A DNA stretch of 64,000 bases from Thermoplasmata archaeon (GCA_034667725.1 JAXDQS010000001.1:303846-367845), one strand, 5' to 3'; positions 1 to 64,000 are shown, counted from the stretch's first letter. Made by a program: numbers and translations. Notes: a model not told the origin generated them from the sequence alone.

Positions 1-870
1 GTGGTGGCCGTGGACATCCGCGACCCCGCCCACCCGACGTTCGTGGACTTCCTGCCGGTGGCCGGCAGCCACAACCTCCAGTACGCCTCGATCGACGGGG
101 TGGACTACGTCTTCACCGCGAGCGTTGCCATCGTGCGCTTCGACCGCGCGGCCGGCGTGCTGGAGACGGTGGCCGAGGTCGACGGCGTGCATGACGTCAC
201 GGTGGCGCGCCACCCCGTCTCCGGAGCCCCGCTGCTGTTCACGGGCACCGGCGAGCTCTCGATCCACGACGTCAGCGACCCGACCAACCCCGTGCTGGTG
301 TTCGAGGGCAACGGCACCGAAGGCTGGACCGGCTGGCACGACCAGGCCGTCGTCCCCGCCCTCGTGGACGGCCGCGCCATCCTGCTGCTGGCCGGCGAGA
401 CCGACAGCGACACCGGCGCCCTGGTGGACGGCGAGGGCAGCCAGCTTCCCGACGCCGTCTACGTCGTGGACATCACCAACGCCTCCACGCCCGTCCTGCT
501 GGGCTCCTGGCAGCCGCCCTACGACCCGCTGCTCCCCTGGGCCGGCTACCAGTACAGCGTCCACGAGATGGCCGCCACCTCGACGGGCCAGGTCGCCATC
601 GCCTGGTACCACGCCGGCGCCTGGGTCATCGACGTCTCGACCCTGGTCCGCCAAGCCCAGCCCGTCACGCTGGCCGCGTTCCAGCCGCACGAGCCGGTCT
701 CGGCGCTGCCGCCCAGCACGTTCCCGCTGGCGCCGGTGCCCTACACGCCGTTCGTCTGGGGCGTCGCCTGGCACCGCAGCGGCCACCTCGTCGTCCCCGA
801 CGCCCACACCGGCCTCTACGTCCTTGCGCCCGAGTGGGGGCTGATCCCGACCCTCGACGGCGGGCAGTAG
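1..870 (+). CDS. LVIVD-repeat beta-propeller protein, 5'-truncated by window edge
   Basis: Repeated 'V(V/I)D(I/V)(R/S/T)(D/N)P..P' motifs (VDIRDPAHP, HDVSDPTNP, VDITNASTP), plus 'AWYHAGAWVID' and 'DAHTGLYVL' typical of LVIVD propellers; stop TAG 868-870. Confidence 0.75.
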   Translation: MVAVDIRDPAHPTFVDFLPVAGSHNLQYASIDGVDYVFTASVAIVRFDRAAGVLETVAEVDGVHDVTVARHPVSGAPLLFTGTGELSIHDVSDPTNPVLVFEGNGTEGWTGWHDQAVVPALVDGRAILLLAGETDSDTGALVDGEGSQLPDAVYVVDITNASTPVLLGSWQPPYDPLLPWAGYQYSVHEMAATSTGQVAIAWYHAGAWVIDVSTLVRQAQPVTLAAFQPHEPVSALPPSTFPLAPVPYTPFVWGVAWHRSGHLVVPDAHTGLYVLAPEWGLIPTLDGGQ

Positions 871-872
871 GG

Positions 873-1322
873 TTGCTCCGGCCCGCGACCCTCGCCGACC
901 TGCCGTTGCTGGCCCGCCACCGCCGCGCCATGTGGGAGGCCATGGGCACGCTGGCCCCTGGCGCGCCCGACGCGAGCGAGGCGAACTATGCCCGCTGGCT
1001 GGCCGACGGCATGGCGTCCGGCGCGGTCGTCGGCTGGGTGGCCGAGGGGGACCAAGGCAGCGGGCTGCTGTGGTTCCAGCCCTGGCACCCGCGGCCCCAC
1101 ATCCCGCAAGGCACCATCCCCTACCTGCTGTCGGTATTCGTGGAGCCCGCCGCCCGCGGCCAAGGCATCGCCCGCGCCATCGCCGAGGCCGCCATCGCCG
1201 CCACGCAGGCCGCTGGGCACCCTCGCCTGGCGCTGCACGCCTCCGAGGCCGGCCGGCCCGTCTATGCTGCCCTCGGGTTCCGGCCAGGCCGCGAGATGAC
1301 GCTCGACGTCGCGAAGCCTTGA
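873..1322 (+). CDS. GNAT family N-acetyltransferase
   Basis: 'LRPATLADLP' N-terminus, motif A 'VFVEPAARGQGIA', motif B 'LHASEAGRPVYAALGF'; in-frame TTG at 873 chosen as start. Confidence 0.85.
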   Translation: MLRPATLADLPLLARHRRAMWEAMGTLAPGAPDASEANYARWLADGMASGAVVGWVAEGDQGSGLLWFQPWHPRPHIPQGTIPYLLSVFVEPAARGQGIARAIAEAAIAATQAAGHPRLALHASEAGRPVYAALGFRPGREMTLDVAKP

Positions 1323-1342
1323 AGGCCCACGCCCGTGCCGGC

Positions 1343-1783
1343 ATGATGCCCGCGGAGTCAATGCCCGACCGGATCCAGGCGATGTTCGCCGGCACCCACC
1401 CCAGCCCCGCCTACGACCGCCACATGGGCTTCCGCCTCGTGTCCTGGAGCCCCCAGGGCGCCGTCGTGGAGGCCGAGGCCGGCGGCCACTTCACCAACCC
1501 CGCGGGCGTCCTGCACGGCGGAGTGCTCGCCGGCCTCGCTGACTCCGCCATGGGCCTCACGACGCTCGGGCTCGTGGCCCCGGGCGAGTCCACCACCAAC
1601 ACCGACCTGCACATCCGGTTCCTGCGGCCCACCACGGCCGGCACGCTGCGCGCCACGGCGCGGGTGCTGCGGCGCGGCCGCCGCACCATGGCCCTGGAGT
1701 GCGACGTGGCCGACGAGCAGGGCCGGCTGGTGGCGCGGGCCAGCAGCAGCTTCCTGGTCCTGGCCGACGGCGCCGCGCGGTAG
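1343..1783 (+). CDS. PaaI family hotdog-fold thioesterase
   Basis: 'NPAGVLHGGVLAGLADSAMG' and 'TDLHIRFLRP' motifs; alternative start at 1361. Confidence 0.9.
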   Translation: MMPAESMPDRIQAMFAGTHPSPAYDRHMGFRLVSWSPQGAVVEAEAGGHFTNPAGVLHGGVLAGLADSAMGLTTLGLVAPGESTTNTDLHIRFLRPTTAGTLRATARVLRRGRRTMALECDVADEQGRLVARASSSFLVLADGAAR

Positions 1784-1814
1784 TTGCGGCCCCGGCCCAT
1801 TTTGGCCAACGAGC

Positions 1815-1824
1815 TTTAATAAAA
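1815..1824 (+). promoter_or_regulatory. Candidate archaeal TATA box of the eCIS operon
   Basis: TTTAATAAAA in otherwise very GC-rich DNA, about 70 nt upstream of the sheath ATG (1893). Confidence 0.6.
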
Positions 1825-1892
1825 GACACGGATGGAACTGTCCCCCCTCCGGGCCTGACGGCCTGGCGCGCGGGCCCCAGGCAGGCCGACCC

Positions 1893-4106
1893 ATGCCCAC
1901 CACCCCCAGCTACCCAGGAGTCTACATCGAGGAGGTGCCCAGCGACGTCAAGACCATCGTGGGCGTCGCGACCGCCCGCACCGCCTTCGTCGGCCGCGCC
2001 CTGCGCGGGCCGCTGGACGAGCCGGTGCGCATCACCAGCTTCGGCGACTTCGAGCGCCGCTTCGGCGGCCTGTGGCGCGCGAGCACGCTTGGCTACGCCG
2101 TCCGGCAGTACTTCCAGAACGGCGGCGGCGACGCGGTCATCGTCCGGGTCTCGAATCCCGAACCGCAGAAGGACGCCAACGGCAACGTGCTGGTCGCGGA
2201 ACACGCCACCGCCACCGCCTCGCTCGGCCAGGCCACCACCGTGCGCTTCGAGGCGGCCACCGCGGGCGCCGGCGGCAACGGCATCACCGTCGCCATCTCG
2301 CGCAGCAGCGTGGCGGGCCAAGCCAACGACCCGGCCCGGTTCGACGCGGCCGTCACCGGCACCGACTCAAACGGCCACCCGGACACCCGCCAGTTCGCGG
2401 GCCGCACCCTTGCCCAGCTCCAAGGCAACCTGGCCAACGCCCAGTCCTACGTCACAATGCCCAGCGCTCCCGCAGGGGTCCTGCTGGAGCGCGCCACCGC
2501 CACGCTGGCAGGCGGCGCCGATGCCGTGGCCGCCTGGCAGGAGCTGAAGGCCGGTGCCAGCCCCGTCGCCATCCTGGAGGCCGTGACGCCCGGCGTGGCC
2601 GGCAACACCATCGCCGTCACCGTCGGCACCGCCACCGACGGCACCGGCGCCAAGTTCAACCTCACCATCTCCCAAGGCGCCACCTCGGTGGAGCTCGAGG
2701 ACCAGACGGCCGCCACCCTGGGCGCCGCCATCGCGGCCGACGCGACCGCCCAGGGCCTTGTCCGGCTTGCGACCGATTCTCCGACCAATCCGGTCGGCCG
2801 CCCGCCCAACGGCGGCCCGACGCCGCTTGCCGGCGGCGCCGACGCCAAGCCCGCGGGCGTGGACGCTGTTGGCTACGCCGACCCGCCGGGCGTCATGAAG
2901 CTCGAGGCCGCCAACCCCGGCCTCTGGGGCAACAGGCTGACGGCCACGGTGAACCACAAGGGCGAGCAGGCCGTCGCCGACGCCAAGAAGTTCAACCTGC
3001 TGCTGGAGGAGCGGGACGGCCGCGGCGACGTGGTGGCGCTCGAGGCGCACCTCAACGTCTCCGTGGACTCCGGCGACAAGCGGCGCGTCGACCGCGTCCT
3101 TGCGACCCAGTCGGCCTTTGCGCGCCTCGTGGACGGATTGCCCGCCGAGCGTCCGCCGGAGCGCACCCTGCTATGGTTCGCGGGCGGCGCCGACGGCCCC
3201 GACATCACGGACGCCCTGCTGCAGGGCAGCCCAGGCACCAAGACCGGCCTGTTCGCGCTCGAGAAGGAGGACCTGTTCAACATCCTCTGCATCCCGCCGC
3301 CCACCCGCGAGGGCGACGTCAAGGAGGCGACCTGGACGGTGGCGATGGGCTACTGCGAGAAGCGCCGCGCCATGCTGCTGGTGGACCCGCCGCGCGACGT
3401 GGAGAGCGTCGATGCGGCTCGCGCGGCCCTCGACTCGGGCCTCTTCAGCAAGCTGCGCCACCCGAACGTGGTGTTCAACTTCCCGCTGCTGGAGATGCCG
3501 GACCCGCTCATGGAGGACCGGCCCGAGAAGTTCGTCCCGAGCGCCGCCGTCGCGGGCCTCTACGCCCGCACCGACGCCGCCCGCGGCGTCTGGAAGGCCC
3601 CCGCCGGCCAGGAAGCCAGCCTGCGCGGCGTCCACAAGCTCGCCGTCAAGCTCACCGACCCCGAACACGGCTACCTCAACCCGCTCGGCCTCAACTGCGC
3701 CCGCACCTTCCCGGTGACGGGCACGGTGATGTGGGGCGCGCGCACCAGCCGCGGCGCCGACCAGCTTGCCTCCGAGTGGAAGTACGTCCCCGTGCGCCGC
3801 ACCGCGCTCTACATCGAGGAGACCCTGTTCCGCGGCACGCAATGGGTCGTGTTCGAGCCCAACGACGAGGACCTGTGGGCGCAAATCCGCCTCAACGTCG
3901 GCGCCTTCATGCACGACCTGTTCCGCAAGGGCGCGTTCCAGGGCGCCAGCGCCAAGGACGCCTACTTCGTCAAGTGCGACGGCGAGTCCACGCCCCAATC
4001 GGACATCGACAAGGGCATCGTCAACATCCTGGTGGGGTTCGCCCCGCTCAAGCCCGCCGAGTTCGTGTTCGTCAAACTCAGCCAGATGACCAAGCGAGGT
4101 GCCTAG
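1893..4106 (+). CDS. Contractile tail sheath protein (Afp2/3/4-like)
   Basis: N-terminal 'YPGVYIEEVPS', 'RGVWKAPAG', 'WGART', 'WKYVPVRR', 'WVVFEPN', C-terminal 'GFAPLKPAEFV'. Confidence 0.97.
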   Translation: MPTTPSYPGVYIEEVPSDVKTIVGVATARTAFVGRALRGPLDEPVRITSFGDFERRFGGLWRASTLGYAVRQYFQNGGGDAVIVRVSNPEPQKDANGNVLVAEHATATASLGQATTVRFEAATAGAGGNGITVAISRSSVAGQANDPARFDAAVTGTDSNGHPDTRQFAGRTLAQLQGNLANAQSYVTMPSAPAGVLLERATATLAGGADAVAAWQELKAGASPVAILEAVTPGVAGNTIAVTVGTATDGTGAKFNLTISQGATSVELEDQTAATLGAAIAADATAQGLVRLATDSPTNPVGRPPNGGPTPLAGGADAKPAGVDAVGYADPPGVMKLEAANPGLWGNRLTATVNHKGEQAVADAKKFNLLLEERDGRGDVVALEAHLNVSVDSGDKRRVDRVLATQSAFARLVDGLPAERPPERTLLWFAGGADGPDITDALLQGSPGTKTGLFALEKEDLFNILCIPPPTREGDVKEATWTVAMGYCEKRRAMLLVDPPRDVESVDAARAALDSGLFSKLRHPNVVFNFPLLEMPDPLMEDRPEKFVPSAAVAGLYARTDAARGVWKAPAGQEASLRGVHKLAVKLTDPEHGYLNPLGLNCARTFPVTGTVMWGARTSRGADQLASEWKYVPVRRTALYIEETLFRGTQWVVFEPNDEDLWAQIRLNVGAFMHDLFRKGAFQGASAKDAYFVKCDGESTPQSDIDKGIVNILVGFAPLKPAEFVFVKLSQMTKRGA

Positions 4107-4107
4107 A

Positions 4108-4632
4108 ATGGTTCAGTTCAGCGTCAACAGCCACCGGTTCGACCCGTACAAGAACTTCAAGTTCAAGGTGAAGTGGGACGGCGAGTACGTCGCCGGCATC
4201 AGCAAGGTCAGCGCCCTCAAGCGCACCACCGAGGTCGTCGAGCACCGCGAAGGCGGCGACCCCTCGAGCGGCCGCAAGAGCCCCGGCCGCACCAAGTTCG
4301 AGCCCATCACGCTGGAGCGCGGCGTCACCCACGACAAGGAGTTCGAGCAGTGGGCCAACAAGGTGTGGAACATCACCGGCGGCACCAGCGCCGAGACCAG
4401 CCTCAAGGACTTCCGCAAGGACCTGGTCATCGACGTATTCAACGAGGCCGGCCAGAAGGTGGTGTCCTACCGCGTCTACCGCGCCTGGGTGTCCGAGTTC
4501 CAGGCCCAGGCCGACCTCGACGCCAACGCCAACGCCGTCCTGATCCAGAGCATCAAGCTGGAGAACGAAGGCTGGCTGCGCGACGACGCCGTGGCCGAGC
4601 CCACCGAAGGCAGCTTCGTCCTGCCCGAGTGA
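4108..4632 (+). CDS. Tail tube protein (T4 gp19-like, Afp1/5-like)
   Basis: 'DPYKNFKFKV', 'HREGG', 'PGRTKFEPITLERG'; SD-like GAGGTG at 4096-4101 supports ATG 4108. Confidence 0.96.
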   Translation: MVQFSVNSHRFDPYKNFKFKVKWDGEYVAGISKVSALKRTTEVVEHREGGDPSSGRKSPGRTKFEPITLERGVTHDKEFEQWANKVWNITGGTSAETSLKDFRKDLVIDVFNEAGQKVVSYRVYRAWVSEFQAQADLDANANAVLIQSIKLENEGWLRDDAVAEPTEGSFVLPE

Positions 4633-5414
4633 GCCGCGTGGCGGGCGTGACGGTCCGTGTGCCGCACGGACTCTGGGACGACGGGGCTTGCCACAGGCAG
4701 GCCGTGCTGCACCCGCCCGGCTGGGAGGCCGTCGCCGCCTTGGCCGGCGCGGACCACCTGCCGGCGGCGGCGTGGACGACCCAGGTCCTGGCCGCCTGCG
4801 TCGAGCCGTTGCCGGGCCGCGACGTCCTGGCGACCGCCGCGGCATGGACCCTCGGCGACCGTGCCGCGCTGCTCCTGGAGGTCCACCGCCTGCTGACGGG
4901 CGGCCCGCTCGCCATCGTCGCCGACTGCCCGTCCTGCAAGGCCACCATGGAGGCCGAGCTCGGCCCCGACGACCTGCGGCCGCCCGAGCGCGCCTCCAGC
5001 CCTTGGCACGACACCACCGTCGCAGGCGTCCGGGTGCGGTTCCGCGTCCCGACCGGCGCCGACCTGGAGGCCGCCGACGGCACGGCGGGCGCGCTGCTGC
5101 GGCGCATCGTGCTGGCGCAGGACGGCGACGTGCCGGCGGACCTGCTGGAGGCGCACCTGTCCGACCAGGTGGCCGAGCTGGACCCGCAAGCCGAGATCCT
5201 GCTCGCGTTGGCGTGCCCCGCGTGCGCCGCCCCCGTGGACGCCCTGCTGGACCCCGTCGTCCACGTGCGCGCCGACCTCGCCCGCGCCGCCGAGCGCACC
5301 GCGCTGGAGGTCCATGGCCTCGCGCGCCACTACGGCTGGAGCGAGCAGGCCATCCTCGCGCTGCCGGCCGAGCGCCGGGCCCGCTACCTCGCCTTGGTCG
5401 GGGAGGCGCCATGA
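4629..5414 (+). CDS. Baseplate hub/tail assembly chaperone-like protein with CxxC pairs and a DUF6760-like C-terminus
   Basis: 'CPSC', 'FRVPTGADL', 'CPAC', 'EVHGLARHYGWSEQAILAL'; GTGA overlap with the tube stop. Confidence 0.7.
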   Translation: MSRVAGVTVRVPHGLWDDGACHRQAVLHPPGWEAVAALAGADHLPAAAWTTQVLAACVEPLPGRDVLATAAAWTLGDRAALLLEVHRLLTGGPLAIVADCPSCKATMEAELGPDDLRPPERASSPWHDTTVAGVRVRFRVPTGADLEAADGTAGALLRRIVLAQDGDVPADLLEAHLSDQVAELDPQAEILLALACPACAAPVDALLDPVVHVRADLARAAERTALEVHGLARHYGWSEQAILALPAERRARYLALVGEAP

Positions 5415-6517
5415 GCCTGCTCGCCCGCCTGGCGGCCCGCGGCGCCACCCCCGTCCGCGCCCTTGGCCGGGCGGCGCCTGCCGGCGCGCCCTGGGCCGCG
5501 GGCGCGGCGGAGGCGCCGGCGGCCGCGCCAGCCCCGGTGTCCACGCCAGCCCCAGCGCAGGCTGTCGTGCCCCGGACGCCTGTGCCTGAGCCTGCCCCCG
5601 TCCCTGGGATGTTGGCCGTCCCGGCGCAGGCAGCGCCGCCGGTGCCGTCGCCGCTTGCGGCCCCAACGGTCCCAGCGGGGCAAGCGGAGCCGGCGAGCGT
5701 GGCGGCCCTGGCCGCGCCGACGCCAACGGCGATGGCCATGCCGGCGCCGGAAATCGGCGGCGTGGACCCGCCTGCGCCGGCCGCGGTCGCGGCGGCGGCG
5801 CCCGCGCCGCGCCGGCAGGCCGGCCCGGCGCCCGCCGTCCAACCGCAACCCGGCCGGGCGGTCGCCACCGTTGCGGTGCCTGCCATAGCAAGCCGGCCGC
5901 AACCTAGCTTCAGGGAGGCGGCTGAGCGGGTAGAACAGTCGGGTCGCGCGGAACGCGCCGAACCCGCGGAACGCTCCGAGCGTGCCGAGCCTGCCGAGCG
6001 CGTCGAACGTGCCGAACGTTCCGAGCGCATCGACCCGCCCGCGCAGGCCCCGACGCCCGCCGGTCGCGTCGTGGCCAAGCCCACGCCGACGCCAGCGCCG
6101 AAGTCACCGCCGATGCCACCGCCGATGCTGGTGCCGACGCGGGCCGCCCCGCCCACGCCGTCCGCGCCTGCGCTGCCGGCTCCCGCCAAGCCCACGCCCA
6201 TGGCCGCGCCGGCCGCGCCTCCCGCACCGCGCCCAGCCGCCGTGGCCGCCCGGCCCGCCCCGGTCGCTGCTCGGCCGGCGCCGCCGTCCATGCCCGTCGC
6301 GCCCTGGGCGGCCGCGGCCGGCCGCGCCGCGGCTGCGCCGCCGGCGGCGGCCGGGGCGTCGCAGGCCCGGCCGCAAGTCCACGTGCGCATCGGGTCGGTC
6401 GAGCTGCGCGCGCCGCCCGCCGCGCCGGCGCCCGCGGCGCCGGCCCGCGCGCCGGCGGCGGCGCCCGACTTGGGCGGCTACGCGGCGCTGCGCAGCCATG
6501 CCTGGGGGGACCCTTGA
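5411..6517 (+). CDS. Pro/Ala-rich low-complexity eCIS-associated protein
   Basis: ATGA overlap and GGAGG upstream; C-terminal 'VHVRIGSVELRA' resembles a motif I recall in similar eCIS loci. Confidence 0.65.
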   Translation: MSLLARLAARGATPVRALGRAAPAGAPWAAGAAEAPAAAPAPVSTPAPAQAVVPRTPVPEPAPVPGMLAVPAQAAPPVPSPLAAPTVPAGQAEPASVAALAAPTPTAMAMPAPEIGGVDPPAPAAVAAAAPAPRRQAGPAPAVQPQPGRAVATVAVPAIASRPQPSFREAAERVEQSGRAERAEPAERSERAEPAERVERAERSERIDPPAQAPTPAGRVVAKPTPTPAPKSPPMPPPMLVPTRAAPPTPSAPALPAPAKPTPMAAPAAPPAPRPAAVAARPAPVAARPAPPSMPVAPWAAAAGRAAAAPPAAAGASQARPQVHVRIGSVELRAPPAAPAPAAPARAPAAAPDLGGYAALRSHAWGDP

Positions 6518-7857
6518 TGCTCCAGCAGCAGCACCAGATGCTGTCGGCGGTGACGCACACGCTGACGGAGCTGCTGAAGAAGCGCATGGCCAACCCGCCG
6601 GGGACCATCCAGAGCCTGCCGCCGGACGTCCAGGTCAAGGACCCGCCGGGGCCGAAGCGCCTCAACCTGTTCCTCTACCGCGTCGTCGAGAACCCGTTCT
6701 TGAAGAACCACGACGCCGGCGCGTCCGCGGGCAGCTTCGGCCGGCCGCCCCTGAGCCTCGACCTGCACTTCCTCATGACGGCGTACGGCGGCAGCGACGA
6801 GGACAGCAAGGGCGCCCAGGAGATCCTCGGCGACGCCATGGCGGTGTTCCACGACCACGCCATCGTGCGCGCGTCCGACCCGGCGTACGCCGACGTGCGC
6901 GACCCGTTGCTGGACGACGCGTTCGAGCATGTCCGCATCGGCCTGGAGCCCATCACGACGGAGGACCTGACGAAGGTGTGGACCTCGCTCACGGTCCCGT
7001 ACCGCCTGTCGGTCGCCTACGTGGTCACCGTGGCGCAGATCAAGAGCCGCACGCCCCGCAAGGCCGCGCCGCTGGTGCGCGGCGGCGACCGCGATTCCCG
7101 GCCGCTCTCGGGCCACGACGGGACCCCGGCGGCGGAGCTGGCGCGGATGGAGGGCCGCCGCCTCCAGGTGACGGCGTTCGAGCCGCCGGTGCTGGAGTCG
7201 GTGATGGTGCTGCGTCCCGGCGACCTGGACGACGCGCCGCCGCACGTGGCTTACGCCGCCATCGGCGACCGGCTGGTGCTGCGCGGCCGGAACCTCGGGC
7301 GGCCCCAAGCCGAGGGCGGGCAGCCCGCGTTCGTGCAGGTGGGCCCGCTCCGGCTCGCCGTGCCGCCGGCCACGCACGCGCCCAACCGCATCGTGATGCC
7401 GCTGCCCGACGACCCGGCCTTGCAAGCGGGGCCATGCAGCGTCCACGTCGCCGTCGAGCAGGGCAGCGGTCGCCTCCTGACCACCAACCGCCGGCCGGTG
7501 CTCGTCATCCCGTTCGTGGAGTCGGCGTGGAAGACGACGGCGCAGGTGCCCGACGAGGACAACCCCGCGCCGCCGGGCCAGCCGCAGCCGCAGAAGACCG
7601 TCGACGCCGTGGGCGTGCGCGGCACCCGGCTGTTCCGTCCGGGCGTCGAGTGCAGCACCATCCTGAGCGCCCCCGGCGGCGCGACCATCCAGGTCCCGGG
7701 CGAGCGCTACCTCGAGTGGCAGCCCGGCGGCGCCGGCCAGCCGCAGGAGATCCTGGTCCCGCTGCCGGCCGGCGTCGACGCCGCCGGCATGGGCGTCCGC
7801 GTCCTGGTGGACGGCCACGAGAACCTGCCCCGCCCCGGCCTGGAGGTGGCGCCGTGA
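6517..7857 (+). CDS. DUF4255/Pvc16 (Afp16-like) cap/terminator protein with C-terminal IPT/TIG-like extension
   Basis: 'LNLFLYRVVENP', 'PPLSLDLHFLMTAY', 'LTKVWTSL..PYRLSVAYVV'; later 'IGDRLVLRGRNL'. Confidence 0.88.
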   Translation: MLQQQHQMLSAVTHTLTELLKKRMANPPGTIQSLPPDVQVKDPPGPKRLNLFLYRVVENPFLKNHDAGASAGSFGRPPLSLDLHFLMTAYGGSDEDSKGAQEILGDAMAVFHDHAIVRASDPAYADVRDPLLDDAFEHVRIGLEPITTEDLTKVWTSLTVPYRLSVAYVVTVAQIKSRTPRKAAPLVRGGDRDSRPLSGHDGTPAAELARMEGRRLQVTAFEPPVLESVMVLRPGDLDDAPPHVAYAAIGDRLVLRGRNLGRPQAEGGQPAFVQVGPLRLAVPPATHAPNRIVMPLPDDPALQAGPCSVHVAVEQGSGRLLTTNRRPVLVIPFVESAWKTTAQVPDEDNPAPPGQPQPQKTVDAVGVRGTRLFRPGVECSTILSAPGGATIQVPGERYLEWQPGGAGQPQEILVPLPAGVDAAGMGVRVLVDGHENLPRPGLEVAP

Positions 7858-9917
7858 ACGGCGGCAACGACTGGCACGCCCGCAACCTGGCCTATCTCGA
7901 CCTGCACCTGGCCGGGCTGCGCGCGCGCATCGCCCGCGAGGCCGAGACGATGCGCACGGCGTGGCGCGCCGACCCGCTGCACGGCGCCGGCGTCGTCAGC
8001 GACGAGGAGGCCGATCACCTGCTCGCCCGGACCCTGACCCCCGCCGACGTGGCCGCAGCGCCCGAGGTCGCGCAGGCCCGCCGCTGGTTCGACAAGCACG
8101 GCGCGCCGCCCGCGCTCGACCGCCTCGGCGCCCGCCTCGGCCTCGACCCGACCGACCTGGACGTCGTCGTCCTCTGCCTCGCGCCGCACCTCGACCCCGC
8201 GTTCGCGCGGCTCTACGCCTACCTCCAGGACGACGCGCGCAGCACCCGCCCGACTCCGGACCTGGCGCGTCGGCTGCTCGGCCCGCACGCCAGCCTCGCC
8301 CGCTTCCTGCCCGACCGGCCGCTGCGCGCCGGCCTGGTCGTGCGCGTCGACGGCGAGCCCGAGCCCGCCACCCCGCTTGCCAGCCACGCCCTGGCGCTCG
8401 ACGAACGCACCGTCGCCTTCCTGGTCGGCGAGCAGGCCGGCGACCCCGCCCTGCGCGACCTGTTGGAGCCCGTGCCCGACAGCCCGCGCACCGAGGCCCA
8501 CGCCCAAGTGGCCGCCAACGTGCTGGCCTGGCTGCGCGACGAGGCCGAAGCCCCGCTCTTGGACCTGCGCGGCCGCCCCGCCAGCGGCCGCCGCGCCGTC
8601 GCGCACGCCATCGCCGCAGGGCTCCGCCTGCGGCTGATGCTGCTGCACGCCGACCGGCTGCCCGCGGCGGGCGCCGAGCGCGACCGCGCGCTGCGGCTGC
8701 TGCGGCGCGAGAGCCTGCTCGGCCGGGTGGCCATCCTGGTGGACGCCGGCGACGCCGGCCCGCCGCTCGACGTGCTGCGCTGCGGCGCGTTCTGCGTCGT
8801 CGCGAGCACCACCACTTGGCAGGCGCCGCCCGGCACCGTGCGCGTCGACGTGCCCGCCCCCGACGCGCCCGCCCAAGTCCGCCTCTGGACGCGCGCCCTC
8901 CAGGACGCCGGCGTCGACGTGGACGCCAGCCTCGCCCACGGCCTGCCACAACTGGTCCAGCAGGTGCAGGCGCCGCCGACCGAACTGGCGGGCCTGGTCG
9001 CCGGCGCCCGCCGCGCCGCCCGCCTCCAGGGCCGGGCGCTTGCGGTCGACGACCTCCGGAAGGCGTGCGCCGACCACGTCGCCGTGTCGCTGGGCGAGGC
9101 CGCGCGCCGCATCGAGCCCAGCGCCACCATGGACGACCTCGTGCTGCTGCCCGACGCCAAGGCCCAGCTTCGGGAAATCATCGCCCAGGTGCGCGGCCGC
9201 ACCTTGGTGTACGACGAGTGGGGCTTCGCGCGGCCCGACGCCCGCGGCCGCGGCGTCACGGTGCTGTTCAGCGGCGCCAGCGGCACGGGCAAGACCATGG
9301 CCGCCGAGGTGCTGGCCGCGTCCCTCGGGCTGGAGCTCTACAGCATCGACCTCGCAAGTGTGGTCAGCAAGTACGTCGGCGAGACCGAGAAGAACCTGCG
9401 CCGCGTGTTCGACGCCGCCGACCGCAGCGGCGTGCTGCTGCTGTTCGACGAGGCCGACGCGCTCTTTGCCAACCGCACCGAGGTGCGCGACAGCCACGAC
9501 CGCTACGCCAACCTCGAGGTCGACTACCTGCTGCAACGCATGGAGTCCTATCGCGGCCTCGCCGTGCTCGCCACCAACCGCAAGTCCAGCATCGACGCCG
9601 CCTTCCTGCGCCGCATCCGCTTCCAGGTCGAGTTCCCGTTCCCCGACCAGAAGGCCCGCGCCGTGCTGTGGGCCAAGGTGTTCCCCGCCGCCATCCGCCC
9701 CGACCTGGACTGGAACCAGCTGGCGCTGTTGGAGCTCACCGGCGCCGGCATCCGCAACACCGCCCTCAACGCCGCCTTCCTCGCCGCCGCCCGCACGCCG
9801 CCCGCCATCACCCACGACGACGTGCTGCACGCCGCCCGCCGCGAGTTCGCCAAGCTCGACCGCACCCCCGACCGCGCCGCCTTCGCGCCCGCCGTCGCCG
9901 CGAGGACCCGCGCATGA
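7854..9917 (+). CDS. eCIS AAA+ ATPase (Afp15/Pvc15-like)
   Basis: Walker A GASGTGKT, 'VVSKYVGETEKNL', Walker B LLLFDEAD, 'DRYANLEVDYLLQRME', 'AFLRR'; GGAGGTG upstream of the GTG. Confidence 0.95.
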   Translation: MNGGNDWHARNLAYLDLHLAGLRARIAREAETMRTAWRADPLHGAGVVSDEEADHLLARTLTPADVAAAPEVAQARRWFDKHGAPPALDRLGARLGLDPTDLDVVVLCLAPHLDPAFARLYAYLQDDARSTRPTPDLARRLLGPHASLARFLPDRPLRAGLVVRVDGEPEPATPLASHALALDERTVAFLVGEQAGDPALRDLLEPVPDSPRTEAHAQVAANVLAWLRDEAEAPLLDLRGRPASGRRAVAHAIAAGLRLRLMLLHADRLPAAGAERDRALRLLRRESLLGRVAILVDAGDAGPPLDVLRCGAFCVVASTTTWQAPPGTVRVDVPAPDAPAQVRLWTRALQDAGVDVDASLAHGLPQLVQQVQAPPTELAGLVAGARRAARLQGRALAVDDLRKACADHVAVSLGEAARRIEPSATMDDLVLLPDAKAQLREIIAQVRGRTLVYDEWGFARPDARGRGVTVLFSGASGTGKTMAAEVLAASLGLELYSIDLASVVSKYVGETEKNLRRVFDAADRSGVLLLFDEADALFANRTEVRDSHDRYANLEVDYLLQRMESYRGLAVLATNRKSSIDAAFLRRIRFQVEFPFPDQKARAVLWAKVFPAAIRPDLDWNQLALLELTGAGIRNTALNAAFLAAARTPPAITHDDVLHAARREFAKLDRTPDRAAFAPAVAARTRA

Positions 9918-10174
9918 CGCCGACCGCCGACGAACTGACCGTCGTCGTGGACCGCATCGTGCTGGAGGACCCCAACGTCAGCCCCGAGCGCGCCCGCCGC
10001 ATCCACGACGGCGTCGAGCGCCGCGTCCAGGCCCTCCTGCAAGAACGCGCGTCGCCGCAGGGCCCCAGCCTCGCGCCGCCGCCCGGCGCGGACGACGAGG
10101 AGCTGGTGGACGCCGTCGCGCGCGCCGTCGTGGCCGCCGTCCGCCGGCAAGGAGGCCCCGATGGCGACGCGTGA
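9914..10174 (+). CDS. Small eCIS-associated hypothetical protein (86 aa)
   Basis: ATGA overlap with the ATPase; 'VVVDRIVLE' start; lies between ATPase and DUF4157 genes. Confidence 0.7.
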   Translation: MTPTADELTVVVDRIVLEDPNVSPERARRIHDGVERRVQALLQERASPQGPSLAPPPGADDEELVDAVARAVVAAVRRQGGPDGDA

Positions 10175-13100
10175 GGCCCGCCGCCAAGCGGCCCGGCCCG
10201 GCAAGCCGGCCGCAGGCCGACGGCGGGCCCCCGAGGCGCCCGCCGCCGGCGGCAACCAGGCGCGGCAGCGCGCGCTGCGCGCGCAGGCCAAGCTGGACGT
10301 CCGGCCGGCCGGCGACGCCTACGAGCAGGAGGCCGACCGCATCGCCGACGACATCGTGTCCGCGAAGGAGCCGGGCGCGGACGGGCCGGCGAAGGCCAAC
10401 GCGCCGGCCACCACGGAGGCGCCGGCGCCGGAGGACGCCGAGCCGGTCCAAGGCAAGCCGGAGGTGACGCCGGTCCAGGAGGACGACGCCAAGCCGCCCG
10501 AGGCCGGCGCCGAGGAGGAGGAGCCCGCCCAGCGCACGGTCGAGGCTGGCGCCGAGAAGGAAAAGGAGGAACCGGTCCAGAAGAAGACCGAGGCTGGCGC
10601 CGAGAAGGACAAGAAGGAGCCCGAGCCCGTCCAGAAGAAAACCGAGGCCGGCGCCGAGAAGGACAAGGAGGAACCCGTCCAGAAGAAGACGGAAGCCGGC
10701 GCGGAGAAGGAGGAGCCGAAGCCGGTCCAGAAGAAGGCCGAGAACGTCCCGCTGGCCGCCCCGCCCGAGGAGGGCACCAAGCCGGAGCCGCACGCCCACC
10801 TCGAGCAGCGGCTCGGCGAGCGCGAGGCCGGCGGCATGCCGCTCGACCCCGCCACCCGCGGCTTCTTCGAGCGCTGCCTCGGCCGCGGCCTCGACACCGT
10901 CCGCGTCCACACCGACGCCGAGGCCGCCCGCCTCGCCAAGGACATCGGCGCCCAGGCGTTCACCCGCGGCGCCCACGTCTACTTCGGCTCCGGCCGCTAC
11001 GACCCCGGCTCCCCCGGCGGGCGCCGGCTGCTCGCCCACGAGCTGGTGCACGTCGTCCAGCAAGGCGCCGCCGGCACGATGCCGAAGCAGGGCGCCGACG
11101 CGGGGCCGGCGACCGCGCGGCCGCCGCCGGTGGCGACGGGGGTCGCGGGCGTCCAGCGCAAGGCCTCCAACCTGCAGCCGGACCCCGTGCCGGCAGGCAC
11201 GTTCGACGCCGAGACCGGCGAGCCGACCAAGACCGGCACCCAGTGGACCATCCGGTTCGCCAAGCTGGAGCTGCCGGACGACAAGTGGGAGCGCCACCAG
11301 GCCGTCTATGCCAAGGAGCTGACCCGCGCGCCGGGCGACGTGTCGCGGTCGGGCGCCCAGCGCGGCATCTGGCTGGAGACCATGAAGGACGAGGCCAAGA
11401 AGGGCGCCAGCAAGCTGACCGCCAAGGTGGGCGCGGGAGGCCTCGACAACACGGGCAAGGGCCTGTTCCGCCTGCCCAAGAGCAAGCCTGAAGGCATCAG
11501 CAAGGGCGCCAAGGAGCTGCATGGGGCCAAGGGACCAAAGGAGATCGAGGAGCGGTTTTTCCACGGCACGCCGGAGGAGGTCGCCGCCGCCAGCATCATC
11601 CCGTACTGGGACCGCGGCAAGAGCCCGCGCGCCTTCGACGTGGACCACATCACGGAGGTCCAGGCCGGCGGCAGCGACACCGACATCAACAACATGGAGC
11701 TGCTGGACGCCAGCACCAACAGCTCGCACGGCTCGATCCTGAAGGGCATCATCGAGGGCAAGCGCGCCGCGTTCGCGAAGAAGGCCCAGCCGCTCGCCAA
11801 GGGCAACAAGGCGTTCAAGGAGCTCCAAAGCGCCGACCTGGTGAAGCAGAACGCCACGCTGGTGTTCACGACGGGCGCAGGCGGCGGCGGGGGCGCCAAA
11901 AGCTCCCCGGACTTGGCCTGGTCGCGCGCCGACATCGCGGGCGGCGCGCACTTGGAGAGGCTGGAGGCGGTCGACCCGAGCGAGGCCGGCAAGGCGGGCA
12001 ACTTCACGCTGCTGGCGGGCATGGGCGGGTTCGCGAAGCAGCTCCCCAAGGACAGCGCGAACAAGGTGGACGCCAAGGCGCTGGAGCCGATCATGAACCC
12101 GTACAAGGTCGTCAGCTCCAAGCTGGAGGTCACCGACGCCGACCACCCGGTCCCAGGCGCCACGCTGGGCTCGGTCAAGACCAGGTTCCAGATGAAAGGG
12201 GCCAAGGGCCAGCCCGGCGGCACCCAGGAGGACACCTTCGACATCGTGCGGGTCGGCAGCGCGGCCTTCGTGGGCTCGATCGACGCCGCGAAGCTCACCG
12301 CCAGCCTGCGCCAGCAAATCCGCAGCCCCAAGCTCAGTCCCGTCGAGGTGGACTCGGCCCAGCTCACGGAGAAGGGTGTGGTGGCGCCGGGCCGCATCAA
12401 GCCCAGCCTGTCCAAGTTCCTCAAGGAGCCCATCGAGTTCACGCTCCAGGACGGCGGCCTGGACTTCGAGCACACCTGGTCGGCCGGCGGCCTCGAGGTC
12501 CCCAAGCCGTTCGAGCTGCACGGCGGCTCCGTCACCGTGGGCGGTGGCAGCGACGGCACGTTCCGCGCCAGCGGCCAGGTGGACTTCGGCATCCAGAAGG
12601 TCGGCGACGGCAGCCTCGGCATCGAGGTCGCCACCGGCGACGCGCCCATCTCGGTCAAGGGCGAGTTCGTCTTCGACCCCTCCCTAGCCGAGAACGCCAA
12701 GGTCGAGATCACCTACACCAAGGACGGCGAGGGCGGCAAGTGGGCCGGCAAGGGCTCGATCGAGCTGGGCAAGCGCAAGGGCATCAAGAAGGGCAGCCTG
12801 GAGGTCGAGTTCAAGGAGGGCGTGCTGAAGGCGGAGGGCAGCGCCGAGCTCGACGTGCCGGGCTTCGAGTCGGGCTCGCTCAAGCTGGAGGTCGGCCCCG
12901 ACGGCATCCTCATCGGAGGCGGCTTCAAGCTCTCCAAGGACATCAAAGGCCTCAAGGGCGGCGAGCTCAAGGCCGAACTCAGCAACAAAGGCGGCGACGG
13001 CTTCAAGGTCAAGGCGAGCGGCGCGTTCCAGTCCGGCATCCCCGGCTTCGACACGACGCTGGAGGCCGACTACGACGACGGCGCCCTGACGATCAAGGGC

Positions 13101-14018
13101 ATCAGCAACTTCAGCAAGGGGATGCTGAGCGGCAAGGTCGAGGCCGGCGTCACCAACTCCAAGGTCGGCGAGGACGGCTTGGCCACGGGCGGCGGCACCG
13201 GGTCGCTGCGGCCGTTCGGCGGCGGCGAGGCGACCGTCAAGCTGACCCCCTGGCTGCAAGGGACCGCGGCCATCCGGCTCAACAAGAAGGGCGAGGTGGA
13301 GCTCAAGGGCGAGGTGGCCCTGCCGGCGTCGCTCCAGGTGTTCCCGCGCAAGGAGCTGGAGAAGGAGCTGCTGTCGGTCGCCATCGACGCGCCCATCGTC
13401 GGCGTCGCGGTGGCGGGCCAGCGCGTCGGCATCTTCCTCACCATCGGCGGCGCCCTCAGCGCCAAGGCCGGCATCGGCCCCGGCACCTTGGAGGACACCA
13501 AGATCACGGTCGAGTACACGCCGAGCAACGAGGCCGCGACCCATGTCTCGGGCAGCGCCAAGCTAGTGGTGCCGGCCGACGCGGGGCTGCGGCTGGCGGT
13601 GCACGCGGGCATCGGCGCCGGCATCCCGCTGGTGAGCGCCACCGCCGGCCTGGAGATCGGCGGCGAGCTTGGCATCAAGGGCAAGGCGACGGCGGGCGTC
13701 AACGTCGACTGGCGCCCCGGCAAAGGCCTCAAGATGCACGCCGAGGCCGACTTCGAGGCGCAGCCAAGCTTCACCTTCGACGTGAGCGGCTACGCCAAGG
13801 TCGAGGCGGGCATCGGGCCGTTCAAGGCGGACCTCTACAGCCAGAAGTGGTCGCTGGCGTCGTTCCAGTACGGCTCCGGCATGGCCTTCGGCGTCAACTT
13901 CCCCGTCGACTACGAGCAGGACAAGGCCTTCGACGTCTCGCTCGACGACGTCCACTTCCGCAAGCCGAACATCCAGGTCGGCCCCATGATCAAGAACCTG
14001 GTCAAGGAGATCGTATGA
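10161..14018 (+). CDS. DUF4157 (eCIS core) protein with HNH-like nuclease motif and long Gly-rich beta-strand C-terminus; candidate effector
   Basis: 'QAKLDVRPAGDAYEQEADRIAD', VQKK repeats, DUF4157 'VRVHTD...AQAFTRGAHVYF...LLAHELVHVVQQ', then 'DVDHITEVQAGG...NNMELLDASTNSSHG'. Confidence 0.88.
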   Translation: MATREARRQAARPGKPAAGRRRAPEAPAAGGNQARQRALRAQAKLDVRPAGDAYEQEADRIADDIVSAKEPGADGPAKANAPATTEAPAPEDAEPVQGKPEVTPVQEDDAKPPEAGAEEEEPAQRTVEAGAEKEKEEPVQKKTEAGAEKDKKEPEPVQKKTEAGAEKDKEEPVQKKTEAGAEKEEPKPVQKKAENVPLAAPPEEGTKPEPHAHLEQRLGEREAGGMPLDPATRGFFERCLGRGLDTVRVHTDAEAARLAKDIGAQAFTRGAHVYFGSGRYDPGSPGGRRLLAHELVHVVQQGAAGTMPKQGADAGPATARPPPVATGVAGVQRKASNLQPDPVPAGTFDAETGEPTKTGTQWTIRFAKLELPDDKWERHQAVYAKELTRAPGDVSRSGAQRGIWLETMKDEAKKGASKLTAKVGAGGLDNTGKGLFRLPKSKPEGISKGAKELHGAKGPKEIEERFFHGTPEEVAAASIIPYWDRGKSPRAFDVDHITEVQAGGSDTDINNMELLDASTNSSHGSILKGIIEGKRAAFAKKAQPLAKGNKAFKELQSADLVKQNATLVFTTGAGGGGGAKSSPDLAWSRADIAGGAHLERLEAVDPSEAGKAGNFTLLAGMGGFAKQLPKDSANKVDAKALEPIMNPYKVVSSKLEVTDADHPVPGATLGSVKTRFQMKGAKGQPGGTQEDTFDIVRVGSAAFVGSIDAAKLTASLRQQIRSPKLSPVEVDSAQLTEKGVVAPGRIKPSLSKFLKEPIEFTLQDGGLDFEHTWSAGGLEVPKPFELHGGSVTVGGGSDGTFRASGQVDFGIQKVGDGSLGIEVATGDAPISVKGEFVFDPSLAENAKVEITYTKDGEGGKWAGKGSIELGKRKGIKKGSLEVEFKEGVLKAEGSAELDVPGFESGSLKLEVGPDGILIGGGFKLSKDIKGLKGGELKAELSNKGGDGFKVKASGAFQSGIPGFDTTLEADYDDGALTIKGISNFSKGMLSGKVEAGVTNSKVGEDGLATGGGTGSLRPFGGGEATVKLTPWLQGTAAIRLNKKGEVELKGEVALPASLQVFPRKELEKELLSVAIDAPIVGVAVAGQRVGIFLTIGGALSAKAGIGPGTLEDTKITVEYTPSNEAATHVSGSAKLVVPADAGLRLAVHAGIGAGIPLVSATAGLEIGGELGIKGKATAGVNVDWRPGKGLKMHAEADFEAQPSFTFDVSGYAKVEAGIGPFKADLYSQKWSLASFQYGSGMAFGVNFPVDYEQDKAFDVSLDDVHFRKPNIQVGPMIKNLVKEIV
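10541..10740 (+). repeat. Imperfect tandem coding repeats (EAGAEK.K..EPVQKK) in the DUF4157 N-terminus
   Basis: About 4 copies of gaggc(t/c)ggcgccgagaagg...ccggtccagaagaag with a unit of roughly 45-55 bp. Confidence 0.8.
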
Positions 14019-14971
14019 CGCCCAACCCCGACGCCGCCGCGGACGCCGCCGCCCGCCTGCACCTGCAAGGCGACCACGCCGCCGCCCGCGCCGCCTACCT
14101 CGCGGTGCTGCAGGAGCGGCCGGCGCACGCGACCGTGCTCAACAACCTCGGCTTCCTCGAGCTGCAGGCCGGCGACCACGCCGCCGCCGCGCAGCGGTTC
14201 GAGCAGGCGCTCGCCCACGACCCGGCGCGCGCCATGCCGCACGCCAACCTCGGGCTGCTGCACGCCCAGCGCGGCGACTGGGACCAGGCCCGCGCCCACC
14301 TGGAGCAGGCGCTGGAGCGCGGCCCCGACGACGCCGGCACCTGGAGCAGCCTCGCCCAGGTCCACGCGGCGCGCGGCGACCCGCGCTCGGCCGCGGCGTG
14401 CTGGCGCCAGGCCGCGGCACTCCAGCCGACGCCGCGCCGGCTGGTGCAGCTAGGCGCCGCGCGCATGGCGCTCGGCGAGCTCGACGCCGCCCTCGCGGCC
14501 CTCCACGAGGCGCTGGAGCTCGACCCCGCCGACCCCGACGCGTGGACCCACCTCGGGGTCGCGCTGCTGGTGCGGCAAGACCTCGGCTCGGCGCTCGACG
14601 CCTTGCAGCGCGCCATCGCCATCACGCCGCTCGCGCACGACGCCCGCCACCACTTGGCGCTGGTGCGGCTGGCCCGGGGCGAGCCGGACGAGGCCCGCGT
14701 CGCCTGGACGCGGCTCTTGGAGGCGGTGCCGGAGCACGCCTGCCGGGTGGACCTCGCGGTGCTGGAGCTCTCCGAGGGCCGGCTGGAGGCCGCACGTGCC
14801 CTGTTGGAGCCGGCGCCGCCCGGCGCGCGCCGCGACCACTACCTGGCCGTCGCGCGCCACCGCCTCGGCGACCCCGCCGGCCTCGCGGAACTCCAGGCCC
14901 AGGCGGCGGCCGAGGGCGCCTACGCACGCCAGTCGGGAGCGTACCTCGCTTCGCTGGAGCGTGCCCCATGA
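14015..14971 (+). CDS. Tetratricopeptide repeat protein
   Basis: Multiple TPR units ('VLNNLGFL..AGDHAAAAQRFEQAL..DP', 'ANLGLL', 'EALELDPADPDAWTHLG'); ATGA-coupled on both sides. Confidence 0.9.
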   Translation: MTPNPDAAADAAARLHLQGDHAAARAAYLAVLQERPAHATVLNNLGFLELQAGDHAAAAQRFEQALAHDPARAMPHANLGLLHAQRGDWDQARAHLEQALERGPDDAGTWSSLAQVHAARGDPRSAAACWRQAAALQPTPRRLVQLGAARMALGELDAALAALHEALELDPADPDAWTHLGVALLVRQDLGSALDALQRAIAITPLAHDARHHLALVRLARGEPDEARVAWTRLLEAVPEHACRVDLAVLELSEGRLEAARALLEPAPPGARRDHYLAVARHRLGDPAGLAELQAQAAAEGAYARQSGAYLASLERAP

Positions 14972-15651
14972 GCAGCGCGTTCCCGGACGCCCCGCAGATC
15001 ATGAAGGGCGCGCTGGTGGTCTATCCCACGGGCAAGTCGAGCGACAACCCGCGTGTCGTGACGTTCCAGTACAACCCCGACCAGGTGCGGCGCACCATCG
15101 CCGACCGGGCGCCCGCCGGCAAGCAGGGCGACGCGGGCGCCGCCAAGGCCGACGCCATGCGGGTGACGGGGCCGCCGAAGGAGACGCTGACGTTGACCAT
15201 CACGCTGGACGCGACCGACCAGCGCGCGGAGCCGGACAAGAACCCGAACGTGGTCGAGAAGGGCCTGCTGCCGGCGCTATTCCTGCTGGAGACGCTGCTC
15301 TACCCGACGCCCGAGTCGGCGCGCGCCAACCAGAAGGCGGCCAAGCAAGGCGAGGCGCTCAACAAGCCGTTGGAGAAGCCCTCCGTCCTGGCCGTCTGGG
15401 GCAAGCACCGCTCCGCGCCCGTCAAGGTCACGAGCTTCAGCATCACGGAGGAGTCGTTCGACAGCAAGCTGAACCCCGTCCGCGCCAAGATCGAGCTGGC
15501 CATGGAGGTCCTGGCCGACGTCGACGTGGACCCGAGCCGCGTCGAGGCCGAGGCCTACCTCGCCTACCAGAAGCAGAAGCACAACCTCGCGGCCATGCAC
15601 GAGAACCGCGACGGCGAGGCGCCCGCCGAAGGCCCCAGGCCGGTGCACTGA
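14968..15651 (+). CDS. CIS tube-initiator-like protein (Afp7/Pvc7 N-terminal-like)
   Basis: 'VTFQYNPDQVRRT', 'AVWG', 'VKVTSFSITEESFDSKLNPVRAKIEL'. Confidence 0.75.
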   Translation: MSSAFPDAPQIMKGALVVYPTGKSSDNPRVVTFQYNPDQVRRTIADRAPAGKQGDAGAAKADAMRVTGPPKETLTLTITLDATDQRAEPDKNPNVVEKGLLPALFLLETLLYPTPESARANQKAAKQGEALNKPLEKPSVLAVWGKHRSAPVKVTSFSITEESFDSKLNPVRAKIELAMEVLADVDVDPSRVEAEAYLAYQKQKHNLAAMHENRDGEAPAEGPRPVH

Positions 15652-15932
15652 TGCCCGTCTATCCCGGGAGCCGCTACGCCCACGCCGCCCGCCGCCTGCA
15701 CGACGGCCCCGCCGGCGCGACGCCGTACCTCGACCTGCGCATCATCCGCACGCCGCCGCCCCGCGACCACCACATCGTCCAGGACGGCGAGCGCACCGAC
15801 CTCGTGGCCAGCCGCCACTTCGCCGACCCCGAGCGCTACTGGCGCATCTGCGACGCCCAACTGGTGTTCTGGCCGGAGGACCTCGTGGCCCGACCCGGCC
15901 GCGCCATCCGAATCCCAGGACCGGAGGGATGA
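15651..15932 (+). CDS. LysM/tail-X-like baseplate protein
   Basis: 'SRY', 'HIVQDGERTDLVASRHFADPERYWRICDA', 'PGRAIRIP'; TGATG overlap. Confidence 0.8.
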   Translation: MPVYPGSRYAHAARRLHDGPAGATPYLDLRIIRTPPPRDHHIVQDGERTDLVASRHFADPERYWRICDAQLVFWPEDLVARPGRAIRIPGPEG

Positions 15933-15935
15933 CCC

Positions 15936-17042
15936 TTGGAGCAGTCCTACCGCCTCGAGGTCAACGGCCGCCCCGCGCCGCCCGAGCTCTTGGAGGCCGT
16001 GCAGCGCCTTGACGTCGAGGACCACACCGAGCTCGCCGGCCTGATGCGGCTGCGCCTCGGCGTCGCCGTCGGCCCCGGCGGCGACCGCTGGCCGTTCCTG
16101 GACGACGGCCTGTTCGCCCGCCTCACCCCGATCCGCCTCCAGGTCCGCCTCGGCAGCCGGATGGAGACCCTGCTCGACGGCCACGTCGTCGAGACCCATG
16201 CCATCCTCGACCCCAAGCCCGACGCCTCCGCGCTCGAGGTGGTCGCGATGGACGCCACCGCCCTCATGAACCTCGAGGACAAGGTGCGCGCCTGGCCCGA
16301 CCGCAGCGACGCCGACGTCGCGCGCGAGGTGTTCGAGGAGCATGGGCTTGCCACCGACGTGGACCCGACCGAGCCGACCCACCAGGAGGCGACGGGCACC
16401 CTGATGCAGCGCGGCACCGACATCCGGTTCCTGCGCCGGCTCGCCCAACGCAACGGCTTCGACTGCTACGTCGAGGCCGACCCCGAGACCGGCAAGCCCA
16501 CCGGCCACTTCCACCCGCCGCGCCTCGACGGCCCGCCGCAAGGCGTCCTCACCGTCGGCATGGGCGGCGCCGGCAACGTCGACCAGTTCGCCGTGCGCCA
16601 CCACATGATGCACGCCGCCCACGCCGCCGCCCACGCCGTCGACGCCGCCACGCTGGAGGCCCAGAGCGGCACCGCCGAGTCGATGGCCGCCAAGCCGCTC
16701 GGCAAGGAGGGCCTGGGCGCCGGCCCGCGGCCGCGCACGGTCCTCGTCGCGGGCGGCGGCAGCGCGGCCGAGCTCGGCACCATGAGCCAGGCCGTCCGCG
16801 ACCGCACCGCCTGGGAGGTCGCCGCCGAAGGCCGCCTCAACACGGCCGCCTACGGCAAGGTGCTGCGCGCCAAGCGCACCGTGCTCGTGCGCGGCGTCGG
16901 CCGCACCCTGGCCGGCACCTACCGGGTCGAGCGCGTGCTGCACAGCTTCGGCGCGGACGGCCACGTCCAGCACTTCACGCTGCGCCGCAACGCCCTCGGC
17001 CTCGCCGGCGAGGACTTCAGCGGCGGGGAGGCCCCGCTGTGA
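15936..17042 (+). CDS. Baseplate hub (late control D / gp27-like, VgrG N-terminal half)
   Basis: 'MDATALM', 'QRGTDIRFLRRLAQRNGF', 'VLVRGVG..LAGTYRVERVLH'; TTG start. Confidence 0.85.
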   Translation: MEQSYRLEVNGRPAPPELLEAVQRLDVEDHTELAGLMRLRLGVAVGPGGDRWPFLDDGLFARLTPIRLQVRLGSRMETLLDGHVVETHAILDPKPDASALEVVAMDATALMNLEDKVRAWPDRSDADVAREVFEEHGLATDVDPTEPTHQEATGTLMQRGTDIRFLRRLAQRNGFDCYVEADPETGKPTGHFHPPRLDGPPQGVLTVGMGGAGNVDQFAVRHHMMHAAHAAAHAVDAATLEAQSGTAESMAAKPLGKEGLGAGPRPRTVLVAGGGSAAELGTMSQAVRDRTAWEVAAEGRLNTAAYGKVLRAKRTVLVRGVGRTLAGTYRVERVLHSFGADGHVQHFTLRRNALGLAGEDFSGGEAPL

Positions 17043-17605
17043 AGGAGACGGTGCGGGCGCTGAGTGCCGCCGTGGGCCGGCCCGACGACCGCCACCTTGG
17101 CAAGTTCCGCGGCCTCGTGACCGACGTGGACGACCCGAACCAGGCCGGCCGGCTGCGCGCGCTGGTGCCCGAGGTGCTGGCCGACGTGCCGACCGGGTGG
17201 GCGCTGCCGTGCGCCCCCTACGCCGGCAAGGCCACCGGGCTGTGGGCCATCCCGCCCGTGGGCACCGGCGTCTGGATCGAGTTCGAGGCCGGCGACCCCA
17301 GCCGGCCCGTCTGGACCGGATGCTGGTGGGGCGACGGCGAGGCCCCCGCCGAGTCCGTCAAGCAGCTCGTGATCCAGACGCCGGGCGGCCACGTCGTGCG
17401 CATCGACGACGACGCCGGCACCGTCGAGATCGGCGAGGCCGGCGGCGGCAAGATCGCGATGGCAAGCGACAGCATCACCCTGGAGAGCAACGGCGCCAAG
17501 GTGGTGCTCGACAGCAAGGGCGTCGAACTGAGCGCCGGCGGCAAGAAAATCCTCGTCGGCAGCGCCTCGGTCAGCATCAACGACGGCGCCATGGAGGTCA
17601 CCTGA
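17039..17605 (+). CDS. Baseplate assembly protein V / gp5 OB-fold spike
   Basis: 'GKFRGLVTDVDDP..GRLRALVP', 'IPPVGTGVWIEFEAGDPSRPVWTG', beta-roll C-terminus. Confidence 0.93.
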   Translation: MKETVRALSAAVGRPDDRHLGKFRGLVTDVDDPNQAGRLRALVPEVLADVPTGWALPCAPYAGKATGLWAIPPVGTGVWIEFEAGDPSRPVWTGCWWGDGEAPAESVKQLVIQTPGGHVVRIDDDAGTVEIGEAGGGKIAMASDSITLESNGAKVVLDSKGVELSAGGKKILVGSASVSINDGAMEVT

Positions 17606-17946
17606 TGGCGACCCCGATCCTCCAGGCCGGCGCCACCGTGACCTGCCCGCACGGCGCCACCGTGTCCATCACGCCCACCAACACCAGCGTCCTCGCCAAC
17701 GGCGCGCTGCTCCTGGTCTCGGACACGAGCACCGTCGCGGGCTGCCCGTTCCAGATCCCCGTCGGCGCCGGCACCAAGCCGTCCCCTTGCGTCACCGTGC
17801 AGTGGACCTCGGAGGCGCAGAAGACCAAGGTCAACGGCACCGGCGTCCTCTTGCAGACCAGCGTCGGCCTGTGCAAGAGCCCCGAGGGCGCCCCGCAAGG
17901 CAGCGCCATCATCGCCACCACCCAGATGCGCGCCGGAGGGTCCTGA
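17605..17946 (+). CDS. PAAR-like spike tip protein (DUF4280-like)
   Basis: 'GATVTCPHG', 'VAGCPF', 'PSPCVTVQW', 'SVGLC'; directly follows gpV. Confidence 0.78.
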   Translation: MATPILQAGATVTCPHGATVSITPTNTSVLANGALLLVSDTSTVAGCPFQIPVGAGTKPSPCVTVQWTSEAQKTKVNGTGVLLQTSVGLCKSPEGAPQGSAIIATTQMRAGGS

Positions 17947-18305
17947 TGCACGTCGACCACCCGCTCCGGGTCGACCCTGCCGGCCGCACCGCCCGCACGC
18001 CGCTGGCCGACCACGTGCGCGACCTCGTCCACCAGGTGCTGTTCACCAACCCGGGCGAGCGCGTCAACCGCCCCGACTTCGGCTGCGGCCTGGCCCGCCT
18101 GCTGTGGATGCCCAACAGCGACGTGCTCGCGGCGGCCAGCCAGTTCCTAGTCCACGGCGCCCTGCAACGCTGGCTCGGCGACCTCCTGGAGGTCCAGGAC
18201 GTCCGCATCGACAACACCGACAACCGCCTCACCATCGAGGTCAGCTACCTCATCCTGGAGGAGGCGACCCGCCACCGCGAGCGCTTCGTGCAGGAGGGCC
18301 CATGA
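17946..18305 (+). CDS. GPW/gp25 family baseplate protein (Afp9-like)
   Basis: 'QVLFTNPGERVNRPDFGCGL'. Confidence 0.95.
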   Translation: MHVDHPLRVDPAGRTARTPLADHVRDLVHQVLFTNPGERVNRPDFGCGLARLLWMPNSDVLAAASQFLVHGALQRWLGDLLEVQDVRIDNTDNRLTIEVSYLILEEATRHRERFVQEGP

Positions 18306-20704
18306 ACGCCGGCGCCGCCGTGCTGGGCCTGAGCGGCGGCCTGCGCGACCGCCGCAAGCTGGTCCTCCAGGCGCCCGGCCTCAACGGCATCGACTACGTC
18401 GAGGTCGACGCCACCGACGAGGCCAGCCAGAAGATGGTGCGCGTCCACCTCCTGAAGCCCGCCGACGCGGCCCTGGTCCCCTGGCTGCTGGCCCACCCCG
18501 ACGCGTTCCGCCTCGCCACCGCCGGCCGCGACCCGCCGCCCCGCGTCAAGGCCGTGGCCGCCGCGCCCACCCCCGGCCCGCACCTCGTCCTCCACCTCGA
18601 CAAGCCCGGCGGCTTCGCGCAGCACACCCTCCACCTCCAGGCCAAGGGCGTCGACCCGGCGTTCGCGTCGGTGCGCCTCGACTTCAAGGCCGCCTGCCCC
18701 GCCCGCTTCGACTGCGAGGCCGCCCCGCCGCCGCCCGCCCCCGAGACGCCGGCGCCCCGCATCGACTACGAGACGCGCGACTTCGCCGGCTTCCGCGCCC
18801 TCATGCTCGACCGCCTGCGCACCCTCATGCCCGACTGGCAGGGCGGCAGCGAGGCCGACGTCGCCGTCACCATCGTCGAGCAGCTCGCCTGGGCCGCCGA
18901 CCGCCTGAGCTACATGCAGGACGTCGTGCACACCGAGTCCTACCTCGACACCTGCCGCCAGCGCACCTCGCTTGCGCGCCACGTCCGCCTCGTCGACCAC
19001 CCGCTCGCGGAAGGCACGAGCGCCCAGACCGTGCTCGACCTGCAAGTCCGGGCCGCGGTCCAGCTGCCCGTCGCCACGCCGGCCTACGCCCGCATCGCGC
19101 CCGACCCGACCCGCATCGAGCACGGCGTCGTGGTGCGGGCGCACGAGCGCGACGACGCGGCCGCCCGCGCCGGCCTCGTGTACGAGACCCTGCACGCCGC
19201 GGACCTGCACCCCGCCTGCAACCTGGTCCGGCTGCACACCTGGGGCCTGGAGCCGTGCGACCTGCCGGCCGGCGCCACCCAGGCCGACCTGGTGGGCGAC
19301 CTGACCGGCCTGGTGGGGCCTGGCAAGCTGCTGCTGTTCGAGGAGACCCTCGACCCCCGCACCGCCGAGCCGGCGGACGCCGACCTGCGCCACCGCTTCC
19401 TGGTCCGCGTCACCCAGGCGACCCTGCACACCGACCCGCTGGGCGGCGTCAAGGTCACGCGCGTCCGCTGGGACCGCGCCGACGCGCTGCCGTGCCGCCT
19501 GCCGCTGGCCGGCGCCACCAGCTTCGGCAAGCCCTACCACGACGCGACCGTGGTGCGCGCCAACCTGGTGCTCGCGGACCACGGCAGGACGGTCGAGGAG
19601 AAGCACCTCGTCCCCCCAAGGCCGCCCCATGCCAGCCAGCAGCGCGCCCACCGCCTCAAGCTCGGCGAGGCGCCGCTCGCCTACCGCCAGCACGTGCGCG
19701 CAAACGCGCCCGCCGCAGCGCTCGCGCGCCACGACCCCGCGCTGGTGCGCGCCGAGGCCGTCGCCCTCCTGGACGACGACGTCTGGGAGCCCGGCGACCT
19801 GCTGGCGGTGGACGGCCAAGGCACCGTGGTCGCGGTCGAGCCGGAGGAAGGCGAGGCGTGGCTGCGGTTCGGCGACGGCCGCCTCGGCCGCGCCCCGCCG
19901 GCCGGGAGCAAGCTCACCGTCCGCTACCGCGTCGGCAACGGCCCCGCCGGCCACGTGGGCCACGACGCCTTGGCCCACGTCGCCGAGCCGTTCCAGGGCG
20001 CGCTCTGGGCCGTGGAGCACGTCCGCAACCCGGTCGCCTCCTGGGGTGGCCTGGCGCCGGAGAGCATGGAGGCCGCGCGCCGCGACGCCACCGAGGCGTT
20101 CCGGGTCGAGCCCAAGCGTGCCGTCACCGAGGAGGACTACGGCGCCGTCGCCCGGCTGCATCCCGAGGTGCAGCAGGCCGTGGCGCGGTTCCGCTGGACC
20201 GGCAGCTGGCACACGGTCTTCCTCTACATCGACCCGCTCGGCCGCCCCGACCTGGACGCCGCGCTGGCCGCCCGCGTCGAGGCGTGGGTGCATGCCTTCA
20301 CGCAGACCGGCTACGACCTGGAGGTGCGCGGCCCGCGCCCGGTCCCCATCGAGCTGGAGATCCAGGCGTGCGCGCGCCGCGACCACCTCGCCCCCGACGT
20401 CGAGCAGGCGGTGCGCGCCGCCCTCGGCTCCGGCCTGCTGCCCGACGGCACCCAGGCGTTCTTCCACCCCGATCGCCACACCTTCGGCCAGCCGCTGCAC
20501 CTGAGCGCCATCGTCGCCGCCGTCGAGCGGGTCGAGGGCGTCGAGATGGTGCGCGTGGCCAGCCTGCGCCGCGGCGACGGCGGCCCCGGCCCCAAGGACG
20601 GCCGGCTCGACATCGGGCCCCTGGAGGTCGTCCGGCTCGACGCCGACCCCGACCGCCCCGACAACGGCCAGCTCACCGTCACGGTCGACGGAGGCTCCGC
20701 ATGA
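18302..20704 (+). CDS. Baseplate J-like wedge protein 1 (Afp11-like)
   Basis: 'IDYETRDFAGFRALML', 'LSYMQD...ESYLDT', 'LRFGDGRLG', 'YRVGNG', 'RAVTEEDY'. Confidence 0.9.
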   Translation: MNAGAAVLGLSGGLRDRRKLVLQAPGLNGIDYVEVDATDEASQKMVRVHLLKPADAALVPWLLAHPDAFRLATAGRDPPPRVKAVAAAPTPGPHLVLHLDKPGGFAQHTLHLQAKGVDPAFASVRLDFKAACPARFDCEAAPPPPAPETPAPRIDYETRDFAGFRALMLDRLRTLMPDWQGGSEADVAVTIVEQLAWAADRLSYMQDVVHTESYLDTCRQRTSLARHVRLVDHPLAEGTSAQTVLDLQVRAAVQLPVATPAYARIAPDPTRIEHGVVVRAHERDDAAARAGLVYETLHAADLHPACNLVRLHTWGLEPCDLPAGATQADLVGDLTGLVGPGKLLLFEETLDPRTAEPADADLRHRFLVRVTQATLHTDPLGGVKVTRVRWDRADALPCRLPLAGATSFGKPYHDATVVRANLVLADHGRTVEEKHLVPPRPPHASQQRAHRLKLGEAPLAYRQHVRANAPAAALARHDPALVRAEAVALLDDDVWEPGDLLAVDGQGTVVAVEPEEGEAWLRFGDGRLGRAPPAGSKLTVRYRVGNGPAGHVGHDALAHVAEPFQGALWAVEHVRNPVASWGGLAPESMEAARRDATEAFRVEPKRAVTEEDYGAVARLHPEVQQAVARFRWTGSWHTVFLYIDPLGRPDLDAALAARVEAWVHAFTQTGYDLEVRGPRPVPIELEIQACARRDHLAPDVEQAVRAALGSGLLPDGTQAFFHPDRHTFGQPLHLSAIVAAVERVEGVEMVRVASLRRGDGGPGPKDGRLDIGPLEVVRLDADPDRPDNGQLTVTVDGGSA

Positions 20705-23700
20705 GCCACCCGCACGGCCAGGCGACGCCCGCCCCCATCCACAACCGGCCCGGCCTGCCGCGCCTGCGCTACCGCGTCGGCGACCACGGCCGTTTCCGGC
20801 GCGCCATGGTCGAGGCATTGCCGCGCGCGTTCGTGGCCGACCAGGCGCCGCTGCGGGCGCTCACGGCGCGCGACGACGGCGACCCCGCCATGGCGCTCTT
20901 GGACGCCTGGGCGGTCGCGTGCGACGTCCTGACGTTCTACCAGGAGCGCATCGCCAACGAGGCCTACCTGCGCACCACCGCCCAGCCCGCCCGGGTCGCG
21001 GCCGTCGTCGGCCACCGCAGCGCGCCCGGCTGCGCCGCCGCCACGCTGCTGGCGTTCACCATCGACCACGACCAGCCCGTCGACCTGCCGGCGGGGCTCC
21101 AGGTCCAGACCGTGCCCGACCCGGGGCAGAAGCCGGCGCTGTTCGAGACGATGGAGCCGCTGCGCGCGCACCGCGGCCTCAACCGCGTGGCCGCGCGCGC
21201 CACCTGGCCGCAGCCGCCGGCGGGCAAGGCCCGGCAGGCGTGGCTCGTCGGCACCAAGACCGGGTTGCGCAAGGGCGACACCGTCCTGCTGGTGGCCGGT
21301 CCTGGCGCGTGGCACCTGCGCACGCTCACGCAAGTGGACGCGCTGGACGGCCGCACCCGCGTGGCTTGGGACGCGGCGTTGCCGGACGGGACGCCGCCGC
21401 TCGCGGTCCACGCCGTCGAGCGCGAGGCGCGCGGCTTCGGCCACAACGCGCCGCGGTGGACCGACCTGCAGCGCCTGTTCGACGCCGCCCAGGCCGTTCC
21501 GCCGCCGCCCAAGGGGTACGACGCTTACGTCAAGGCGTGGGGGACCATCCACTTCTTCGACGCCTCGCCCGCGGACACGAGCCCGACGCCCAAGCGGCCC
21601 TTGGACCTGGACTCCCGCTACCCGATCCGTCCCGACAGTTGGGCCATGCTGGTCAACGACGATGGCACCAAACGCCAGTTGCTGCGCGTCCAGGCCGTCG
21701 CCGAAGTCAGCCGTCAGGACTACCAGGTCGCCGCCACCGTCACCCGCCTCACGACCGACCCGCCGTTGCCCGCAACACCCACGGACTTCCCGGTCGCAAG
21801 CAGCAAGCTCCTCGCCTTCGGTCCCGCGCTGCCCCAGGCGGAAGGGCCGGCGCCCATCCTGCGCGCAGGCGGCGTCGCGCTCGACCTCGACGGCGACCAT
21901 CCCGCCTTCCACGACGGCCGCCGCCTGGTGCTCGAAGGCCGCCGCGTGCGCGTCCACAAGGGCTTCGCCGGCCCGCCCGTCACCTTCCCGGACCCGGTGT
22001 TCGCGCCGACCTTGAAGGCCTCCGGCGCCGTCCGCCTCGTGCGCGTCGAGCTTGGCGGCGCGCCCGTGTTCCTCCTCAAGGCGCCCCAGAACCTGGGCGA
22101 CAAGGCCGAGCCGTTCGACGTGCTGCTGGCCGGCGCGTGGGCCGGCAAGGCGCCCGGCTATGCCATCCAGGCCAGCGACGCGACGGTCCACGGCAAGGGC
22201 GCCCCGGTCCAAGCCCACGTCCTGTACGTCGACGCCGACAACGACGGCGGCTACGGCCGCGGCGACGCCGTCTACCTCAGCAGCAGCCCCGCCGGCCTGG
22301 TCGCGACCAAGGACGCCGACTTCAGCCTCCGCCTCACCGGCCCGGAGGCCGGCACGCTGGTGCTGAAGGACCAGGCCGACCTGGTCGCGTCGGGCCACGC
22401 CGCCCGCGCCGGCCTGAGCCCCGACGGCCCGCCGGGCCTCGCGCTGTTCGACGCCGACGGCGACGGCCTGTTCCACGCCGGCCGCGACCGGCTCTACCTT
22501 ACGCCCGGCCCCGTCGCGGAAGGCAGCCTGGTGCCGCCCGCGGCGGTGCGCCTGCACGGCGGCACGTTCGGCTCGCAGGTCGGCTTCGGCGACCAAGACC
22601 ATCCCGTGCTGCCGACGGCAGCACTCGCCGGCGGCGCCGCAGGCGAGCGGATCGAGCCGCTGGACATGGGCACCGAGGCCGTCGAGGTCGCGGCGGTGCG
22701 GCGCGGCGACGGCGGCCGGACCCGCCTCGAATTGGCGGCGGGCCTCCTGCACGACTACGACCCGGCCACCGTCGTGCTGCACGGCAACGTCGCGCCCGCC
22801 ACCCACGGCGAGACCCAGAAGCCCGCGGCCCTCGGCAGCGGCGAGGCCACCGCCGAGCACCAGGCGTTCGCGCTCCCGAAGGCGCCGCTGACCCACGTCG
22901 CCGACCCGAAGGGCGAGCACGGCGTCCGCCCCGAGCTCCTGGTGCGCGTCGGCGGCGTGGCGTGGGACGGCCGGCCCACGCTGCACGGGGCCGCGCCGGA
23001 CGCCGCCGCCTACGCGGTGCAGCGCACGGCCGACGGCACCTTCGTCCGCTTCGGCGACGGCGACGCGGGCGCCCGCCTGCCCACCGGCACCCACAACGTC
23101 ACCGCGCTCTACCGCCAAGGGCTCGGCCGCGCCGGCAACGCGCGCGCCGGCCAGGTGCGCAACCTCAAGGACAAGCCGAAGGGCCTCAAGGCCGCCGCCA
23201 ACCCGGTGCCGGCCACCGGCGGCGTCGATCCCGAGTCCACCGACACGACCCGCGCCGCCGCGCCCGAGAGCGTGCTGGTGCTCGACCGCGTCGTGTCGCT
23301 GCGCGACCACGAGGACGCGGCGCGGGCGTACGTCGGCGTCGCGCAGACCCGCGCCCGCATGGCGTGGCACGGCGGCGAGCGGGTCGTCGAGCTCACCATC
23401 GTCGGCGACGACGGCGAGCGGCTGCCCGCCGGCCACCCGCTGCGCGCCAGCCTGATGGGCTACCTCGACGCCCGCCGCGACCCGCACCAGGCCGTGCGGC
23501 TGCGCGCCCACGAGCCGGTGCCGCTCACCATCGCGGTGCGCATCGACGCCGATCCCCGCCACGATGCCGAGGTGGTGCGCGCCGCCGCCCGCGCCATCCT
23601 GCTGGAGCGGTTCGCCTTCGGCCACGGCGAGCTGGGCGGGCCCGTGCAGGCCAGCGACCTGCTGGAGCTGCTGCACCGCGTCCCGGGCCTGGTGGGCGCC

Positions 23701-23826
23701 CACCTGCTGCGGCTGTCGCGCGGCGCCGCGGCGGACGCGCCCGCCCGCCTGCCGATGGCGGCGCACGAGCTGGCGACCCTGGACCCGCGCGACCTGCGCG
23801 TCCTGCTGCGGGGGGAGCCGGCATGA
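20701..23826 (+). CDS. Baseplate J-like wedge protein 2, with internal DxDxDG-containing insertion
   Basis: 'LDAWAVACDVLTFYQERIANEAYLRT', 'HGNVAPATHGET', 'VRFGDGDAGARLPTG', 'RVVSLRDHED'. Confidence 0.88.
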   Translation: MSHPHGQATPAPIHNRPGLPRLRYRVGDHGRFRRAMVEALPRAFVADQAPLRALTARDDGDPAMALLDAWAVACDVLTFYQERIANEAYLRTTAQPARVAAVVGHRSAPGCAAATLLAFTIDHDQPVDLPAGLQVQTVPDPGQKPALFETMEPLRAHRGLNRVAARATWPQPPAGKARQAWLVGTKTGLRKGDTVLLVAGPGAWHLRTLTQVDALDGRTRVAWDAALPDGTPPLAVHAVEREARGFGHNAPRWTDLQRLFDAAQAVPPPPKGYDAYVKAWGTIHFFDASPADTSPTPKRPLDLDSRYPIRPDSWAMLVNDDGTKRQLLRVQAVAEVSRQDYQVAATVTRLTTDPPLPATPTDFPVASSKLLAFGPALPQAEGPAPILRAGGVALDLDGDHPAFHDGRRLVLEGRRVRVHKGFAGPPVTFPDPVFAPTLKASGAVRLVRVELGGAPVFLLKAPQNLGDKAEPFDVLLAGAWAGKAPGYAIQASDATVHGKGAPVQAHVLYVDADNDGGYGRGDAVYLSSSPAGLVATKDADFSLRLTGPEAGTLVLKDQADLVASGHAARAGLSPDGPPGLALFDADGDGLFHAGRDRLYLTPGPVAEGSLVPPAAVRLHGGTFGSQVGFGDQDHPVLPTAALAGGAAGERIEPLDMGTEAVEVAAVRRGDGGRTRLELAAGLLHDYDPATVVLHGNVAPATHGETQKPAALGSGEATAEHQAFALPKAPLTHVADPKGEHGVRPELLVRVGGVAWDGRPTLHGAAPDAAAYAVQRTADGTFVRFGDGDAGARLPTGTHNVTALYRQGLGRAGNARAGQVRNLKDKPKGLKAAANPVPATGGVDPESTDTTRAAAPESVLVLDRVVSLRDHEDAARAYVGVAQTRARMAWHGGERVVELTIVGDDGERLPAGHPLRASLMGYLDARRDPHQAVRLRAHEPVPLTIAVRIDADPRHDAEVVRAAARAILLERFAFGHGELGGPVQASDLLELLHRVPGLVGAHLLRLSRGAAADAPARLPMAAHELATLDPRDLRVLLRGEPA

Positions 23827-26093
23827 CGACGCCCACGCCGCAGCGGCTGGTCCCCGACCTGCACGCGCTGCTGCCCACGGTCCACAAGCTGGAGGACGCG
23901 CGGCTGGGCGGGCCGCTGCAGGCGCTCCTCGACGTGATGTCGGCGCAGGGCGACCTGGTGCGGCGCGACATCGAGCTGCTGTGGGACAACCTGTTCATCG
24001 ACACCTGCGCCGACTGGGTCGTGCCTTACATCGGCGACCTGGTGGGCACCCGGCCGCTGCACGACGTCGACCAGGCGCGCCGCCGCGACGTGGCCCGCAC
24101 CATCGGCAACCGCCGCCGCAAGGGCGTGCTGCCCATGCTGGAGCAGCTGGCCAAGGACGTCACCGGCTGGCAGGTGCACGCCGTCGCCGAGTTCGAGCGG
24201 CTCGCCTGGACCCAGCACCTGGAGCACGTCCGCAGCCAAGGCCCGCCGCTGCGCTGGTCGATGCACGACGACCCGACGGCGTCGCTGGTCGCCGCCGCCG
24301 AGGTGCGCGATGCCGACCTCATGGACCGCGTCGGCGGCCCGTTCGACCAGACCGCCCGCACCATCGACGTCCGCCACGCCGTGCATGACCGCGTCCGGCC
24401 CCACGTCCGCAACGTCACGTTCCACGCCGAGCCGCACAAGGCCCTGGAGGTCAAGCGCGTCCTCGTGCATCCCGTCGAGCTGCCGGCCGGCCATCCGCAC
24501 CACGGCCGCGCCTTCCGCATCGGCCACCTCGGCGCCGACTTCCCGCTGTTCGCGCAGGCCAACCCGCCCGTGGGGCTGGGCGACCCGGACCCCACGCTGC
24601 CGCCCTTCCTGCCGGGCTCGCCGCTCCGTCCGCTCGCGGTCCACATCGACGTCGAGCAGGCCCGCCGCCGCTTCATGCACAAGGAGGGCGGCGCGTCCCA
24701 ATACATCGGCCCCGACCGCAGCCTCCAGTTCTGGTTCGGCGCCGCCGCCACCCCCGCCCACGAAATCCACGTCATGGACCTGTCCGACTGGGGCACGGTG
24801 ACGCTCCCGGACAACACGCTGGCGTCCCGGGTGCCGACCAAGCTGCGCTACGTCGACCGCAACGGCAAGCGCCTGCGCGGCAAGCCCCCCAAGGAAGGCG
24901 TGCAGGGCCCGCTGCTGCCCATCCTCCAAGTGGACTTGGCGCTCGACGTCACCACCGGCCGCATCATCCAGCGCAGCGGCGCGCGCCGGATGCGCGTCAC
25001 CTACCAGCGCGGTGTCGCGGCGCCCCTGGGCGGCGGCACCTACCACCGCGACGTGGCCGAGCCCCGCGGCCTGCCCTGGCAGGTCTCGATCCCGCAGCAC
25101 TACACCTCCCTTGGCACCGCGCTCAACGCCTGGGAGGCCGCGCGCGACGCCGAACTGGCCCAAGGCCGGCACCTCGACGGGCTCATCGAGCTCGACACCA
25201 ACGGCGTCCGCGACGCCTTCACCAGCATCCAGTTGGCCCCCGGCTGCGAGCTGGTGCTGCGCGCCGCCGACCTGCGCTGGCCCCACTTCCGCGGCCCCCT
25301 TCACATCCATGGCGCGAAGGACGCCAAGCTCACCCTGGATGGCGTCTGCATCCAGGACCAGTTGCGCATCGACGGCGAGGTCGAGCTCTTGGTGCGCCAC
25401 AGCGCCCTCGTGCCCGGCCTGCGGCTCCACGGCGACGGCTCGCCCGCCCACCCGCTGGCGCCAAGCATCGTGCCGGGCCCCAAGCTCGACCTGCGGCTGC
25501 GCATCGAGCACAGCGTCGTCGGCCCGCTGCGCCTGCCGCCCGAGGCCGCGACCGTCGAGGCCAGCGACAGCATCCTGCAGGCCCCCGAGCCGACGCCCGG
25601 CGAAGCCGGCGTCGCCTTCGAGGGGCCGCCGCTGCGGCTGGAACGCTGCACCGTCTTCGGCACGGTCCAGGCGCGCACCCTGCACGCCTCCGAGACCCTG
25701 TTCGTGGACCCCGTGGTCGTCGAACGGCGCCAGGAGGAGTGCGTGCGCTTCAGCCACGTGCCCGAGGGCAGCCTGACGCCCCGCAGGTTCCGCTGCCAGC
25801 CCGACCTTGCCGTCGCGGCGCTCGGGGACGCCGCCACCCCCGCCGACAAGGCCCGGCTTCGGGCCCGGATCGCGCCCGTCTTCCTGTCCCGCCGGTACGG
25901 CCATCCCGACCACGCCCGCCTCCACCCCGAAACGGACCCGGCCGTCCGCGAGGGCGCCGAGGACGGCGGCGAGATGGGCGCGCACCACCTGCTGCACGAC
26001 CCGCACCGTGAGCAGAACCTGGACGCCCGCATGGAGGAATACCTCCCCCTGGGGCGGCGGCACACCCTTGCGACTCCCGAGGCCCGACCATGA
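23823..26093 (+). CDS. P2 gpI/T4 gp7-like wedge protein with C-terminal beta-helix-like region
   Basis: 'LHALLP..HKLED', 'WDNLFIDTCADWVVPYIGDLVG', 'RRRKG', C-terminal 'F.SRRYGHP..ARL...GAEDGGEMGA'. Confidence 0.72.
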   Translation: MTTPTPQRLVPDLHALLPTVHKLEDARLGGPLQALLDVMSAQGDLVRRDIELLWDNLFIDTCADWVVPYIGDLVGTRPLHDVDQARRRDVARTIGNRRRKGVLPMLEQLAKDVTGWQVHAVAEFERLAWTQHLEHVRSQGPPLRWSMHDDPTASLVAAAEVRDADLMDRVGGPFDQTARTIDVRHAVHDRVRPHVRNVTFHAEPHKALEVKRVLVHPVELPAGHPHHGRAFRIGHLGADFPLFAQANPPVGLGDPDPTLPPFLPGSPLRPLAVHIDVEQARRRFMHKEGGASQYIGPDRSLQFWFGAAATPAHEIHVMDLSDWGTVTLPDNTLASRVPTKLRYVDRNGKRLRGKPPKEGVQGPLLPILQVDLALDVTTGRIIQRSGARRMRVTYQRGVAAPLGGGTYHRDVAEPRGLPWQVSIPQHYTSLGTALNAWEAARDAELAQGRHLDGLIELDTNGVRDAFTSIQLAPGCELVLRAADLRWPHFRGPLHIHGAKDAKLTLDGVCIQDQLRIDGEVELLVRHSALVPGLRLHGDGSPAHPLAPSIVPGPKLDLRLRIEHSVVGPLRLPPEAATVEASDSILQAPEPTPGEAGVAFEGPPLRLERCTVFGTVQARTLHASETLFVDPVVVERRQEECVRFSHVPEGSLTPRRFRCQPDLAVAALGDAATPADKARLRARIAPVFLSRRYGHPDHARLHPETDPAVREGAEDGGEMGAHHLLHDPHREQNLDARMEEYLPLGRRHTLATPEARP

Positions 26094-29000
26094 GCGACTT
26101 CACCCGCATCACCCACGACGCCACCAAGCACTACACCCGCGTCCTCCGGCAGCAAGGCCGCGTCGACCTCGACGCCGATTGGAACGAGGGCATGGACATC
26201 CAGGCCCACGAGCTGCGCACCCGCACCCTCGACGTGGTCGGCGCCGCCGGCGTCCCCGCCGACGCGCCCGGCTTCGGCGTCACCTACCAGCCCACCGCAG
26301 GCGCCCCTGACTTTGCCCTCAGCGCCGGCCGCCTCTACGTCGACGGCATCCTGGCCACGCTGGAGAAGCCCACCACGTACACCAAGCAGCCCGACCTCCA
26401 GCCCGCGCCGCTCTTGGCCCCCGCGGCCAACGCCCGCCACCTGCTCTACGCGCTGCTGTGGGAGCGCCACGTCACGGCCCACGTCGACGACAAGCTGCGC
26501 GAGCCCGCCCTCGACGGCCTCGACACCGCCACCCGCACCCGCACCATGGCGCAAGTGCGCTGGATGACGGCGCCCGAGCACTGCGCCACCGCCTCCGCCG
26601 AATGGGACGCGCTCACCCGCCCCACCGGCATGGGCCTGCACTGCCGCGGCGCGCCCGCGACCCCGGCCGCGACCCCGTGCGACGTGCAGCCCCGCCGCGG
26701 CTACCACGGCGGCGGCAACCGCCTGTACCGCGTCGAGATCCACGACGCCGGCCTGCCGTACCCGTTCGACCACGCCCAGGTCGAGGCGGTCGTCGCCACC
26801 GACGTCGGCGGCAACACCTACCAGATGGCCGACATCGGGCGCCCCTGGCAGCCCGGCGACGCGCTCGAGCTGTTCCAAAGCAACGGCACCGCCAGCGTCC
26901 TCACCGCCGTCCAGGCGGTCAACGGCAACCAGGTCAAGGTCGAGGCCCAGGTCAACGTCAGCCTGGACCGCGCCCGCCGGGTCGCGACCTACAAGTGGTC
27001 GCGCGACAACGGCTCCGTCGTCCTTGCGGTCACGGGCTTCCCGGACCCGGTCGCCCTGCCCCGCGCCGTGAGTGTCGCCCGCTTCGGGCGCGACCACGTG
27101 CTCGGCCTCCGGCCCGGCGACTGGGTCGAGGTCGTGAGCGACCAGACCGAGACCGCCCGCGGCCCAGGCACGATGGCGCAGGTCGTCAAGATCCACGAGG
27201 GCGACCTCCGCATCGACCTCGACCGCGACGTCGCCCACCACGCCGGCCAGGGCAGCCTCCGGCTGCGGCGCTGGGACGACGTGCAGGGCCTCCGCCCCGT
27301 GCGCGCCGACGCCGACGACACCACCACGACGTTCCTGGAGCTGGAGGACGACGTCGAAGTGCGCTTCAGGTCCGACGGCCACGCCGTGCGCAGCGGCGAC
27401 TGGTGGGCGTTCACCGCGCGCCGCTCCGGCGTGGCGGGCGACCCCGGCGACGTGCAGGACCTCCACGGCGCGCCCCCCGAAGGCCGCGTCCACGTCGCCC
27501 GCCTCGCCATCGTCGAGTGGGGCGTGCAGAGCGGCAACGCCTGGACGCCCATCCTCCACGACTGCCGCCGCCGCTTCCTCCCGCTCACCGAGCTGGACTC
27601 GCCGTGCCCGGCCACCAGCGTCGGCGACGGCACCACCAGCATCGGCCGGCACACGCACAACGCCGACTATCCATACGGCCTCCAGCAGGCCATCGACAGC
27701 CTCGACGCCGGCATGATCCACGTCCTGCCCGGCCGCTACGTGCTCCCCGACTCGCTGCGGCTACACAGCGGCATCACGCTGCAAGGCTGCGGCGACCGCT
27801 CCATCCTGGTGGCCCCCGCCGGCAAGCCCGCCGTCCTCGCCGCCAGCGTCGGCGAACCCATCACGGAGGTCGCGCTCGAGACCCTGCGCATCGAAGGCGC
27901 CGTCCGCTTCGAGCGGGTCGAGAAGGCCCGCGTCCAAGGCTGCACCGTCCTTGGCGCCGGCGATCCCGCCATCGTCGCGCGCGACGCCCGCTGGCTGCGC
28001 GTGCTCGACTGCCGCGTCGACGGCAGCCCCGCCCTCCACTTCCAGGCGGAGGACGCCACCGTCGCCACCAGCCGCGTGCGCGGCGCCATCCAGGTGAGCC
28101 GCGCCAGCAGCCGCGTCGACGTCACGCGCTGCGTGCTCCACCACGCCGACGGCCACGCCGTCGAGGTCGGCGGCGCGCCGCCCGCCCCGGGCGCCGGCGC
28201 CGTCGCGGTGGCCGACGCGCCCCCCAGCCGCGTCCGCGTCCACGCCAACCTGGTGCGGCGCGCCGGCAAGTGCGCGGTCTGGGCGGCGGCCGCGGCGGGC
28301 GACGGCGCGCACGGCCTCGCCATCGAGGACAACCGCATCCAGCAGTGCTGGGCCGGCGGCAGCGCGGCGCCCTACCTGTCGGCGGCCGTCCACGTCGAGC
28401 ACTGGGCCCGCGTCAGCATCCTCGGCAACGAGGTCACGGACAACGCCCGCACGATGGCTGGCGACGGCACGCCTGGCGTCCGCCTCGTGGCCTGCGAGGA
28501 CGTGGACCTCATGGGCAACCACGTCGCCAAGAACGGCGCCATGGGCCACGCCCCCGCCCTGATGGCCGTCGGCTGCGAACGGCTGCACGCCGCCCACAAC
28601 CACCTGCACGGCTGGGGCCGCATCGCCAGCAAGCCCGACGGCGCCCCCGCCCGCGTCGCGGTGGTGCTGCACGGCCGCGCCCTGCGGCTGCACGGCAACC
28701 GCGTCCGCGGCGGCGCGGTCCAGGTGCTGGACGGCTCCTCCGGCGTCCACGTCGAGGCCAACCACGTCGCCGACGGCGACGGGCCCGGCATCCACCTCGG
28801 CGGCGGCAAGGCGGCCAAAGGGGACACGAAGACCGTCGGCAAGACTCCCGTGGAAATCCCCCAGGTATTCTCATGGCCGACCTTTGGCGGGACGAAGACG
28901 AACCCGGCCATCCCCGCGCTCGGCGAGAACGCCAAGAAGGTGCCGGTCCGGAGCAGGAAAGTGGTGGCGGAGGAAGAACAGACGCCCCCCGCCCCCAGCA

Positions 29001-31123
29001 CGCGGGACGTCGTCGTCCGGCACAACCAGGTCGAGGCGATGCAGGGCAACGGCATCGAGGCCGTCGCCGCGACCGACGGCCTGGTGATCGAGGGGAACCT
29101 GGTGCGCGACTGCGTCTGGGTGGACCCCGTCGTGCCCGGCCCCGCCAGCATCTTCGTCGCCGCGGCCATCGGCCTGCGGCTGGCCGGCAACGTCGTGGCC
29201 GGCCTTGGCAGCAAGCTCGGCCCGCACGGCCGGGCCGGCATCCACCTGGAGGCGTGCCAGGAGGCGCACAGCCGCGACAACCGCGTCCACGACCCTTGGA
29301 CGGCGTTCCGGGCCAACGGCTGCATCGGCCTCGACCTGCAAGGCGAGCAGCTGGAGAGCATGGTGCTTGCGTTCACCGCGCGCGCCACCGGCCTGCGGTT
29401 GGCGGCCAGCGCCTTGGTGGGCAAGCTCCACGTGCGCGACGGGTCGGTGCGCCTCGTCCTCGAGGGCAACCGCGTCCAGGGCGGCGTCCATCTGGGCGGC
29501 CTGATCGAGGGCTTCGACACACTGGAGCACGCGTTCGGCGTGCATGACGTCCGCGTGGCCGGCAACGAGATCCGCGACACCCAAGGGCCCGGCCTCCAGA
29601 CCCCCGCCTGGGTGGACGGCGGCCCCACGGGCTCGGTCCACGGCCTCACGGTCGAGGACAACCTGGTGGCCGGCTGCGTGCTGTCCCCCGGCGAAGGCGC
29701 CCTGCAACTGCTTGGCGTCCAAGGACTGCGCGTGCACGGCAACCGCATCGTCGGCAACCCTGGCGCCGAAACGTGGGGCGGCTCCGTCGGCATCCTGGCG
29801 CACGCCTGCCTCGCCGTCGATCTGCAACGCAACGAGGTCGCCGGCAGCGGCGGCCTCGCCATCACGGGCTGCCTCCCCAGCCCCGGCTTCGCCCCCTCCG
29901 ACGACGGCCCCGCGCTCGTGGTGCAAGGCAACACCGTGACCGCCCCCGCCGGCCCCGCCCTTGTCGCCACCGGCCTGGGGGCCGCGTCGATCCGCGGCAA
30001 CAGCCTCGCCAGCCTGGCGCCCCACCCGAACGACGGCCACGTCGGCTCCTGCGTCGACATCCAGTTCCCCGGCAGCGACCCGCTGCGGGGCCTCATGCTG
30101 CCCACCCTGAGCGTCCCCGGCCGCCGCCTCGCCGTGAACCACCACCTGGAGCACTACACGCGCACCTACGACCCCGCGTCCGCGTTCCAAGGCCAGCCCT
30201 TCATGGAGGCCCGCGTCCCCGGCCGCGTCCAGTTCAGCGGCAACCAGGTCGTCCAGCACGCCACCGGCGCCACCACCGCCGCCACCGTCGCCATCGCCGC
30301 CGGCACCGACCTCGCCTTCCAGGACAACCAGGTCCACACCCGCAACCCCGGCGGCTTCACCAGCGCCGCCGTGCTCGCCTACGCCCCCGACGCCCGCCTC
30401 ACCGGCAACGCCATCGAGGAGCTGCCGTGGGGCGCCGCCTGGTCCGCCGCGGTGATGGCGCACCGGCCCGTGCTGGCCGCCAACCACCTGACCCACTGCC
30501 ACCACCCCAACAAGCTCAGCGACGCCCCCGCCGGCGCCCTCAGCATCAACCTGGTGCAGGTCGCGACCCGGTGCGGGACGCAAAAAAGCGGGCCCGAGCA
30601 CGGGCAGCTGCTCGATACCGAGAAGCGCCTGCGCGCGGCCTGGCGCGAGGCGGTGCGCGCAGCGCACGCCGTCGCCGGCCGGCACGCGGCGCGGCTCGAG
30701 CGCAGCGTGGCCCACCTGCCGCAGGACGCGTTGCGCGGCCGGCTGGAGGCCAAGCGCCAGGCGATGGCCGACACCGAGGCGGTGCTGGCGGTCGCCGTGG
30801 ACCGCTGCCGCTGGATGGCGGCCGACCCGCCGGCCAGCGTGGACGGCTGGGCGATCGTCGGCCGCGTCCGGCACGACGCTGCGCCGGTGGGGCCGGTGCG
30901 AATCCGCCTGGTGCGGGCCATCGGCGGCAACGAGTTCGCGACCACCGGCTTCGAGGCGACCGTCGACGCCAACCAGGACTTCCGCATGGAGGCCTGCGGC
31001 ACCCGGGGCAGCACCTACGAGCTGGAGGTGCGCGACGGCGACGACGGGCTGGTGCACCGGACCAAGCTGGAGCTGGCCGGCGACGCCGGCCGGCGCGACG
31101 TGGTGGAGCTCGCCACCAGGTGA
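26090..31123 (+). CDS. DUF6519-domain protein with long right-handed beta-helix (tail fibre/spike-like)
   Basis: 'QQGRVDLDADWNE', 'GRLYVDGIL', 'NRLYRVEIH', 'KWSRDNGS', 'GDWWAFTAR', then many 'xxxGNxV' parallel beta-helix repeats. Confidence 0.85.
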   Translation: MSDFTRITHDATKHYTRVLRQQGRVDLDADWNEGMDIQAHELRTRTLDVVGAAGVPADAPGFGVTYQPTAGAPDFALSAGRLYVDGILATLEKPTTYTKQPDLQPAPLLAPAANARHLLYALLWERHVTAHVDDKLREPALDGLDTATRTRTMAQVRWMTAPEHCATASAEWDALTRPTGMGLHCRGAPATPAATPCDVQPRRGYHGGGNRLYRVEIHDAGLPYPFDHAQVEAVVATDVGGNTYQMADIGRPWQPGDALELFQSNGTASVLTAVQAVNGNQVKVEAQVNVSLDRARRVATYKWSRDNGSVVLAVTGFPDPVALPRAVSVARFGRDHVLGLRPGDWVEVVSDQTETARGPGTMAQVVKIHEGDLRIDLDRDVAHHAGQGSLRLRRWDDVQGLRPVRADADDTTTTFLELEDDVEVRFRSDGHAVRSGDWWAFTARRSGVAGDPGDVQDLHGAPPEGRVHVARLAIVEWGVQSGNAWTPILHDCRRRFLPLTELDSPCPATSVGDGTTSIGRHTHNADYPYGLQQAIDSLDAGMIHVLPGRYVLPDSLRLHSGITLQGCGDRSILVAPAGKPAVLAASVGEPITEVALETLRIEGAVRFERVEKARVQGCTVLGAGDPAIVARDARWLRVLDCRVDGSPALHFQAEDATVATSRVRGAIQVSRASSRVDVTRCVLHHADGHAVEVGGAPPAPGAGAVAVADAPPSRVRVHANLVRRAGKCAVWAAAAAGDGAHGLAIEDNRIQQCWAGGSAAPYLSAAVHVEHWARVSILGNEVTDNARTMAGDGTPGVRLVACEDVDLMGNHVAKNGAMGHAPALMAVGCERLHAAHNHLHGWGRIASKPDGAPARVAVVLHGRALRLHGNRVRGGAVQVLDGSSGVHVEANHVADGDGPGIHLGGGKAAKGDTKTVGKTPVEIPQVFSWPTFGGTKTNPAIPALGENAKKVPVRSRKVVAEEEQTPPAPSTRDVVVRHNQVEAMQGNGIEAVAATDGLVIEGNLVRDCVWVDPVVPGPASIFVAAAIGLRLAGNVVAGLGSKLGPHGRAGIHLEACQEAHSRDNRVHDPWTAFRANGCIGLDLQGEQLESMVLAFTARATGLRLAASALVGKLHVRDGSVRLVLEGNRVQGGVHLGGLIEGFDTLEHAFGVHDVRVAGNEIRDTQGPGLQTPAWVDGGPTGSVHGLTVEDNLVAGCVLSPGEGALQLLGVQGLRVHGNRIVGNPGAETWGGSVGILAHACLAVDLQRNEVAGSGGLAITGCLPSPGFAPSDDGPALVVQGNTVTAPAGPALVATGLGAASIRGNSLASLAPHPNDGHVGSCVDIQFPGSDPLRGLMLPTLSVPGRRLAVNHHLEHYTRTYDPASAFQGQPFMEARVPGRVQFSGNQVVQHATGATTAATVAIAAGTDLAFQDNQVHTRNPGGFTSAAVLAYAPDARLTGNAIEELPWGAAWSAAVMAHRPVLAANHLTHCHHPNKLSDAPAGALSINLVQVATRCGTQKSGPEHGQLLDTEKRLRAAWREAVRAAHAVAGRHAARLERSVAHLPQDALRGRLEAKRQAMADTEAVLAVAVDRCRWMAADPPASVDGWAIVGRVRHDAAPVGPVRIRLVRAIGGNEFATTGFEATVDANQDFRMEACGTRGSTYELEVRDGDDGLVHRTKLELAGDAGRRDVVELATR

Positions 31124-31208
31124 CGAGAGGAAAGGTCCCCCTGGCCCTCCCCTCGTTCCGGTGCCGGTTTCATGCCCCACCCCCTGCCCAAACCAACAGC
31201 AACACTGC

Positions 31209-31223
31209 TGTTTTTCCTTAATT
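31209..31223 (+). terminator. Possible oligo-T archaeal terminator after the eCIS operon
   Basis: TGTTTTTCCTTAATT about 90 nt downstream of the last eCIS stop codon. Confidence 0.35.
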
Positions 31224-31341
31224 CGTGCGGGGCCGGGGACTAATCGCCGTGCTACCATCCCGAAGGGACTTGTTCCCAGGGTCAACCTCCCCATGCCCTC
31301 CCGCCTCCAAGTAGGTTACGGGGGGCCGCCTCGACCCAATG

Positions 31342-31349
31342 CTTATCAA
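31342..31349 (+). promoter_or_regulatory. TATA-like element of the rpl21e-rpo4-DUF655 operon
   Basis: CTTATCAA; the same hexamer occurs upstream of ftsZ and of the 45189 gene. Confidence 0.5.
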
Positions 31350-31420
31350 CCGACCCCGGTCCTCGGCGGCTTGCCCGATGCGGTCCCCCAGCGGGGCCCA
31401 CGCAACCGAAGGTGCCAGTC

Positions 31421-31714
31421 ATGCCCATCCGCTCCAAGGGACTCCGCAGCAAGACCCGCCACATGCTCCTCAAGGACCCGCGCAAGCGCGGCATGCTGCC
31501 GCCCAACCGCGTCCTGCGGCAGTTCGAGGTCGGCGCCCGCGTGGCCATCAAGAACGAGCCCAGCCAGCACTCCGGCATGACCCACAAGCGCTTCCAGGGC
31601 CTGACCGGCACCGTCGCCGGCAAGCAGGGCGAGGCCTTCGTCATCGACATCATGCACGGCAACATGGCCAAGACCCTGGTCGTGCGCGCCGAGCACCTGA
31701 AGGCCCTCCAGTAG
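31421..31714 (+). CDS. rpl21e: 50S ribosomal protein L21e
   Basis: 'SKGLRSKTRHML.K.PR.RG', 'HSGMTHKRFQGLTG', 'KTLVVRAEHLK'; AAGGTG upstream of the ATG. Confidence 0.97.
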   Translation: MPIRSKGLRSKTRHMLLKDPRKRGMLPPNRVLRQFEVGARVAIKNEPSQHSGMTHKRFQGLTGTVAGKQGEAFVIDIMHGNMAKTLVVRAEHLKALQ

Positions 31715-31734
31715 GGACCCGGAGCTGACAACCC

Positions 31735-32112
31735 ATGGCTGACGCCGACATCATCCTGGAAGAGGCCGTCGAGGAAGGCCGCCTGGTCTCGCTGGCCGAG
31801 GTCAAGGCCATGCTGGAGAAGGCCCAGAAGGACCGCCTCGCCGCCGACGGCGAGCTGACCTACGAGCAGAAGATCGCCCTGGAGCACGCCAAGCGGTTCG
31901 CCCGCATCGGCGCCCCCGAGGCCAAGAAGATCGTGGCCGCCGTCCACAAGGCCCTGCCCGACCTCGAGGAGAAGTTCGCCATCCGGGTCGCCGACCTGCT
32001 CCCCCAGCACCCCGACGACGTGCGCGCCATCCTGCAGAAGTCGCGCCACGACCTGACGGAGGCCGAGATCGCCCAGCTCATCGCCATCGTCGACGAGCAC
32101 TACACCGCCTAG
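31735..32112 (+). CDS. rpoF: RNA polymerase subunit Rpo4 (RpoF)
   Basis: 'ELTYEQKIALEHAKRF', 'RVADLLPQHPDDVRAI'; conserved position after rpl21e. Confidence 0.93.
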   Translation: MADADIILEEAVEEGRLVSLAEVKAMLEKAQKDRLAADGELTYEQKIALEHAKRFARIGAPEAKKIVAAVHKALPDLEEKFAIRVADLLPQHPDDVRAILQKSRHDLTEAEIAQLIAIVDEHYTA

Positions 32113-32124
32113 GCGGAGCGTTCC

Positions 32125-32715
32125 ATGGAAGACTACGTCCACATCCTCGACTTCCTGCCGCAGGGCCGCCCCGACGCGCCGCCCATGCGCCGCGAGCCCA
32201 CCCTCATGGGCCTCGGCGAGCAGCAGTTCACCCTGTTCGAGCTGGTGCCCAAGCCCGGCGCCTCCTTCACCATCGGCGACCGCGCCTACGTCGGCAAGGA
32301 CGTCGAGCAGCGCAGCCTGGTGCAGAAGATCCGCGGCCGCATCGCCTACCACGAGCTGACCCCGGCCGCCCACGGCGAGCTGCCCTACGTCATCGAGGAC
32401 GTCGTCAAGACCGACCCCAAGCGGTTCCTCAACTTCTTCAACACCGCGCCCGCCATCTCGGTGCGCTACCACGCCCTGGAGCTCTTGCCCGGCATCGGCA
32501 AGAAGTCGGTCGAGCACCTCGTCCAGGAGCGCAAGAAGCCGTTCGAGTCGCTCGAGGACCTCGAGACGCGCGGCAAGGTCGCCAACCCCTTGAAGGTCAT
32601 CATCGGCCGCATCCTGCACGAGCTGCAGGACCCGACCGAGAAGTACCATATCTTCGTCCGACCCCCTGCGAAAGAGGAAGACGAGCGCTGGCGGGGCCCG
32701 CGGCGCGGCCCCTAG
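32125..32715 (+). CDS. DUF655 family putative RNA-binding protein
   Basis: 'EDYVHILDFLPQG', 'GEQQFTLFEL', 'HALELLPGIGKK'; conserved rpl21e-rpoF-DUF655 synteny. Confidence 0.92.
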   Translation: MEDYVHILDFLPQGRPDAPPMRREPTLMGLGEQQFTLFELVPKPGASFTIGDRAYVGKDVEQRSLVQKIRGRIAYHELTPAAHGELPYVIEDVVKTDPKRFLNFFNTAPAISVRYHALELLPGIGKKSVEHLVQERKKPFESLEDLETRGKVANPLKVIIGRILHELQDPTEKYHIFVRPPAKEEDERWRGPRRGP

Positions 32716-32885
32716 CGCCTCATCTTCGAGAGAGCGGGGGCGAGGACGCAGCTGCTGCCCGCAGGGCAGTAGCGTCGTCCGACCGCCGGCCAAGGGTAGG
32801 ACGAGCGCTGGCGCGGTCCCCGCCGGGCGTAGGCGCGGTTTCCACGGCGCGAGGCTTTAGCCCCCCGCCGCGAAAAAATCCCGTC

Positions 32886-33206
32886 ATGACGGGACGGCTG
32901 CGCGTGCTGGAGGCGGGCGCGGCCTTGGTCGTCGGGTTCCTGGTGCTGGCGCCGCTGGTGGCCCTGGTGTGGCCCGCGGACGCCGACGACGCCGCCGGCC
33001 CGGACGCCGCCTCAAGCTGCTCGGCGTCGGCCGAGGAGCCGCTTGCGAAGAAGCCGAAGCACGCGGACCCGGACGACGACGCCGACGACGCCGCCGACGG
33101 CCATGGCGGGCACGGCAAAGGCAAGGCCAAGGACAAGCCGGTGCGGGCCATCGAGGGCGGCCTTCCGCCGGTGGCCGCGGCTTCCGAGGCCGTGCCCCAG
33201 TGCTGA
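32886..33206 (+). CDS. Small membrane-anchored or secreted hypothetical protein
   Basis: N-terminal hydrophobic segment paralogous to the next gene. Confidence 0.55.
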   Translation: MTGRLRVLEAGAALVVGFLVLAPLVALVWPADADDAAGPDAASSCSASAEEPLAKKPKHADPDDDADDAADGHGGHGKGKAKDKPVRAIEGGLPPVAAASEAVPQC

Positions 33207-33260
33207 GGCCGCGGGTTCCACGGCGACGGTTTATGCCGGCCGGACCCCCCATCTCTTGAC

Positions 33261-33881
33261 ATGGTCCTGCCCGGCCGCCCGCGCGTGCTGGAGGCTGGCG
33301 CGGTCCTGGTCGTCGCGTTCCTGGTCGCCTTGCCCATCCTCCAGTTCGTGGCGCCCGGCGCCGCCCCCGTCCCCGAGCTGCCTTCGCCCCTGACGGGCGC
33401 CCAATGCCAGCCGTTGGGCCAGGAGCCGGACCCCGGTTCGGGCAACCTCACCCAGAACGGCACGACCGAGCCGCCGCCCGACGACAACGTCACCGAGCCG
33501 CCGCAGGAGCCGCCAGCCAGCAACGACACCTCCAACGGCACGACCCCGCCGCCCCCTCCTCCGCCCCCGCCGCCTCCGCCGCCGTCGGGGAGCAACGGCA
33601 CGGACAGCAGCAGCACCAGCAGCTCGTCGTCGCCGCCCAGCAGCCAGCCGCCGCCCCCGCCGCCACCTCCTCCGCCCCCGCCGCCTGCGCCGGCCGGCTC
33701 CAGCTCCTCCAGCTCGTCGTCCAGCACCACGGGCAGCCCCAGCTCCAGCAGCAGCGCCCAGCCGTCGACCGGCACCACGGCGCCGCCGTCCTCCACCCGC
33801 GCCTCCGACCCGCCCCGCCTCAACGGCTGCGGCGCCCGCGGCGCGGCGGTCGCGGCGGCGATCGGGCTATCCCGGGCCTGA
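33261..33881 (+). CDS. Pro/Ser-rich membrane-anchored or secreted hypothetical protein
   Basis: N-terminal hydrophobic segment, poly-Pro and poly-Ser tracts, several NxT/S sequons. Confidence 0.6.
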   Translation: MVLPGRPRVLEAGAVLVVAFLVALPILQFVAPGAAPVPELPSPLTGAQCQPLGQEPDPGSGNLTQNGTTEPPPDDNVTEPPQEPPASNDTSNGTTPPPPPPPPPPPPPSGSNGTDSSSTSSSSSPPSSQPPPPPPPPPPPPPAPAGSSSSSSSSSTTGSPSSSSSAQPSTGTTAPPSSTRASDPPRLNGCGARGAAVAAAIGLSRA

Positions 33882-33894
33882 GTTTCCGCCGACC

Positions 33895-35364
33895 GTGGCC
33901 GAGCGCCGTCCCCACCCGCCTTCGCAAGCCCGCGAGCTGGTCGCCGCCGCCAAGGCCGGCTCCCGCAGCCTGCCCGACCTCCTCGCGGAGGCGCGGACCA
34001 TCGAGGACCCGTCGTTCGCCGCCGAGGCGCTCGTCGCACTGAGCGGCCACCCCAAGGTGTCCGCCGAGCAGGCCCGCCGCTGCCTCGACGAGGCCCTCAA
34101 GGGCATCCGCCGCACCGAGCGCGACTGGCGCCGCGCCGAGGCGCTGGCCGAGGTCGCCCGCCGCCTGCCGAAGTGGCGCACGGCCGACGACTGGGCCGAC
34201 CGCCTGCGCCACGACATGGTCGTCGGCCTGGTGGACGTCGCCGTCGCCCTGCCGCCCGGCCCCGCCGCGTCGCAGGCCATCGCGGCGCTCGCCCCGCTGG
34301 CCGACGGCCCGGCCCGCGCCCGCCTGCTCCGCAAGGCGCTGCAAGGCCCCGCCGCGCTGGAGGACGGCAAGGCCGTCATGGCCGCCGGCGCCGCGCCCGA
34401 GGTCGTCGCCGCGCTGGAGGAGTGGCCGCCCGCCGCGCGCGCCCGCCTGCTGGGCAGCCTGCACCTGCGGGGCGGCGCCAGCCTGGAGCGCGCCCTGCTC
34501 GCGGCCGGCAAGGTGCCGCCGGCGGAGCGCGTCGAGGTGCTGCGCGGCCTCATTGCACCGCTAGAGGACTTCGCCGACCTCGACATGGTCCACACGCAGC
34601 TCATGGTCGAGCCCGAGCCCGCCGCGCGCGTGCTGTGCTCGCTGGCCGCCCGCGCCGACAAGCTCGGCGACCCCGCGCGCGCCCAGGCCTGGCTCGACGA
34701 GGCGGCGGCGCAGGCCGAGCGCATCGCGGACCCGAAGGCGCAAGCCGCCGTCCGGCGCAACATCGACACGGGCCGCGCCCGGCTGGCGGGCGAGGAGAAG
34801 CCCGCCGCCAAGCCGACGGAGCCGGAGCCGGAGCCGGTCGCGAAGCCCGCGCAAGCGAGTGCCCGGCACATGCTCGTGCTGCACGACACCTACGTCGGCG
34901 CGCTCGGCGACCCGCACCTGCGCGCCATCGCCCGCGCCGCCCCGCTGTGCGAGGCGTTCGGGCTCGACCTCGGGCTCCTGAACTTCCCCGTCCAGCCCGG
35001 CGACCTGGAGAAGGCGGTGCGCGACACCCGCATCGGCGACGCCGGCCGCCACCTCCAGTCCCTGCTGGCCGAGGGCCGCGTGCATGTCCTGAAATGGCCG
35101 GTGACGGACGGCTTCGTCGTCGCCACCACGCCCAACCCCGAGCCGAAGAAGGCGGTGGACTTCGCGGGCGCCGCCCAGGCCGCCCGCTTCGCCGGCGCCC
35201 CCAGGCTGGTGGTCGTCATGGGCCTCGGCCCCAAGGGCCTGCCCGGCACGATCCTGCGCGACGCGCCCGCCCACCTGGAGCTCACCGGCCGCGGCGTCAG
35301 CATGGAGACCGCGACCGCCATGGGCATCCTCGCCGACCGGCTGCGTCAGGTCCCGCCCATCTGA
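33895..35364 (+). CDS. DUF531 family (SPOUT-like) protein with long helical N-terminal extension
   Basis: 'DTY....PHLRAIARAAPLCEAFGLDL', 'VVATTPNP', 'GLGPKGLP', 'HLELTGRGVSMETATAMG'. Confidence 0.8.
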   Translation: MAERRPHPPSQARELVAAAKAGSRSLPDLLAEARTIEDPSFAAEALVALSGHPKVSAEQARRCLDEALKGIRRTERDWRRAEALAEVARRLPKWRTADDWADRLRHDMVVGLVDVAVALPPGPAASQAIAALAPLADGPARARLLRKALQGPAALEDGKAVMAAGAAPEVVAALEEWPPAARARLLGSLHLRGGASLERALLAAGKVPPAERVEVLRGLIAPLEDFADLDMVHTQLMVEPEPAARVLCSLAARADKLGDPARAQAWLDEAAAQAERIADPKAQAAVRRNIDTGRARLAGEEKPAAKPTEPEPEPVAKPAQASARHMLVLHDTYVGALGDPHLRAIARAAPLCEAFGLDLGLLNFPVQPGDLEKAVRDTRIGDAGRHLQSLLAEGRVHVLKWPVTDGFVVATTPNPEPKKAVDFAGAAQAARFAGAPRLVVVMGLGPKGLPGTILRDAPAHLELTGRGVSMETATAMGILADRLRQVPPI

Positions 35365-36320
35365 GCCTCTGCGGCCTTCCGCAGCCGGTTCATGACGGCG
35401 GCACCCAGCCCGTCCTCGGCGATGGCCTCGACCACGATGAGCGGCCGCGCGTCCAGCTCGCGCAGCAGGCGGAACAGGCTGCGGCCCCACGCTGGCGGGT
35501 CGTCGCGCCTGCCGGCCACGCGCACGTGCTCGCCCGCAAGGTTGGCCTCGGCGCTCACGATGAAGCCGGTGCCGTCGTCTTTGTGCGCGCGCCACAGCTC
35601 CGGCAACGCCTCCGGCGCGGCCACCACGACGCGGCCCGTCGGCGCGTAGTGCCGGTACTTCATGCCCGGGCTGCGCGCCAGGCCGGCGCGGGCCTTGCCG
35701 AGCGGCCCGACGACCGCCTCGATGGCCTCGCGCGGCACCCCGCCCGGCCGCAGCATCGTCGGCACCTCGCCCAGCAGGCCGATGACCGTCGACTCGAGGC
35801 CCACCTCGGTCGGGCCGGCGTCGAGGTAGAGCGGCACCCGCTCGCCGAGGTCGGCGTAGGCGTGCTGCGCCGTCGTCGGGCTGGGGCGGCCGCTGGTGTT
35901 GGCGCTCGGCGCCGCGATGGGCAGGCCGCACGCCCGCAGCAGCGCCTGCGCCACCGGATGGCGCGGCACCCGCACCGCGATCGAGTCGAGGCCGCCGGTG
36001 GCCGCGTCCGGGATGCCCGCGGCGCGCGGCAGCACGATGGTGAGCGGGCCCGGCCAGAACGCGCGCGCCAGCTTCTCCGCCGTCTCCGGCCACGCCGCGC
36101 ACAGCGCCCGCGCCGCCTGGGTGTCGGCGACGTGGACGATGACCGGGTTGTCGGCGGGGCGGCCCTTGGCGGCGAACACCTGCTCGACCGCCTGCGCGTC
36201 GCGCGCGTCGGCGCCGAGCCCGTACACCGTCTCGGTCGGGAACACCACGATGCCGCCTTCCTGGAGGATGCGCGCGGCCTCGGCCACGGCAGGACCGTCG
36301 GCGCGGCGCACTTCCGTCAT
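35346..36320 (-). CDS. sua5: L-threonylcarbamoyladenylate synthase (Sua5/YrdC plus SUA5 domain)
   Basis: 'FPTETVYGLGADA', 'KGRPADNP', 'APSANTSGRPSPT', 'SPGMKYRHYAP'. Confidence 0.96.
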   Translation of the reverse strand: MTEVRRADGPAVAEAARILQEGGIVVFPTETVYGLGADARDAQAVEQVFAAKGRPADNPVIVHVADTQAARALCAAWPETAEKLARAFWPGPLTIVLPRAAGIPDAATGGLDSIAVRVPRHPVAQALLRACGLPIAAPSANTSGRPSPTTAQHAYADLGERVPLYLDAGPTEVGLESTVIGLLGEVPTMLRPGGVPREAIEAVVGPLGKARAGLARSPGMKYRHYAPTGRVVVAAPEALPELWRAHKDDGTGFIVSAEANLAGEHVRVAGRRDDPPAWGRSLFRLLRELDARPLIVVEAIAEDGLGAAVMNRLRKAAEAQMGGT

Positions 36321-36802
36321 TCGAGCTTCTCGGCGGCGACCTTGGCCTGCTCGTCGGCGCGCCGCTGCTTGAGCGCCGCCGCGAGCTTCGGCTGGGCGAG
36401 GGCGAGGATCTGGACGGCGAGGAAGGCGGCGTTGGCGGCGCCCGCGTCGCCGATGGCGAGGGTGCCGACCGGGATGCCCTTCGGCATCTGGGCGGTGGAC
36501 AAGAGCGAGTCCATGCCGCCCAGCGACTTGGTGAGCATCGGGACGCCGAGCACCGGCATCACGGTCTGGCTGGCGCACACGCCCGCGAGGTGGGCAGCAC
36601 CGCCGGCGCCGGCGATGACGACCTGGCAGCCGCGGGCGGGGAGGGCGTGCAGCCACTTGTGCAGCTCGTCGGGCGCGCGGTGGGCGGAGAGCACCCGGGC
36701 CTCGTAGGGGACGCCGAACGCCTTCAGGACGTCGGCGGCGTTCTTCATGCATTCCCAGTCGGACTTCGAGCCCATGACGAGGGCGACCTGGATGTCGGCC
36801 AC
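36317..36802 (-). CDS. purE: N5-CAIR mutase
   Basis: 'MGSKSD', 'SAHRAP', 'AGAGGAAHLAG', 'QMPKGIPVGT'; GTG start. Confidence 0.96.
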   Translation of the reverse strand: MADIQVALVMGSKSDWECMKNAADVLKAFGVPYEARVLSAHRAPDELHKWLHALPARGCQVVIAGAGGAAHLAGVCASQTVMPVLGVPMLTKSLGGMDSLLSTAQMPKGIPVGTLAIGDAGAANAAFLAVQILALAQPKLAAALKQRRADEQAKVAAEKLE

Positions 36803-36840
36803 GGCGCGGGGACTGGCAGACGGGTCAAAAGAGGCGCGGC

Positions 36841-38430
36841 TCACAACGGGGCAAGAGGCCCCTTCTCGGCGTAGAGCGACGGCCCGTCCTCCAGGATGGC
36901 CACGACGCCTTCGCGGTCGCGCGAGTCCTCGGGCTTGCCGTCGGGCCCGACGCAGTCGTCGGAGGTGCAGCCGTCGGCGAACGCGACGAAGACGCGGCCG
37001 TCCTTGTCGAGCGACAGGTCGTTGAAGTCCAGCAGGTTGCGGTTCGAGCCGCCCAGGTCGCGGCAGTCGCCAGAGCTGATGCAGATGCTGCCCACCTGGA
37101 CGGGGTCGTCGGTGACGCGCACGTGGGTCCACGTCGGGTTGGCGGAGAGCGCGTCCAGGCTGAAGCTGACCCAGAGGTGGTAGCGGGCGGCGGCGGGCGC
37201 CGTGTGCGGGTTGCCGTCCCACGGGTCGCCGTCGATGTTGTCGGTGCCCAGCAGGGCCGCGTCCTCGGAGCCCAGGTACGCCACCGCGATGCGGCCAGGG
37301 TCGCCGGCCTGGATGTGCGGGAAGGTGGTGCTCACGACCGAGGGCGCGGACGCCACCAGGCTCAGGGCGTCCCACTTGCCGCCGCCGTCGGTGCTGCGCG
37401 ACAGGTAGGTGCGGGCGTCCTTGCCGACCCAGGTGAAGTAGGCGTTCGACGCGGAGTCGGTGGCGACCTCCGAGTTCTTGCGCGGGCTCGGGGTGCCCGC
37501 GTCCTTGCCAAGCTCGGTGTAGGTCCACGAGAAGCCGTTGTCCTTGCTGACCAGGACTCCCGGCGACTCCAGGCGGGGCGGCACGTACACGGTGCCGTCC
37601 GGCGCGGTCGTGATGGCGCCGTGCAGGCCGGCGTTCGTCATCGCCACGCCGGTGCCGCTGGCGCCCGCCTCGAAGGTGGCGCCGCCGTCCAGGCTGGTGT
37701 AGCAGGTCACGGTGCCGACCACGACGACGCCGGTGTTGCGGCAGACGTAGACCGCCTGGTCGTACGCGCCCGCGGCCTTGCCGGCGGCGCCGAAGCCGGC
37801 GTCGGTCCAGGGGCCGGTGGCGACCTTCATGTGGTCCACGCTCGGGTTGGGGCCGCAGTCGAGCGGGTTGCCGAGCCAGGTGGCGCCGTCGTCGTCGGAC
37901 CAGGAAATCCAGCACGACTGGGTGTTCACCATCTGGACGCTGAAGACCCGGTCGGTCACGGGGTCCACCCACAGGTAGGGGTCGCTCGTGTCGGTGGCCA
38001 GGAAGGGGCTCGTGAGCTGCTCCCACGACTTGCCCTGGTCGCACGACCGCATCAGGTCCTGCAGCGCCACGAAGAACATGCAGCCCGAGTCGGTGACGCC
38101 GATGCTGGGCTCGGGGCCGTCGCGGCCGACGCGCGACAGGCGGAACGAGAGCGCCGGCGCCGCCTGCAACGGGTCGGTGCCGGCCGTCAGCTCCACGCCG
38201 TCGAGCACGCCGTCGCCGTCCGTGTCCGCCCGGGTCGCGTCGGTGCCGGCCGCCACCTCGTCGGCGTCCCCCAGCGCGTCGCCGTCGGTGTCGGCCAGCT
38301 CCGGGTTGGTGCCAAGCTCCTGCTCGCGGGCGTCCATGAGGCCGTCGCCGTCGCTGTCGGTGTCTTGGGCGCAGCCCGCCAGAGCCGTGGCAACCATCAG
38401 GGCCGCGAGGGCCATCGTCCAGAAGCGCAT
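36841..38430 (-). CDS. Lipoprotein with TSP3-like DxDxDG repeats and BNR/Asp-box (sialidase-like) propeller
   Basis: Lipobox LAGC; 'DTDGDG' repeats; Asp-boxes SDDDGATW, SLDGGATF, SKDNGFSW, STDGGGKW. Confidence 0.82.
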   Translation of the reverse strand: MRFWTMALAALMVATALAGCAQDTDSDGDGLMDAREQELGTNPELADTDGDALGDADEVAAGTDATRADTDGDGVLDGVELTAGTDPLQAAPALSFRLSRVGRDGPEPSIGVTDSGCMFFVALQDLMRSCDQGKSWEQLTSPFLATDTSDPYLWVDPVTDRVFSVQMVNTQSCWISWSDDDGATWLGNPLDCGPNPSVDHMKVATGPWTDAGFGAAGKAAGAYDQAVYVCRNTGVVVVGTVTCYTSLDGGATFEAGASGTGVAMTNAGLHGAITTAPDGTVYVPPRLESPGVLVSKDNGFSWTYTELGKDAGTPSPRKNSEVATDSASNAYFTWVGKDARTYLSRSTDGGGKWDALSLVASAPSVVSTTFPHIQAGDPGRIAVAYLGSEDAALLGTDNIDGDPWDGNPHTAPAAARYHLWVSFSLDALSANPTWTHVRVTDDPVQVGSICISSGDCRDLGGSNRNLLDFNDLSLDKDGRVFVAFADGCTSDDCVGPDGKPEDSRDREGVVAILEDGPSLYAEKGPLAPL

Positions 38431-38575
38431 GGGGCGGCCAGCCGAGGAGGGCCGCAAGAACCTATGCCTAGGGCTACAGGACGAAGTCGAGGCCCATGTC
38501 AGGCCTTGGCGCCCGCAGGGCGGCAAGGCCGCGACCGGGACGGCCGCTGCTGCTGAAGCGAGCGAAGCGAGGCTT

Positions 38576-39715
38576 TCAGAGCACGAAGTCTAGTCCCATG
38601 TCTTTCTTCTGCCGCGCCTGCTTCTGCGCGGTCGGGCCCAGGATCTGGCGCGACTTAACGCCCGTGATGACGAGCATGACCCGGATGGTGTGGTCGAGGT
38701 TCTCGTCGATGTTGGCGCCCCACAGGATGCGGGCGTCCTTGTTGACGCGGTTGTGGATCTCCTCGACGACGCGCATCACTTCCTGCATCGTCATGTCGCG
38801 GCCGCCCACGACGTTGACCAGGGCGCCGGTGGCGTCCGAGATGTCCACGTCCAGCAAGGGGGAGTTGAGCGCCTCCAGCACGGCGTTGCGGGCGCGGTCC
38901 TCGCCGTCCGCCTCGCCCAGGCCGATCATCGCGACACCGCCGCGCTTCATGATGGTCTTGAGGTCCGCGAAGTCGCGGTTGACGAGGCCGGGCTTGGTGA
39001 CGATCTCGGTGATGCCCTTGATGGAGCGCATCAGGATGGAGTCGGCGACCTTGAACGCCTCCACCAGCTTGAGGCGGGGCGCCACCTCCAAGAGCTTCTG
39101 GTTGGGCACGACGATGACGGTGTCGCACACGTCCCGGAGGCGGGCCAGGCCGGCCTCCGCGTTCTCCATGCGGACGGCGCCCTCGTAGTCGAAGGGCAGG
39201 CTGCACACGGCGATGGTGAGGGCGCCGGCCTCGCGGGCCAGGCGGGCCACGACGGGGGCGGAGCCGGTGCCGGTGCCGCCGCCGAGGCCGCAGGTGACGA
39301 ACACGATGTCCGCGCCCGTGACCTGGGAGCGCAGGTCCTGCTCGGTCTCCAGCGCGGCCTCCTCGCCGATCTGGGGCAGGGCGCCGGCGCCGAGGCCCTT
39401 GGTGAGGTGGCGGCCGATGAGGATCTTGTTGGGGCTGCGGGTGACCAGCAGGTGCTGGGCGTCGGTGTTGAGGGCCACGAGCTCGATGTCGCCCAGGTCC
39501 TCCTCGGTGCAGCGCTGGATGGTGTTGCTGCCGGCGCCGCCGCAGCCGAACACCTTGATCTTGGTGGTGAGGCTCGCGAGGACCTTCTCCAGGTCGTTGT
39601 CGCGCGTGTTGTGGATGGTCGTCTCGCGGGCGGCGGCGCGCGGGTCGAAGCGCGGGCTGGCGGCGCGTTGTTCAAGCTCGGCCCTTGCGACCGCTTCGCG
39701 AATGATGTCCTTCAT
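38576..39715 (-). CDS. ftsZ: Cell division protein FtsZ
   Basis: 'GCGGAGSN', 'NTDAQHL', tubulin signature GGGTGTG, T7 loop 'GLVNRDFAD'; start could be 39724. Confidence 0.97.
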
Positions 39716-39771
39716 GATGTGCATCCCCAAGGAGCGGCGGAGTGCCGTCGCTCCCATCCCGGACTGGAAAC

Positions 39772-40251
39772 TTACCCTTTTGCGGATAAGCGTTGGCTTT
39801 CTCTCTGGAGGCCGGCCGGCGCAGGGAACGGCCCTTCGCTTCCGGTGGAGGCGCCCCATCCGGCCAAGCCCCGCAACTGGGCTAGGTCGAACGGCTGGGC
39901 CAGGACGCCCACGCCCTGCGCCTCGGCGCGGCGCCGGGTGGGCGCGTCCAGCCAGCTCGCCACCAGGCAGCAACGGGCGCCGGGGCAGCGCTCCTGCACG
40001 GTCGCAAGGAAGCTCAGGCCGTCGGTGCCCGGCATCCGGCCGGCGGCCAGCACGAGGCCGGGCGAACCGTGCCGCAAGGCCTCCAGCGCCTGCTGCGGCG
40101 TGGCGGCGCACGCGATCTCCTGGCGCGGCAGGTCGACCGCGAACAGGCTCCTGAGGCTCTCGGCGATGTCGTCCTCGCCGCCTACGATCAGCACGCGCAA
40201 GGCAAGGACCCTTACGGCGCGCGGGTCTTCAACCGCCGTCCGCGCAAACAT
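39772..40251 (-). CDS. Stand-alone CheY-like receiver-fold protein, degenerate (pseudo-receiver)
   Basis: '[15 protein letters not shown]', 'ALEALR...[19 protein letters not shown]', 'AQPFDL'; start uncertain. Confidence 0.7.
39785..39790 (-). promoter_or_regulatory. TATA-like element upstream of ftsZ
   Basis: CTTATC on the minus strand about 70 nt upstream of the ftsZ start. Confidence 0.45.
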
Positions 40252-40262
40252 GTATGCTTCGG

Positions 40263-41561
40263 CTACGCGGCCGGCTTGGCCCCGAGCAGCGGCTCCTCGG
40301 TCAGGCTGAACGCGTTGCCCAAGGCGCCCGAGCGCAGCACGTTGTAGGTGACGCCGACGCGGCCGTCGGGCATCCGGACGGCGTCGAAGTAGTCCGCGAA
40401 CTCGCGGTCGCCGGTGCAGGTGGTGCCCGAGATGCAGATGCCGCCCGTCTTGACCGGTTCCGAGTTGAGCTGGCCCTGGGAGACGGTGCCGTTGCCGAAG
40501 AAGTCGGTCGTCCAGGCGAGGGTGACGTTCCAGTCGCCCTGCACGTTGTCGGGGAAGGCGTCCTCGCCGGCCTCGTAGAACGCGACCGCGGCGTGCCCGT
40601 CGGCGCCCGCCACGGCGATCGGGAACACCTTGCTGCCGGTGGCGTCGTCCATGCGGCGCGCCTGCCAGGTGGCGCCCTCGTCCTTCGAGCCCGCCAGGAA
40701 GATGCTGACCTTGTCGCCGTCCGCCTCGCCCCAGGCCAGGTAGACGTTGCCGGCGTCGTCGGCGGCGCCCGTGACCAGGCCGAGCCCAAGCTGCTGGCCC
40801 GCAAGGTCGCCCGCGAAGCCCAGCGTCCAGGCCTGCCCGCCGTCGGAGGTCATGGCGTAGGCCGCGTGCGCGCCGCCGCCGGTGGCGACCCCGTCGGCGA
40901 AGTTGAAGGTGAACCAGACCGAGTCCTTGGCCTGGTTCCAGAAGCCGCCGCCGCCCCAGCCCGAGTTGCCGGTGGCGAAGATGACGTTGCCCGCGCCCTC
41001 CGGCGGGGCCGTGGGCAGCCAAGTGGCGCCGTAGTCGGTGGTCTTGAGCGCGAGCTGCTGGAAGCTGGGCAGCTGGTGGCTGTAGAGGTACGCCGTGCCG
41101 CCGGTGGTCGGGATGACGTACTGGCGGTCGTGGACGGGGCCCGCGCACACGGCCGGGTTGTTGGTCCAAGTGGCGCCCGCGTCCTTGCTGACCGAGACCG
41201 CGTTGCACACCGCGGCATAGAGGCGCGACTCCCACACGGTGCCGTCCACGTCGACGGCGAGGTCCGGGTCGTTGTTCGGGATGCCGGGGTACGGGTCGCC
41301 GAGGTTGGTCCAGGTGGCGCCGCTGTCCTTGCTCTGGTAGACGTTGCTGAACAGGTTGGTGTAGAGCGTCCCGTCGGGCGCGACGCCCAGGCTGGGCTCG
41401 GCGCCGGAGTCCCCCTTCGCGACGGGCGCCTCGACCCGCACGAACGGCTTGGCCGCAGGCGGCGGGGGCGGCGGCAGGACCGGCGGGTCGATGGTGTCGC
41501 CGCAGCCGGCCAGGGCGGTGAGGGCCACGAGGGCGGCGGCGAGGAGGGGGAGGGTGCGCAT
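40263..41561 (-). CDS. Lipoprotein with BNR/Asp-box (sialidase-like) propeller
   Basis: Lipobox LAGC; SKDSGATW, SKDAGATW, TTDYGATW, TSDGGQAW, SKDEGATW; shares 'EPS(L/I)GV' and 'ICISxGxC' with the 36841 protein. Confidence 0.82.
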   Translation of the reverse strand: MRTLPLLAAALVALTALAGCGDTIDPPVLPPPPPPAAKPFVRVEAPVAKGDSGAEPSLGVAPDGTLYTNLFSNVYQSKDSGATWTNLGDPYPGIPNNDPDLAVDVDGTVWESRLYAAVCNAVSVSKDAGATWTNNPAVCAGPVHDRQYVIPTTGGTAYLYSHQLPSFQQLALKTTDYGATWLPTAPPEGAGNVIFATGNSGWGGGGFWNQAKDSVWFTFNFADGVATGGGAHAAYAMTSDGGQAWTLGFAGDLAGQQLGLGLVTGAADDAGNVYLAWGEADGDKVSIFLAGSKDEGATWQARRMDDATGSKVFPIAVAGADGHAAVAFYEAGEDAFPDNVQGDWNVTLAWTTDFFGNGTVSQGQLNSEPVKTGGICISGTTCTGDREFADYFDAVRMPDGRVGVTYNVLRSGALGNAFSLTEEPLLGAKPAA

Positions 41562-41607
41562 GGGGCGCGCGACGCCGGGCGCCGGACGTAATGCTTGCGG
41601 CGCCTCA

Positions 41608-41673
41608 CGAACCACGGATTGCACGGATCGCACGGACCTTTGGTTCCGTGCAATCCGTGCAATCCGTGGTTCG
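41608..41673. repeat. 29-bp inverted repeat built from tandem 9-mers (CACGGATTG)
   Basis: CGAACCACGGATTGCACGGATCGCACGGA-(8 nt)-TCCGTGCAATCCGTGCAATCCGTGGTTCG, one mismatch. Confidence 0.9.
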
Positions 41674-41689
41674 GTAGCAGGCGCAGCCG

Positions 41690-42973
<1,284 letters not shown>

Positions 42974-43075
42974 GTCAGGGCGGGGACTGAGGTGCAGGAA
43001 AAAGGGTTGGCCTTCAGGATAGAAACAAGTGCATGAAGGGCAAAGTCCTAATAGGTTCGATAAGTCGGAAACGCC

Positions 43076-44257
43076 GTGGTCTGTCGGTTGCTGTGCGCGG
43101 TCGCGCTGGCTGTTCTCTGCTCCATGCCTGCAGCGGAGGCGAGTGTCCGGCCGGGCAACCGCTTCCCCGTCTCGGCCACCGACTTCTACCTCAGCGGCGA
43201 CGCCGCGGCCGACGGCCTGCTGTCGCTGGCCCCCGAGGTGCCCGCGACCGCGTCGCAGCTCACCTTCGTGGCCCCGGGCGTCGACGTCCTCGGCCTGTTG
43301 GACTTCCCGAGCACCCAGGCCTGGGTCTCCACCCAGCCGTTCCCCAAGGATCTGGAGGTCACGGACAAGGTCGAGGCGGTCGTCTACTTCACCGCCAACG
43401 CGCAGGCCACCGCCATCTTCACCGTGCGCCTGCTGGACGTCGCCCCCGACGGCCACCGCGACGAGCTGGCCCGCGACCAGCAGCAGTTCGTCACCGTCCT
43501 GTCCCCAACCCCCGTCACCTTCTACCTCGACGCCCAGGGCGCCGTGCTGCAGCGCAACCACACGCTCCAGCTCGAGCTGCAGGCCGAGACCGCCACCGCG
43601 CTGGTCGTGGCCAACTACGGCGGCGAGACCCCCTCCGGCCTGCTGGCCCTGGAGACCCGCTGGCTCGACAGCGACGGCGACGGCATCGCCGACTCCGACG
43701 AGCTCGACCGGGGCCTGAACCCGCTCGACCCGGCGGACGCCCACGACCTGTTCATCGACAACGACCACGACGGCCTCGACGACGACCTGGAGGCCACCAT
43801 CGGCACCGACCCCCTCGACCCGGACACCGACGGCGACGGCTTCGGCGACGGCATCGAGGTCCACGCCGGCAGCGACCCGCTCGACCCCGCCTCCACCCCG
43901 GAGGACACCGACGGCGACGGCCTGCCCGACTCCTTCGAGGAAATCCACTTCCACAACAGCACCAACGGCGGCTCGACCTCGACCACCATCCAAAACACCC
44001 TGCCCGGCGACGACCCGGACCAGGACGGCTGCAGCAACCTGTGCGAGGCACAGCACGGCACCGACCCGAACGACCCCGACTCCGACGACGACGGGATCCT
44101 GGACGGCGCCGAGGTGGCCGCGGGCACCAACCCCGCGAGCCCCGTCGTCGTCGCGGGCGCCGGCGGCGTCCGCGGCGTCCCCGAGCCGGTGGCCGCCGCC
44201 GCGGCCTTCGGCCTCGGCACCGCCGCCGTCCTGTTCGCGCTCCTCCGGAGGCCCTAG
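43076..44257 (+). CDS. Secreted surface protein with TSP3-like Ca-binding repeats and a VPEP-TM-RR C-terminus
   Basis: Signal peptide; 'DSDGDG', 'DTDGDG' repeats; ends VPEP + hydrophobic helix + RR. Confidence 0.8.
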
Positions 44258-44260
44258 ACC

Positions 44261-44950
44261 ATGAACGAACGCACCTACATCGGACTGCTTGCGGCCGGAC
44301 TCGCCGCCAACTGCCTCTTCCTCGGCCTCGCGCTCTTGGACTTCGCCGCCTGGGGCTCGGCCAACATGTGGCCGATCTTCGTCGGCTGGGCCTTCCTGGT
44401 CGTGCTCTTGGTGGTCCTGGCCATCTCCAACCGCCTGCGCCCCGCCGCCGACCCCCAGCCGGCCATGCCCGAGCCCAAGAAGGCCGACGAGCCCAAGCCG
44501 GCCGCCAAGGTCGTCGTCAAGGACACGCCCTTCCAGTTCAACGGCTTCACCCTGCACGCCCGCAAGACCGAGCTCAAGGGCGGCGGCAGCCAGGACATCT
44601 ACTTCTTCGCCAAGCAGAAGCCCAAGTCCGGCCACCCCGTCCCCAAGCCCACGGGCTACCACGTCGGCGTCAACGAGCGCACCGGCCTGCCGTTCCTGAA
44701 GCGCGGCGCCGGCCAGGACGGCGAGGACCTCACCCCGGACCTGGAGCCCGGCTACCGCCCCCAGTGCTCCGCGCTCACCGAGGAGGGCCACCAGTGCCGC
44801 AACTCCGCCCGCGAGTCGTCGAAGTACTGCATCAGCCACTTCGGCTACCAGCCCCCGCTCATCGCCAAGGCGGCCGCCGCCCGCGAGGACACCAAGCCGC
44901 GCGTCAAGGGCGCTGCGGACACCAAGCCGTCGGTGCGCAAGGCGGCGTAG
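44261..44950 (+). CDS. Two-TM membrane protein with basic cytoplasmic domain and DUF5763-like CCCH zinc finger
   Basis: Two hydrophobic helices; '[12 protein letters not shown]...[10 protein letters not shown]'; '[14 protein letters not shown]...YCISH'. Confidence 0.7.
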
Positions 44951-45188
44951 GCCACCAGCAGCCTGCCGCGGCAGCAACCCTCGAATGGCCCGCGTCGCAT
45001 GGGCCCGGCCGCCATGACCGAGCGCCCCGCCCCGATGGCCCCGCCCCGCAAGCCGCGCGAGCCGCGCACCGAGTACGACGGCGGCTTCGGCGACGACGAC
45101 GAAGCCCAGTAGCCGCTGGTTGCACATTCCCAGAACCGAACGGTTGGTTCTTATCCAGGGTCCTCTCGCTGCCAAAATTGAGGAGCCC

Positions 45189-45647
45189 ATGTACGCCTGC
45201 CCCCACTGCAACGCCATCAACATGTTCATGGCCTACCAGGACGGCAGCCTCATCCGCGTCCTGGAGGACCATGAAGACACCGAGATGCTCGGCGAAGTCT
45301 CCGAGCTGCTGTGCATCGAGTGCAACAACTGGTTCCCCAACCCGCAGCTCGACGCCCACCAGCGCGTGCTGACCGGCGAGCTCGTCACCATCACCGGCCT
45401 CAAGGGCAACGGCACCATCAAGACGGTCGCCACCGGCGTCACCTTCCCGTTCCACTACGACACCTACGAGGAGGAGGCCGCCCGCGTGCTGTCCGGCCAG
45501 CCCCAGAAGTTCATCCAGGACCTGTTCGAGTTCACGCACCACAGCGACAACACCTTGGGCCTGCGCGTCAAGGAGCCTGGCAACCCGAACACCTGGGTGT
45601 ACCGGCTCGACAAGAAGCGCCTCAAGAAGGCGCTGCACCACCGCTAG
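45189..45647 (+). CDS. Hypothetical protein with zinc-ribbon (CPHC...CIEC)
   Basis: GAGGAG SD before ATG 45189, CTTATC at 45150, host-like codon usage. Confidence 0.75.
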
Positions 45648-45665
45648 GCGCCGACAGAAACCGGG

Positions 45666-45905
45666 ATGAAGCCGCAGCCGCTGGCCCCGGGCATGGAGAC
45701 CCAGAACCAGGCCGTCCCTCTGCACCGCGGCAAGTTCACCCGCAGCAAGACGGACCGGCGGATCGCCGGCGTGTGCGGCGGCCTTGCGCGCTACTTCGGC
45801 ATCGACGCCACCTTGGTGCGCGTCCTCGCGGTCCTGAGCATCTTCGCCGGCGGCATCGGCCTGCTGGCCTACATCCTGCTCTGGATCTTCACCGACGAGG
45901 CATAG
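45666..45905 (+). CDS. PspC domain membrane protein
   Basis: '[27 protein letters not shown]', 'LAYILLWI'; start may be 45693. Confidence 0.9.
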
Positions 45906-45906
45906 G

Positions 45907-46371
45907 TTGGCCGACGCCCGGCCGCGCTACCACTGGCTGAAGCTCCGGGCCGTGGCCCACCCCACCGAGGACGTCGCCAAGGTCGAGGCCTCGCTGCGGT
46001 TCGTGAGCGGGCTGGACGAGGCGGCGTTCGCGGCGGCCCGCAAGGACACCCCGATGGACACCCACCACGGCCTCACGCTGCACGTGCTGGAGGCCACCGT
46101 GGAGAAGTCGCGCGCCATCCGCGACGTGCTGGAGCGCGTGTTCGCCCTCCCCGGCGCCCTCGACCGGCTGCGCGCGACCGCCGATGCCCGCGTCGACGAC
46201 GACGGCATCCTCTACCTGCGCCTCGACAAGCAGGCCGCCCACGACGGCCGGCTGGAGCTGCTGGACGGCGAGGACGCGGTGCAGGCCCGGCTCAAGCTGG
46301 AGAGCTACCCCGCCACCCGCGCGGCCGCCGTCGCCGCGGTGCAGGCGATGCTCGCCTCCGGCCGCCCATGA
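45907..46371 (+). CDS. Archaeal DUF54/COG1325-type RNA-binding protein
   Basis: 'AVAHPTEDVAKV', 'THHG', 'LYLRLDKQAA'; TTG start. Confidence 0.85.
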   Translation: MADARPRYHWLKLRAVAHPTEDVAKVEASLRFVSGLDEAAFAAARKDTPMDTHHGLTLHVLEATVEKSRAIRDVLERVFALPGALDRLRATADARVDDDGILYLRLDKQAAHDGRLELLDGEDAVQARLKLESYPATRAAAVAAVQAMLASGRP

Positions 46372-46495
46372 CTTCAGGGTTGGAGCGCCAATCCTTTATC
46401 AGCAGGGGTCCCTGCGCGGCTGCCCCTGGGAGAGCGTCCGCCATGGTGACCTGCTGGAACCCCTGCCTCGCCCTCCTCGCCTTGGAGACCCGTTG

Positions 46496-49400
46496 ATGCC
46501 GGACGAACCGGGGTCGGCCCGCGCCCGTTTCCTCCGCTTCCGCAAGCGCACCGCCGTGCCCTCCAGCCCCATCCCCGTCCTCAACCTCGAAGGCATCGGG
46601 CCCGTGTTCGCCAAGAAGCTCGAGAAGGCCGGGGTCGCAGACTCCGAGGCCTTGGTCGCCGCCGACGCCGACGCCCTCGCCCGCAAGACCAAGATCCCCG
46701 CCGCCCAGATCCGCAAGTGGCAGGACATGGCCGAGCTGGTCCGCCTGCAAGGCATCGGCCCCCAGTTCGCCGAGGTGCTGGTGCGCTGCGACGTCAACAC
46801 CATCGCCGAACTGGCCCAGCAGGAGCCCAAGGCGCTGGCCGCCAAGATCACCGCCTACCTCGGCTCGCTGGAGTCAAGCGTCGTCGGCGCCTCCATCACG
46901 CCCAAGGTCGCGGGCAAGTGGGTCGCCGAGGCGCGCAAGGCCGCCCCGCCCCCGCCCGACGCCGGCGCCGCGGCACTCCAGCAGGTGCAAGGCAAGGCCG
47001 AGCCCGCCGACCCCGAGGAGGCGCCCCCCGAGCCCGTGGACGACGCCCAGCTCGCCGTCGACGCCAAGAAGGAGGCCGAACGCGGCTTCCTCACCCGCTT
47101 CAGCCGCCGGGTCGCGACCCCCGCCGAGTCGCCCGTCGCGGCGCCCCGCTTCCGCTTCGGCCGCCGCGCGCCGCCCGTCCAATGCGCCCAATGCGGCCAC
47201 ACCTTCCCCGTCGCCGCCGACGCCACCGAGGCCGAGTGCCCCCAGTGCCACGCCGTCCTCGGGCTGACGCCGCTTGCGGACCCGAAGGCGGACGCGAAGG
47301 CCGCCAAGGCCGCGAAGGCCGAGGCGAAGGCGGCCGAGCGCGCGGCCAAGGAGGAGGAACCGGCCAAGACGCCGCGCTTCGGGTTTGGCCGCAAGCCCAA
47401 GGAGGGGGAGCCGGTCGCTGCCCCCGAGCCCGAGCCCGTGAAGGGCCGCCGCAAGGCCGAGCCGGAGCCGGTCGCCGCCGTCGAGGAGCCCGCCAAGAAG
47501 CCGCGCTTCGGGTTTGGCCGCAAGCCCAAGGAAGATGCACCCGTCGAGCCGCCCGCAAAGGGCCTGCGCCTGCCGTTCGCGCGCCGCCCGAAGGAGGAGC
47601 CGCCGGCGGAGGTCGTGTTCACCGAGTCGCCGGCGCCGCCGCCCGCGAGGAAGGGCAAGGCGAAGGCCGAGCCCGCGCCGGCGCCCGAGCCTGCCCCCGA
47701 GGAGCCGGCCAAGAAGCCCCGGTTCGGCTTCGGCCGCAAGCCGAAGGAGGAGGTCGTCTTCACCGAGACCGAGCCCGAGCCGGCCGCCAAGGCGCCGCGC
47801 TTCGGCTTCGGCCGCAAGCAGAAGACCGAGGCGCCCGTGGCCGAGGCCGAGGCCGCCATCGAGGCCGCGCCGAAGAAGCCCCTGTTCCGCTTCGGCCGCA
47901 AGGACAAGCCCGAGGAGCCCGCCGCCGACGCCGGCGAGGCGAAGGCCGCGAAGCTCGCCGCCAAGGAGGAGAAGCGCAAGGCCGCCGAGCAGGCCAAGGC
48001 CGACAGGCTGGCCGCCAAGCAGGCCGCGAAGGAGGCAGCCGAGAAGGCGCGCGCCGACAAGGCGCCCGACGCCAAGGCGCAGGCCCGCGAGGCCAAGCGC
48101 CTGGCCGCGCAGGAGGAGCGCCGCCAACGCGAGCTGGAGCGCCGCCGCGCGCATGCCGCCGAGGCCGCCGGCGCCGGCAAGGACAGCATCTGGGAGCAGG
48201 CGCTCGCCCAAGGCAAGCCGGAGGAGCACGAGACCGCCTGGTCGCGCAGCCAGGAGGCCCGCCGCGCCGACTGGGAGTCGCTGCCGAAGCAGGAGCGCAA
48301 GGCCGCCGCGCGCGAGAAGGTCCGCCTGGTCGACGGCCGCAGCCCGTTCGAGAAGCTGGAGGAGGACCGGCCGCGCGACAAGCCCCGCCTGCCCGACGGC
48401 CAGAGCCCGTTCGCCAAGATTCCCGAGGACGAGCACAAGCCGCACGAGAAGCCGCGCCTGCCCGACGGCCGCAGCGCCTTCGAGCGGCTGCCCGAGGACG
48501 AGCACCAGCGCGCCAAGCCGCGCCTGCCCGACGGCCGCAGCCCGTTCGCCCGGCTGCCCGAGGACGAGCCCGCCGAGGACCGCGTCCACGCCTTCGGCCA
48601 CCAGCCCGGCCGCGAGTACACCACCAAGGCCGGCTTCTTCGTCGTCGAGGAGGACCTTCCCGTCGAGGCCCCCGCGGCGCCCGAGGTCGAGAGCGACCTG
48701 CGCGCCATCCGCCGCGAGGAGAAGAAGCGCGCCGAGGAGGCCCGCAAGGCCGAAATCGCCGCCCGCAGGGAGGCCGACAAGCAGGCCAGGCTCGACGCCA
48801 AGCTGGAGCGCGCCAAGGCCCGCCAGGCCGGCGAGGCCCTCCCCGTCCAGGAGGAGAAGAAGCCCCGCTTCGGCTTGGGCCGCAAGCCCAAGGAGCCCCA
48901 GCCTGAGGAGCAGGCCACGGTCGAGGAGCCCGCCAAGAAGGGCCGCTTCGGGTTCGGCCGCAAGCCCAAGGTGGAGGAGCCGGTCGCTGCCGCTGAGCCT
49001 GAGCCGGTGAAGGGCCGCCGCAAGGCCGAGCCGGAGCCGGTCGCCGCCGTCGAGGAGCCTGCCAAGAAGGGCCGTTTCGGGTTTGGCCGCAAGCCCAAGG
49101 TGGAGGAGCCTGCGCCCGTCCCTGAGCCTGCGCCCGTTAAGGGCCGCCGCAAGGCGAAGGAGGAACCCGTCGCTGCCCCCGAGCCCGCCGCGGTCGAGGA
49201 GCCTGCCAAGAAGCCGCGCTTCGGGTTCGGCCGCAAGGAGAAGGCCGAGGAGCCTGTGGCCGAGGCGGAGGAAGCCGAGAAGAAGCCGCACTTCGGCTTC
49301 GGCCGCAAGGGCAAGGACAAGCCCGTGGAGCCCGTGCCGGAGGAGGCGCCGAAGAAGCGCCGCTTCGGGTTTGGCCGCAAGCCCCAGGAACCCAAGGAAG

Positions 49401-50338
49401 CGGAGCCCGCCCCGGCCCCCGAGCGCCCGCCCCGCCCCAAGCGCCGCCGCGCCCAGCCCGAGGCCCCCGTCCTCGAGCCGGTCGTGGAGCCGGTCCCCGA
49501 GGAGCCCAAGGCCGGCTTCTTCCGCCGCCTCAAGCCGAAGCCCAAGGAGGCCGCCGCCGAGGACGACGCCAAGCTCGCCAAGGAGGAGGCCCGCCGCCAG
49601 AAGGCCCTTGCCGCCGAGCAGGCCAAGCTCGACCGCCTGCGCCAGCGCGAGGAGGCCCGCATGGAGAAGGAGCGCGCCGCCGCGAACGCCGAGGTCGCGA
49701 AGGCCCGCAAGGAGGCCGACAAGCTCCGCTCGGTCGCCGAGGCCGAGGCCGAGCGCGCCCGTCTGGAGGCGGAGGACGCCCGCCGCCTCGCCGAGGAGGA
49801 GCGCCGCAACGCGATGGCCGCCGTCGAGGCCGCCCGCGCGGAGGCGGAGGCCGAGGAGCGCCGCAGGCGCGACGCCGAGCGTGCTGCCGAGGAGGCCCGC
49901 AAGCAGGCCGCGCGCGAGGCCCGCGAGGCCGCCAAGCGCGCCGCCGAGGCGCAGCGCCAGGCCGAGCGCGAGGCGCGCGAGCTTGCGAAGCAGCAGGCGA
50001 AGGCGGCGCGCGAGAACGAGCGGGCGCAGGCGTTCGCCGAGCGCGAGGCGGAGGCCCGCGCCGAGGAGATGGCCAGTGCGCACGCCCATGCCGAGGCGCA
50101 GCGGCGCGCCGGGCTGGAGGCGCAGCGGCTGCAGCAGGAGGCCCGCATGGCGCAGCTCGAGCGCCAGCGGCGCGAGGAGCTTGCCGCCCGCCAGCGCGGC
50201 GAGGCGGAGCTGCAGCGGCGGGCCTTGGAGGCGCCCCCTGCACCGCCTCCCTCCAAGCCGCAGCCCAAGCCGGACGGCCGGAGCCTGGAGTCCAAGGTGG
50301 ACGCCATCCTGCGGTCGCACGAGGCCAAGCGGAAGTAG
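46496..50338 (+). CDS. Large DUF4332 (HhH) protein with zinc ribbon, RFGFGRK repeats and coiled-coil C-terminus
   Basis: '[17 protein letters not shown]', '[15 protein letters not shown]' (DUF4332); CAQC...CPQC; repeats; E/A/R/K-rich tail. Confidence 0.8.
47408..49100 (+). repeat. Near-identical ~120-bp intragenic direct repeat (47408-47531 and 48977-49100)
   Basis: Both copies encode [39 protein letters not shown] with few nucleotide differences. Confidence 0.85.
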
Positions 50339-50421
50339 TTCCGGGCGCTCCCACCAGTACTTTCATCCATCTGGCAGGCCTGTCCAAATCGAGGCCGCGC
50401 CATCGCGGTGCTGGTGCCTCA

Positions 50422-51462
50422 ATGGCGAAGAAGAACGCGGAACCGGTTGCCATGGACGAAGACTACGATGCAACCTTGGACAACGAGCTCACGCCCCTCG
50501 ACCCGAAGAAGGAGTCGCACATCCGGATGACGGTCGAGGACCTCCCCGGCGTCGGCCCCGCCACGGCGGACAAGCTGAAGGAGGCCGGCTACGAGGACCT
50601 CATGGCCATCGCGGTGGCGTCCCCCGGCGACATCGCCGAGAAGTGCGACATCGGCGAAGGGGTCGCGCAGAAGATCATCAACGCCGCCCGCAAGCTCGCC
50701 GACGTCGGCGGCTTCGAGACCGGCCTGGAGGTCGCCGAGCGCCGCAAGAGCGTCAACAAGATCCACACCGGCTCCAAGGCGTTCGACGAGCTCATGGGCG
50801 GCGGCGTCGAGACCCAGTCCATCACCGAGTTCTACGGCGAGTTCGGCTCCTGCAAGACCCAGTTCGCCATGCAGCTCGCGGTCACCGTCCAGCGCAGCGA
50901 GACCGAGGGCGGCCTCAACGGCCACGCGCTCTACATCGACACCGAGAACACCTTCCGCCCCGAGCGCATCACCCAGATGGCCCAGGCCCTCGGCATGGAC
51001 CCCCAGGAGACGCTGCGCCGCATCCACGTCGCGCGCGCCTTCAACTCCAACCACCAGATGCTGCTGGCCGAGCGCGCCGCGGAGATCTGCCGCGACTTCC
51101 CCATCCGCCTCATCGTGGTGGACTCCCTGACGGCGCACTTCCGCGCCGAGTTCGTCGGCCGCGGCACGCTGGCCGACCGCCAGCAGAAGCTCAACCGCCA
51201 CATGCACGACCTGCAGCGCCTCGCCGGCATCAACAACGCCGCCTGCGTCGTGACCAACCAGGTGAGCGCCAAGCCGGACGCCTTCTTCGGCGACCCGACG
51301 CGCCCCATCGGCGGCCACATCGTCGGCCACACCTCGACGTTCCGCATCTACCTGCGCAAGTCGAAGGGCGGCAAGCGCATCTGCCGCCTGGTCGACTCGC
51401 CCCACCTGCCCGAAGGCGAGGCGGTCGTCAACGTGACCGAAGATGGCATCCGCGACGCCTGA
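50422..51462 (+). CDS. radA: DNA repair and recombination protein RadA
   Basis: HhH '[12 protein letters not shown]', '[21 protein letters not shown]', '[13 protein letters not shown]', 'VTNQV', 'PIGGHIVGH', 'DSPHLPEGE'. Confidence 0.97.
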
Positions 51463-51464
51463 GG

Positions 51465-51731
51465 CTACGCCCCGTCCGTCACCCGCTGGGTTGCCGCCCG
51501 GAATGCCTCGAACACCTTGAGCCACAGCTCGCCGTGCGCGACGTAGCGGTCCACGACCTCGTGCTCGACGGCACGGCGGGCCTCGGTCGGCCCGGAGGTC
51601 GAGATGTCGCGCGCCCACAGCAGCGCGATGCAGTCGTTGAGGATGCTTTCGCGGTCGCGGCGCGACTGGACGCTCAGTTGGCGCAATGCCTCGTTGCCGA
51701 TTGGACCCAAATTCACCCGCGGTGCCTGCAT
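51465..51731 (-). CDS. Small hypothetical protein, possibly ribbon-helix-helix-like
   Basis: 'VNLG...EALRQLS...RDRESILNDCI' strand-helix-helix pattern; convergent with radA. Confidence 0.45.
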   Translation of the reverse strand: MQAPRVNLGPIGNEALRQLSVQSRRDRESILNDCIALLWARDISTSGPTEARRAVEHEVVDRYVAHGELWLKVFEAFRAATQRVTDGA

Positions 51732-51823
51732 GCTTCGACCAACCCAGCAGCGGGCCCAGCGACTAAAGCGTTGGCAGGCCGACGGCGGCAGCAAGCTTTG
51801 ACCCGGCCGCCGGCTGACCCCGT

Positions 51824-52057
51824 ATGCGCCGCGCGACCCTCGCCGCCGTTGCCCTGCTGGCCTTCCTGGCCGTCCCCGCCGCCTTCGCCCTGTCCGACCA
51901 GGCCGACACGCCGGACTGCGTCGTCCTGGTGGTCAACACCATCGGCGTCGTCTGCAAGGGCACCTACTGGTGCGACAGCGGCGGCATCTGCGCCCAGGAA
52001 TACTGCACCCTCACGATCGGCCCCAAGGAATACGCCTGCATCCTGTCGCCGCCGTAG
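51824..52057 (+). CDS. Small secreted Cys-rich protein (6 Cys)
   Basis: Signal peptide 'MRRATLAAVALLAFLAVPAAFA'; host-like codon usage. Confidence 0.7.
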   Translation: MRRATLAAVALLAFLAVPAAFALSDQADTPDCVVLVVNTIGVVCKGTYWCDSGGICAQEYCTLTIGPKEYACILSPP

Positions 52058-55000
52058 CTACACCACGCGCACCAAGCCCCAGGCGCCCGCCTCCAGGAAG
52101 GCGATGCGGCTGCTGCCCCACAGGTAGTCGCCCCGCAGCGGGGCGGCGCGCATGAAGTCGTCATAGGTGGCGCCAGGGCCCAGTTCGTGGACGCCGGGCC
52201 CGTGCCCTTGCAAGTCGTGCCCGATGTGCTGGTCGCCGGCGGCGCCGACGATCCGCAGCACGAACTCCGCGCCCGCCGGGACCTCCAGGGTGGGGGTCTC
52301 CGGGGGCGGGCCGGCGCGCGCGAACGGGATGAGCGGGTTGCGGGCCTCCGCCTGGGTCAGCCCGAAGCCGCAGTCGGCCAGGTTGCGGTCCAGCGTGCAG
52401 GGATGGACGTGCAGGGTCGCGTCGCTGGCCAGCAGGCCGAGCGGGCCGAGGATCGTGGTGCGGCCCCTGGACAAGCCGACGCGGCCGGGGAACGGCTCGG
52501 TGCGGTAGTTGACCATGACGTCGCCCAGCGGCATCGGGTCGTAGGCCATGGCGCTCGCGTCGTAGTGCGGGTCGTTGCTGGCGTAGTGCAGCACCAGCTC
52601 GTGCAGCGTGCGGCCCCTGGGCAGGCTGACGACCGCGGCGGCCCCCGTCCAGTTGGAGGGCCTGGCGCCGGGCGGCTCGACCACGATGCTGCCATGCAGG
52701 CCTTGGGTCGCCGGGTTCGCCGGCTGCTGGAGCGAGGTCTGCTGCTGGCCGTAGCTGGTGAGGTAGTGAGTGCCTTGCAGGTCGGCCACCCAACGGTAGG
52801 TCTGCGTCGCCCCCGGCGCGGCCACTTTCCCCGTGGTGGTCCCGACGCTGATGCCGAGGTCCGCGTGCGTGGCGGGCGTGAGGCCGCTGGCGTGCAGCGA
52901 CACGGCCACCCCGAGGTTGTTGGTGAGCGTCACCTCGACGGTCTCGCCTGGCAGTGCGCGCAGCACCAGCGGCTCCGGGCGCTTGCCCGCCAAGATCGCG
53001 GGCGCCTCGCTGGCCAGCGCGAAGAACCGGAGCGGCGCCGACAAGGCCTGCCGGTCGTTGAGCGACACCGCCTGCTCCATCGAGACCACGTCGTAATGGC
53101 GGACGGGCCCGGCGGGGATGGCAGCGGGCGGCGCGTTGCTGGGCAGCGGCGCCACCGAACCGTTGCCGGCCGGCAGCACCCGGAGGATGCCCCATGCGCC
53201 GCGGTCGAAGATCTCCGGGTCCGCGATGTGGTAGAGGTAATCGCCGGCCTGGCCGCCGCAGCCGCCCGCGCCGCATTGCAGCCGCATGTTGTGCTGGGAG
53301 CTGATGCCGATGGTGACGCGGTCCACCAAGGGCGAACCGGGGAGGTGCTGCTCGACGGGGAAGCGATGGCCGGGCAGCGCGAAGGTCGCGACCCCGCGCG
53401 TCATGCTCTGGCCGGTGTAGACCAGCCGCACCATCGTCGGGTCGCCGGCGTGCGCCTCCAAGAGCGGGGTCGCGGGGTCGCCTTGCGGGATGGCCGGGAA
53501 CGGCCGCGTGCCTCCGGTCGCAAGGGTCGCGTCCCAGCGCCGCTCGAAGAACGGCTCGGTGCGCAGGTTGAAGGTGGCGGGCTCGAAGCCGCGGTTCGGC
53601 AGCACCGGGAAGCCGCCGGTCGTCACCGTGCACTCCACCGGGAAGGCGCACGAACGGTCCTGGAACTGCAGCGCCAGCTCGCGGTAGGTGTAGGCGCCGT
53701 CGGCGGCGCGGGCGGGGTCCTCGTTGACGATGTCCACGATGGGGCCCTCGTCCACTTCCCAGCCGGCACAGTCCTGGCTCGCGCTCGCCGGCCGCTTCGG
53801 GTCGCACCACTGCGAGCCCGCCGGCTCCACCACGAGGCTGCCGTAGAGGCCGTGCCGCCAGGAGTTGAGGCCGTCGACGTGGTCGTGCCAGTAGACGATG
53901 CCGAGCTCGACGTCGGCGTACCAGCGGTAGCGCGCGAACTCGGTGCCGGCCCATTCGCCCGCCGCGTGGGCCGACGCCAGCGGCGCGTCGAGGTGGACCG
54001 TCGTGCCGTTGACGGCCACGACGCGGCGGACCTCGGGATGGTCGGTGGCGAGGCCGACGCCGATGGTGGCGCCCGCGAACAGGGAGGCGTCGGTCGCCTC
54101 GAACCAGTCCTGGCCGGCGGGCGCGGCGGCGGCAAGCGCTGGCCCCGTCGTGGCGGGCCGGATGCTCTGCTCGTAGTTCATGCCGGTGATGACGCCGTCG
54201 GAGCCTTGGACGTCGAACTGCACGAGGTGGGTGTGCATGTTGACCTTCGACGCCGGCAGCTCGTTGGCCAGCAGGACGTCGATGCAGTCACCTTGGTTGG
54301 CGCGGATCATCAGGCTCTCCGGCGCCTTGGTGCCGTTGCGGACGGCGTCGCGGTCCTGCGCCAGCACGAAAACCTGGCCGTTGACGTCCTTGCGCAGCTC
54401 GCTCAAGGGGACGACCGCGGGCATCGCGACGACGTTGTAGGTGCGGATCGGGGCGCCCGCCGGGCACAGGCCATCGGGATGGCCCGCGTCGAACGTCGTG
54501 CCCAGGTGCGGGGCCGGCGAGTGGTCGGGCGCGAACGGCGGCCGCTTGCCGAGGTGCGGCTCCAGGAACGGGTAGCTCAGGCGGCCGTCCACCGGGTTGA
54601 ACCGCAGCGCGGGCCGGTCCACGCCGTTGGCGGGGCGGTTCGGCGAGGTGCGGTTGGACGGCGGCTCGCCGAGGTAAAGCGGTGCCGCCGGGTCGCTCCA
54701 GGTCCAGTCCCAGCGCGACGCGTCGTCGGGGCCGGGCACGCCTTGGGGCGGCAACCGCGCCTCGATCCAGGCGTGGATGGTCGTAGTGTCCAGCAGCGTG
54801 CCGTCGAGCATCGTGCGCCCCAGCAGGCCGCGACTGTCCACCGCGGCGGGCGTGCCGTGGCGGCGGTCGGGCAGCTCCGCGAGCCCCGGCTGCAAGGTGT
54901 TGTGGACCCGCCAGATCGACCACATGCCGGCCATGTAGTGCTCGACGATGTGGCAGTGGAACAGGAAGTCGCCCACCGACTGCTGGACGCCACCGGCGCC

Positions 55001-56305
55001 GCCCTCGACCTCCGCGGTCATCGACTCGCCCGGCGCCAAGGTCTGGACGTCGACGCGCTCGCTGGCGCTGCGGACGTGGTGGTTGTGCTTCAGCAGGCCG
55101 TCGTCGAACTGCGTGTCGTCCGCGAGCGGCGACGCACGCCACCGGTCCCCGCCGCCATGCAAGTGGTGGACGTGGTCCTGGCCGGGGCCGGCGTTGACGA
55201 CGCGGAACTTGAACGGGTCGCCGACGTAGGCCCGGGGCATGAAGGTCCCCGGGTCGCCGTTGAAGTAGCTGCTGTAGGCGAGCGACTTGTCGTGGCCGCC
55301 CAGCTCCGCGTCCGCGAACAGGAACCGGTCGCGGAACGGCTCGCTCCGGAGGTTCATCCCCTTCATGCCCGGCCCGTACTCGCCCGACACCTCCGACAAC
55401 AGCGGCAGCGGCCGGCCCAGGTAGTCCAAGAGCCCAGCCTCGTCGTGGTAGAACACCACGGCCTCGCGGAAGTCGCTGCGGCGCGAGCGCACCACCATCG
55501 CCTGCGCGCCGGCGGTCCCGGCCGCGCCGTCCGGCCCCGTCCACGCCGCGTCCGTCGGCTCGCCCACCAGGGCGCCGAACAAGCCGTGCCGCGTCTGCGA
55601 GCGCGCGTCCGCCGGGCTGTAGAGGAAATGCGCGCCCTCGTGCCCCGCCTCGCGCGGCAAGTGGAACGTGAACGCGCCACGCATCCCCGGCAGCACGAAC
55701 GCCAACTGGCCCGGCGGGCCCGCCAAGCCGCGCACGTCGATGCCGGCAGGCTCCGCCAGCAGGTTCGTGAGCCGGATGGTCACGCAGTCGCCCAACCGCG
55801 CGCGCAACACCAGCGGCTCCGCCAACGCGGACACCTCGAGCCGGCCGGCGAAGCCGCCGGCCTCGAGGGCGACGTCGCGGGCGGGGCGCGGGTCGATGCG
55901 CTGCGCGATGCGCGCCTGCGCCTCCGCGACCTTGGCCGCGATGGTCGCGCCCAGCTCGGTGGGCGCCGCCATGAGGCCGGCAAGCTCGCCGAGGCCGTCG
56001 GCGGCGGCGTCCCAGCCGGCGGCGGCCGCCTTGCCCGCCACGTCGCGCAGCAGCGGCACCCGGTTGGCGTCGAGGACGAACAGCTGCCCGTCCGGGTCGA
56101 AGTCGCCCCAGTGGTTGTAGCTAATCGGGACGGCGAGCGCGGTGACGTCGAAGGCCACCTGGGGCGCGGCGGCGGGGCAGGGCGAGCCGGCGGAGACGGG
56201 AACGGCCGGCGGCACGGTGGCGACGGACTGGACGTCCATGGCCAGGAAGGCAAGCGCAAGCAGCACGACGGAACAGACGCGACGGGACAGGCCGACCACC
56301 ACCAA
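52058..56305 (-). CDS. Large secreted six-domain multicopper oxidase (MnxG-like)
   Basis: Signal peptide; HVHHLHG, HCHIVEHYMAGM, NMHTH, YWHDH; repeated cupredoxin openers 'EPLVLRA..GD'. Confidence 0.88.
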   Translation of the reverse strand: MVVVGLSRRVCSVVLLALAFLAMDVQSVATVPPAVPVSAGSPCPAAAPQVAFDVTALAVPISYNHWGDFDPDGQLFVLDANRVPLLRDVAGKAAAAGWDAAADGLGELAGLMAAPTELGATIAAKVAEAQARIAQRIDPRPARDVALEAGGFAGRLEVSALAEPLVLRARLGDCVTIRLTNLLAEPAGIDVRGLAGPPGQLAFVLPGMRGAFTFHLPREAGHEGAHFLYSPADARSQTRHGLFGALVGEPTDAAWTGPDGAAGTAGAQAMVVRSRRSDFREAVVFYHDEAGLLDYLGRPLPLLSEVSGEYGPGMKGMNLRSEPFRDRFLFADAELGGHDKSLAYSSYFNGDPGTFMPRAYVGDPFKFRVVNAGPGQDHVHHLHGGGDRWRASPLADDTQFDDGLLKHNHHVRSASERVDVQTLAPGESMTAEVEGGAGGVQQSVGDFLFHCHIVEHYMAGMWSIWRVHNTLQPGLAELPDRRHGTPAAVDSRGLLGRTMLDGTLLDTTTIHAWIEARLPPQGVPGPDDASRWDWTWSDPAAPLYLGEPPSNRTSPNRPANGVDRPALRFNPVDGRLSYPFLEPHLGKRPPFAPDHSPAPHLGTTFDAGHPDGLCPAGAPIRTYNVVAMPAVVPLSELRKDVNGQVFVLAQDRDAVRNGTKAPESLMIRANQGDCIDVLLANELPASKVNMHTHLVQFDVQGSDGVITGMNYEQSIRPATTGPALAAAAPAGQDWFEATDASLFAGATIGVGLATDHPEVRRVVAVNGTTVHLDAPLASAHAAGEWAGTEFARYRWYADVELGIVYWHDHVDGLNSWRHGLYGSLVVEPAGSQWCDPKRPASASQDCAGWEVDEGPIVDIVNEDPARAADGAYTYRELALQFQDRSCAFPVECTVTTGGFPVLPNRGFEPATFNLRTEPFFERRWDATLATGGTRPFPAIPQGDPATPLLEAHAGDPTMVRLVYTGQSMTRGVATFALPGHRFPVEQHLPGSPLVDRVTIGISSQHNMRLQCGAGGCGGQAGDYLYHIADPEIFDRGAWGILRVLPAGNGSVAPLPSNAPPAAIPAGPVRHYDVVSMEQAVSLNDRQALSAPLRFFALASEAPAILAGKRPEPLVLRALPGETVEVTLTNNLGVAVSLHASGLTPATHADLGISVGTTTGKVAAPGATQTYRWVADLQGTHYLTSYGQQQTSLQQPANPATQGLHGSIVVEPPGARPSNWTGAAAVVSLPRGRTLHELVLHYASNDPHYDASAMAYDPMPLGDVMVNYRTEPFPGRVGLSRGRTTILGPLGLLASDATLHVHPCTLDRNLADCGFGLTQAEARNPLIPFARAGPPPETPTLEVPAGAEFVLRIVGAAGDQHIGHDLQGHGPGVHELGPGATYDDFMRAAPLRGDYLWGSSRIAFLEAGAWGLVRVV

Positions 56306-56362
56306 GAAAGCAGGATGAGCGGAGAGAGGAAAGGAAAAGGGGGAGAAGGGAACCGCGTGAGC

Positions 56363-57025
56363 TTACTGGCAGGCGGCCGTCAACGGGGCGGCCAGGCCGG
56401 CGGGCAGCACGCTCGAGGCGCCGACGTAGACGATGATCTGGTACGTCGTGGTGCCCGAGGGGAACGGCGCCGGGTACACGTGCACCGTGATGGTGCCGCC
56501 GGGGCCGATGGCCGTCGAGACCGCGACGCCAGTGCCGGCGCCGACGAGGTCCCAGTTGTCCAGGTTGCCGTCCGGCGGGGAGGCGGGGCCCCCCAGGGAG
56601 CCGGGCGGCGGGGCGGGGGCGCCGGGGAATGCCGGGCCACCGATGTCCCAGCCGGCCGCGACCGAGCTCAGGGTCACGCCGGGCGAGGGGGCCACGGTGC
56701 AGATCATGTGCGGCGGGGTCGGCGAGCTGGCCGGCACGAAGCCGGTGTCGCAGTAGGCGCCGGCGACGCCGATGCCATAGCCGGCGCAGGTGGCCGCGGA
56801 GCTGGTGTAGCCGGTGCCCGAGGGACAGCCGGCCATCGCGACGACGGCGCCCGTCCAGGGGCCGGGGATGGCGCCGCCGCCCGAGATCGGGGCCATCGGG
56901 CCCGGCGTCGGGGGGTAGGTGCAGGCGTTGGCGCTTGCCGTCGCGGGCGCCGAAATCAGGGACAAGAGGGTGAGGGACGCCGTGAGGGCCACGGCAACAG
57001 TCCGGGGTAGCGGGTTTGCGACCAC
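56363..57025 (-). CDS. Secreted Pro/Gly-rich, Cys-containing hypothetical protein
   Basis: Signal-peptide-like N-terminus; co-oriented directly upstream of the oxidase. Confidence 0.65.
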   Translation of the reverse strand: MVANPLPRTVAVALTASLTLLSLISAPATASANACTYPPTPGPMAPISGGGAIPGPWTGAVVAMAGCPSGTGYTSSAATCAGYGIGVAGAYCDTGFVPASSPTPPHMICTVAPSPGVTLSSVAAGWDIGGPAFPGAPAPPPGSLGGPASPPDGNLDNWDLVGAGTGVAVSTAIGPGGTITVHVYPAPFPSGTTTYQIIVYVGASSVLPAGLAAPLTAACQ

Positions 57026-57046
57026 CAGCCGGCGATTTCGGGGTCG

Positions 57047-58609
57047 CTACAAGGAAGTTTGCGGGGGTTCTGGGGCGAAAGGCGAAACCCTGGAAGGGAT
57101 ACGGGGAGGGGAATGAAATGACCGGGGGGGTGCTGCGACCTGGTACACCTTGTAGCGCCCATGCTCGACGACCTGCAGCAGCCCGTCCTGCACCAGCCGG
57201 CGCAGCCGATGCTGCGTCGTGCTGCGGCTCCAGCCCTGCGCCTCCCACGCCGCCAGGATGTCCTTCTGCGGCCGCGGCCCGCTCGCCTGCATCCACTCAT
57301 GCAGCTGCCGCAACGAGGCGTCCCGCAGCAGCCCCACCTGCGCCCACGTCGCCTCGTACTTGCCATGGTTCTCGAAGAAGCGCAGCAGGTTGTGGTGCGA
57401 CTTCTCCACCACCAGGCCCGCCCGCACCAGGACCGTGAGGTGGTAGCGCGCCGTCCCCGCCGCGACCTGGCTCCGCCGCACCAGCTCGCGGAACGGGATC
57501 CCCGGGTTCTGGAGGATGGCCTCGTACAGCCCGCGCCGGTTCTCGTTCTCCAACGCCTTCTCCTTCGAGAACCGGGTGAACAGCCCCAGGGCCAGCATCA
57601 CCGAGCCGGCAACGCCGCCGACGACCCCGAGCGCGAACGTCGTCGGCATGGGAAGCCCGGCCAAGGCCCACGGGTCGACGGGGCGCTCGTCCAACCGCGC
57701 CGCCACGAGTTCCCCGCCAAGGCTTGCGCCCAGCGTGCGGCGGTCGCGGAACACCAGGTCGGACAACGCGAGCCGCCCTTGGGCCCATAACGTCCGGTTC
57801 TCCGTCTGGATGCAGCGTGGGCAATCCGCCGGCGGCGCCGCAAGCGGCAGGCGCGCCGTGCCGTTCACTTCGAGGTCCAGCCACGAGCCGCCGACGAACA
57901 GCGCCTGGACGGCCCCCGTGAACGCGCCGCGCTCCATCGTGCCTTCCAGGCCGATGTAGGAGTAGGCGGTGTTCCCGGCCCTCGCCGGCGGCGCATCGAC
58001 GCCGACGCCGTGCCGGCCGCCCGAGGGCAGGCAGCCGCAAGCGGCCTCGAAGCCGAACCACTCGACCTCCTCGACGCCGGCCGCCTGCAGCACGACCTCC
58101 GCGTCGGCGGCGGCAAGGTAGGCCGTCGCCGCGCCCAGGTCGCGGTTCCGCGCCGACGCCTGCGCCTCCGCGTTCATGCCGGCCAGGCCGTACGCCGATG
58201 CGGCGCCGTCGGCCGCGCCCAGGACGCTGGGGCCGCGGAACGCGACCGTGAGCTGCTTCGCCTTCAGCCAGAACGCGCCCGCGACCGGCTGGGCTTGGAG
58301 GCGCGTGGCCACGCCGGGAACCTGCTGCGTGGTCTCCGACTCGTCGGGCAGGCCGTGGCTCTCCTGCAGCGAGCCGAGTCGCCAGCCCGCGACGTAGGAA
58401 GTGGTGCGGTTCGTCAGCAGCAGCGGCGTGGAGCCTTGGAGCTCCAGCGCGCCCGCGCCGACGTAGGCGAGCACCCAGCCGCCCTGCACGACGGTGGCGC
58501 CGTCGAGCTGCGCCGGCACCTGGAACGCAACGTCGGATTGGAGGACCACGCCCCCGGACGCCGTGGCGGCGAGGAGCAAGAGGATCAGGAGGGCAGCGGC
58601 GACTCGCAT
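57047..58609 (-). CDS. Membrane-anchored regulator: extracellular domain, TM helix, tandem winged-HTH (COG3398/ArsR-like)
   Basis: Signal peptide, TM 'FALGVVGGVAGSVMLALGLF', 'ALENENRRGLYEAI..NPG', 'GTARYHL', 'SRSTTQHRLRRL..DGLL'. Confidence 0.82.
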   Translation of the reverse strand: MRVAAALLILLLLAATASGGVVLQSDVAFQVPAQLDGATVVQGGWVLAYVGAGALELQGSTPLLLTNRTTSYVAGWRLGSLQESHGLPDESETTQQVPGVATRLQAQPVAGAFWLKAKQLTVAFRGPSVLGAADGAASAYGLAGMNAEAQASARNRDLGAATAYLAAADAEVVLQAAGVEEVEWFGFEAACGCLPSGGRHGVGVDAPPARAGNTAYSYIGLEGTMERGAFTGAVQALFVGGSWLDLEVNGTARLPLAAPPADCPRCIQTENRTLWAQGRLALSDLVFRDRRTLGASLGGELVAARLDERPVDPWALAGLPMPTTFALGVVGGVAGSVMLALGLFTRFSKEKALENENRRGLYEAILQNPGIPFRELVRRSQVAAGTARYHLTVLVRAGLVVEKSHHNLLRFFENHGKYEATWAQVGLLRDASLRQLHEWMQASGPRPQKDILAAWEAQGWSRSTTQHRLRRLVQDGLLQVVEHGRYKVYQVAAPPRSFHSPPRIPSRVSPFAPEPPQTSL

Positions 58610-59376
58610 AGGGCATCCCCGAACTTCGACAGCTTGGCTTCCAGCGTGGAGCGCACCGACAGGCCGCCCTCGCCGACGAACCGCCCGGAGCGCTCGGCGG
58701 CAAGGAGGGGCGGAGCGACTTGGCCGACCACGAGCGGCGCCTGGTACTGCGGCGCGACGCTTCGCTCCTGGAGGTCCAGCAGGTTCACGCCAACCCCTGA
58801 CTGCCAAGCGAAGCGCAGCCGCGTCCCCGTCTCGGCCTCCCCCGCCGTGAGGCTGGGAATCTCCAAGCGGCCCTGGTCCCAGGTCCAAGCCTCTAGGGCC
58901 GTCGCAGGGTCCCGTTGGAAGTCGGCCACCCGGACGGAAACGTTCCACAGGCGCGTCAAGGCCTCCGCGACGGCCGTGTCGTTGGTCCAGACGGCGTGCA
59001 GGACCCGGTAGATGTTCCAGGGGCCTTGCTTGCAGGGTTCCGGCGCATCCACGTCGCCATGGGCCTCGAACATCAGGGCGACCGGCCGTTCCCACCCCGC
59101 GAACGCGATCCGCTTGCATTGGTAGATGGTCATCTCGAGCTCCGTGGCAGGGCCTTGGGACCGGTTCCAGCCCTCGGGCCGGACGCCGGGTCCGGTCCCC
59201 GTTGGATAGTAGGCGCGCGCCACCAGCGAGGTGCAGTCGTTCGCGGCCAGGTCGCCCGCCGGCTCCGCTTTCGGCGGGGCGGAGCGGCCGGCCGGCGGAG
59301 TTGCGTCGAGCATCGGGGAGGCGCATCCTGCCAGAAGCAGGCAGCCCACGGCGAGCATGATCCTAGCAGTCGACAT
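58585..59376 (-). CDS. Hypothetical lipoprotein
   Basis: Lipobox 'LLLAGC'; start may be 59358. Confidence 0.7.
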   Translation of the reverse strand: MSTARIMLAVGCLLLAGCASPMLDATPPAGRSAPPKAEPAGDLAANDCTSLVARAYYPTGTGPGVRPEGWNRSQGPATELEMTIYQCKRIAFAGWERPVALMFEAHGDVDAPEPCKQGPWNIYRVLHAVWTNDTAVAEALTRLWNVSVRVADFQRDPATALEAWTWDQGRLEIPSLTAGEAETGTRLRFAWQSGVGVNLLDLQERSVAPQYQAPLVVGQVAPPLLAAERSGRFVGEGGLSVRSTLEAKLSKFGDALCESPLPS

Positions 59377-59734
59377 TGAAGCTCAAGCCCAGGTGGATTC
59401 GGTAGTCGATGACGCCCAGGATGGTGCCGCTGGCCATGGGCTCGACCGCCAGCATGGAGCCTCGCACCACGCTGTGCCGCGGGTCATAGTACGGGGCGAT
59501 GATCTCCCCAAACCCAGGCACGAACGACTCGCACACTCCCGTGCATTCCCGCCAATGCGAGCAAACCTCGTTCACTTTCTGCCGCACGCAGTCCACTTCG
59601 GGCAGGACGCCCGGCTCGCCGCAGTCTGCCTCCGCCAGCGCCAGGTCGCGGGCAATAGCCTCCAAGAGGTCGTCCGGCTCGGCGGTGGCGGCCGTGGTCG
59701 TGAGCAGGGCAAGCAGGACAAGAAGAACGCGCAT
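59363..59734 (-). CDS. Small secreted Cys-containing hypothetical protein
   Basis: Signal peptide 'MRVLLVLLALLTTTAATA'; overlaps the next gene's start. Confidence 0.6.
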   Translation of the reverse strand: MRVLLVLLALLTTTAATAEPDDLLEAIARDLALAEADCGEPGVLPEVDCVRQKVNEVCSHWRECTGVCESFVPGFGEIIAPYYDPRHSVVRGSMLAVEPMASGTILGVIDYRIHLGLSFNVDC

Positions 59735-59777
59735 GTCGGAATCCTCGGGGTTGCGGCATTTGTGCCGATGCGGCGAC

Positions 59778-59789
59778 GGAATATAATCC
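59778..59789. promoter_or_regulatory. AT-rich near-palindromic TATA element between divergent genes
   Basis: GGAATATAATCC lies between the 59734(-) start and the folD(+) start. Confidence 0.5.
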
Positions 59790-59848
59790 AAGGCAGACAC
59801 TCGTTGGCCTGCCGCCCACCTTTTGTCCATCCTGCTTGTGCCCGCCTC

Positions 59849-60715
59849 GTGCCCGACGCCCGCGCGAAGCCCTTGGACGGGAAGGCGTTGGCCAAGCGCA
59901 TGGAGGGCGTGCTCGCCCGCGAGGTCGCGGCGCTGCGGGAGCGGTTCGGGGCGGTGCCGCGGCTGGAGGTCATCCTGGTGGGCGAGGACGCGGCCTCCAG
60001 GGTCTACGTCAAGCGCAAGGCGGAGGCGTGCCGGCGGGTGGGCATCGAGACGGCCGAGCATCTCCTGCCGGCGCACACCACCGAGACCGAGCTCCTGCAA
60101 CGGGTGGCCTTCCTCAACGCCGACCCGACCGTGTCGGGCATCCTGGTGCAGCTGCCGTTGCCGCCGCACATCGCCAAGGGGCCGGTGCTGACGGCCATCG
60201 CGGTCGGCAAGGACGTGGACGCGTTCCATCCCGAGTCGGTCGGCCACGCCCTCATCGGCGACGAGGCCATGGCCCCCTGCACGCCGCAAGGGATCCTGCT
60301 GCTCCTGGACGAGGCCGGCGTGAAGCTCAAGGGCGCCGAGGTCTGCATCGTCAACCACTCCAACCTCATCGGCAAGCCGCTGGCGGCGATGCTGATCAAC
60401 CGCGACGCCACCGTGACCGTCTGCCACAAGCACACCCGCGACCTGGCCGCGCACACCCGCCGCGCCGACGTGCTCGTGACCGCCACCGGCGTCCCGGGCC
60501 TCATCCGGAAGGAGCACCTCCGCCCCGGCGCCGTCGTGGTGGACGTGGGCATCACGCGGATGCCGGACGGCTCGCTGGCGGGCGACGTCGCGCCGGACGC
60601 CTGGAGCGTTGCCGGCTGGGTGACGCCCGTGCCCGGCGGCGTCGGCCCGATGACCATCGCCGTGCTGCTGCAGAACACGGTGCGCGCGTTCCGGCGCGCC
60701 CACGGCCTGGACTGA
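59849..60715 (+). CDS. folD: Bifunctional methylene-THF dehydrogenase/cyclohydrolase
   Basis: 'LDGKALA', 'YVKRK', 'GILVQLPLP', 'KDVDAFHP', 'PCTPQGI', 'TPVPGGVGPMT'. Confidence 0.96.
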   Translation: MPDARAKPLDGKALAKRMEGVLAREVAALRERFGAVPRLEVILVGEDAASRVYVKRKAEACRRVGIETAEHLLPAHTTETELLQRVAFLNADPTVSGILVQLPLPPHIAKGPVLTAIAVGKDVDAFHPESVGHALIGDEAMAPCTPQGILLLLDEAGVKLKGAEVCIVNHSNLIGKPLAAMLINRDATVTVCHKHTRDLAAHTRRADVLVTATGVPGLIRKEHLRPGAVVVDVGITRMPDGSLAGDVAPDAWSVAGWVTPVPGGVGPMTIAVLLQNTVRAFRRAHGLD

Positions 60716-60871
60716 CGTCGGACGCAAAAGTCTCCTGGCGCCGGGCTGCCCGGAGCCGACCGGCTGCGGCGTCAGGGGCCCTTGCCGTGCCTCCAGCACG
60801 CCTGCGGGCCCCTTCCTTGCAGCCGGCACGCTGCGGATTGCCCGGCGGACAGGATCCGTTTGCGCCCGACT

Positions 60872-61123
60872 CTAACGCAAGAGGGCGTCCAGCTCGCCGC
60901 GCGCGTCCAGCCGGTGCAGGTCGTCGCAGCCGCCCAGGTGGCGGTCGCCGGCGAACACCTGCGGCACCGTGATGCGGCCGCTGCGGCGCTCCATCTCCTC
61001 GCGCGCCCCGGGCACCTCCTCGACGTCCACCTCGGTGAACGGGACGCCCTTGCGGCGCAGCAGGTCCTTGGCGCGCCGGCACGGGCCGCACCAGGAGGTC
61101 GTGTAGACGGTCACGCGGGCCAC
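60872..61123 (-). CDS. Glutaredoxin (GrxC-like)
   Basis: 'VTVYTTSWCGPCRRAK.LL', 'TVPQVF', 'GGCDDL..LD..GELD.LL'. Confidence 0.92.
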   Translation of the reverse strand: MARVTVYTTSWCGPCRRAKDLLRRKGVPFTEVDVEEVPGAREEMERRSGRITVPQVFAGDRHLGGCDDLHRLDARGELDALLR

Positions 61124-61213
61124 GCCCTGGTTCGAGCCGGCCTGGGGCTTGAGCGCTGCGAAACGAGCGGACTCCCCAGAAAACTGATATGGCGCCCCTT
61201 TTGTCGGCCCGCC

Positions 61214-61972
61214 ATGCAGAAGCTCCTGTTCGCCGCCGTGGCCGCCGTCCTGGTGGCGTTCGCCGGCTGCGCCGCCCCTGACCTCGAGGGCACCGTCGAG
61301 CCCAACCGCGCCCACCAGCAGGCCGCGGCGGGCGCCGCCACCGTCGTCTACCAGCCCTTCACGGGCCAGAACGCGGCCGGCGGCCTCCCCGCCCCGCTCA
61401 ACGGCACCCTCCAGTGCGGCCAAGGCAACCTGCCGCCCCAGGTCCCCGCCGACCGCTGCAAGGGCCCCTACACCGACGTCAAGGCCACCTTCAGCGGCCT
61501 CCCCGAGCCGGGCAGCCTCGCCTACACCCTCAAGGTCGTCGGCGTCGCCGAGGCCGTCGGCACCAGCTCGACCGGCGGCAACGTCAGCTTCGCCCACAAC
61601 TACACCACCGACCTCAGCGGCCAGGCCACCGGCCTCCAGCTCTGGCTCGGCGACTTCCTCTACATGACGGGCGCCCCCAACGGCGGCGCGTTCGCCTTCC
61701 CGACCGGCGTCACCGGCGTGACCGTCCAAGGCGCCTTCGTCGGCAGCAACGCCAAGTTCAACGTCGTCGGCCTGCCCCCGTCCAACGAGACCTACATGGG
61801 CCGCCTTTACCTGCCCGGCGCCGCCGACGCGGTCGAGGAGTTCCCGGTCCACAACGGCGACAACGAGCACGTCGCCAAGCGCCCCGCCGCCGAGTACGGC
61901 GAGTTCCACGTCCACCTCGGCGACTCGAAGCTGAACCTCGCCAAGGCCACGTTCCAGGTCAAGGACGAATAG
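61214..61972 (+). CDS. Hypothetical lipoprotein
   Basis: Lipobox 'VAFAGC'; host-like codon usage. Confidence 0.75.
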   Translation: MQKLLFAAVAAVLVAFAGCAAPDLEGTVEPNRAHQQAAAGAATVVYQPFTGQNAAGGLPAPLNGTLQCGQGNLPPQVPADRCKGPYTDVKATFSGLPEPGSLAYTLKVVGVAEAVGTSSTGGNVSFAHNYTTDLSGQATGLQLWLGDFLYMTGAPNGGAFAFPTGVTGVTVQGAFVGSNAKFNVVGLPPSNETYMGRLYLPGAADAVEEFPVHNGDNEHVAKRPAAEYGEFHVHLGDSKLNLAKATFQVKDE

Positions 61973-62049
61973 GCCGCCCCTAGCCGCCCGTTCGGCAGGC
62001 AACGAACCCGCTGCGCGCCCTCATCTACGGCAGCCGGATGGATGCCGTC

Positions 62050-63603
62050 ATGCGTGGCCTCCTCCGGTCTACCCTCCTCGCCGCCCTGCTGCTTGCCAGC
62101 ACGGCGTCCGCCTGCCCCTGCATGGACGCCTTGCCCGCCCTGGAGCATAACCCGGTCGGCGACCCGACCCCCCAGCGCGTCCGGCCGGAGCCGGGATGCC
62201 AGTCCGCCGCCGCCCTCGACGCGACCCCGACCCAAGGCCTCGCCACCGTCTTCCGCGACGGCCCCGGCGCCGCCTGGCTCGGCTGGAACGGCGAAGGCGC
62301 CCTGGCGCGCTCCGCCGACGCCTGGCTGGCCGGCCCCGCGCAGCGGGACGGCGCCCGGCTGGCGGACGCGCGCGCCGACGGCTCGGCCTGGGTCGCGCGC
62401 CTCGGCTTCAAGCCGGGCAGCGCGCCCGCCGGCGCCGACCCGCAAGGCCTCGGGAGCTTCCGCGTCGTGACCGCCATCGTGGACGCCACCGGCACCGCCA
62501 CCCGCGCCGGCCCGGCGCTGGAGGTCGTCGTGGACAACCAAGGCGGCACCGGCTACCCCGTCGCCGGCAGCACCTTCGTCATCCGCGACGACATGCCGCA
62601 CGTGCTCCTGGTCGAGCAGCGCGACGGCCGCGTCCGCGTCCTCCTGGACGGCAACGAGGCCTCCGCCGCGCCCGCCATCGGCGGCCCGGACGAATGCGTC
62701 CTCGTCGGCCTCGCGGGCCCCGCCCCCGGCCGGGCCGCCACCATCCCGGTGCTGGTCTCCGGCTTCACCCTCGGCTCCGCCCGCAACGAGGCCGCCGAGC
62801 AGCTCGCCCGCTACCGCTACGCCGCGCCCCCGGCCCTGCCGCCCGAGCGCGCCGCCCCCGTGGACCCCTGCGCCCTGCCGGACTCGTGCTGCATCACCGA
62901 GGCGATGACCCGCCTCGGCGCCGACAAGGAGTGCGTCGCCGCCTGCACCACCACGGGCCTGGGCGCCGTCGACGCGCCCGGCCCTGCCCGCCCCGGCCTG
63001 CTGGCGGCCCGCGCCCGCCACCCCTGCGTCCTCTGGACCCCCGGCGCCCCCGCGCCCACCACCTGGTGGCGCATGGCGGCCGGCGCCAACGAGACGGCGG
63101 GGCTGGAGCTGCCGGACGCCCGGCTGCTGCGCGGCGGCACCACCGACGAGGTCATGTACGACGACCAAGACCGGACCCAGTTCGGCTGCGACCGCATCGG
63201 CGACGCCATCCTGCTGGAGGTCCGCTACACCGACGCCGAGCTGGCCGCGGCGGGCCTGGCCGAGGCCGACCTCCAGCTGCTCCACTGGGACGGCGAGACG
63301 ACGCGGACGCTGGCGGCCGGCATGGCCGAAGAGACCGCGCTGGGCCTGTTGCGGGTGCAGGAGGCCGGGCACGACTTGGAGAACAACACGGCCTGGGCCC
63401 TCGTCAGCCTCACCGACACCCTCGAAGGCCTGCCGCTCAACAACAACTTCGCCACCGTCCTGCGCAGCGACGGCGCGGTGCTGGGGAACGCCTACGGGCT
63501 CGGCGTGCTGGAGGACCGGGGGACGCCGATGCCGGCGTGGCCGGCCATCGTTGCGCTGGCGGCGTTGGCGCTCCTTCTGGGACGCCGGGGTCGCCGGGCC
63601 TAA
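62050..63603 (+). CDS. Secreted surface protein with C-terminal Pro-TM-basic anchor
   Basis: Signal peptide; ends 'TPMPAWPAIVALAALALLLGRRGRRA'; start may be 62038. Confidence 0.72.
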   Translation: MRGLLRSTLLAALLLASTASACPCMDALPALEHNPVGDPTPQRVRPEPGCQSAAALDATPTQGLATVFRDGPGAAWLGWNGEGALARSADAWLAGPAQRDGARLADARADGSAWVARLGFKPGSAPAGADPQGLGSFRVVTAIVDATGTATRAGPALEVVVDNQGGTGYPVAGSTFVIRDDMPHVLLVEQRDGRVRVLLDGNEASAAPAIGGPDECVLVGLAGPAPGRAATIPVLVSGFTLGSARNEAAEQLARYRYAAPPALPPERAAPVDPCALPDSCCITEAMTRLGADKECVAACTTTGLGAVDAPGPARPGLLAARARHPCVLWTPGAPAPTTWWRMAAGANETAGLELPDARLLRGGTTDEVMYDDQDRTQFGCDRIGDAILLEVRYTDAELAAAGLAEADLQLLHWDGETTRTLAAGMAEETALGLLRVQEAGHDLENNTAWALVSLTDTLEGLPLNNNFATVLRSDGAVLGNAYGLGVLEDRGTPMPAWPAIVALAALALLLGRRGRRA

Positions 63604-63606
63604 GCG

Positions 63607-63615
63607 TTTTATAAT
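63607..63615 (+). promoter_or_regulatory. TATA box of rps12
   Basis: TTTTATAAT immediately after the preceding stop codon. Confidence 0.65.
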
Positions 63616-63738
63616 GGGGGCCTGTCGCCGCTTCGCTCACGCCCTGGCCCAAGGTGTCCCCTTGGCTTGGTCGGCCATGCTTGGCGGCTGGCGCCGACCG
63701 TCCGGTGCGACGAACACTCATCACCTGGAGGAATCCCC

Positions 63739-64000
63739 ATCCCGACCGGCATCAACGCGGCCCGCAAGCTGCAGAAGAACCGCCAGAACGCGCGCTGGAG
63801 CGACCGCTACTACGCGCGCCGCACGCTCCGCCTCAAGCAGAAGTCCGACCCCTTGGGTGGCATCCCGCAAGCCCGCGGCATCGTCACCGAGAAGGTCGGC
63901 ATCGAGGCCAAGCAGCCCAACTCCGCCATCCGCAAGTGCGTCAAGGTCCAGCTCATCCGCAACGGCCGCCAGATCACGGCGTTCGCGGTGGGCGACGGCG
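63739..64000 (+). CDS. rps12: 30S ribosomal protein S12 (archaeal uS12), 3'-truncated by window edge
   Basis: '[17 protein letters not shown]', '[29 protein letters not shown]'; GGAGG at 63727-63731; not listed in the ORF track. Confidence 0.95.

What the first reader, a model, noticed from the sequence alone, without database searches (positions are those of the whole stretch)
1893..31123. Complete, intact contractile injection system operon in a high-GC archaeal chromosome
Seen: 19 co-oriented, uninterrupted ORFs cover the recognisable eCIS parts (sheath, tube, Pvc16 cap, Afp15 ATPase, tube initiator/LysM, hub, spike, PAAR-like tip, gp25, two J, gpI-like, DUF6519 fibre). They sit ~300 bp from rpl21e-rpo4-DUF655 on the same contig as radA and archaeal uS12. 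Known: this gene set defines Afp/PVC/MAC-type eCIS; archaeal loci have been noted bioinformatically (haloarchaea, Methanosarcinales), and I know of little functional work on them. Inference: the host looks like a high-GC Thermoplasmatota-type archaeon, for which I know of no described eCIS. Host-like codon usage, a TATA-type promoter and no mobility genes suggest a domesticated, expressed archaeal injection machine.
Basis: partly seen in the sequence, partly recalled or inferred. Interest (0 to 1): 0.92.

Follow-up and report, generated by a model that had tools for sequence, protein, structure and literature searches.

The report
Bacterial-type injection machine in an archaeon
An uncultured high-GC soil archaeon carries a complete, intact 19-gene phage-tail-like "molecular syringe". 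It was acquired from bacteria separately from the known haloarchaeal systems and has since taken on the host's codon usage and promoter type, so it is a known kind of machine in a host group where none has been described.

Summary
Window 1893-31123 carries 19 tightly coupled, intact + strand genes that cover every core part of an Afp/PVC-like contractile injection system (CIS). The flanks are archaeal: L21e, RpoF, DUF655, DUF531, RadA and uS12.

A sister genome has the two flanking genes about 200 bp apart, so the locus is a 29.5-kb insertion. A 112-kb metagenome contig carries both junctions, which makes a chimera very unlikely.

The nearest relatives are bacterial (Thermoleophilaceae, Pseudomonadota, Streptomyces and Rhizobiales megaplasmids) and are collinear gene for gene. 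Haloarchaeal CIS form a separate, well-supported sheath clade, so this is a separate bacteria-to-archaea transfer.

Only 3 of 401 sampled genomes of the host phylum have the cap gene, all in this one family. Synonymous codon usage matches the host and differs from the closest bacterial loci. A TATA-like box and a hairpin plus T5 run bracket the operon.

Gene organisation (split Afp8, two Afp11, PAAR-like gene) fits published subtype IIa/IIc.

Expression, mode of action (released or cell-bound) and the Thermoplasmatota label were not testable here.

Verdict: a new member of a known kind, in a new host lineage. Earlier notes of this scan (unchecked) report comparable CIS in other archaeal phyla (Thorarchaeota, Methanosuratincola).

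The parts
1815..1824 (+). TATA-like box TTTAATAAAA, 69-78 nt upstream of the sheath ATG; candidate archaeal promoter of the operon
   Evidence: One of only two 10-mers with at least 9 A/T bases in the 64-kb window; the other lies in front of uS12. Absent from the empty site in G003. The 37-kb Thermoleophilaceae locus has no such box and uses a Shine-Dalgarno sequence instead.
1893..4106 (+). g1 sheath (737 aa), with a variable insert of roughly 200 aa
   Evidence: Pfam Phage_sheath_1 and 1C. Best solved relatives are 9EZM (H. borinquense Cis2, E 1e-70) and 8BKY/8BL4 (Streptomyces Cis2).
4108..4632 (+). g2 inner tube (174 aa)
   Evidence: Phage_T4_gp19 E 3.5e-46 and TIGR02241. 74-79% identical to bacterial loci.
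4629..5414 (+). g3 T4_baseplate (PF12322)-like protein with two CxxC pairs; probable hub or baseplate assembly factor
   Evidence: Pfam PF12322 E 0.028. ESM Atlas feature score 0.95 and structural TM 0.85 to PF12322 clusters. Conserved at the same position in bacterial loci.
5411..6517 (+). g4 Ala/Pro-rich disordered protein with a conserved C-terminal motif; candidate length ruler. The start is uncertain: the JGI gene call begins at about 5732.
   Evidence: Sequence. The C-terminal V/I-x-I-G-x-V/I-E-V ... G-F/Y-x-x-Y/F-A motif is shared with the positional equivalents in G414, G008 and G416. JGI gene call.
6517..7857 (+). g5 tube/sheath cap (Afp16/Pvc16-like, 446 aa)
   Evidence: Pvc16_N E 6e-40.
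7854..9917 (+). g6 Afp15-like AAA+ ATPase with an N-terminal winged helix
   Evidence: WHD E 6e-26 and AAA E 9e-26.
9914..10174 (+). g7 small protein (86 aa), no family found
   Evidence: Coding signal. No Pfam, NCBIfam or PHROG hit.
10161..14018 (+). g8 candidate cargo (1285 aa): charged tandem-repeat N-terminus, DUF4157 with HELVH (293-297), His-Me-finger-like motif (D495 H496 E499 N511 N520), then a long beta-meander C-terminus
   Evidence: eCIS_core E 3e-28. HNH E 0.022, below threshold. 921 cluster representatives share the ~820-aa module. Invariant residues. AF2 models with pLDDT 78 and 83 show a beta-beta-alpha unit.
14015..14971 (+). g9 TPR protein (318 aa); possibly a chaperone or adaptor
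   Evidence: TPR families. SycD/LcrH-type hits below threshold. Not found in the related loci compared.
14968..15651 (+). g10 tube-initiator-like protein (Afp7-like)
   Evidence: CIS_tube E 1.5e-7.
15651..15932 (+). g11 tail protein X-like (LysM-like) protein
   Evidence: 36% identity over 58 aa (pairwise E 3e-9) to the gene that PGAP names 'tail protein X', at the same position in the Streptomyces europaeiscabiei plasmid locus.
15936..17042 (+). g12 baseplate hub (gp27/gpD half of a split Afp8)
   Evidence: Phage_GPD E 3e-8 and VgrG_rel.
17039..17605 (+). g13 spike (gp5/gpV half of a split Afp8)
   Evidence: Phage_base_V E 1.7e-23.
17605..17946 (+). g14 PAAR-like tip (DUF4280-like)
   Evidence: DUF4280 E 0.0046, below threshold. 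44-46% identical homologs at the same position in G416 and G008.
17946..18305 (+). g15 gp25 wedge protein
   Evidence: GPW_gp25 E 2.8e-15.
18302..20704 (+). g16 Afp11/gp6-like baseplate protein, copy 1
   Evidence: TIGR02243 E 1.3e-55.
20701..23826 (+). g17 Afp11/gp6-like baseplate protein, copy 2
   Evidence: Baseplate_J E 1.7e-7 and TIGR02243 E 1e-62.
23823..26093 (+). g18 gpI/Mu gp48-like peripheral baseplate protein
   Evidence: Phage_Mu_Gp48 E 0.0049, weak. 31-34% identical positional homologs.
26090..31123 (+). g19 tail fibre: DUF6519 (eBAP5) baseplate-attachment domain, right-handed beta-helix, and a C-terminal ~440 aa of unknown family
   Evidence: DUF6519 E 2e-40, Beta_helix E 5e-15, NosD. 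eBAP5 is described as a fibre attachment domain in PMC12923769.
31197..31215 (+). short hairpin (CAGCA...TGCTG) followed by T5; candidate terminator of the operon
   Evidence: One of only two T5 runs on the + strand of the window, 88 nt after g19's stop.

Best explanation
This is a genuine, intact lineage-II Afp/PVC-like CIS operon resident in an archaeal chromosome.

Origin and history. It came from bacteria by horizontal transfer, independently of the haloarchaeal CIS lineage. It has been in the host long enough to take on the host's synonymous codon bias, a TATA-type promoter and an oligo-T terminator.

Inferred working, from family knowledge:
- A baseplate forms from the hub g12, spike g13, PAAR-like tip g14, gp25 g15, two gp6-like proteins g16/g17 and the gpI-like g18. 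The gp51-like g3 probably helps assembly.
- g10 and g11 start the tube.
- Tube g2 and sheath g1 polymerise, perhaps along the disordered g4 acting as a ruler, and g5 caps them.
- The AAA+ ATPase g6 assists assembly or cargo loading.
- Fibres (g19, an eBAP5 anchor plus a beta-helix) bind a surface glycan on a target cell.
- Sheath contraction then drives the spike, and probably the DUF4157 protein g8 (metallopeptidase-like HExxH plus a His-Me-finger nuclease-like motif), into the target.

Mode of action. Release of free particles is favoured (about 50-55%) over a cell-bound mode, because a fibre gene is present and no membrane anchor is encoded.

Shown: gene content, intactness, archaeal context, the insertion, phylogenetic placement, codon amelioration.
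Inferred: promoter use, assembly roles, cargo identity, mode of action, target.
For: - Gene set and intactness.
- Archaeal flanks.
- Position in the assembly: the window lies 304 kb into a 368-kb contig of a MAG that is 90% complete with 0.7% contamination.
- Empty site: in congener G003 the thioesterase and L21e are about 200 bp apart.
- Junctions: both lie on one 112-kb JGI contig.
- Relatives: the Thermoleophilaceae locus is collinear at 34-74% identity, and a Streptomyces europaeiscabiei plasmid has the same parts.
- Sheath trees: G000 falls in a 9-row clade (support 100/100) that is otherwise bacterial. Haloarchaea are separated from it by branches with 100/99 support.
- Rarity: the cap gene occurs in 3 of 32 genomes of the family and 3 of 401 of the phylum sample.
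- Codon usage: locus genes fall at the 17th to 98th percentile of host genes. They share the host's C-ending bias, unlike the G-ending bias of the Thermoleophilia loci.
- Transcription signals: TATA-like box and T5 terminator.
- Mode of action: fibre domain, and no TM segment in any of the 19 proteins by hydropathy scan.
- g8: features. A precedent exists for a CIS-loaded DUF4157 nuclease effector, Tme (PMC11126660).
Against: - No expression or particle data. Read-level checks of the junctions were not possible.
- The JGI contig may come from the same sample as the MAG, so it is not an independent assembly.
- The locus is the most GC-rich 29-kb stretch of the genome (74.4% against 71.2 +/- 1.4). 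This comes from first codon positions, which reflects amino-acid composition.
- g8's module is conserved in 921 clusters. That fits a standard component of this CIS type better than a variable toxin. Its nuclease fold is not confirmed by fold searches.
- The closest solved sheaths by sequence belong to cell-bound or cytoplasmic systems: H. borinquense and Streptomyces.
- No lysis genes that could release particles are present.
Confidence: 0.8

Rival explanations
1. The same machine works cell-bound or inside the cytoplasm. It could act like the haloarchaeal T6SS-like CIS, or like the Streptomyces cytoplasmic CIS that kills its own cell under stress, and not as a released particle.
For: The closest solved sheaths are H. 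borinquense Cis2 (9EZM) and Streptomyces Cis2 (8BKY), and both systems are cell-associated (PMC11566945, PMC10066040). No lysis cassette is present in or beside the locus. The only archaeal CIS studied so far works in a T6SS-like way.
Against: No protein with a TM segment is encoded in the locus, whereas both precedents depend on a linked membrane protein: Hbor_38620 with six TM helices, or CisA/Sco4242. A large eBAP5 fibre with a beta-helix is present; the Streptomyces systems lack a conventional tail fibre. The sheath tree places the locus away from haloarchaea.
Confidence: 0.3
2. The locus is a silent or decaying horizontally acquired island with no current function in the archaeon.
For: Distribution is patchy, 3 of 32 genomes in the family. 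There is no expression evidence. The slot upstream of L21e varies within the genus: G005 has a different insert of about 9.7 kb there.
Against: All 19 genes are intact across 29 kb. Codon usage is fully host-like and differs from the nearest bacterial loci. Translationally coupled junctions are kept. A host-type TATA box and terminator are present.
Confidence: 0.1
3. The locus is bacterial DNA wrongly joined to archaeal DNA during assembly or binning.
For: The closest homologs are all bacterial. The locus has the highest GC of any 29-kb stretch in the genome. The read-level check could not be run.
Against: Two misjoins would have to fall exactly between two genes that are adjacent in a sister genome. 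Both junctions lie inside long contigs in two assembly records. Synonymous codon usage is the host's and differs from that of the nearest bacterial loci. A congener (G008) also carries a CIS, inside a contig that is syntenic with G000.
Confidence: 0.03
4. The locus is the tail module of a defective archaeal myovirus prophage, or a tailocin, and not an Afp/PVC-type CIS.
For: All parts are phage-tail homologs. Several genes have only weak or no family hits: g3, g4, g7, g18.
Against: The eCIS markers Pvc16_N cap, Afp15-type AAA+ ATPase, DUF4157 and DUF6519 are all present. No PHROG hits were found for the nine locus proteins tested, which include g3, g4, g7 and g18. There are no head, terminase, integrase or lysis genes in the flanks. 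The locus is collinear with bacterial eCIS loci.
Confidence: 0.03

Closest known systems
Uncharacterised lineage-II eCIS loci of soil bacteria: a Thermoleophilaceae MAG (contig CAVZGG010000025.1), the Streptomyces europaeiscabiei plasmid NZ_CP109155.1, and Rhizobium, Ensifer and Novosphingobium megaplasmids
   Same: Same parts, collinear in the Thermoleophilaceae MAG: sheath, tube, gp51-like, Ala/Pro-rich protein, cap, ATPase, DUF4157 protein(s), tube initiator, tail X, hub, spike, PAAR-like, gp25, two Afp11, gpI-like, DUF6519 fibre. In the Streptomyces plasmid the baseplate and fibre block is inverted and the DUF4157 gene lies upstream of the sheath. Identity to the Thermoleophilaceae locus is 34-74%.
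   Different: The host is an archaeon. The operon has a TATA-like box in place of the bacterial upstream region, and it has the host's C-ending codon bias. The g7 and g9 (TPR) genes have no detected counterpart in the compared loci.
eCIS subtypes IIa/IIc of dbeCIS (Chen et al. 2019, PMC6899500)
   Same: Afp8 is split into gp27-like and gp5-like ORFs, there are two Afp11 copies, a PAAR-like gene is present, and no Afp14-type tape measure is recognisable. Archaeal members of both subtypes were already recorded.
   Different: The subtype could not be fixed without dbeCIS reference sequences. The sheath tree separates this locus from haloarchaea (IIa), which points to IIc by elimination. That step is an inference.
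Haloarchaeal T6SS-like CIS of Halogeometricum borinquense (Zachs et al. 2024, PMC11566945; sheath 9EZM)
   Same: An archaeal host, a bacterial origin proposed for the cluster, and the best-scoring solved sheath by sequence.
   Different: A different sheath clade; tube only about 31% identical and no g3 homolog. No Hbor_38620-like six-TM anchor. A different host phylum: the cap gene was found in 3 of 401 genomes of this phylum's sample, all in one family.
Streptomyces davawensis CIS with the effector Tme (Nagakubo et al. 2024, PMC11126660)
   Same: It belongs to a CIS clade spread across distant phyla. It has a DUF4157 protein that co-purifies with the baseplate and carries a His-Me/H-N-N type nuclease. 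This is the best precedent for g8 as cargo.
   Different: Tme has 2247 aa, TM helices, a tape-measure-like region and a C-terminal EndA-type nuclease. g8 has 1285 aa, no TM helix, a mid-protein HNH-like motif and a beta-meander C-terminus. Whether the two CIS belong to the same clade was not tested.
Streptomyces coelicolor cytoplasmic CIS (subtype IId; PMC10066040, PMC10020575; 8BKY)
   Same: High-scoring sheath similarity and the same core parts.
   Different: IId has a single contiguous Afp8 and one Afp11, lacks a conventional fibre, and uses the TM adaptor Sco4242/CisA. None of this holds here.

Membership tests
Afp/PVC-like contractile injection system (eCIS superfamily; Chen 2019, Geller 2021) | Sheath and inner tube genes | tested here: met
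   Phage_sheath_1 and 1C; Phage_T4_gp19 E 3.5e-46.
Afp/PVC-like contractile injection system (eCIS superfamily; Chen 2019, Geller 2021) | Afp16/Pvc16-type cap and Afp15-type AAA+ ATPase, which set eCIS apart from phage tails, pyocins and T6SS | tested here: met
   Pvc16_N E 6e-40; WHD plus AAA at about E 1e-25 each.
Afp/PVC-like contractile injection system (eCIS superfamily; Chen 2019, Geller 2021) | Baseplate core: Afp7-like initiator, Afp8 spike/hub, gp25, Afp11 (gp6/J) | tested here: met
   CIS_tube, Phage_GPD, Phage_base_V, GPW_gp25, Baseplate_J/TIGR02243 twice.
Afp/PVC-like contractile injection system (eCIS superfamily; Chen 2019, Geller 2021) | DUF4157 (eCIS_core) marker domain in the locus | tested here: met
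   PF13699 E 3e-28 in g8, with HELVH at residues 293-297. It is the only copy in the genome.
Afp/PVC-like contractile injection system (eCIS superfamily; Chen 2019, Geller 2021) | No capsid, terminase or replication genes attached to the tail module | tested here: met
   The flanks encode LVIVD, GNAT and a thioesterase on one side and L21e, RpoF and DUF655 on the other. No PHROG hits for the nine locus proteins tested.
Afp/PVC-like contractile injection system (eCIS superfamily; Chen 2019, Geller 2021) | Particles are released and act outside the cell | not testable with these tools
   Only indirect evidence: a fibre gene is present and no TM anchor is encoded.
eCIS subtype IIa/IIc (Chen 2019) | Afp8 split into separate gp27-like and gp5-like ORFs | tested here: met
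   g12 (Phage_GPD) and g13 (Phage_base_V) are separate, overlapping ORFs. Criterion.
eCIS subtype IIa/IIc (Chen 2019) | Two Afp11 copies | tested here: met
   g16 and g17 both match TIGR02243 (E 1e-55 and 1e-62).
eCIS subtype IIa/IIc (Chen 2019) | PAAR-type tip gene (afp10) present | tested here: inconclusive
   The DUF4280 match (E 0.0046) is below Pfam's cut-off. The position and 44-46% identical homologs in related loci support it.
eCIS subtype IIa/IIc (Chen 2019) | Placement in the Afp11 tree with dbeCIS reference loci | not tested
   No dbeCIS reference sequences were on hand. My sheath tree shows only separation from haloarchaea (IIa).
Haloarchaeal T6SS-like CIS (Zachs 2024) | Linked multi-pass membrane anchor (Hbor_38620-like, six TM helices) | tested here: not met
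   A Kyte-Doolittle scan (19-aa window, threshold 1.8) found no TM-like segment in 18 of the 19 locus proteins. The one exception is a single window at position 1021 of the 1677-aa fibre g19.
Haloarchaeal T6SS-like CIS (Zachs 2024) | Belongs to the haloarchaeal CIS clade | tested here: not met
   Eight haloarchaeal sheaths form their own 99* clade on the other side of 100*-supported branches. The split has 100/99 support in the careful tree.
Streptomyces-type cytoplasmic CIS (subtype IId) | Single contiguous Afp8 and a single Afp11 | tested here: not met
   Afp8 is split and there are two Afp11 copies. Criterion.
His-Me finger (HNH) nuclease, for the middle domain of g8 | Beta-beta-alpha metal finger with a catalytic His and metal-binding Asn/His | tested here: inconclusive
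   Pfam HNH E 0.022 (15.3 bits against a cut-off of 21.4). D495, H496, E499, N511 and N520 are invariant or nearly invariant in 40 homologs. The AF2 model has strand-strand-helix at that spot. In Foldseek, HNH nucleases are frequent among the weak hits, but none has E below 1. VIA-align gave Z of 3.3 or less, driven by the long helix.

The most novel reading that the evidence does not exclude
This would be the first archaeal CIS that works as a free, fibre-targeted extracellular particle, unlike the membrane-docked haloarchaeal type. An uncultured soil archaeal lineage would have captured it from soil bacteria and naturalised it. The archaeon would then use it against neighbouring bacteria, fungi or archaea by injecting a conserved DUF4157 and His-Me nuclease protein.
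Probability: 0.3. Interest if true: 0.7.

Novelty: new member of a known kind. Interest (0 to 1): 0.45.

Why it matters
Published surveys place archaeal CIS in one archaeal phylum. The one functional study covers only haloarchaea and names methanogens and ANME as unexplored carriers.

This locus shows that a different, bacterial-soil type of CIS entered another archaeal lineage on its own. It stayed long enough to be recoded to the host's codon bias and placed under an archaeal-type promoter. That pattern argues it is used, and not just carried.

It also offers a compact, complete and intact 29-kb operon that could be expressed heterologously. This would allow three questions to be asked:
- Can an archaeon make and release free injection particles?
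- What do the beta-helix fibres bind?
- What does the very widespread but unstudied DUF4157 and HNH-like protein family (921 clusters) do?

The host is uncultured, so none of this can be tested in the organism itself for now.

Tried and rejected
- Exact look-up of my L21e call: not on record, probably because of a different start codon. The DUF655 look-up gave the same contig instead.
- att-like direct or inverted repeats across the two junctions: nothing of 10 nt or more. No tRNA gene in the window. Site-specific integration is therefore not supported.
- Word-indexed homolog search for g8's middle region: it found only g8 itself. The exhaustive search then found 921 relatives.
- Names for g8 relatives: only 'hypothetical protein'.
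- Fold searches of g8: the whole module gave only weak LptD/VDAC-like local matches (TM 0.14-0.2). The N-terminal 180 aa gave no match with E below 1 and Z of 3.3 or less.
- PHROGs for nine locus proteins: no hits. PDB sequence search for g3: nothing.
- g4 against its positional equivalent in the Streptomyces plasmid locus: no significant BLASTP match, as expected for low-complexity sequence.
- Sco4256-type effector for g8: rejected, because its architecture differs (chaperone-like domain, TM region and lectin domain).
- G021's cap gene as a third archaeal case: it sits on a 4-kb contig with only 27-29% identity, so its archaeal origin cannot be checked.
- One or two acquisitions in the genus: G000 and G008 pair only weakly (60/58), so this stays unresolved.
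- Paper PMC6509191 (Makarova 2019, archaeal conflict systems): not held.
- Search for the JGI sample number in papers: no hits.
Full report
**1. What is in the sequence**

The window has about 74% GC, so raw ORF lists are full of false frames. A codon-position GC model and inspection of start codons give 19 genes on the + strand from 1893 to 31123. Nearly every junction is an ATGA or GTGA overlap or a gap of 3 nt or less. This is the signature of one translationally coupled operon.

Pfam and NCBIfam name the following:
- g1 sheath, g2 gp19-type tube
- g5 Pvc16_N cap, g6 winged-helix plus AAA+ ATPase
- g8 eCIS_core (DUF4157) protein of 1285 aa, g9 TPR protein
- g10 CIS_tube protein, g12 GPD hub, g13 gpV spike
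- g14 DUF4280-like (PAAR-like) protein, below threshold
- g15 gp25, g16 and g17 (two TIGR02243/Baseplate_J proteins)
- g18 Mu gp48/gpI-like protein, weak
- g19, a 1677-aa protein with DUF6519 followed by a right-handed beta-helix

**2. The genes without a family**

- g3 has two CxxC pairs. It gives a weak Pfam match to T4_baseplate (PF12322, E 0.028). The ESM Atlas places it with PF12322 clusters (feature score 0.95, structural TM 0.85).
- g4 is an Ala/Pro-rich, low-complexity protein with a weak coding signal. Its positional equivalents in three other loci are equally Ala/Pro-rich and share a C-terminal V/I-x-I-G-x-V/I-E-V ... G-F/Y-x-x-Y/F-A motif. It is therefore a real, conserved gene and the best candidate for the length ruler that lineage-II systems appear to lack.
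- g11 matches the gene that PGAP calls 'tail protein X' at the same position in a Streptomyces plasmid locus (36% over 58 aa).
- g7 (86 aa) stays unexplained.

**3. The host is an archaeon and the locus is an insertion**

Downstream lie L21e, Rpb4/RpoF, DUF655, DUF531, Sua5, PurE, FtsZ, enolase, RadA and uS12. Upstream lie an LVIVD protein, a GNAT acetyltransferase and a thioesterase. The window sits 304 kb into a 368-kb contig of a 2.32-Mb MAG that is 90% complete with 0.7% contamination.

In the congener G003 the thioesterase gene and L21e are about 200 bp apart. The window's left and right junctions align with the two sides of that empty site. A 112-kb JGI metagenome contig carries citrate synthase, LVIVD, GNAT, thioesterase and sheath at one end of the locus, and g18, g19, L21e, RpoF, DUF655 and on to FtsZ at the other. 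A chimera would need two misjoins exactly between two genes that are neighbours in a sister genome. I rate that at about 3%.

There are no direct repeats across the junctions, no tRNA, and no integrase or transposase. The slot upstream of L21e varies within the genus. G005 holds a different insert of about 9.7 kb there, encoding surface proteins and a regulator.

**4. Where it came from**

A scan of one genome per prokaryotic species with the sheath protein returned bacterial loci as the best matches. A Thermoleophilaceae MAG scored 56%, followed by Betaproteobacteria, Burkholderiales, Myxococcota, Nitrospirota and others. Haloarchaea reached only 37-40%.

The Thermoleophilaceae locus is collinear gene for gene:

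| Gene | Identity to G000 |
|---|---|
| sheath | 51-56% |
| tube | 74% |
| g3 | 39% |
| cap | 36% |
| ATPase | 50% |
| hub | 48% |
| gp25 | 56% |
| g16 | 39% |
| g17 | 33-44% |
| g18 | 34% |
| fibre N-terminus | 42-46% |

Cultured soil bacteria carry the same type on megaplasmids: Streptomyces europaeiscabiei, Rhizobium, Ensifer, Novosphingobium and Mycobacterium.

In sheath trees, G000 lies in a 9-row clade (support 100/100) that is otherwise bacterial, inside a 32-row bacterial clade. Eight haloarchaeal sheaths form their own clade on the far side of branches with 100/99 support. This is therefore a transfer from bacteria that is separate from the one behind the haloarchaeal systems.

**5. 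Distribution in the host lineage**

The cap family Pvc16_N was found in 3 of 32 genomes of the host's GTDB family. It was found in 3 of 401 genomes sampled across the phylum (50 families, 162 genera), and these are the same three.

The congener G008 has a divergent CIS (sheath 49%, tube 67%, ATPase 44%) at a different place. It lies inside an accessory stretch of at least 60 kb, on a contig that is otherwise syntenic with G000. G000 and G008 pair only weakly on the tree (60/58), so one old gain or two separate gains cannot be told apart. The third case, G021, is a 4-kb contig and cannot be verified.

**6. Signs of long residence**

The locus is the most GC-rich 29-kb stretch of the genome (74.4% against 71.2 +/- 1.4). 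This comes from first codon positions, which reflects amino-acid content. GC3 is 0.967 in the locus against 0.964 in host genes.

Synonymous choices match the host to within 0.03 for Arg, Leu, Gly, Ala, Pro, Thr and Val. The 14 locus genes long enough for the gene caller fall at the 17th to 98th percentile of 1494 host genes. The closest bacterial loci differ: they prefer G-ending codons (GCG, CCG, ACG, GTG), where host and locus prefer C-ending ones. 'Host-like codon usage' is thus both true and informative.

Only two 10-mers in the 64-kb window have at least 9 A/T bases. TTTAATAAAA lies 69-78 nt before the sheath ATG, and TTTTATAAT lies before uS12. The bacterial relative has a Shine-Dalgarno sequence and no such box. 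Only two T5 runs occur on the + strand, and one follows a short hairpin 88 nt after g19's stop. The operon is therefore bracketed by host-type start and stop signals. Their use is inferred, not shown.

**7. How it probably works**

The parts list is that of an Afp/PVC-like CIS. By the criteria of Chen et al. 2019, a split Afp8, two Afp11 copies and a PAAR-type gene mean subtype IIa or IIc, and both already include archaeal loci. Haloarchaea are IIa and are separate on my tree, so IIc is the likelier label. I could not test that without reference sequences.

g19's DUF6519 is the published 'eBAP5' baseplate-attachment domain of eCIS fibres, which often carry C-terminal beta-helix pectin-lyase folds. 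None of the 19 proteins has a TM-like segment by hydropathy scan. By contrast, the haloarchaeal T6SS-like mode and the Streptomyces cytoplasmic mode both rely on a linked membrane protein. I therefore favour release of free particles (about 50-55%) over a cell-bound mode (about 30%). There are no lysis genes, and the nearest solved sheaths belong to cell-bound systems, so the question remains open.

**8. The candidate cargo, g8**

g8 has four parts, from N- to C-terminus:
- A charged, repetitive N-terminus, with tandem 48-nt repeats at 10512-10742.
- DUF4157 with an HELVH motif at residues 293-297.
- A stretch with D495, H496, E499, N511 and N520. These are invariant or nearly invariant in 40 homologs. 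The stretch gives a sub-threshold HNH hit (E 0.022) and folds as strand-strand-helix in AF2 models (pLDDT 78 and 83).
- A long antiparallel beta-meander with no close solved relative.

The ~820-aa module after DUF4157 occurs in 921 cluster representatives, and most are proteins of 1150-1300 aa. It is thus a standard, unstudied component of this CIS type and not a variable toxin. Fold searches did not confirm the nuclease fold.

The best precedent is Tme of Streptomyces davawensis. Tme is a DUF4157 protein that co-purifies with the baseplate and has an H-N-N endonuclease domain. Its architecture differs from g8's. Geller et al. noted that DUF4157 sits at the N-terminus of eCIS toxins, often ahead of a very long 'linker'. 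g8's conserved module may be such a 'linker'.

**9. Novelty**

None of the CIS surveys and studies I read mentions Thermoplasmatota. A full-text search pairing that name with 'contractile injection' found only two incidental mentions. The surveys of isolate genomes and of MAGs each report a single archaeal phylum.

The phylum label for this genome comes from unchecked notes of this scan. I show only that the host is an archaeon whose phylum otherwise lacked the cap gene in the sample. Other notes of this scan report comparable CIS in Thorarchaeota and Methanosuratincola, so such finds in new archaeal groups are recurring.

The machine itself is a common bacterial type. I class the finding as a new member of a known kind and give it moderate interest (0.45).

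Noticed in passing
G008:C11 about 66000-126000 (loci L122, L104, L105): A sister genome carries a divergent CIS (sheath 49%, tube 67% identical) inside an accessory stretch of at least 60 kb with lower GC (about 62-64% beside the CIS). Apart from the CIS genes, that stretch has almost no counterpart in G000. Beyond 126 kb the contig is syntenic with G000 contig C3.
   Followed up: partly
L098 (G005:C14) 1557-11317: At the same slot between GNAT and L21e, G005 has a different insert of about 9.7 kb. It encodes an HTH regulator, a BNR/Ig-domain protein, two FG-GAP proteins (one also with an expansin-C-like domain) and a DUF4382 protein, with no mobility genes. The region upstream of L21e is thus a variable slot in this genus. 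In most congeners a Pus10-like gene lies there, and in G000 that gene sits on contig C4.
   Followed up: partly
window 46493-50338 (+): A 1281-aa protein with N-terminal DUF4332 and helix-hairpin-helix domains, followed by long, strongly A-over-T-skewed tandem repeats (66-135 nt units, Lys/Glu/Pro-rich). It lies just upstream of radA.
   Followed up: no
window 52058-56305 (-): A very large (1415 aa) protein with two multicopper-oxidase domains far apart (residues about 360-464 and 1107-1212). The rest has no family.
   Followed up: no
window 36841-38457 (-), 40263-41561 (-), 43076-44257 (+): Three proteins around ftsZ and enolase that appear to be secreted: two with BNR/sortilin-like domains (one of these also has TSP3 repeats) and one with TSP3 repeats only.
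   Followed up: no
window 10512-10742: The N-terminus of g8 holds four to five tandem copies of a 48-nt unit (a 16-aa EPVQKKTEAGAEK-type repeat). This explains the strong A-over-T skew of 10-12 kb. The region is charged and probably disordered, like the N-terminal packaging regions of PVC cargo (this comparison is from my own knowledge).
   Followed up: partly
window about 2150-2900 (inside g1): The sheath has an extra segment of roughly 200-250 aa, with short Thr/Gly/Asn/Pro-rich repeats, that relatives lack or vary. tblastn hits split at residues about 154 and 335. It is probably a surface-exposed insertion domain.
   Followed up: no
L124 (G021:C379, 4041 bp): The third cap-gene hit in the family is on a 4-kb contig of a 590-contig, 4.2-Mb MAG, and is only 27-29% identical to g5/g6. 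It may be a different CIS type or a mis-binned contig.
   Followed up: partly
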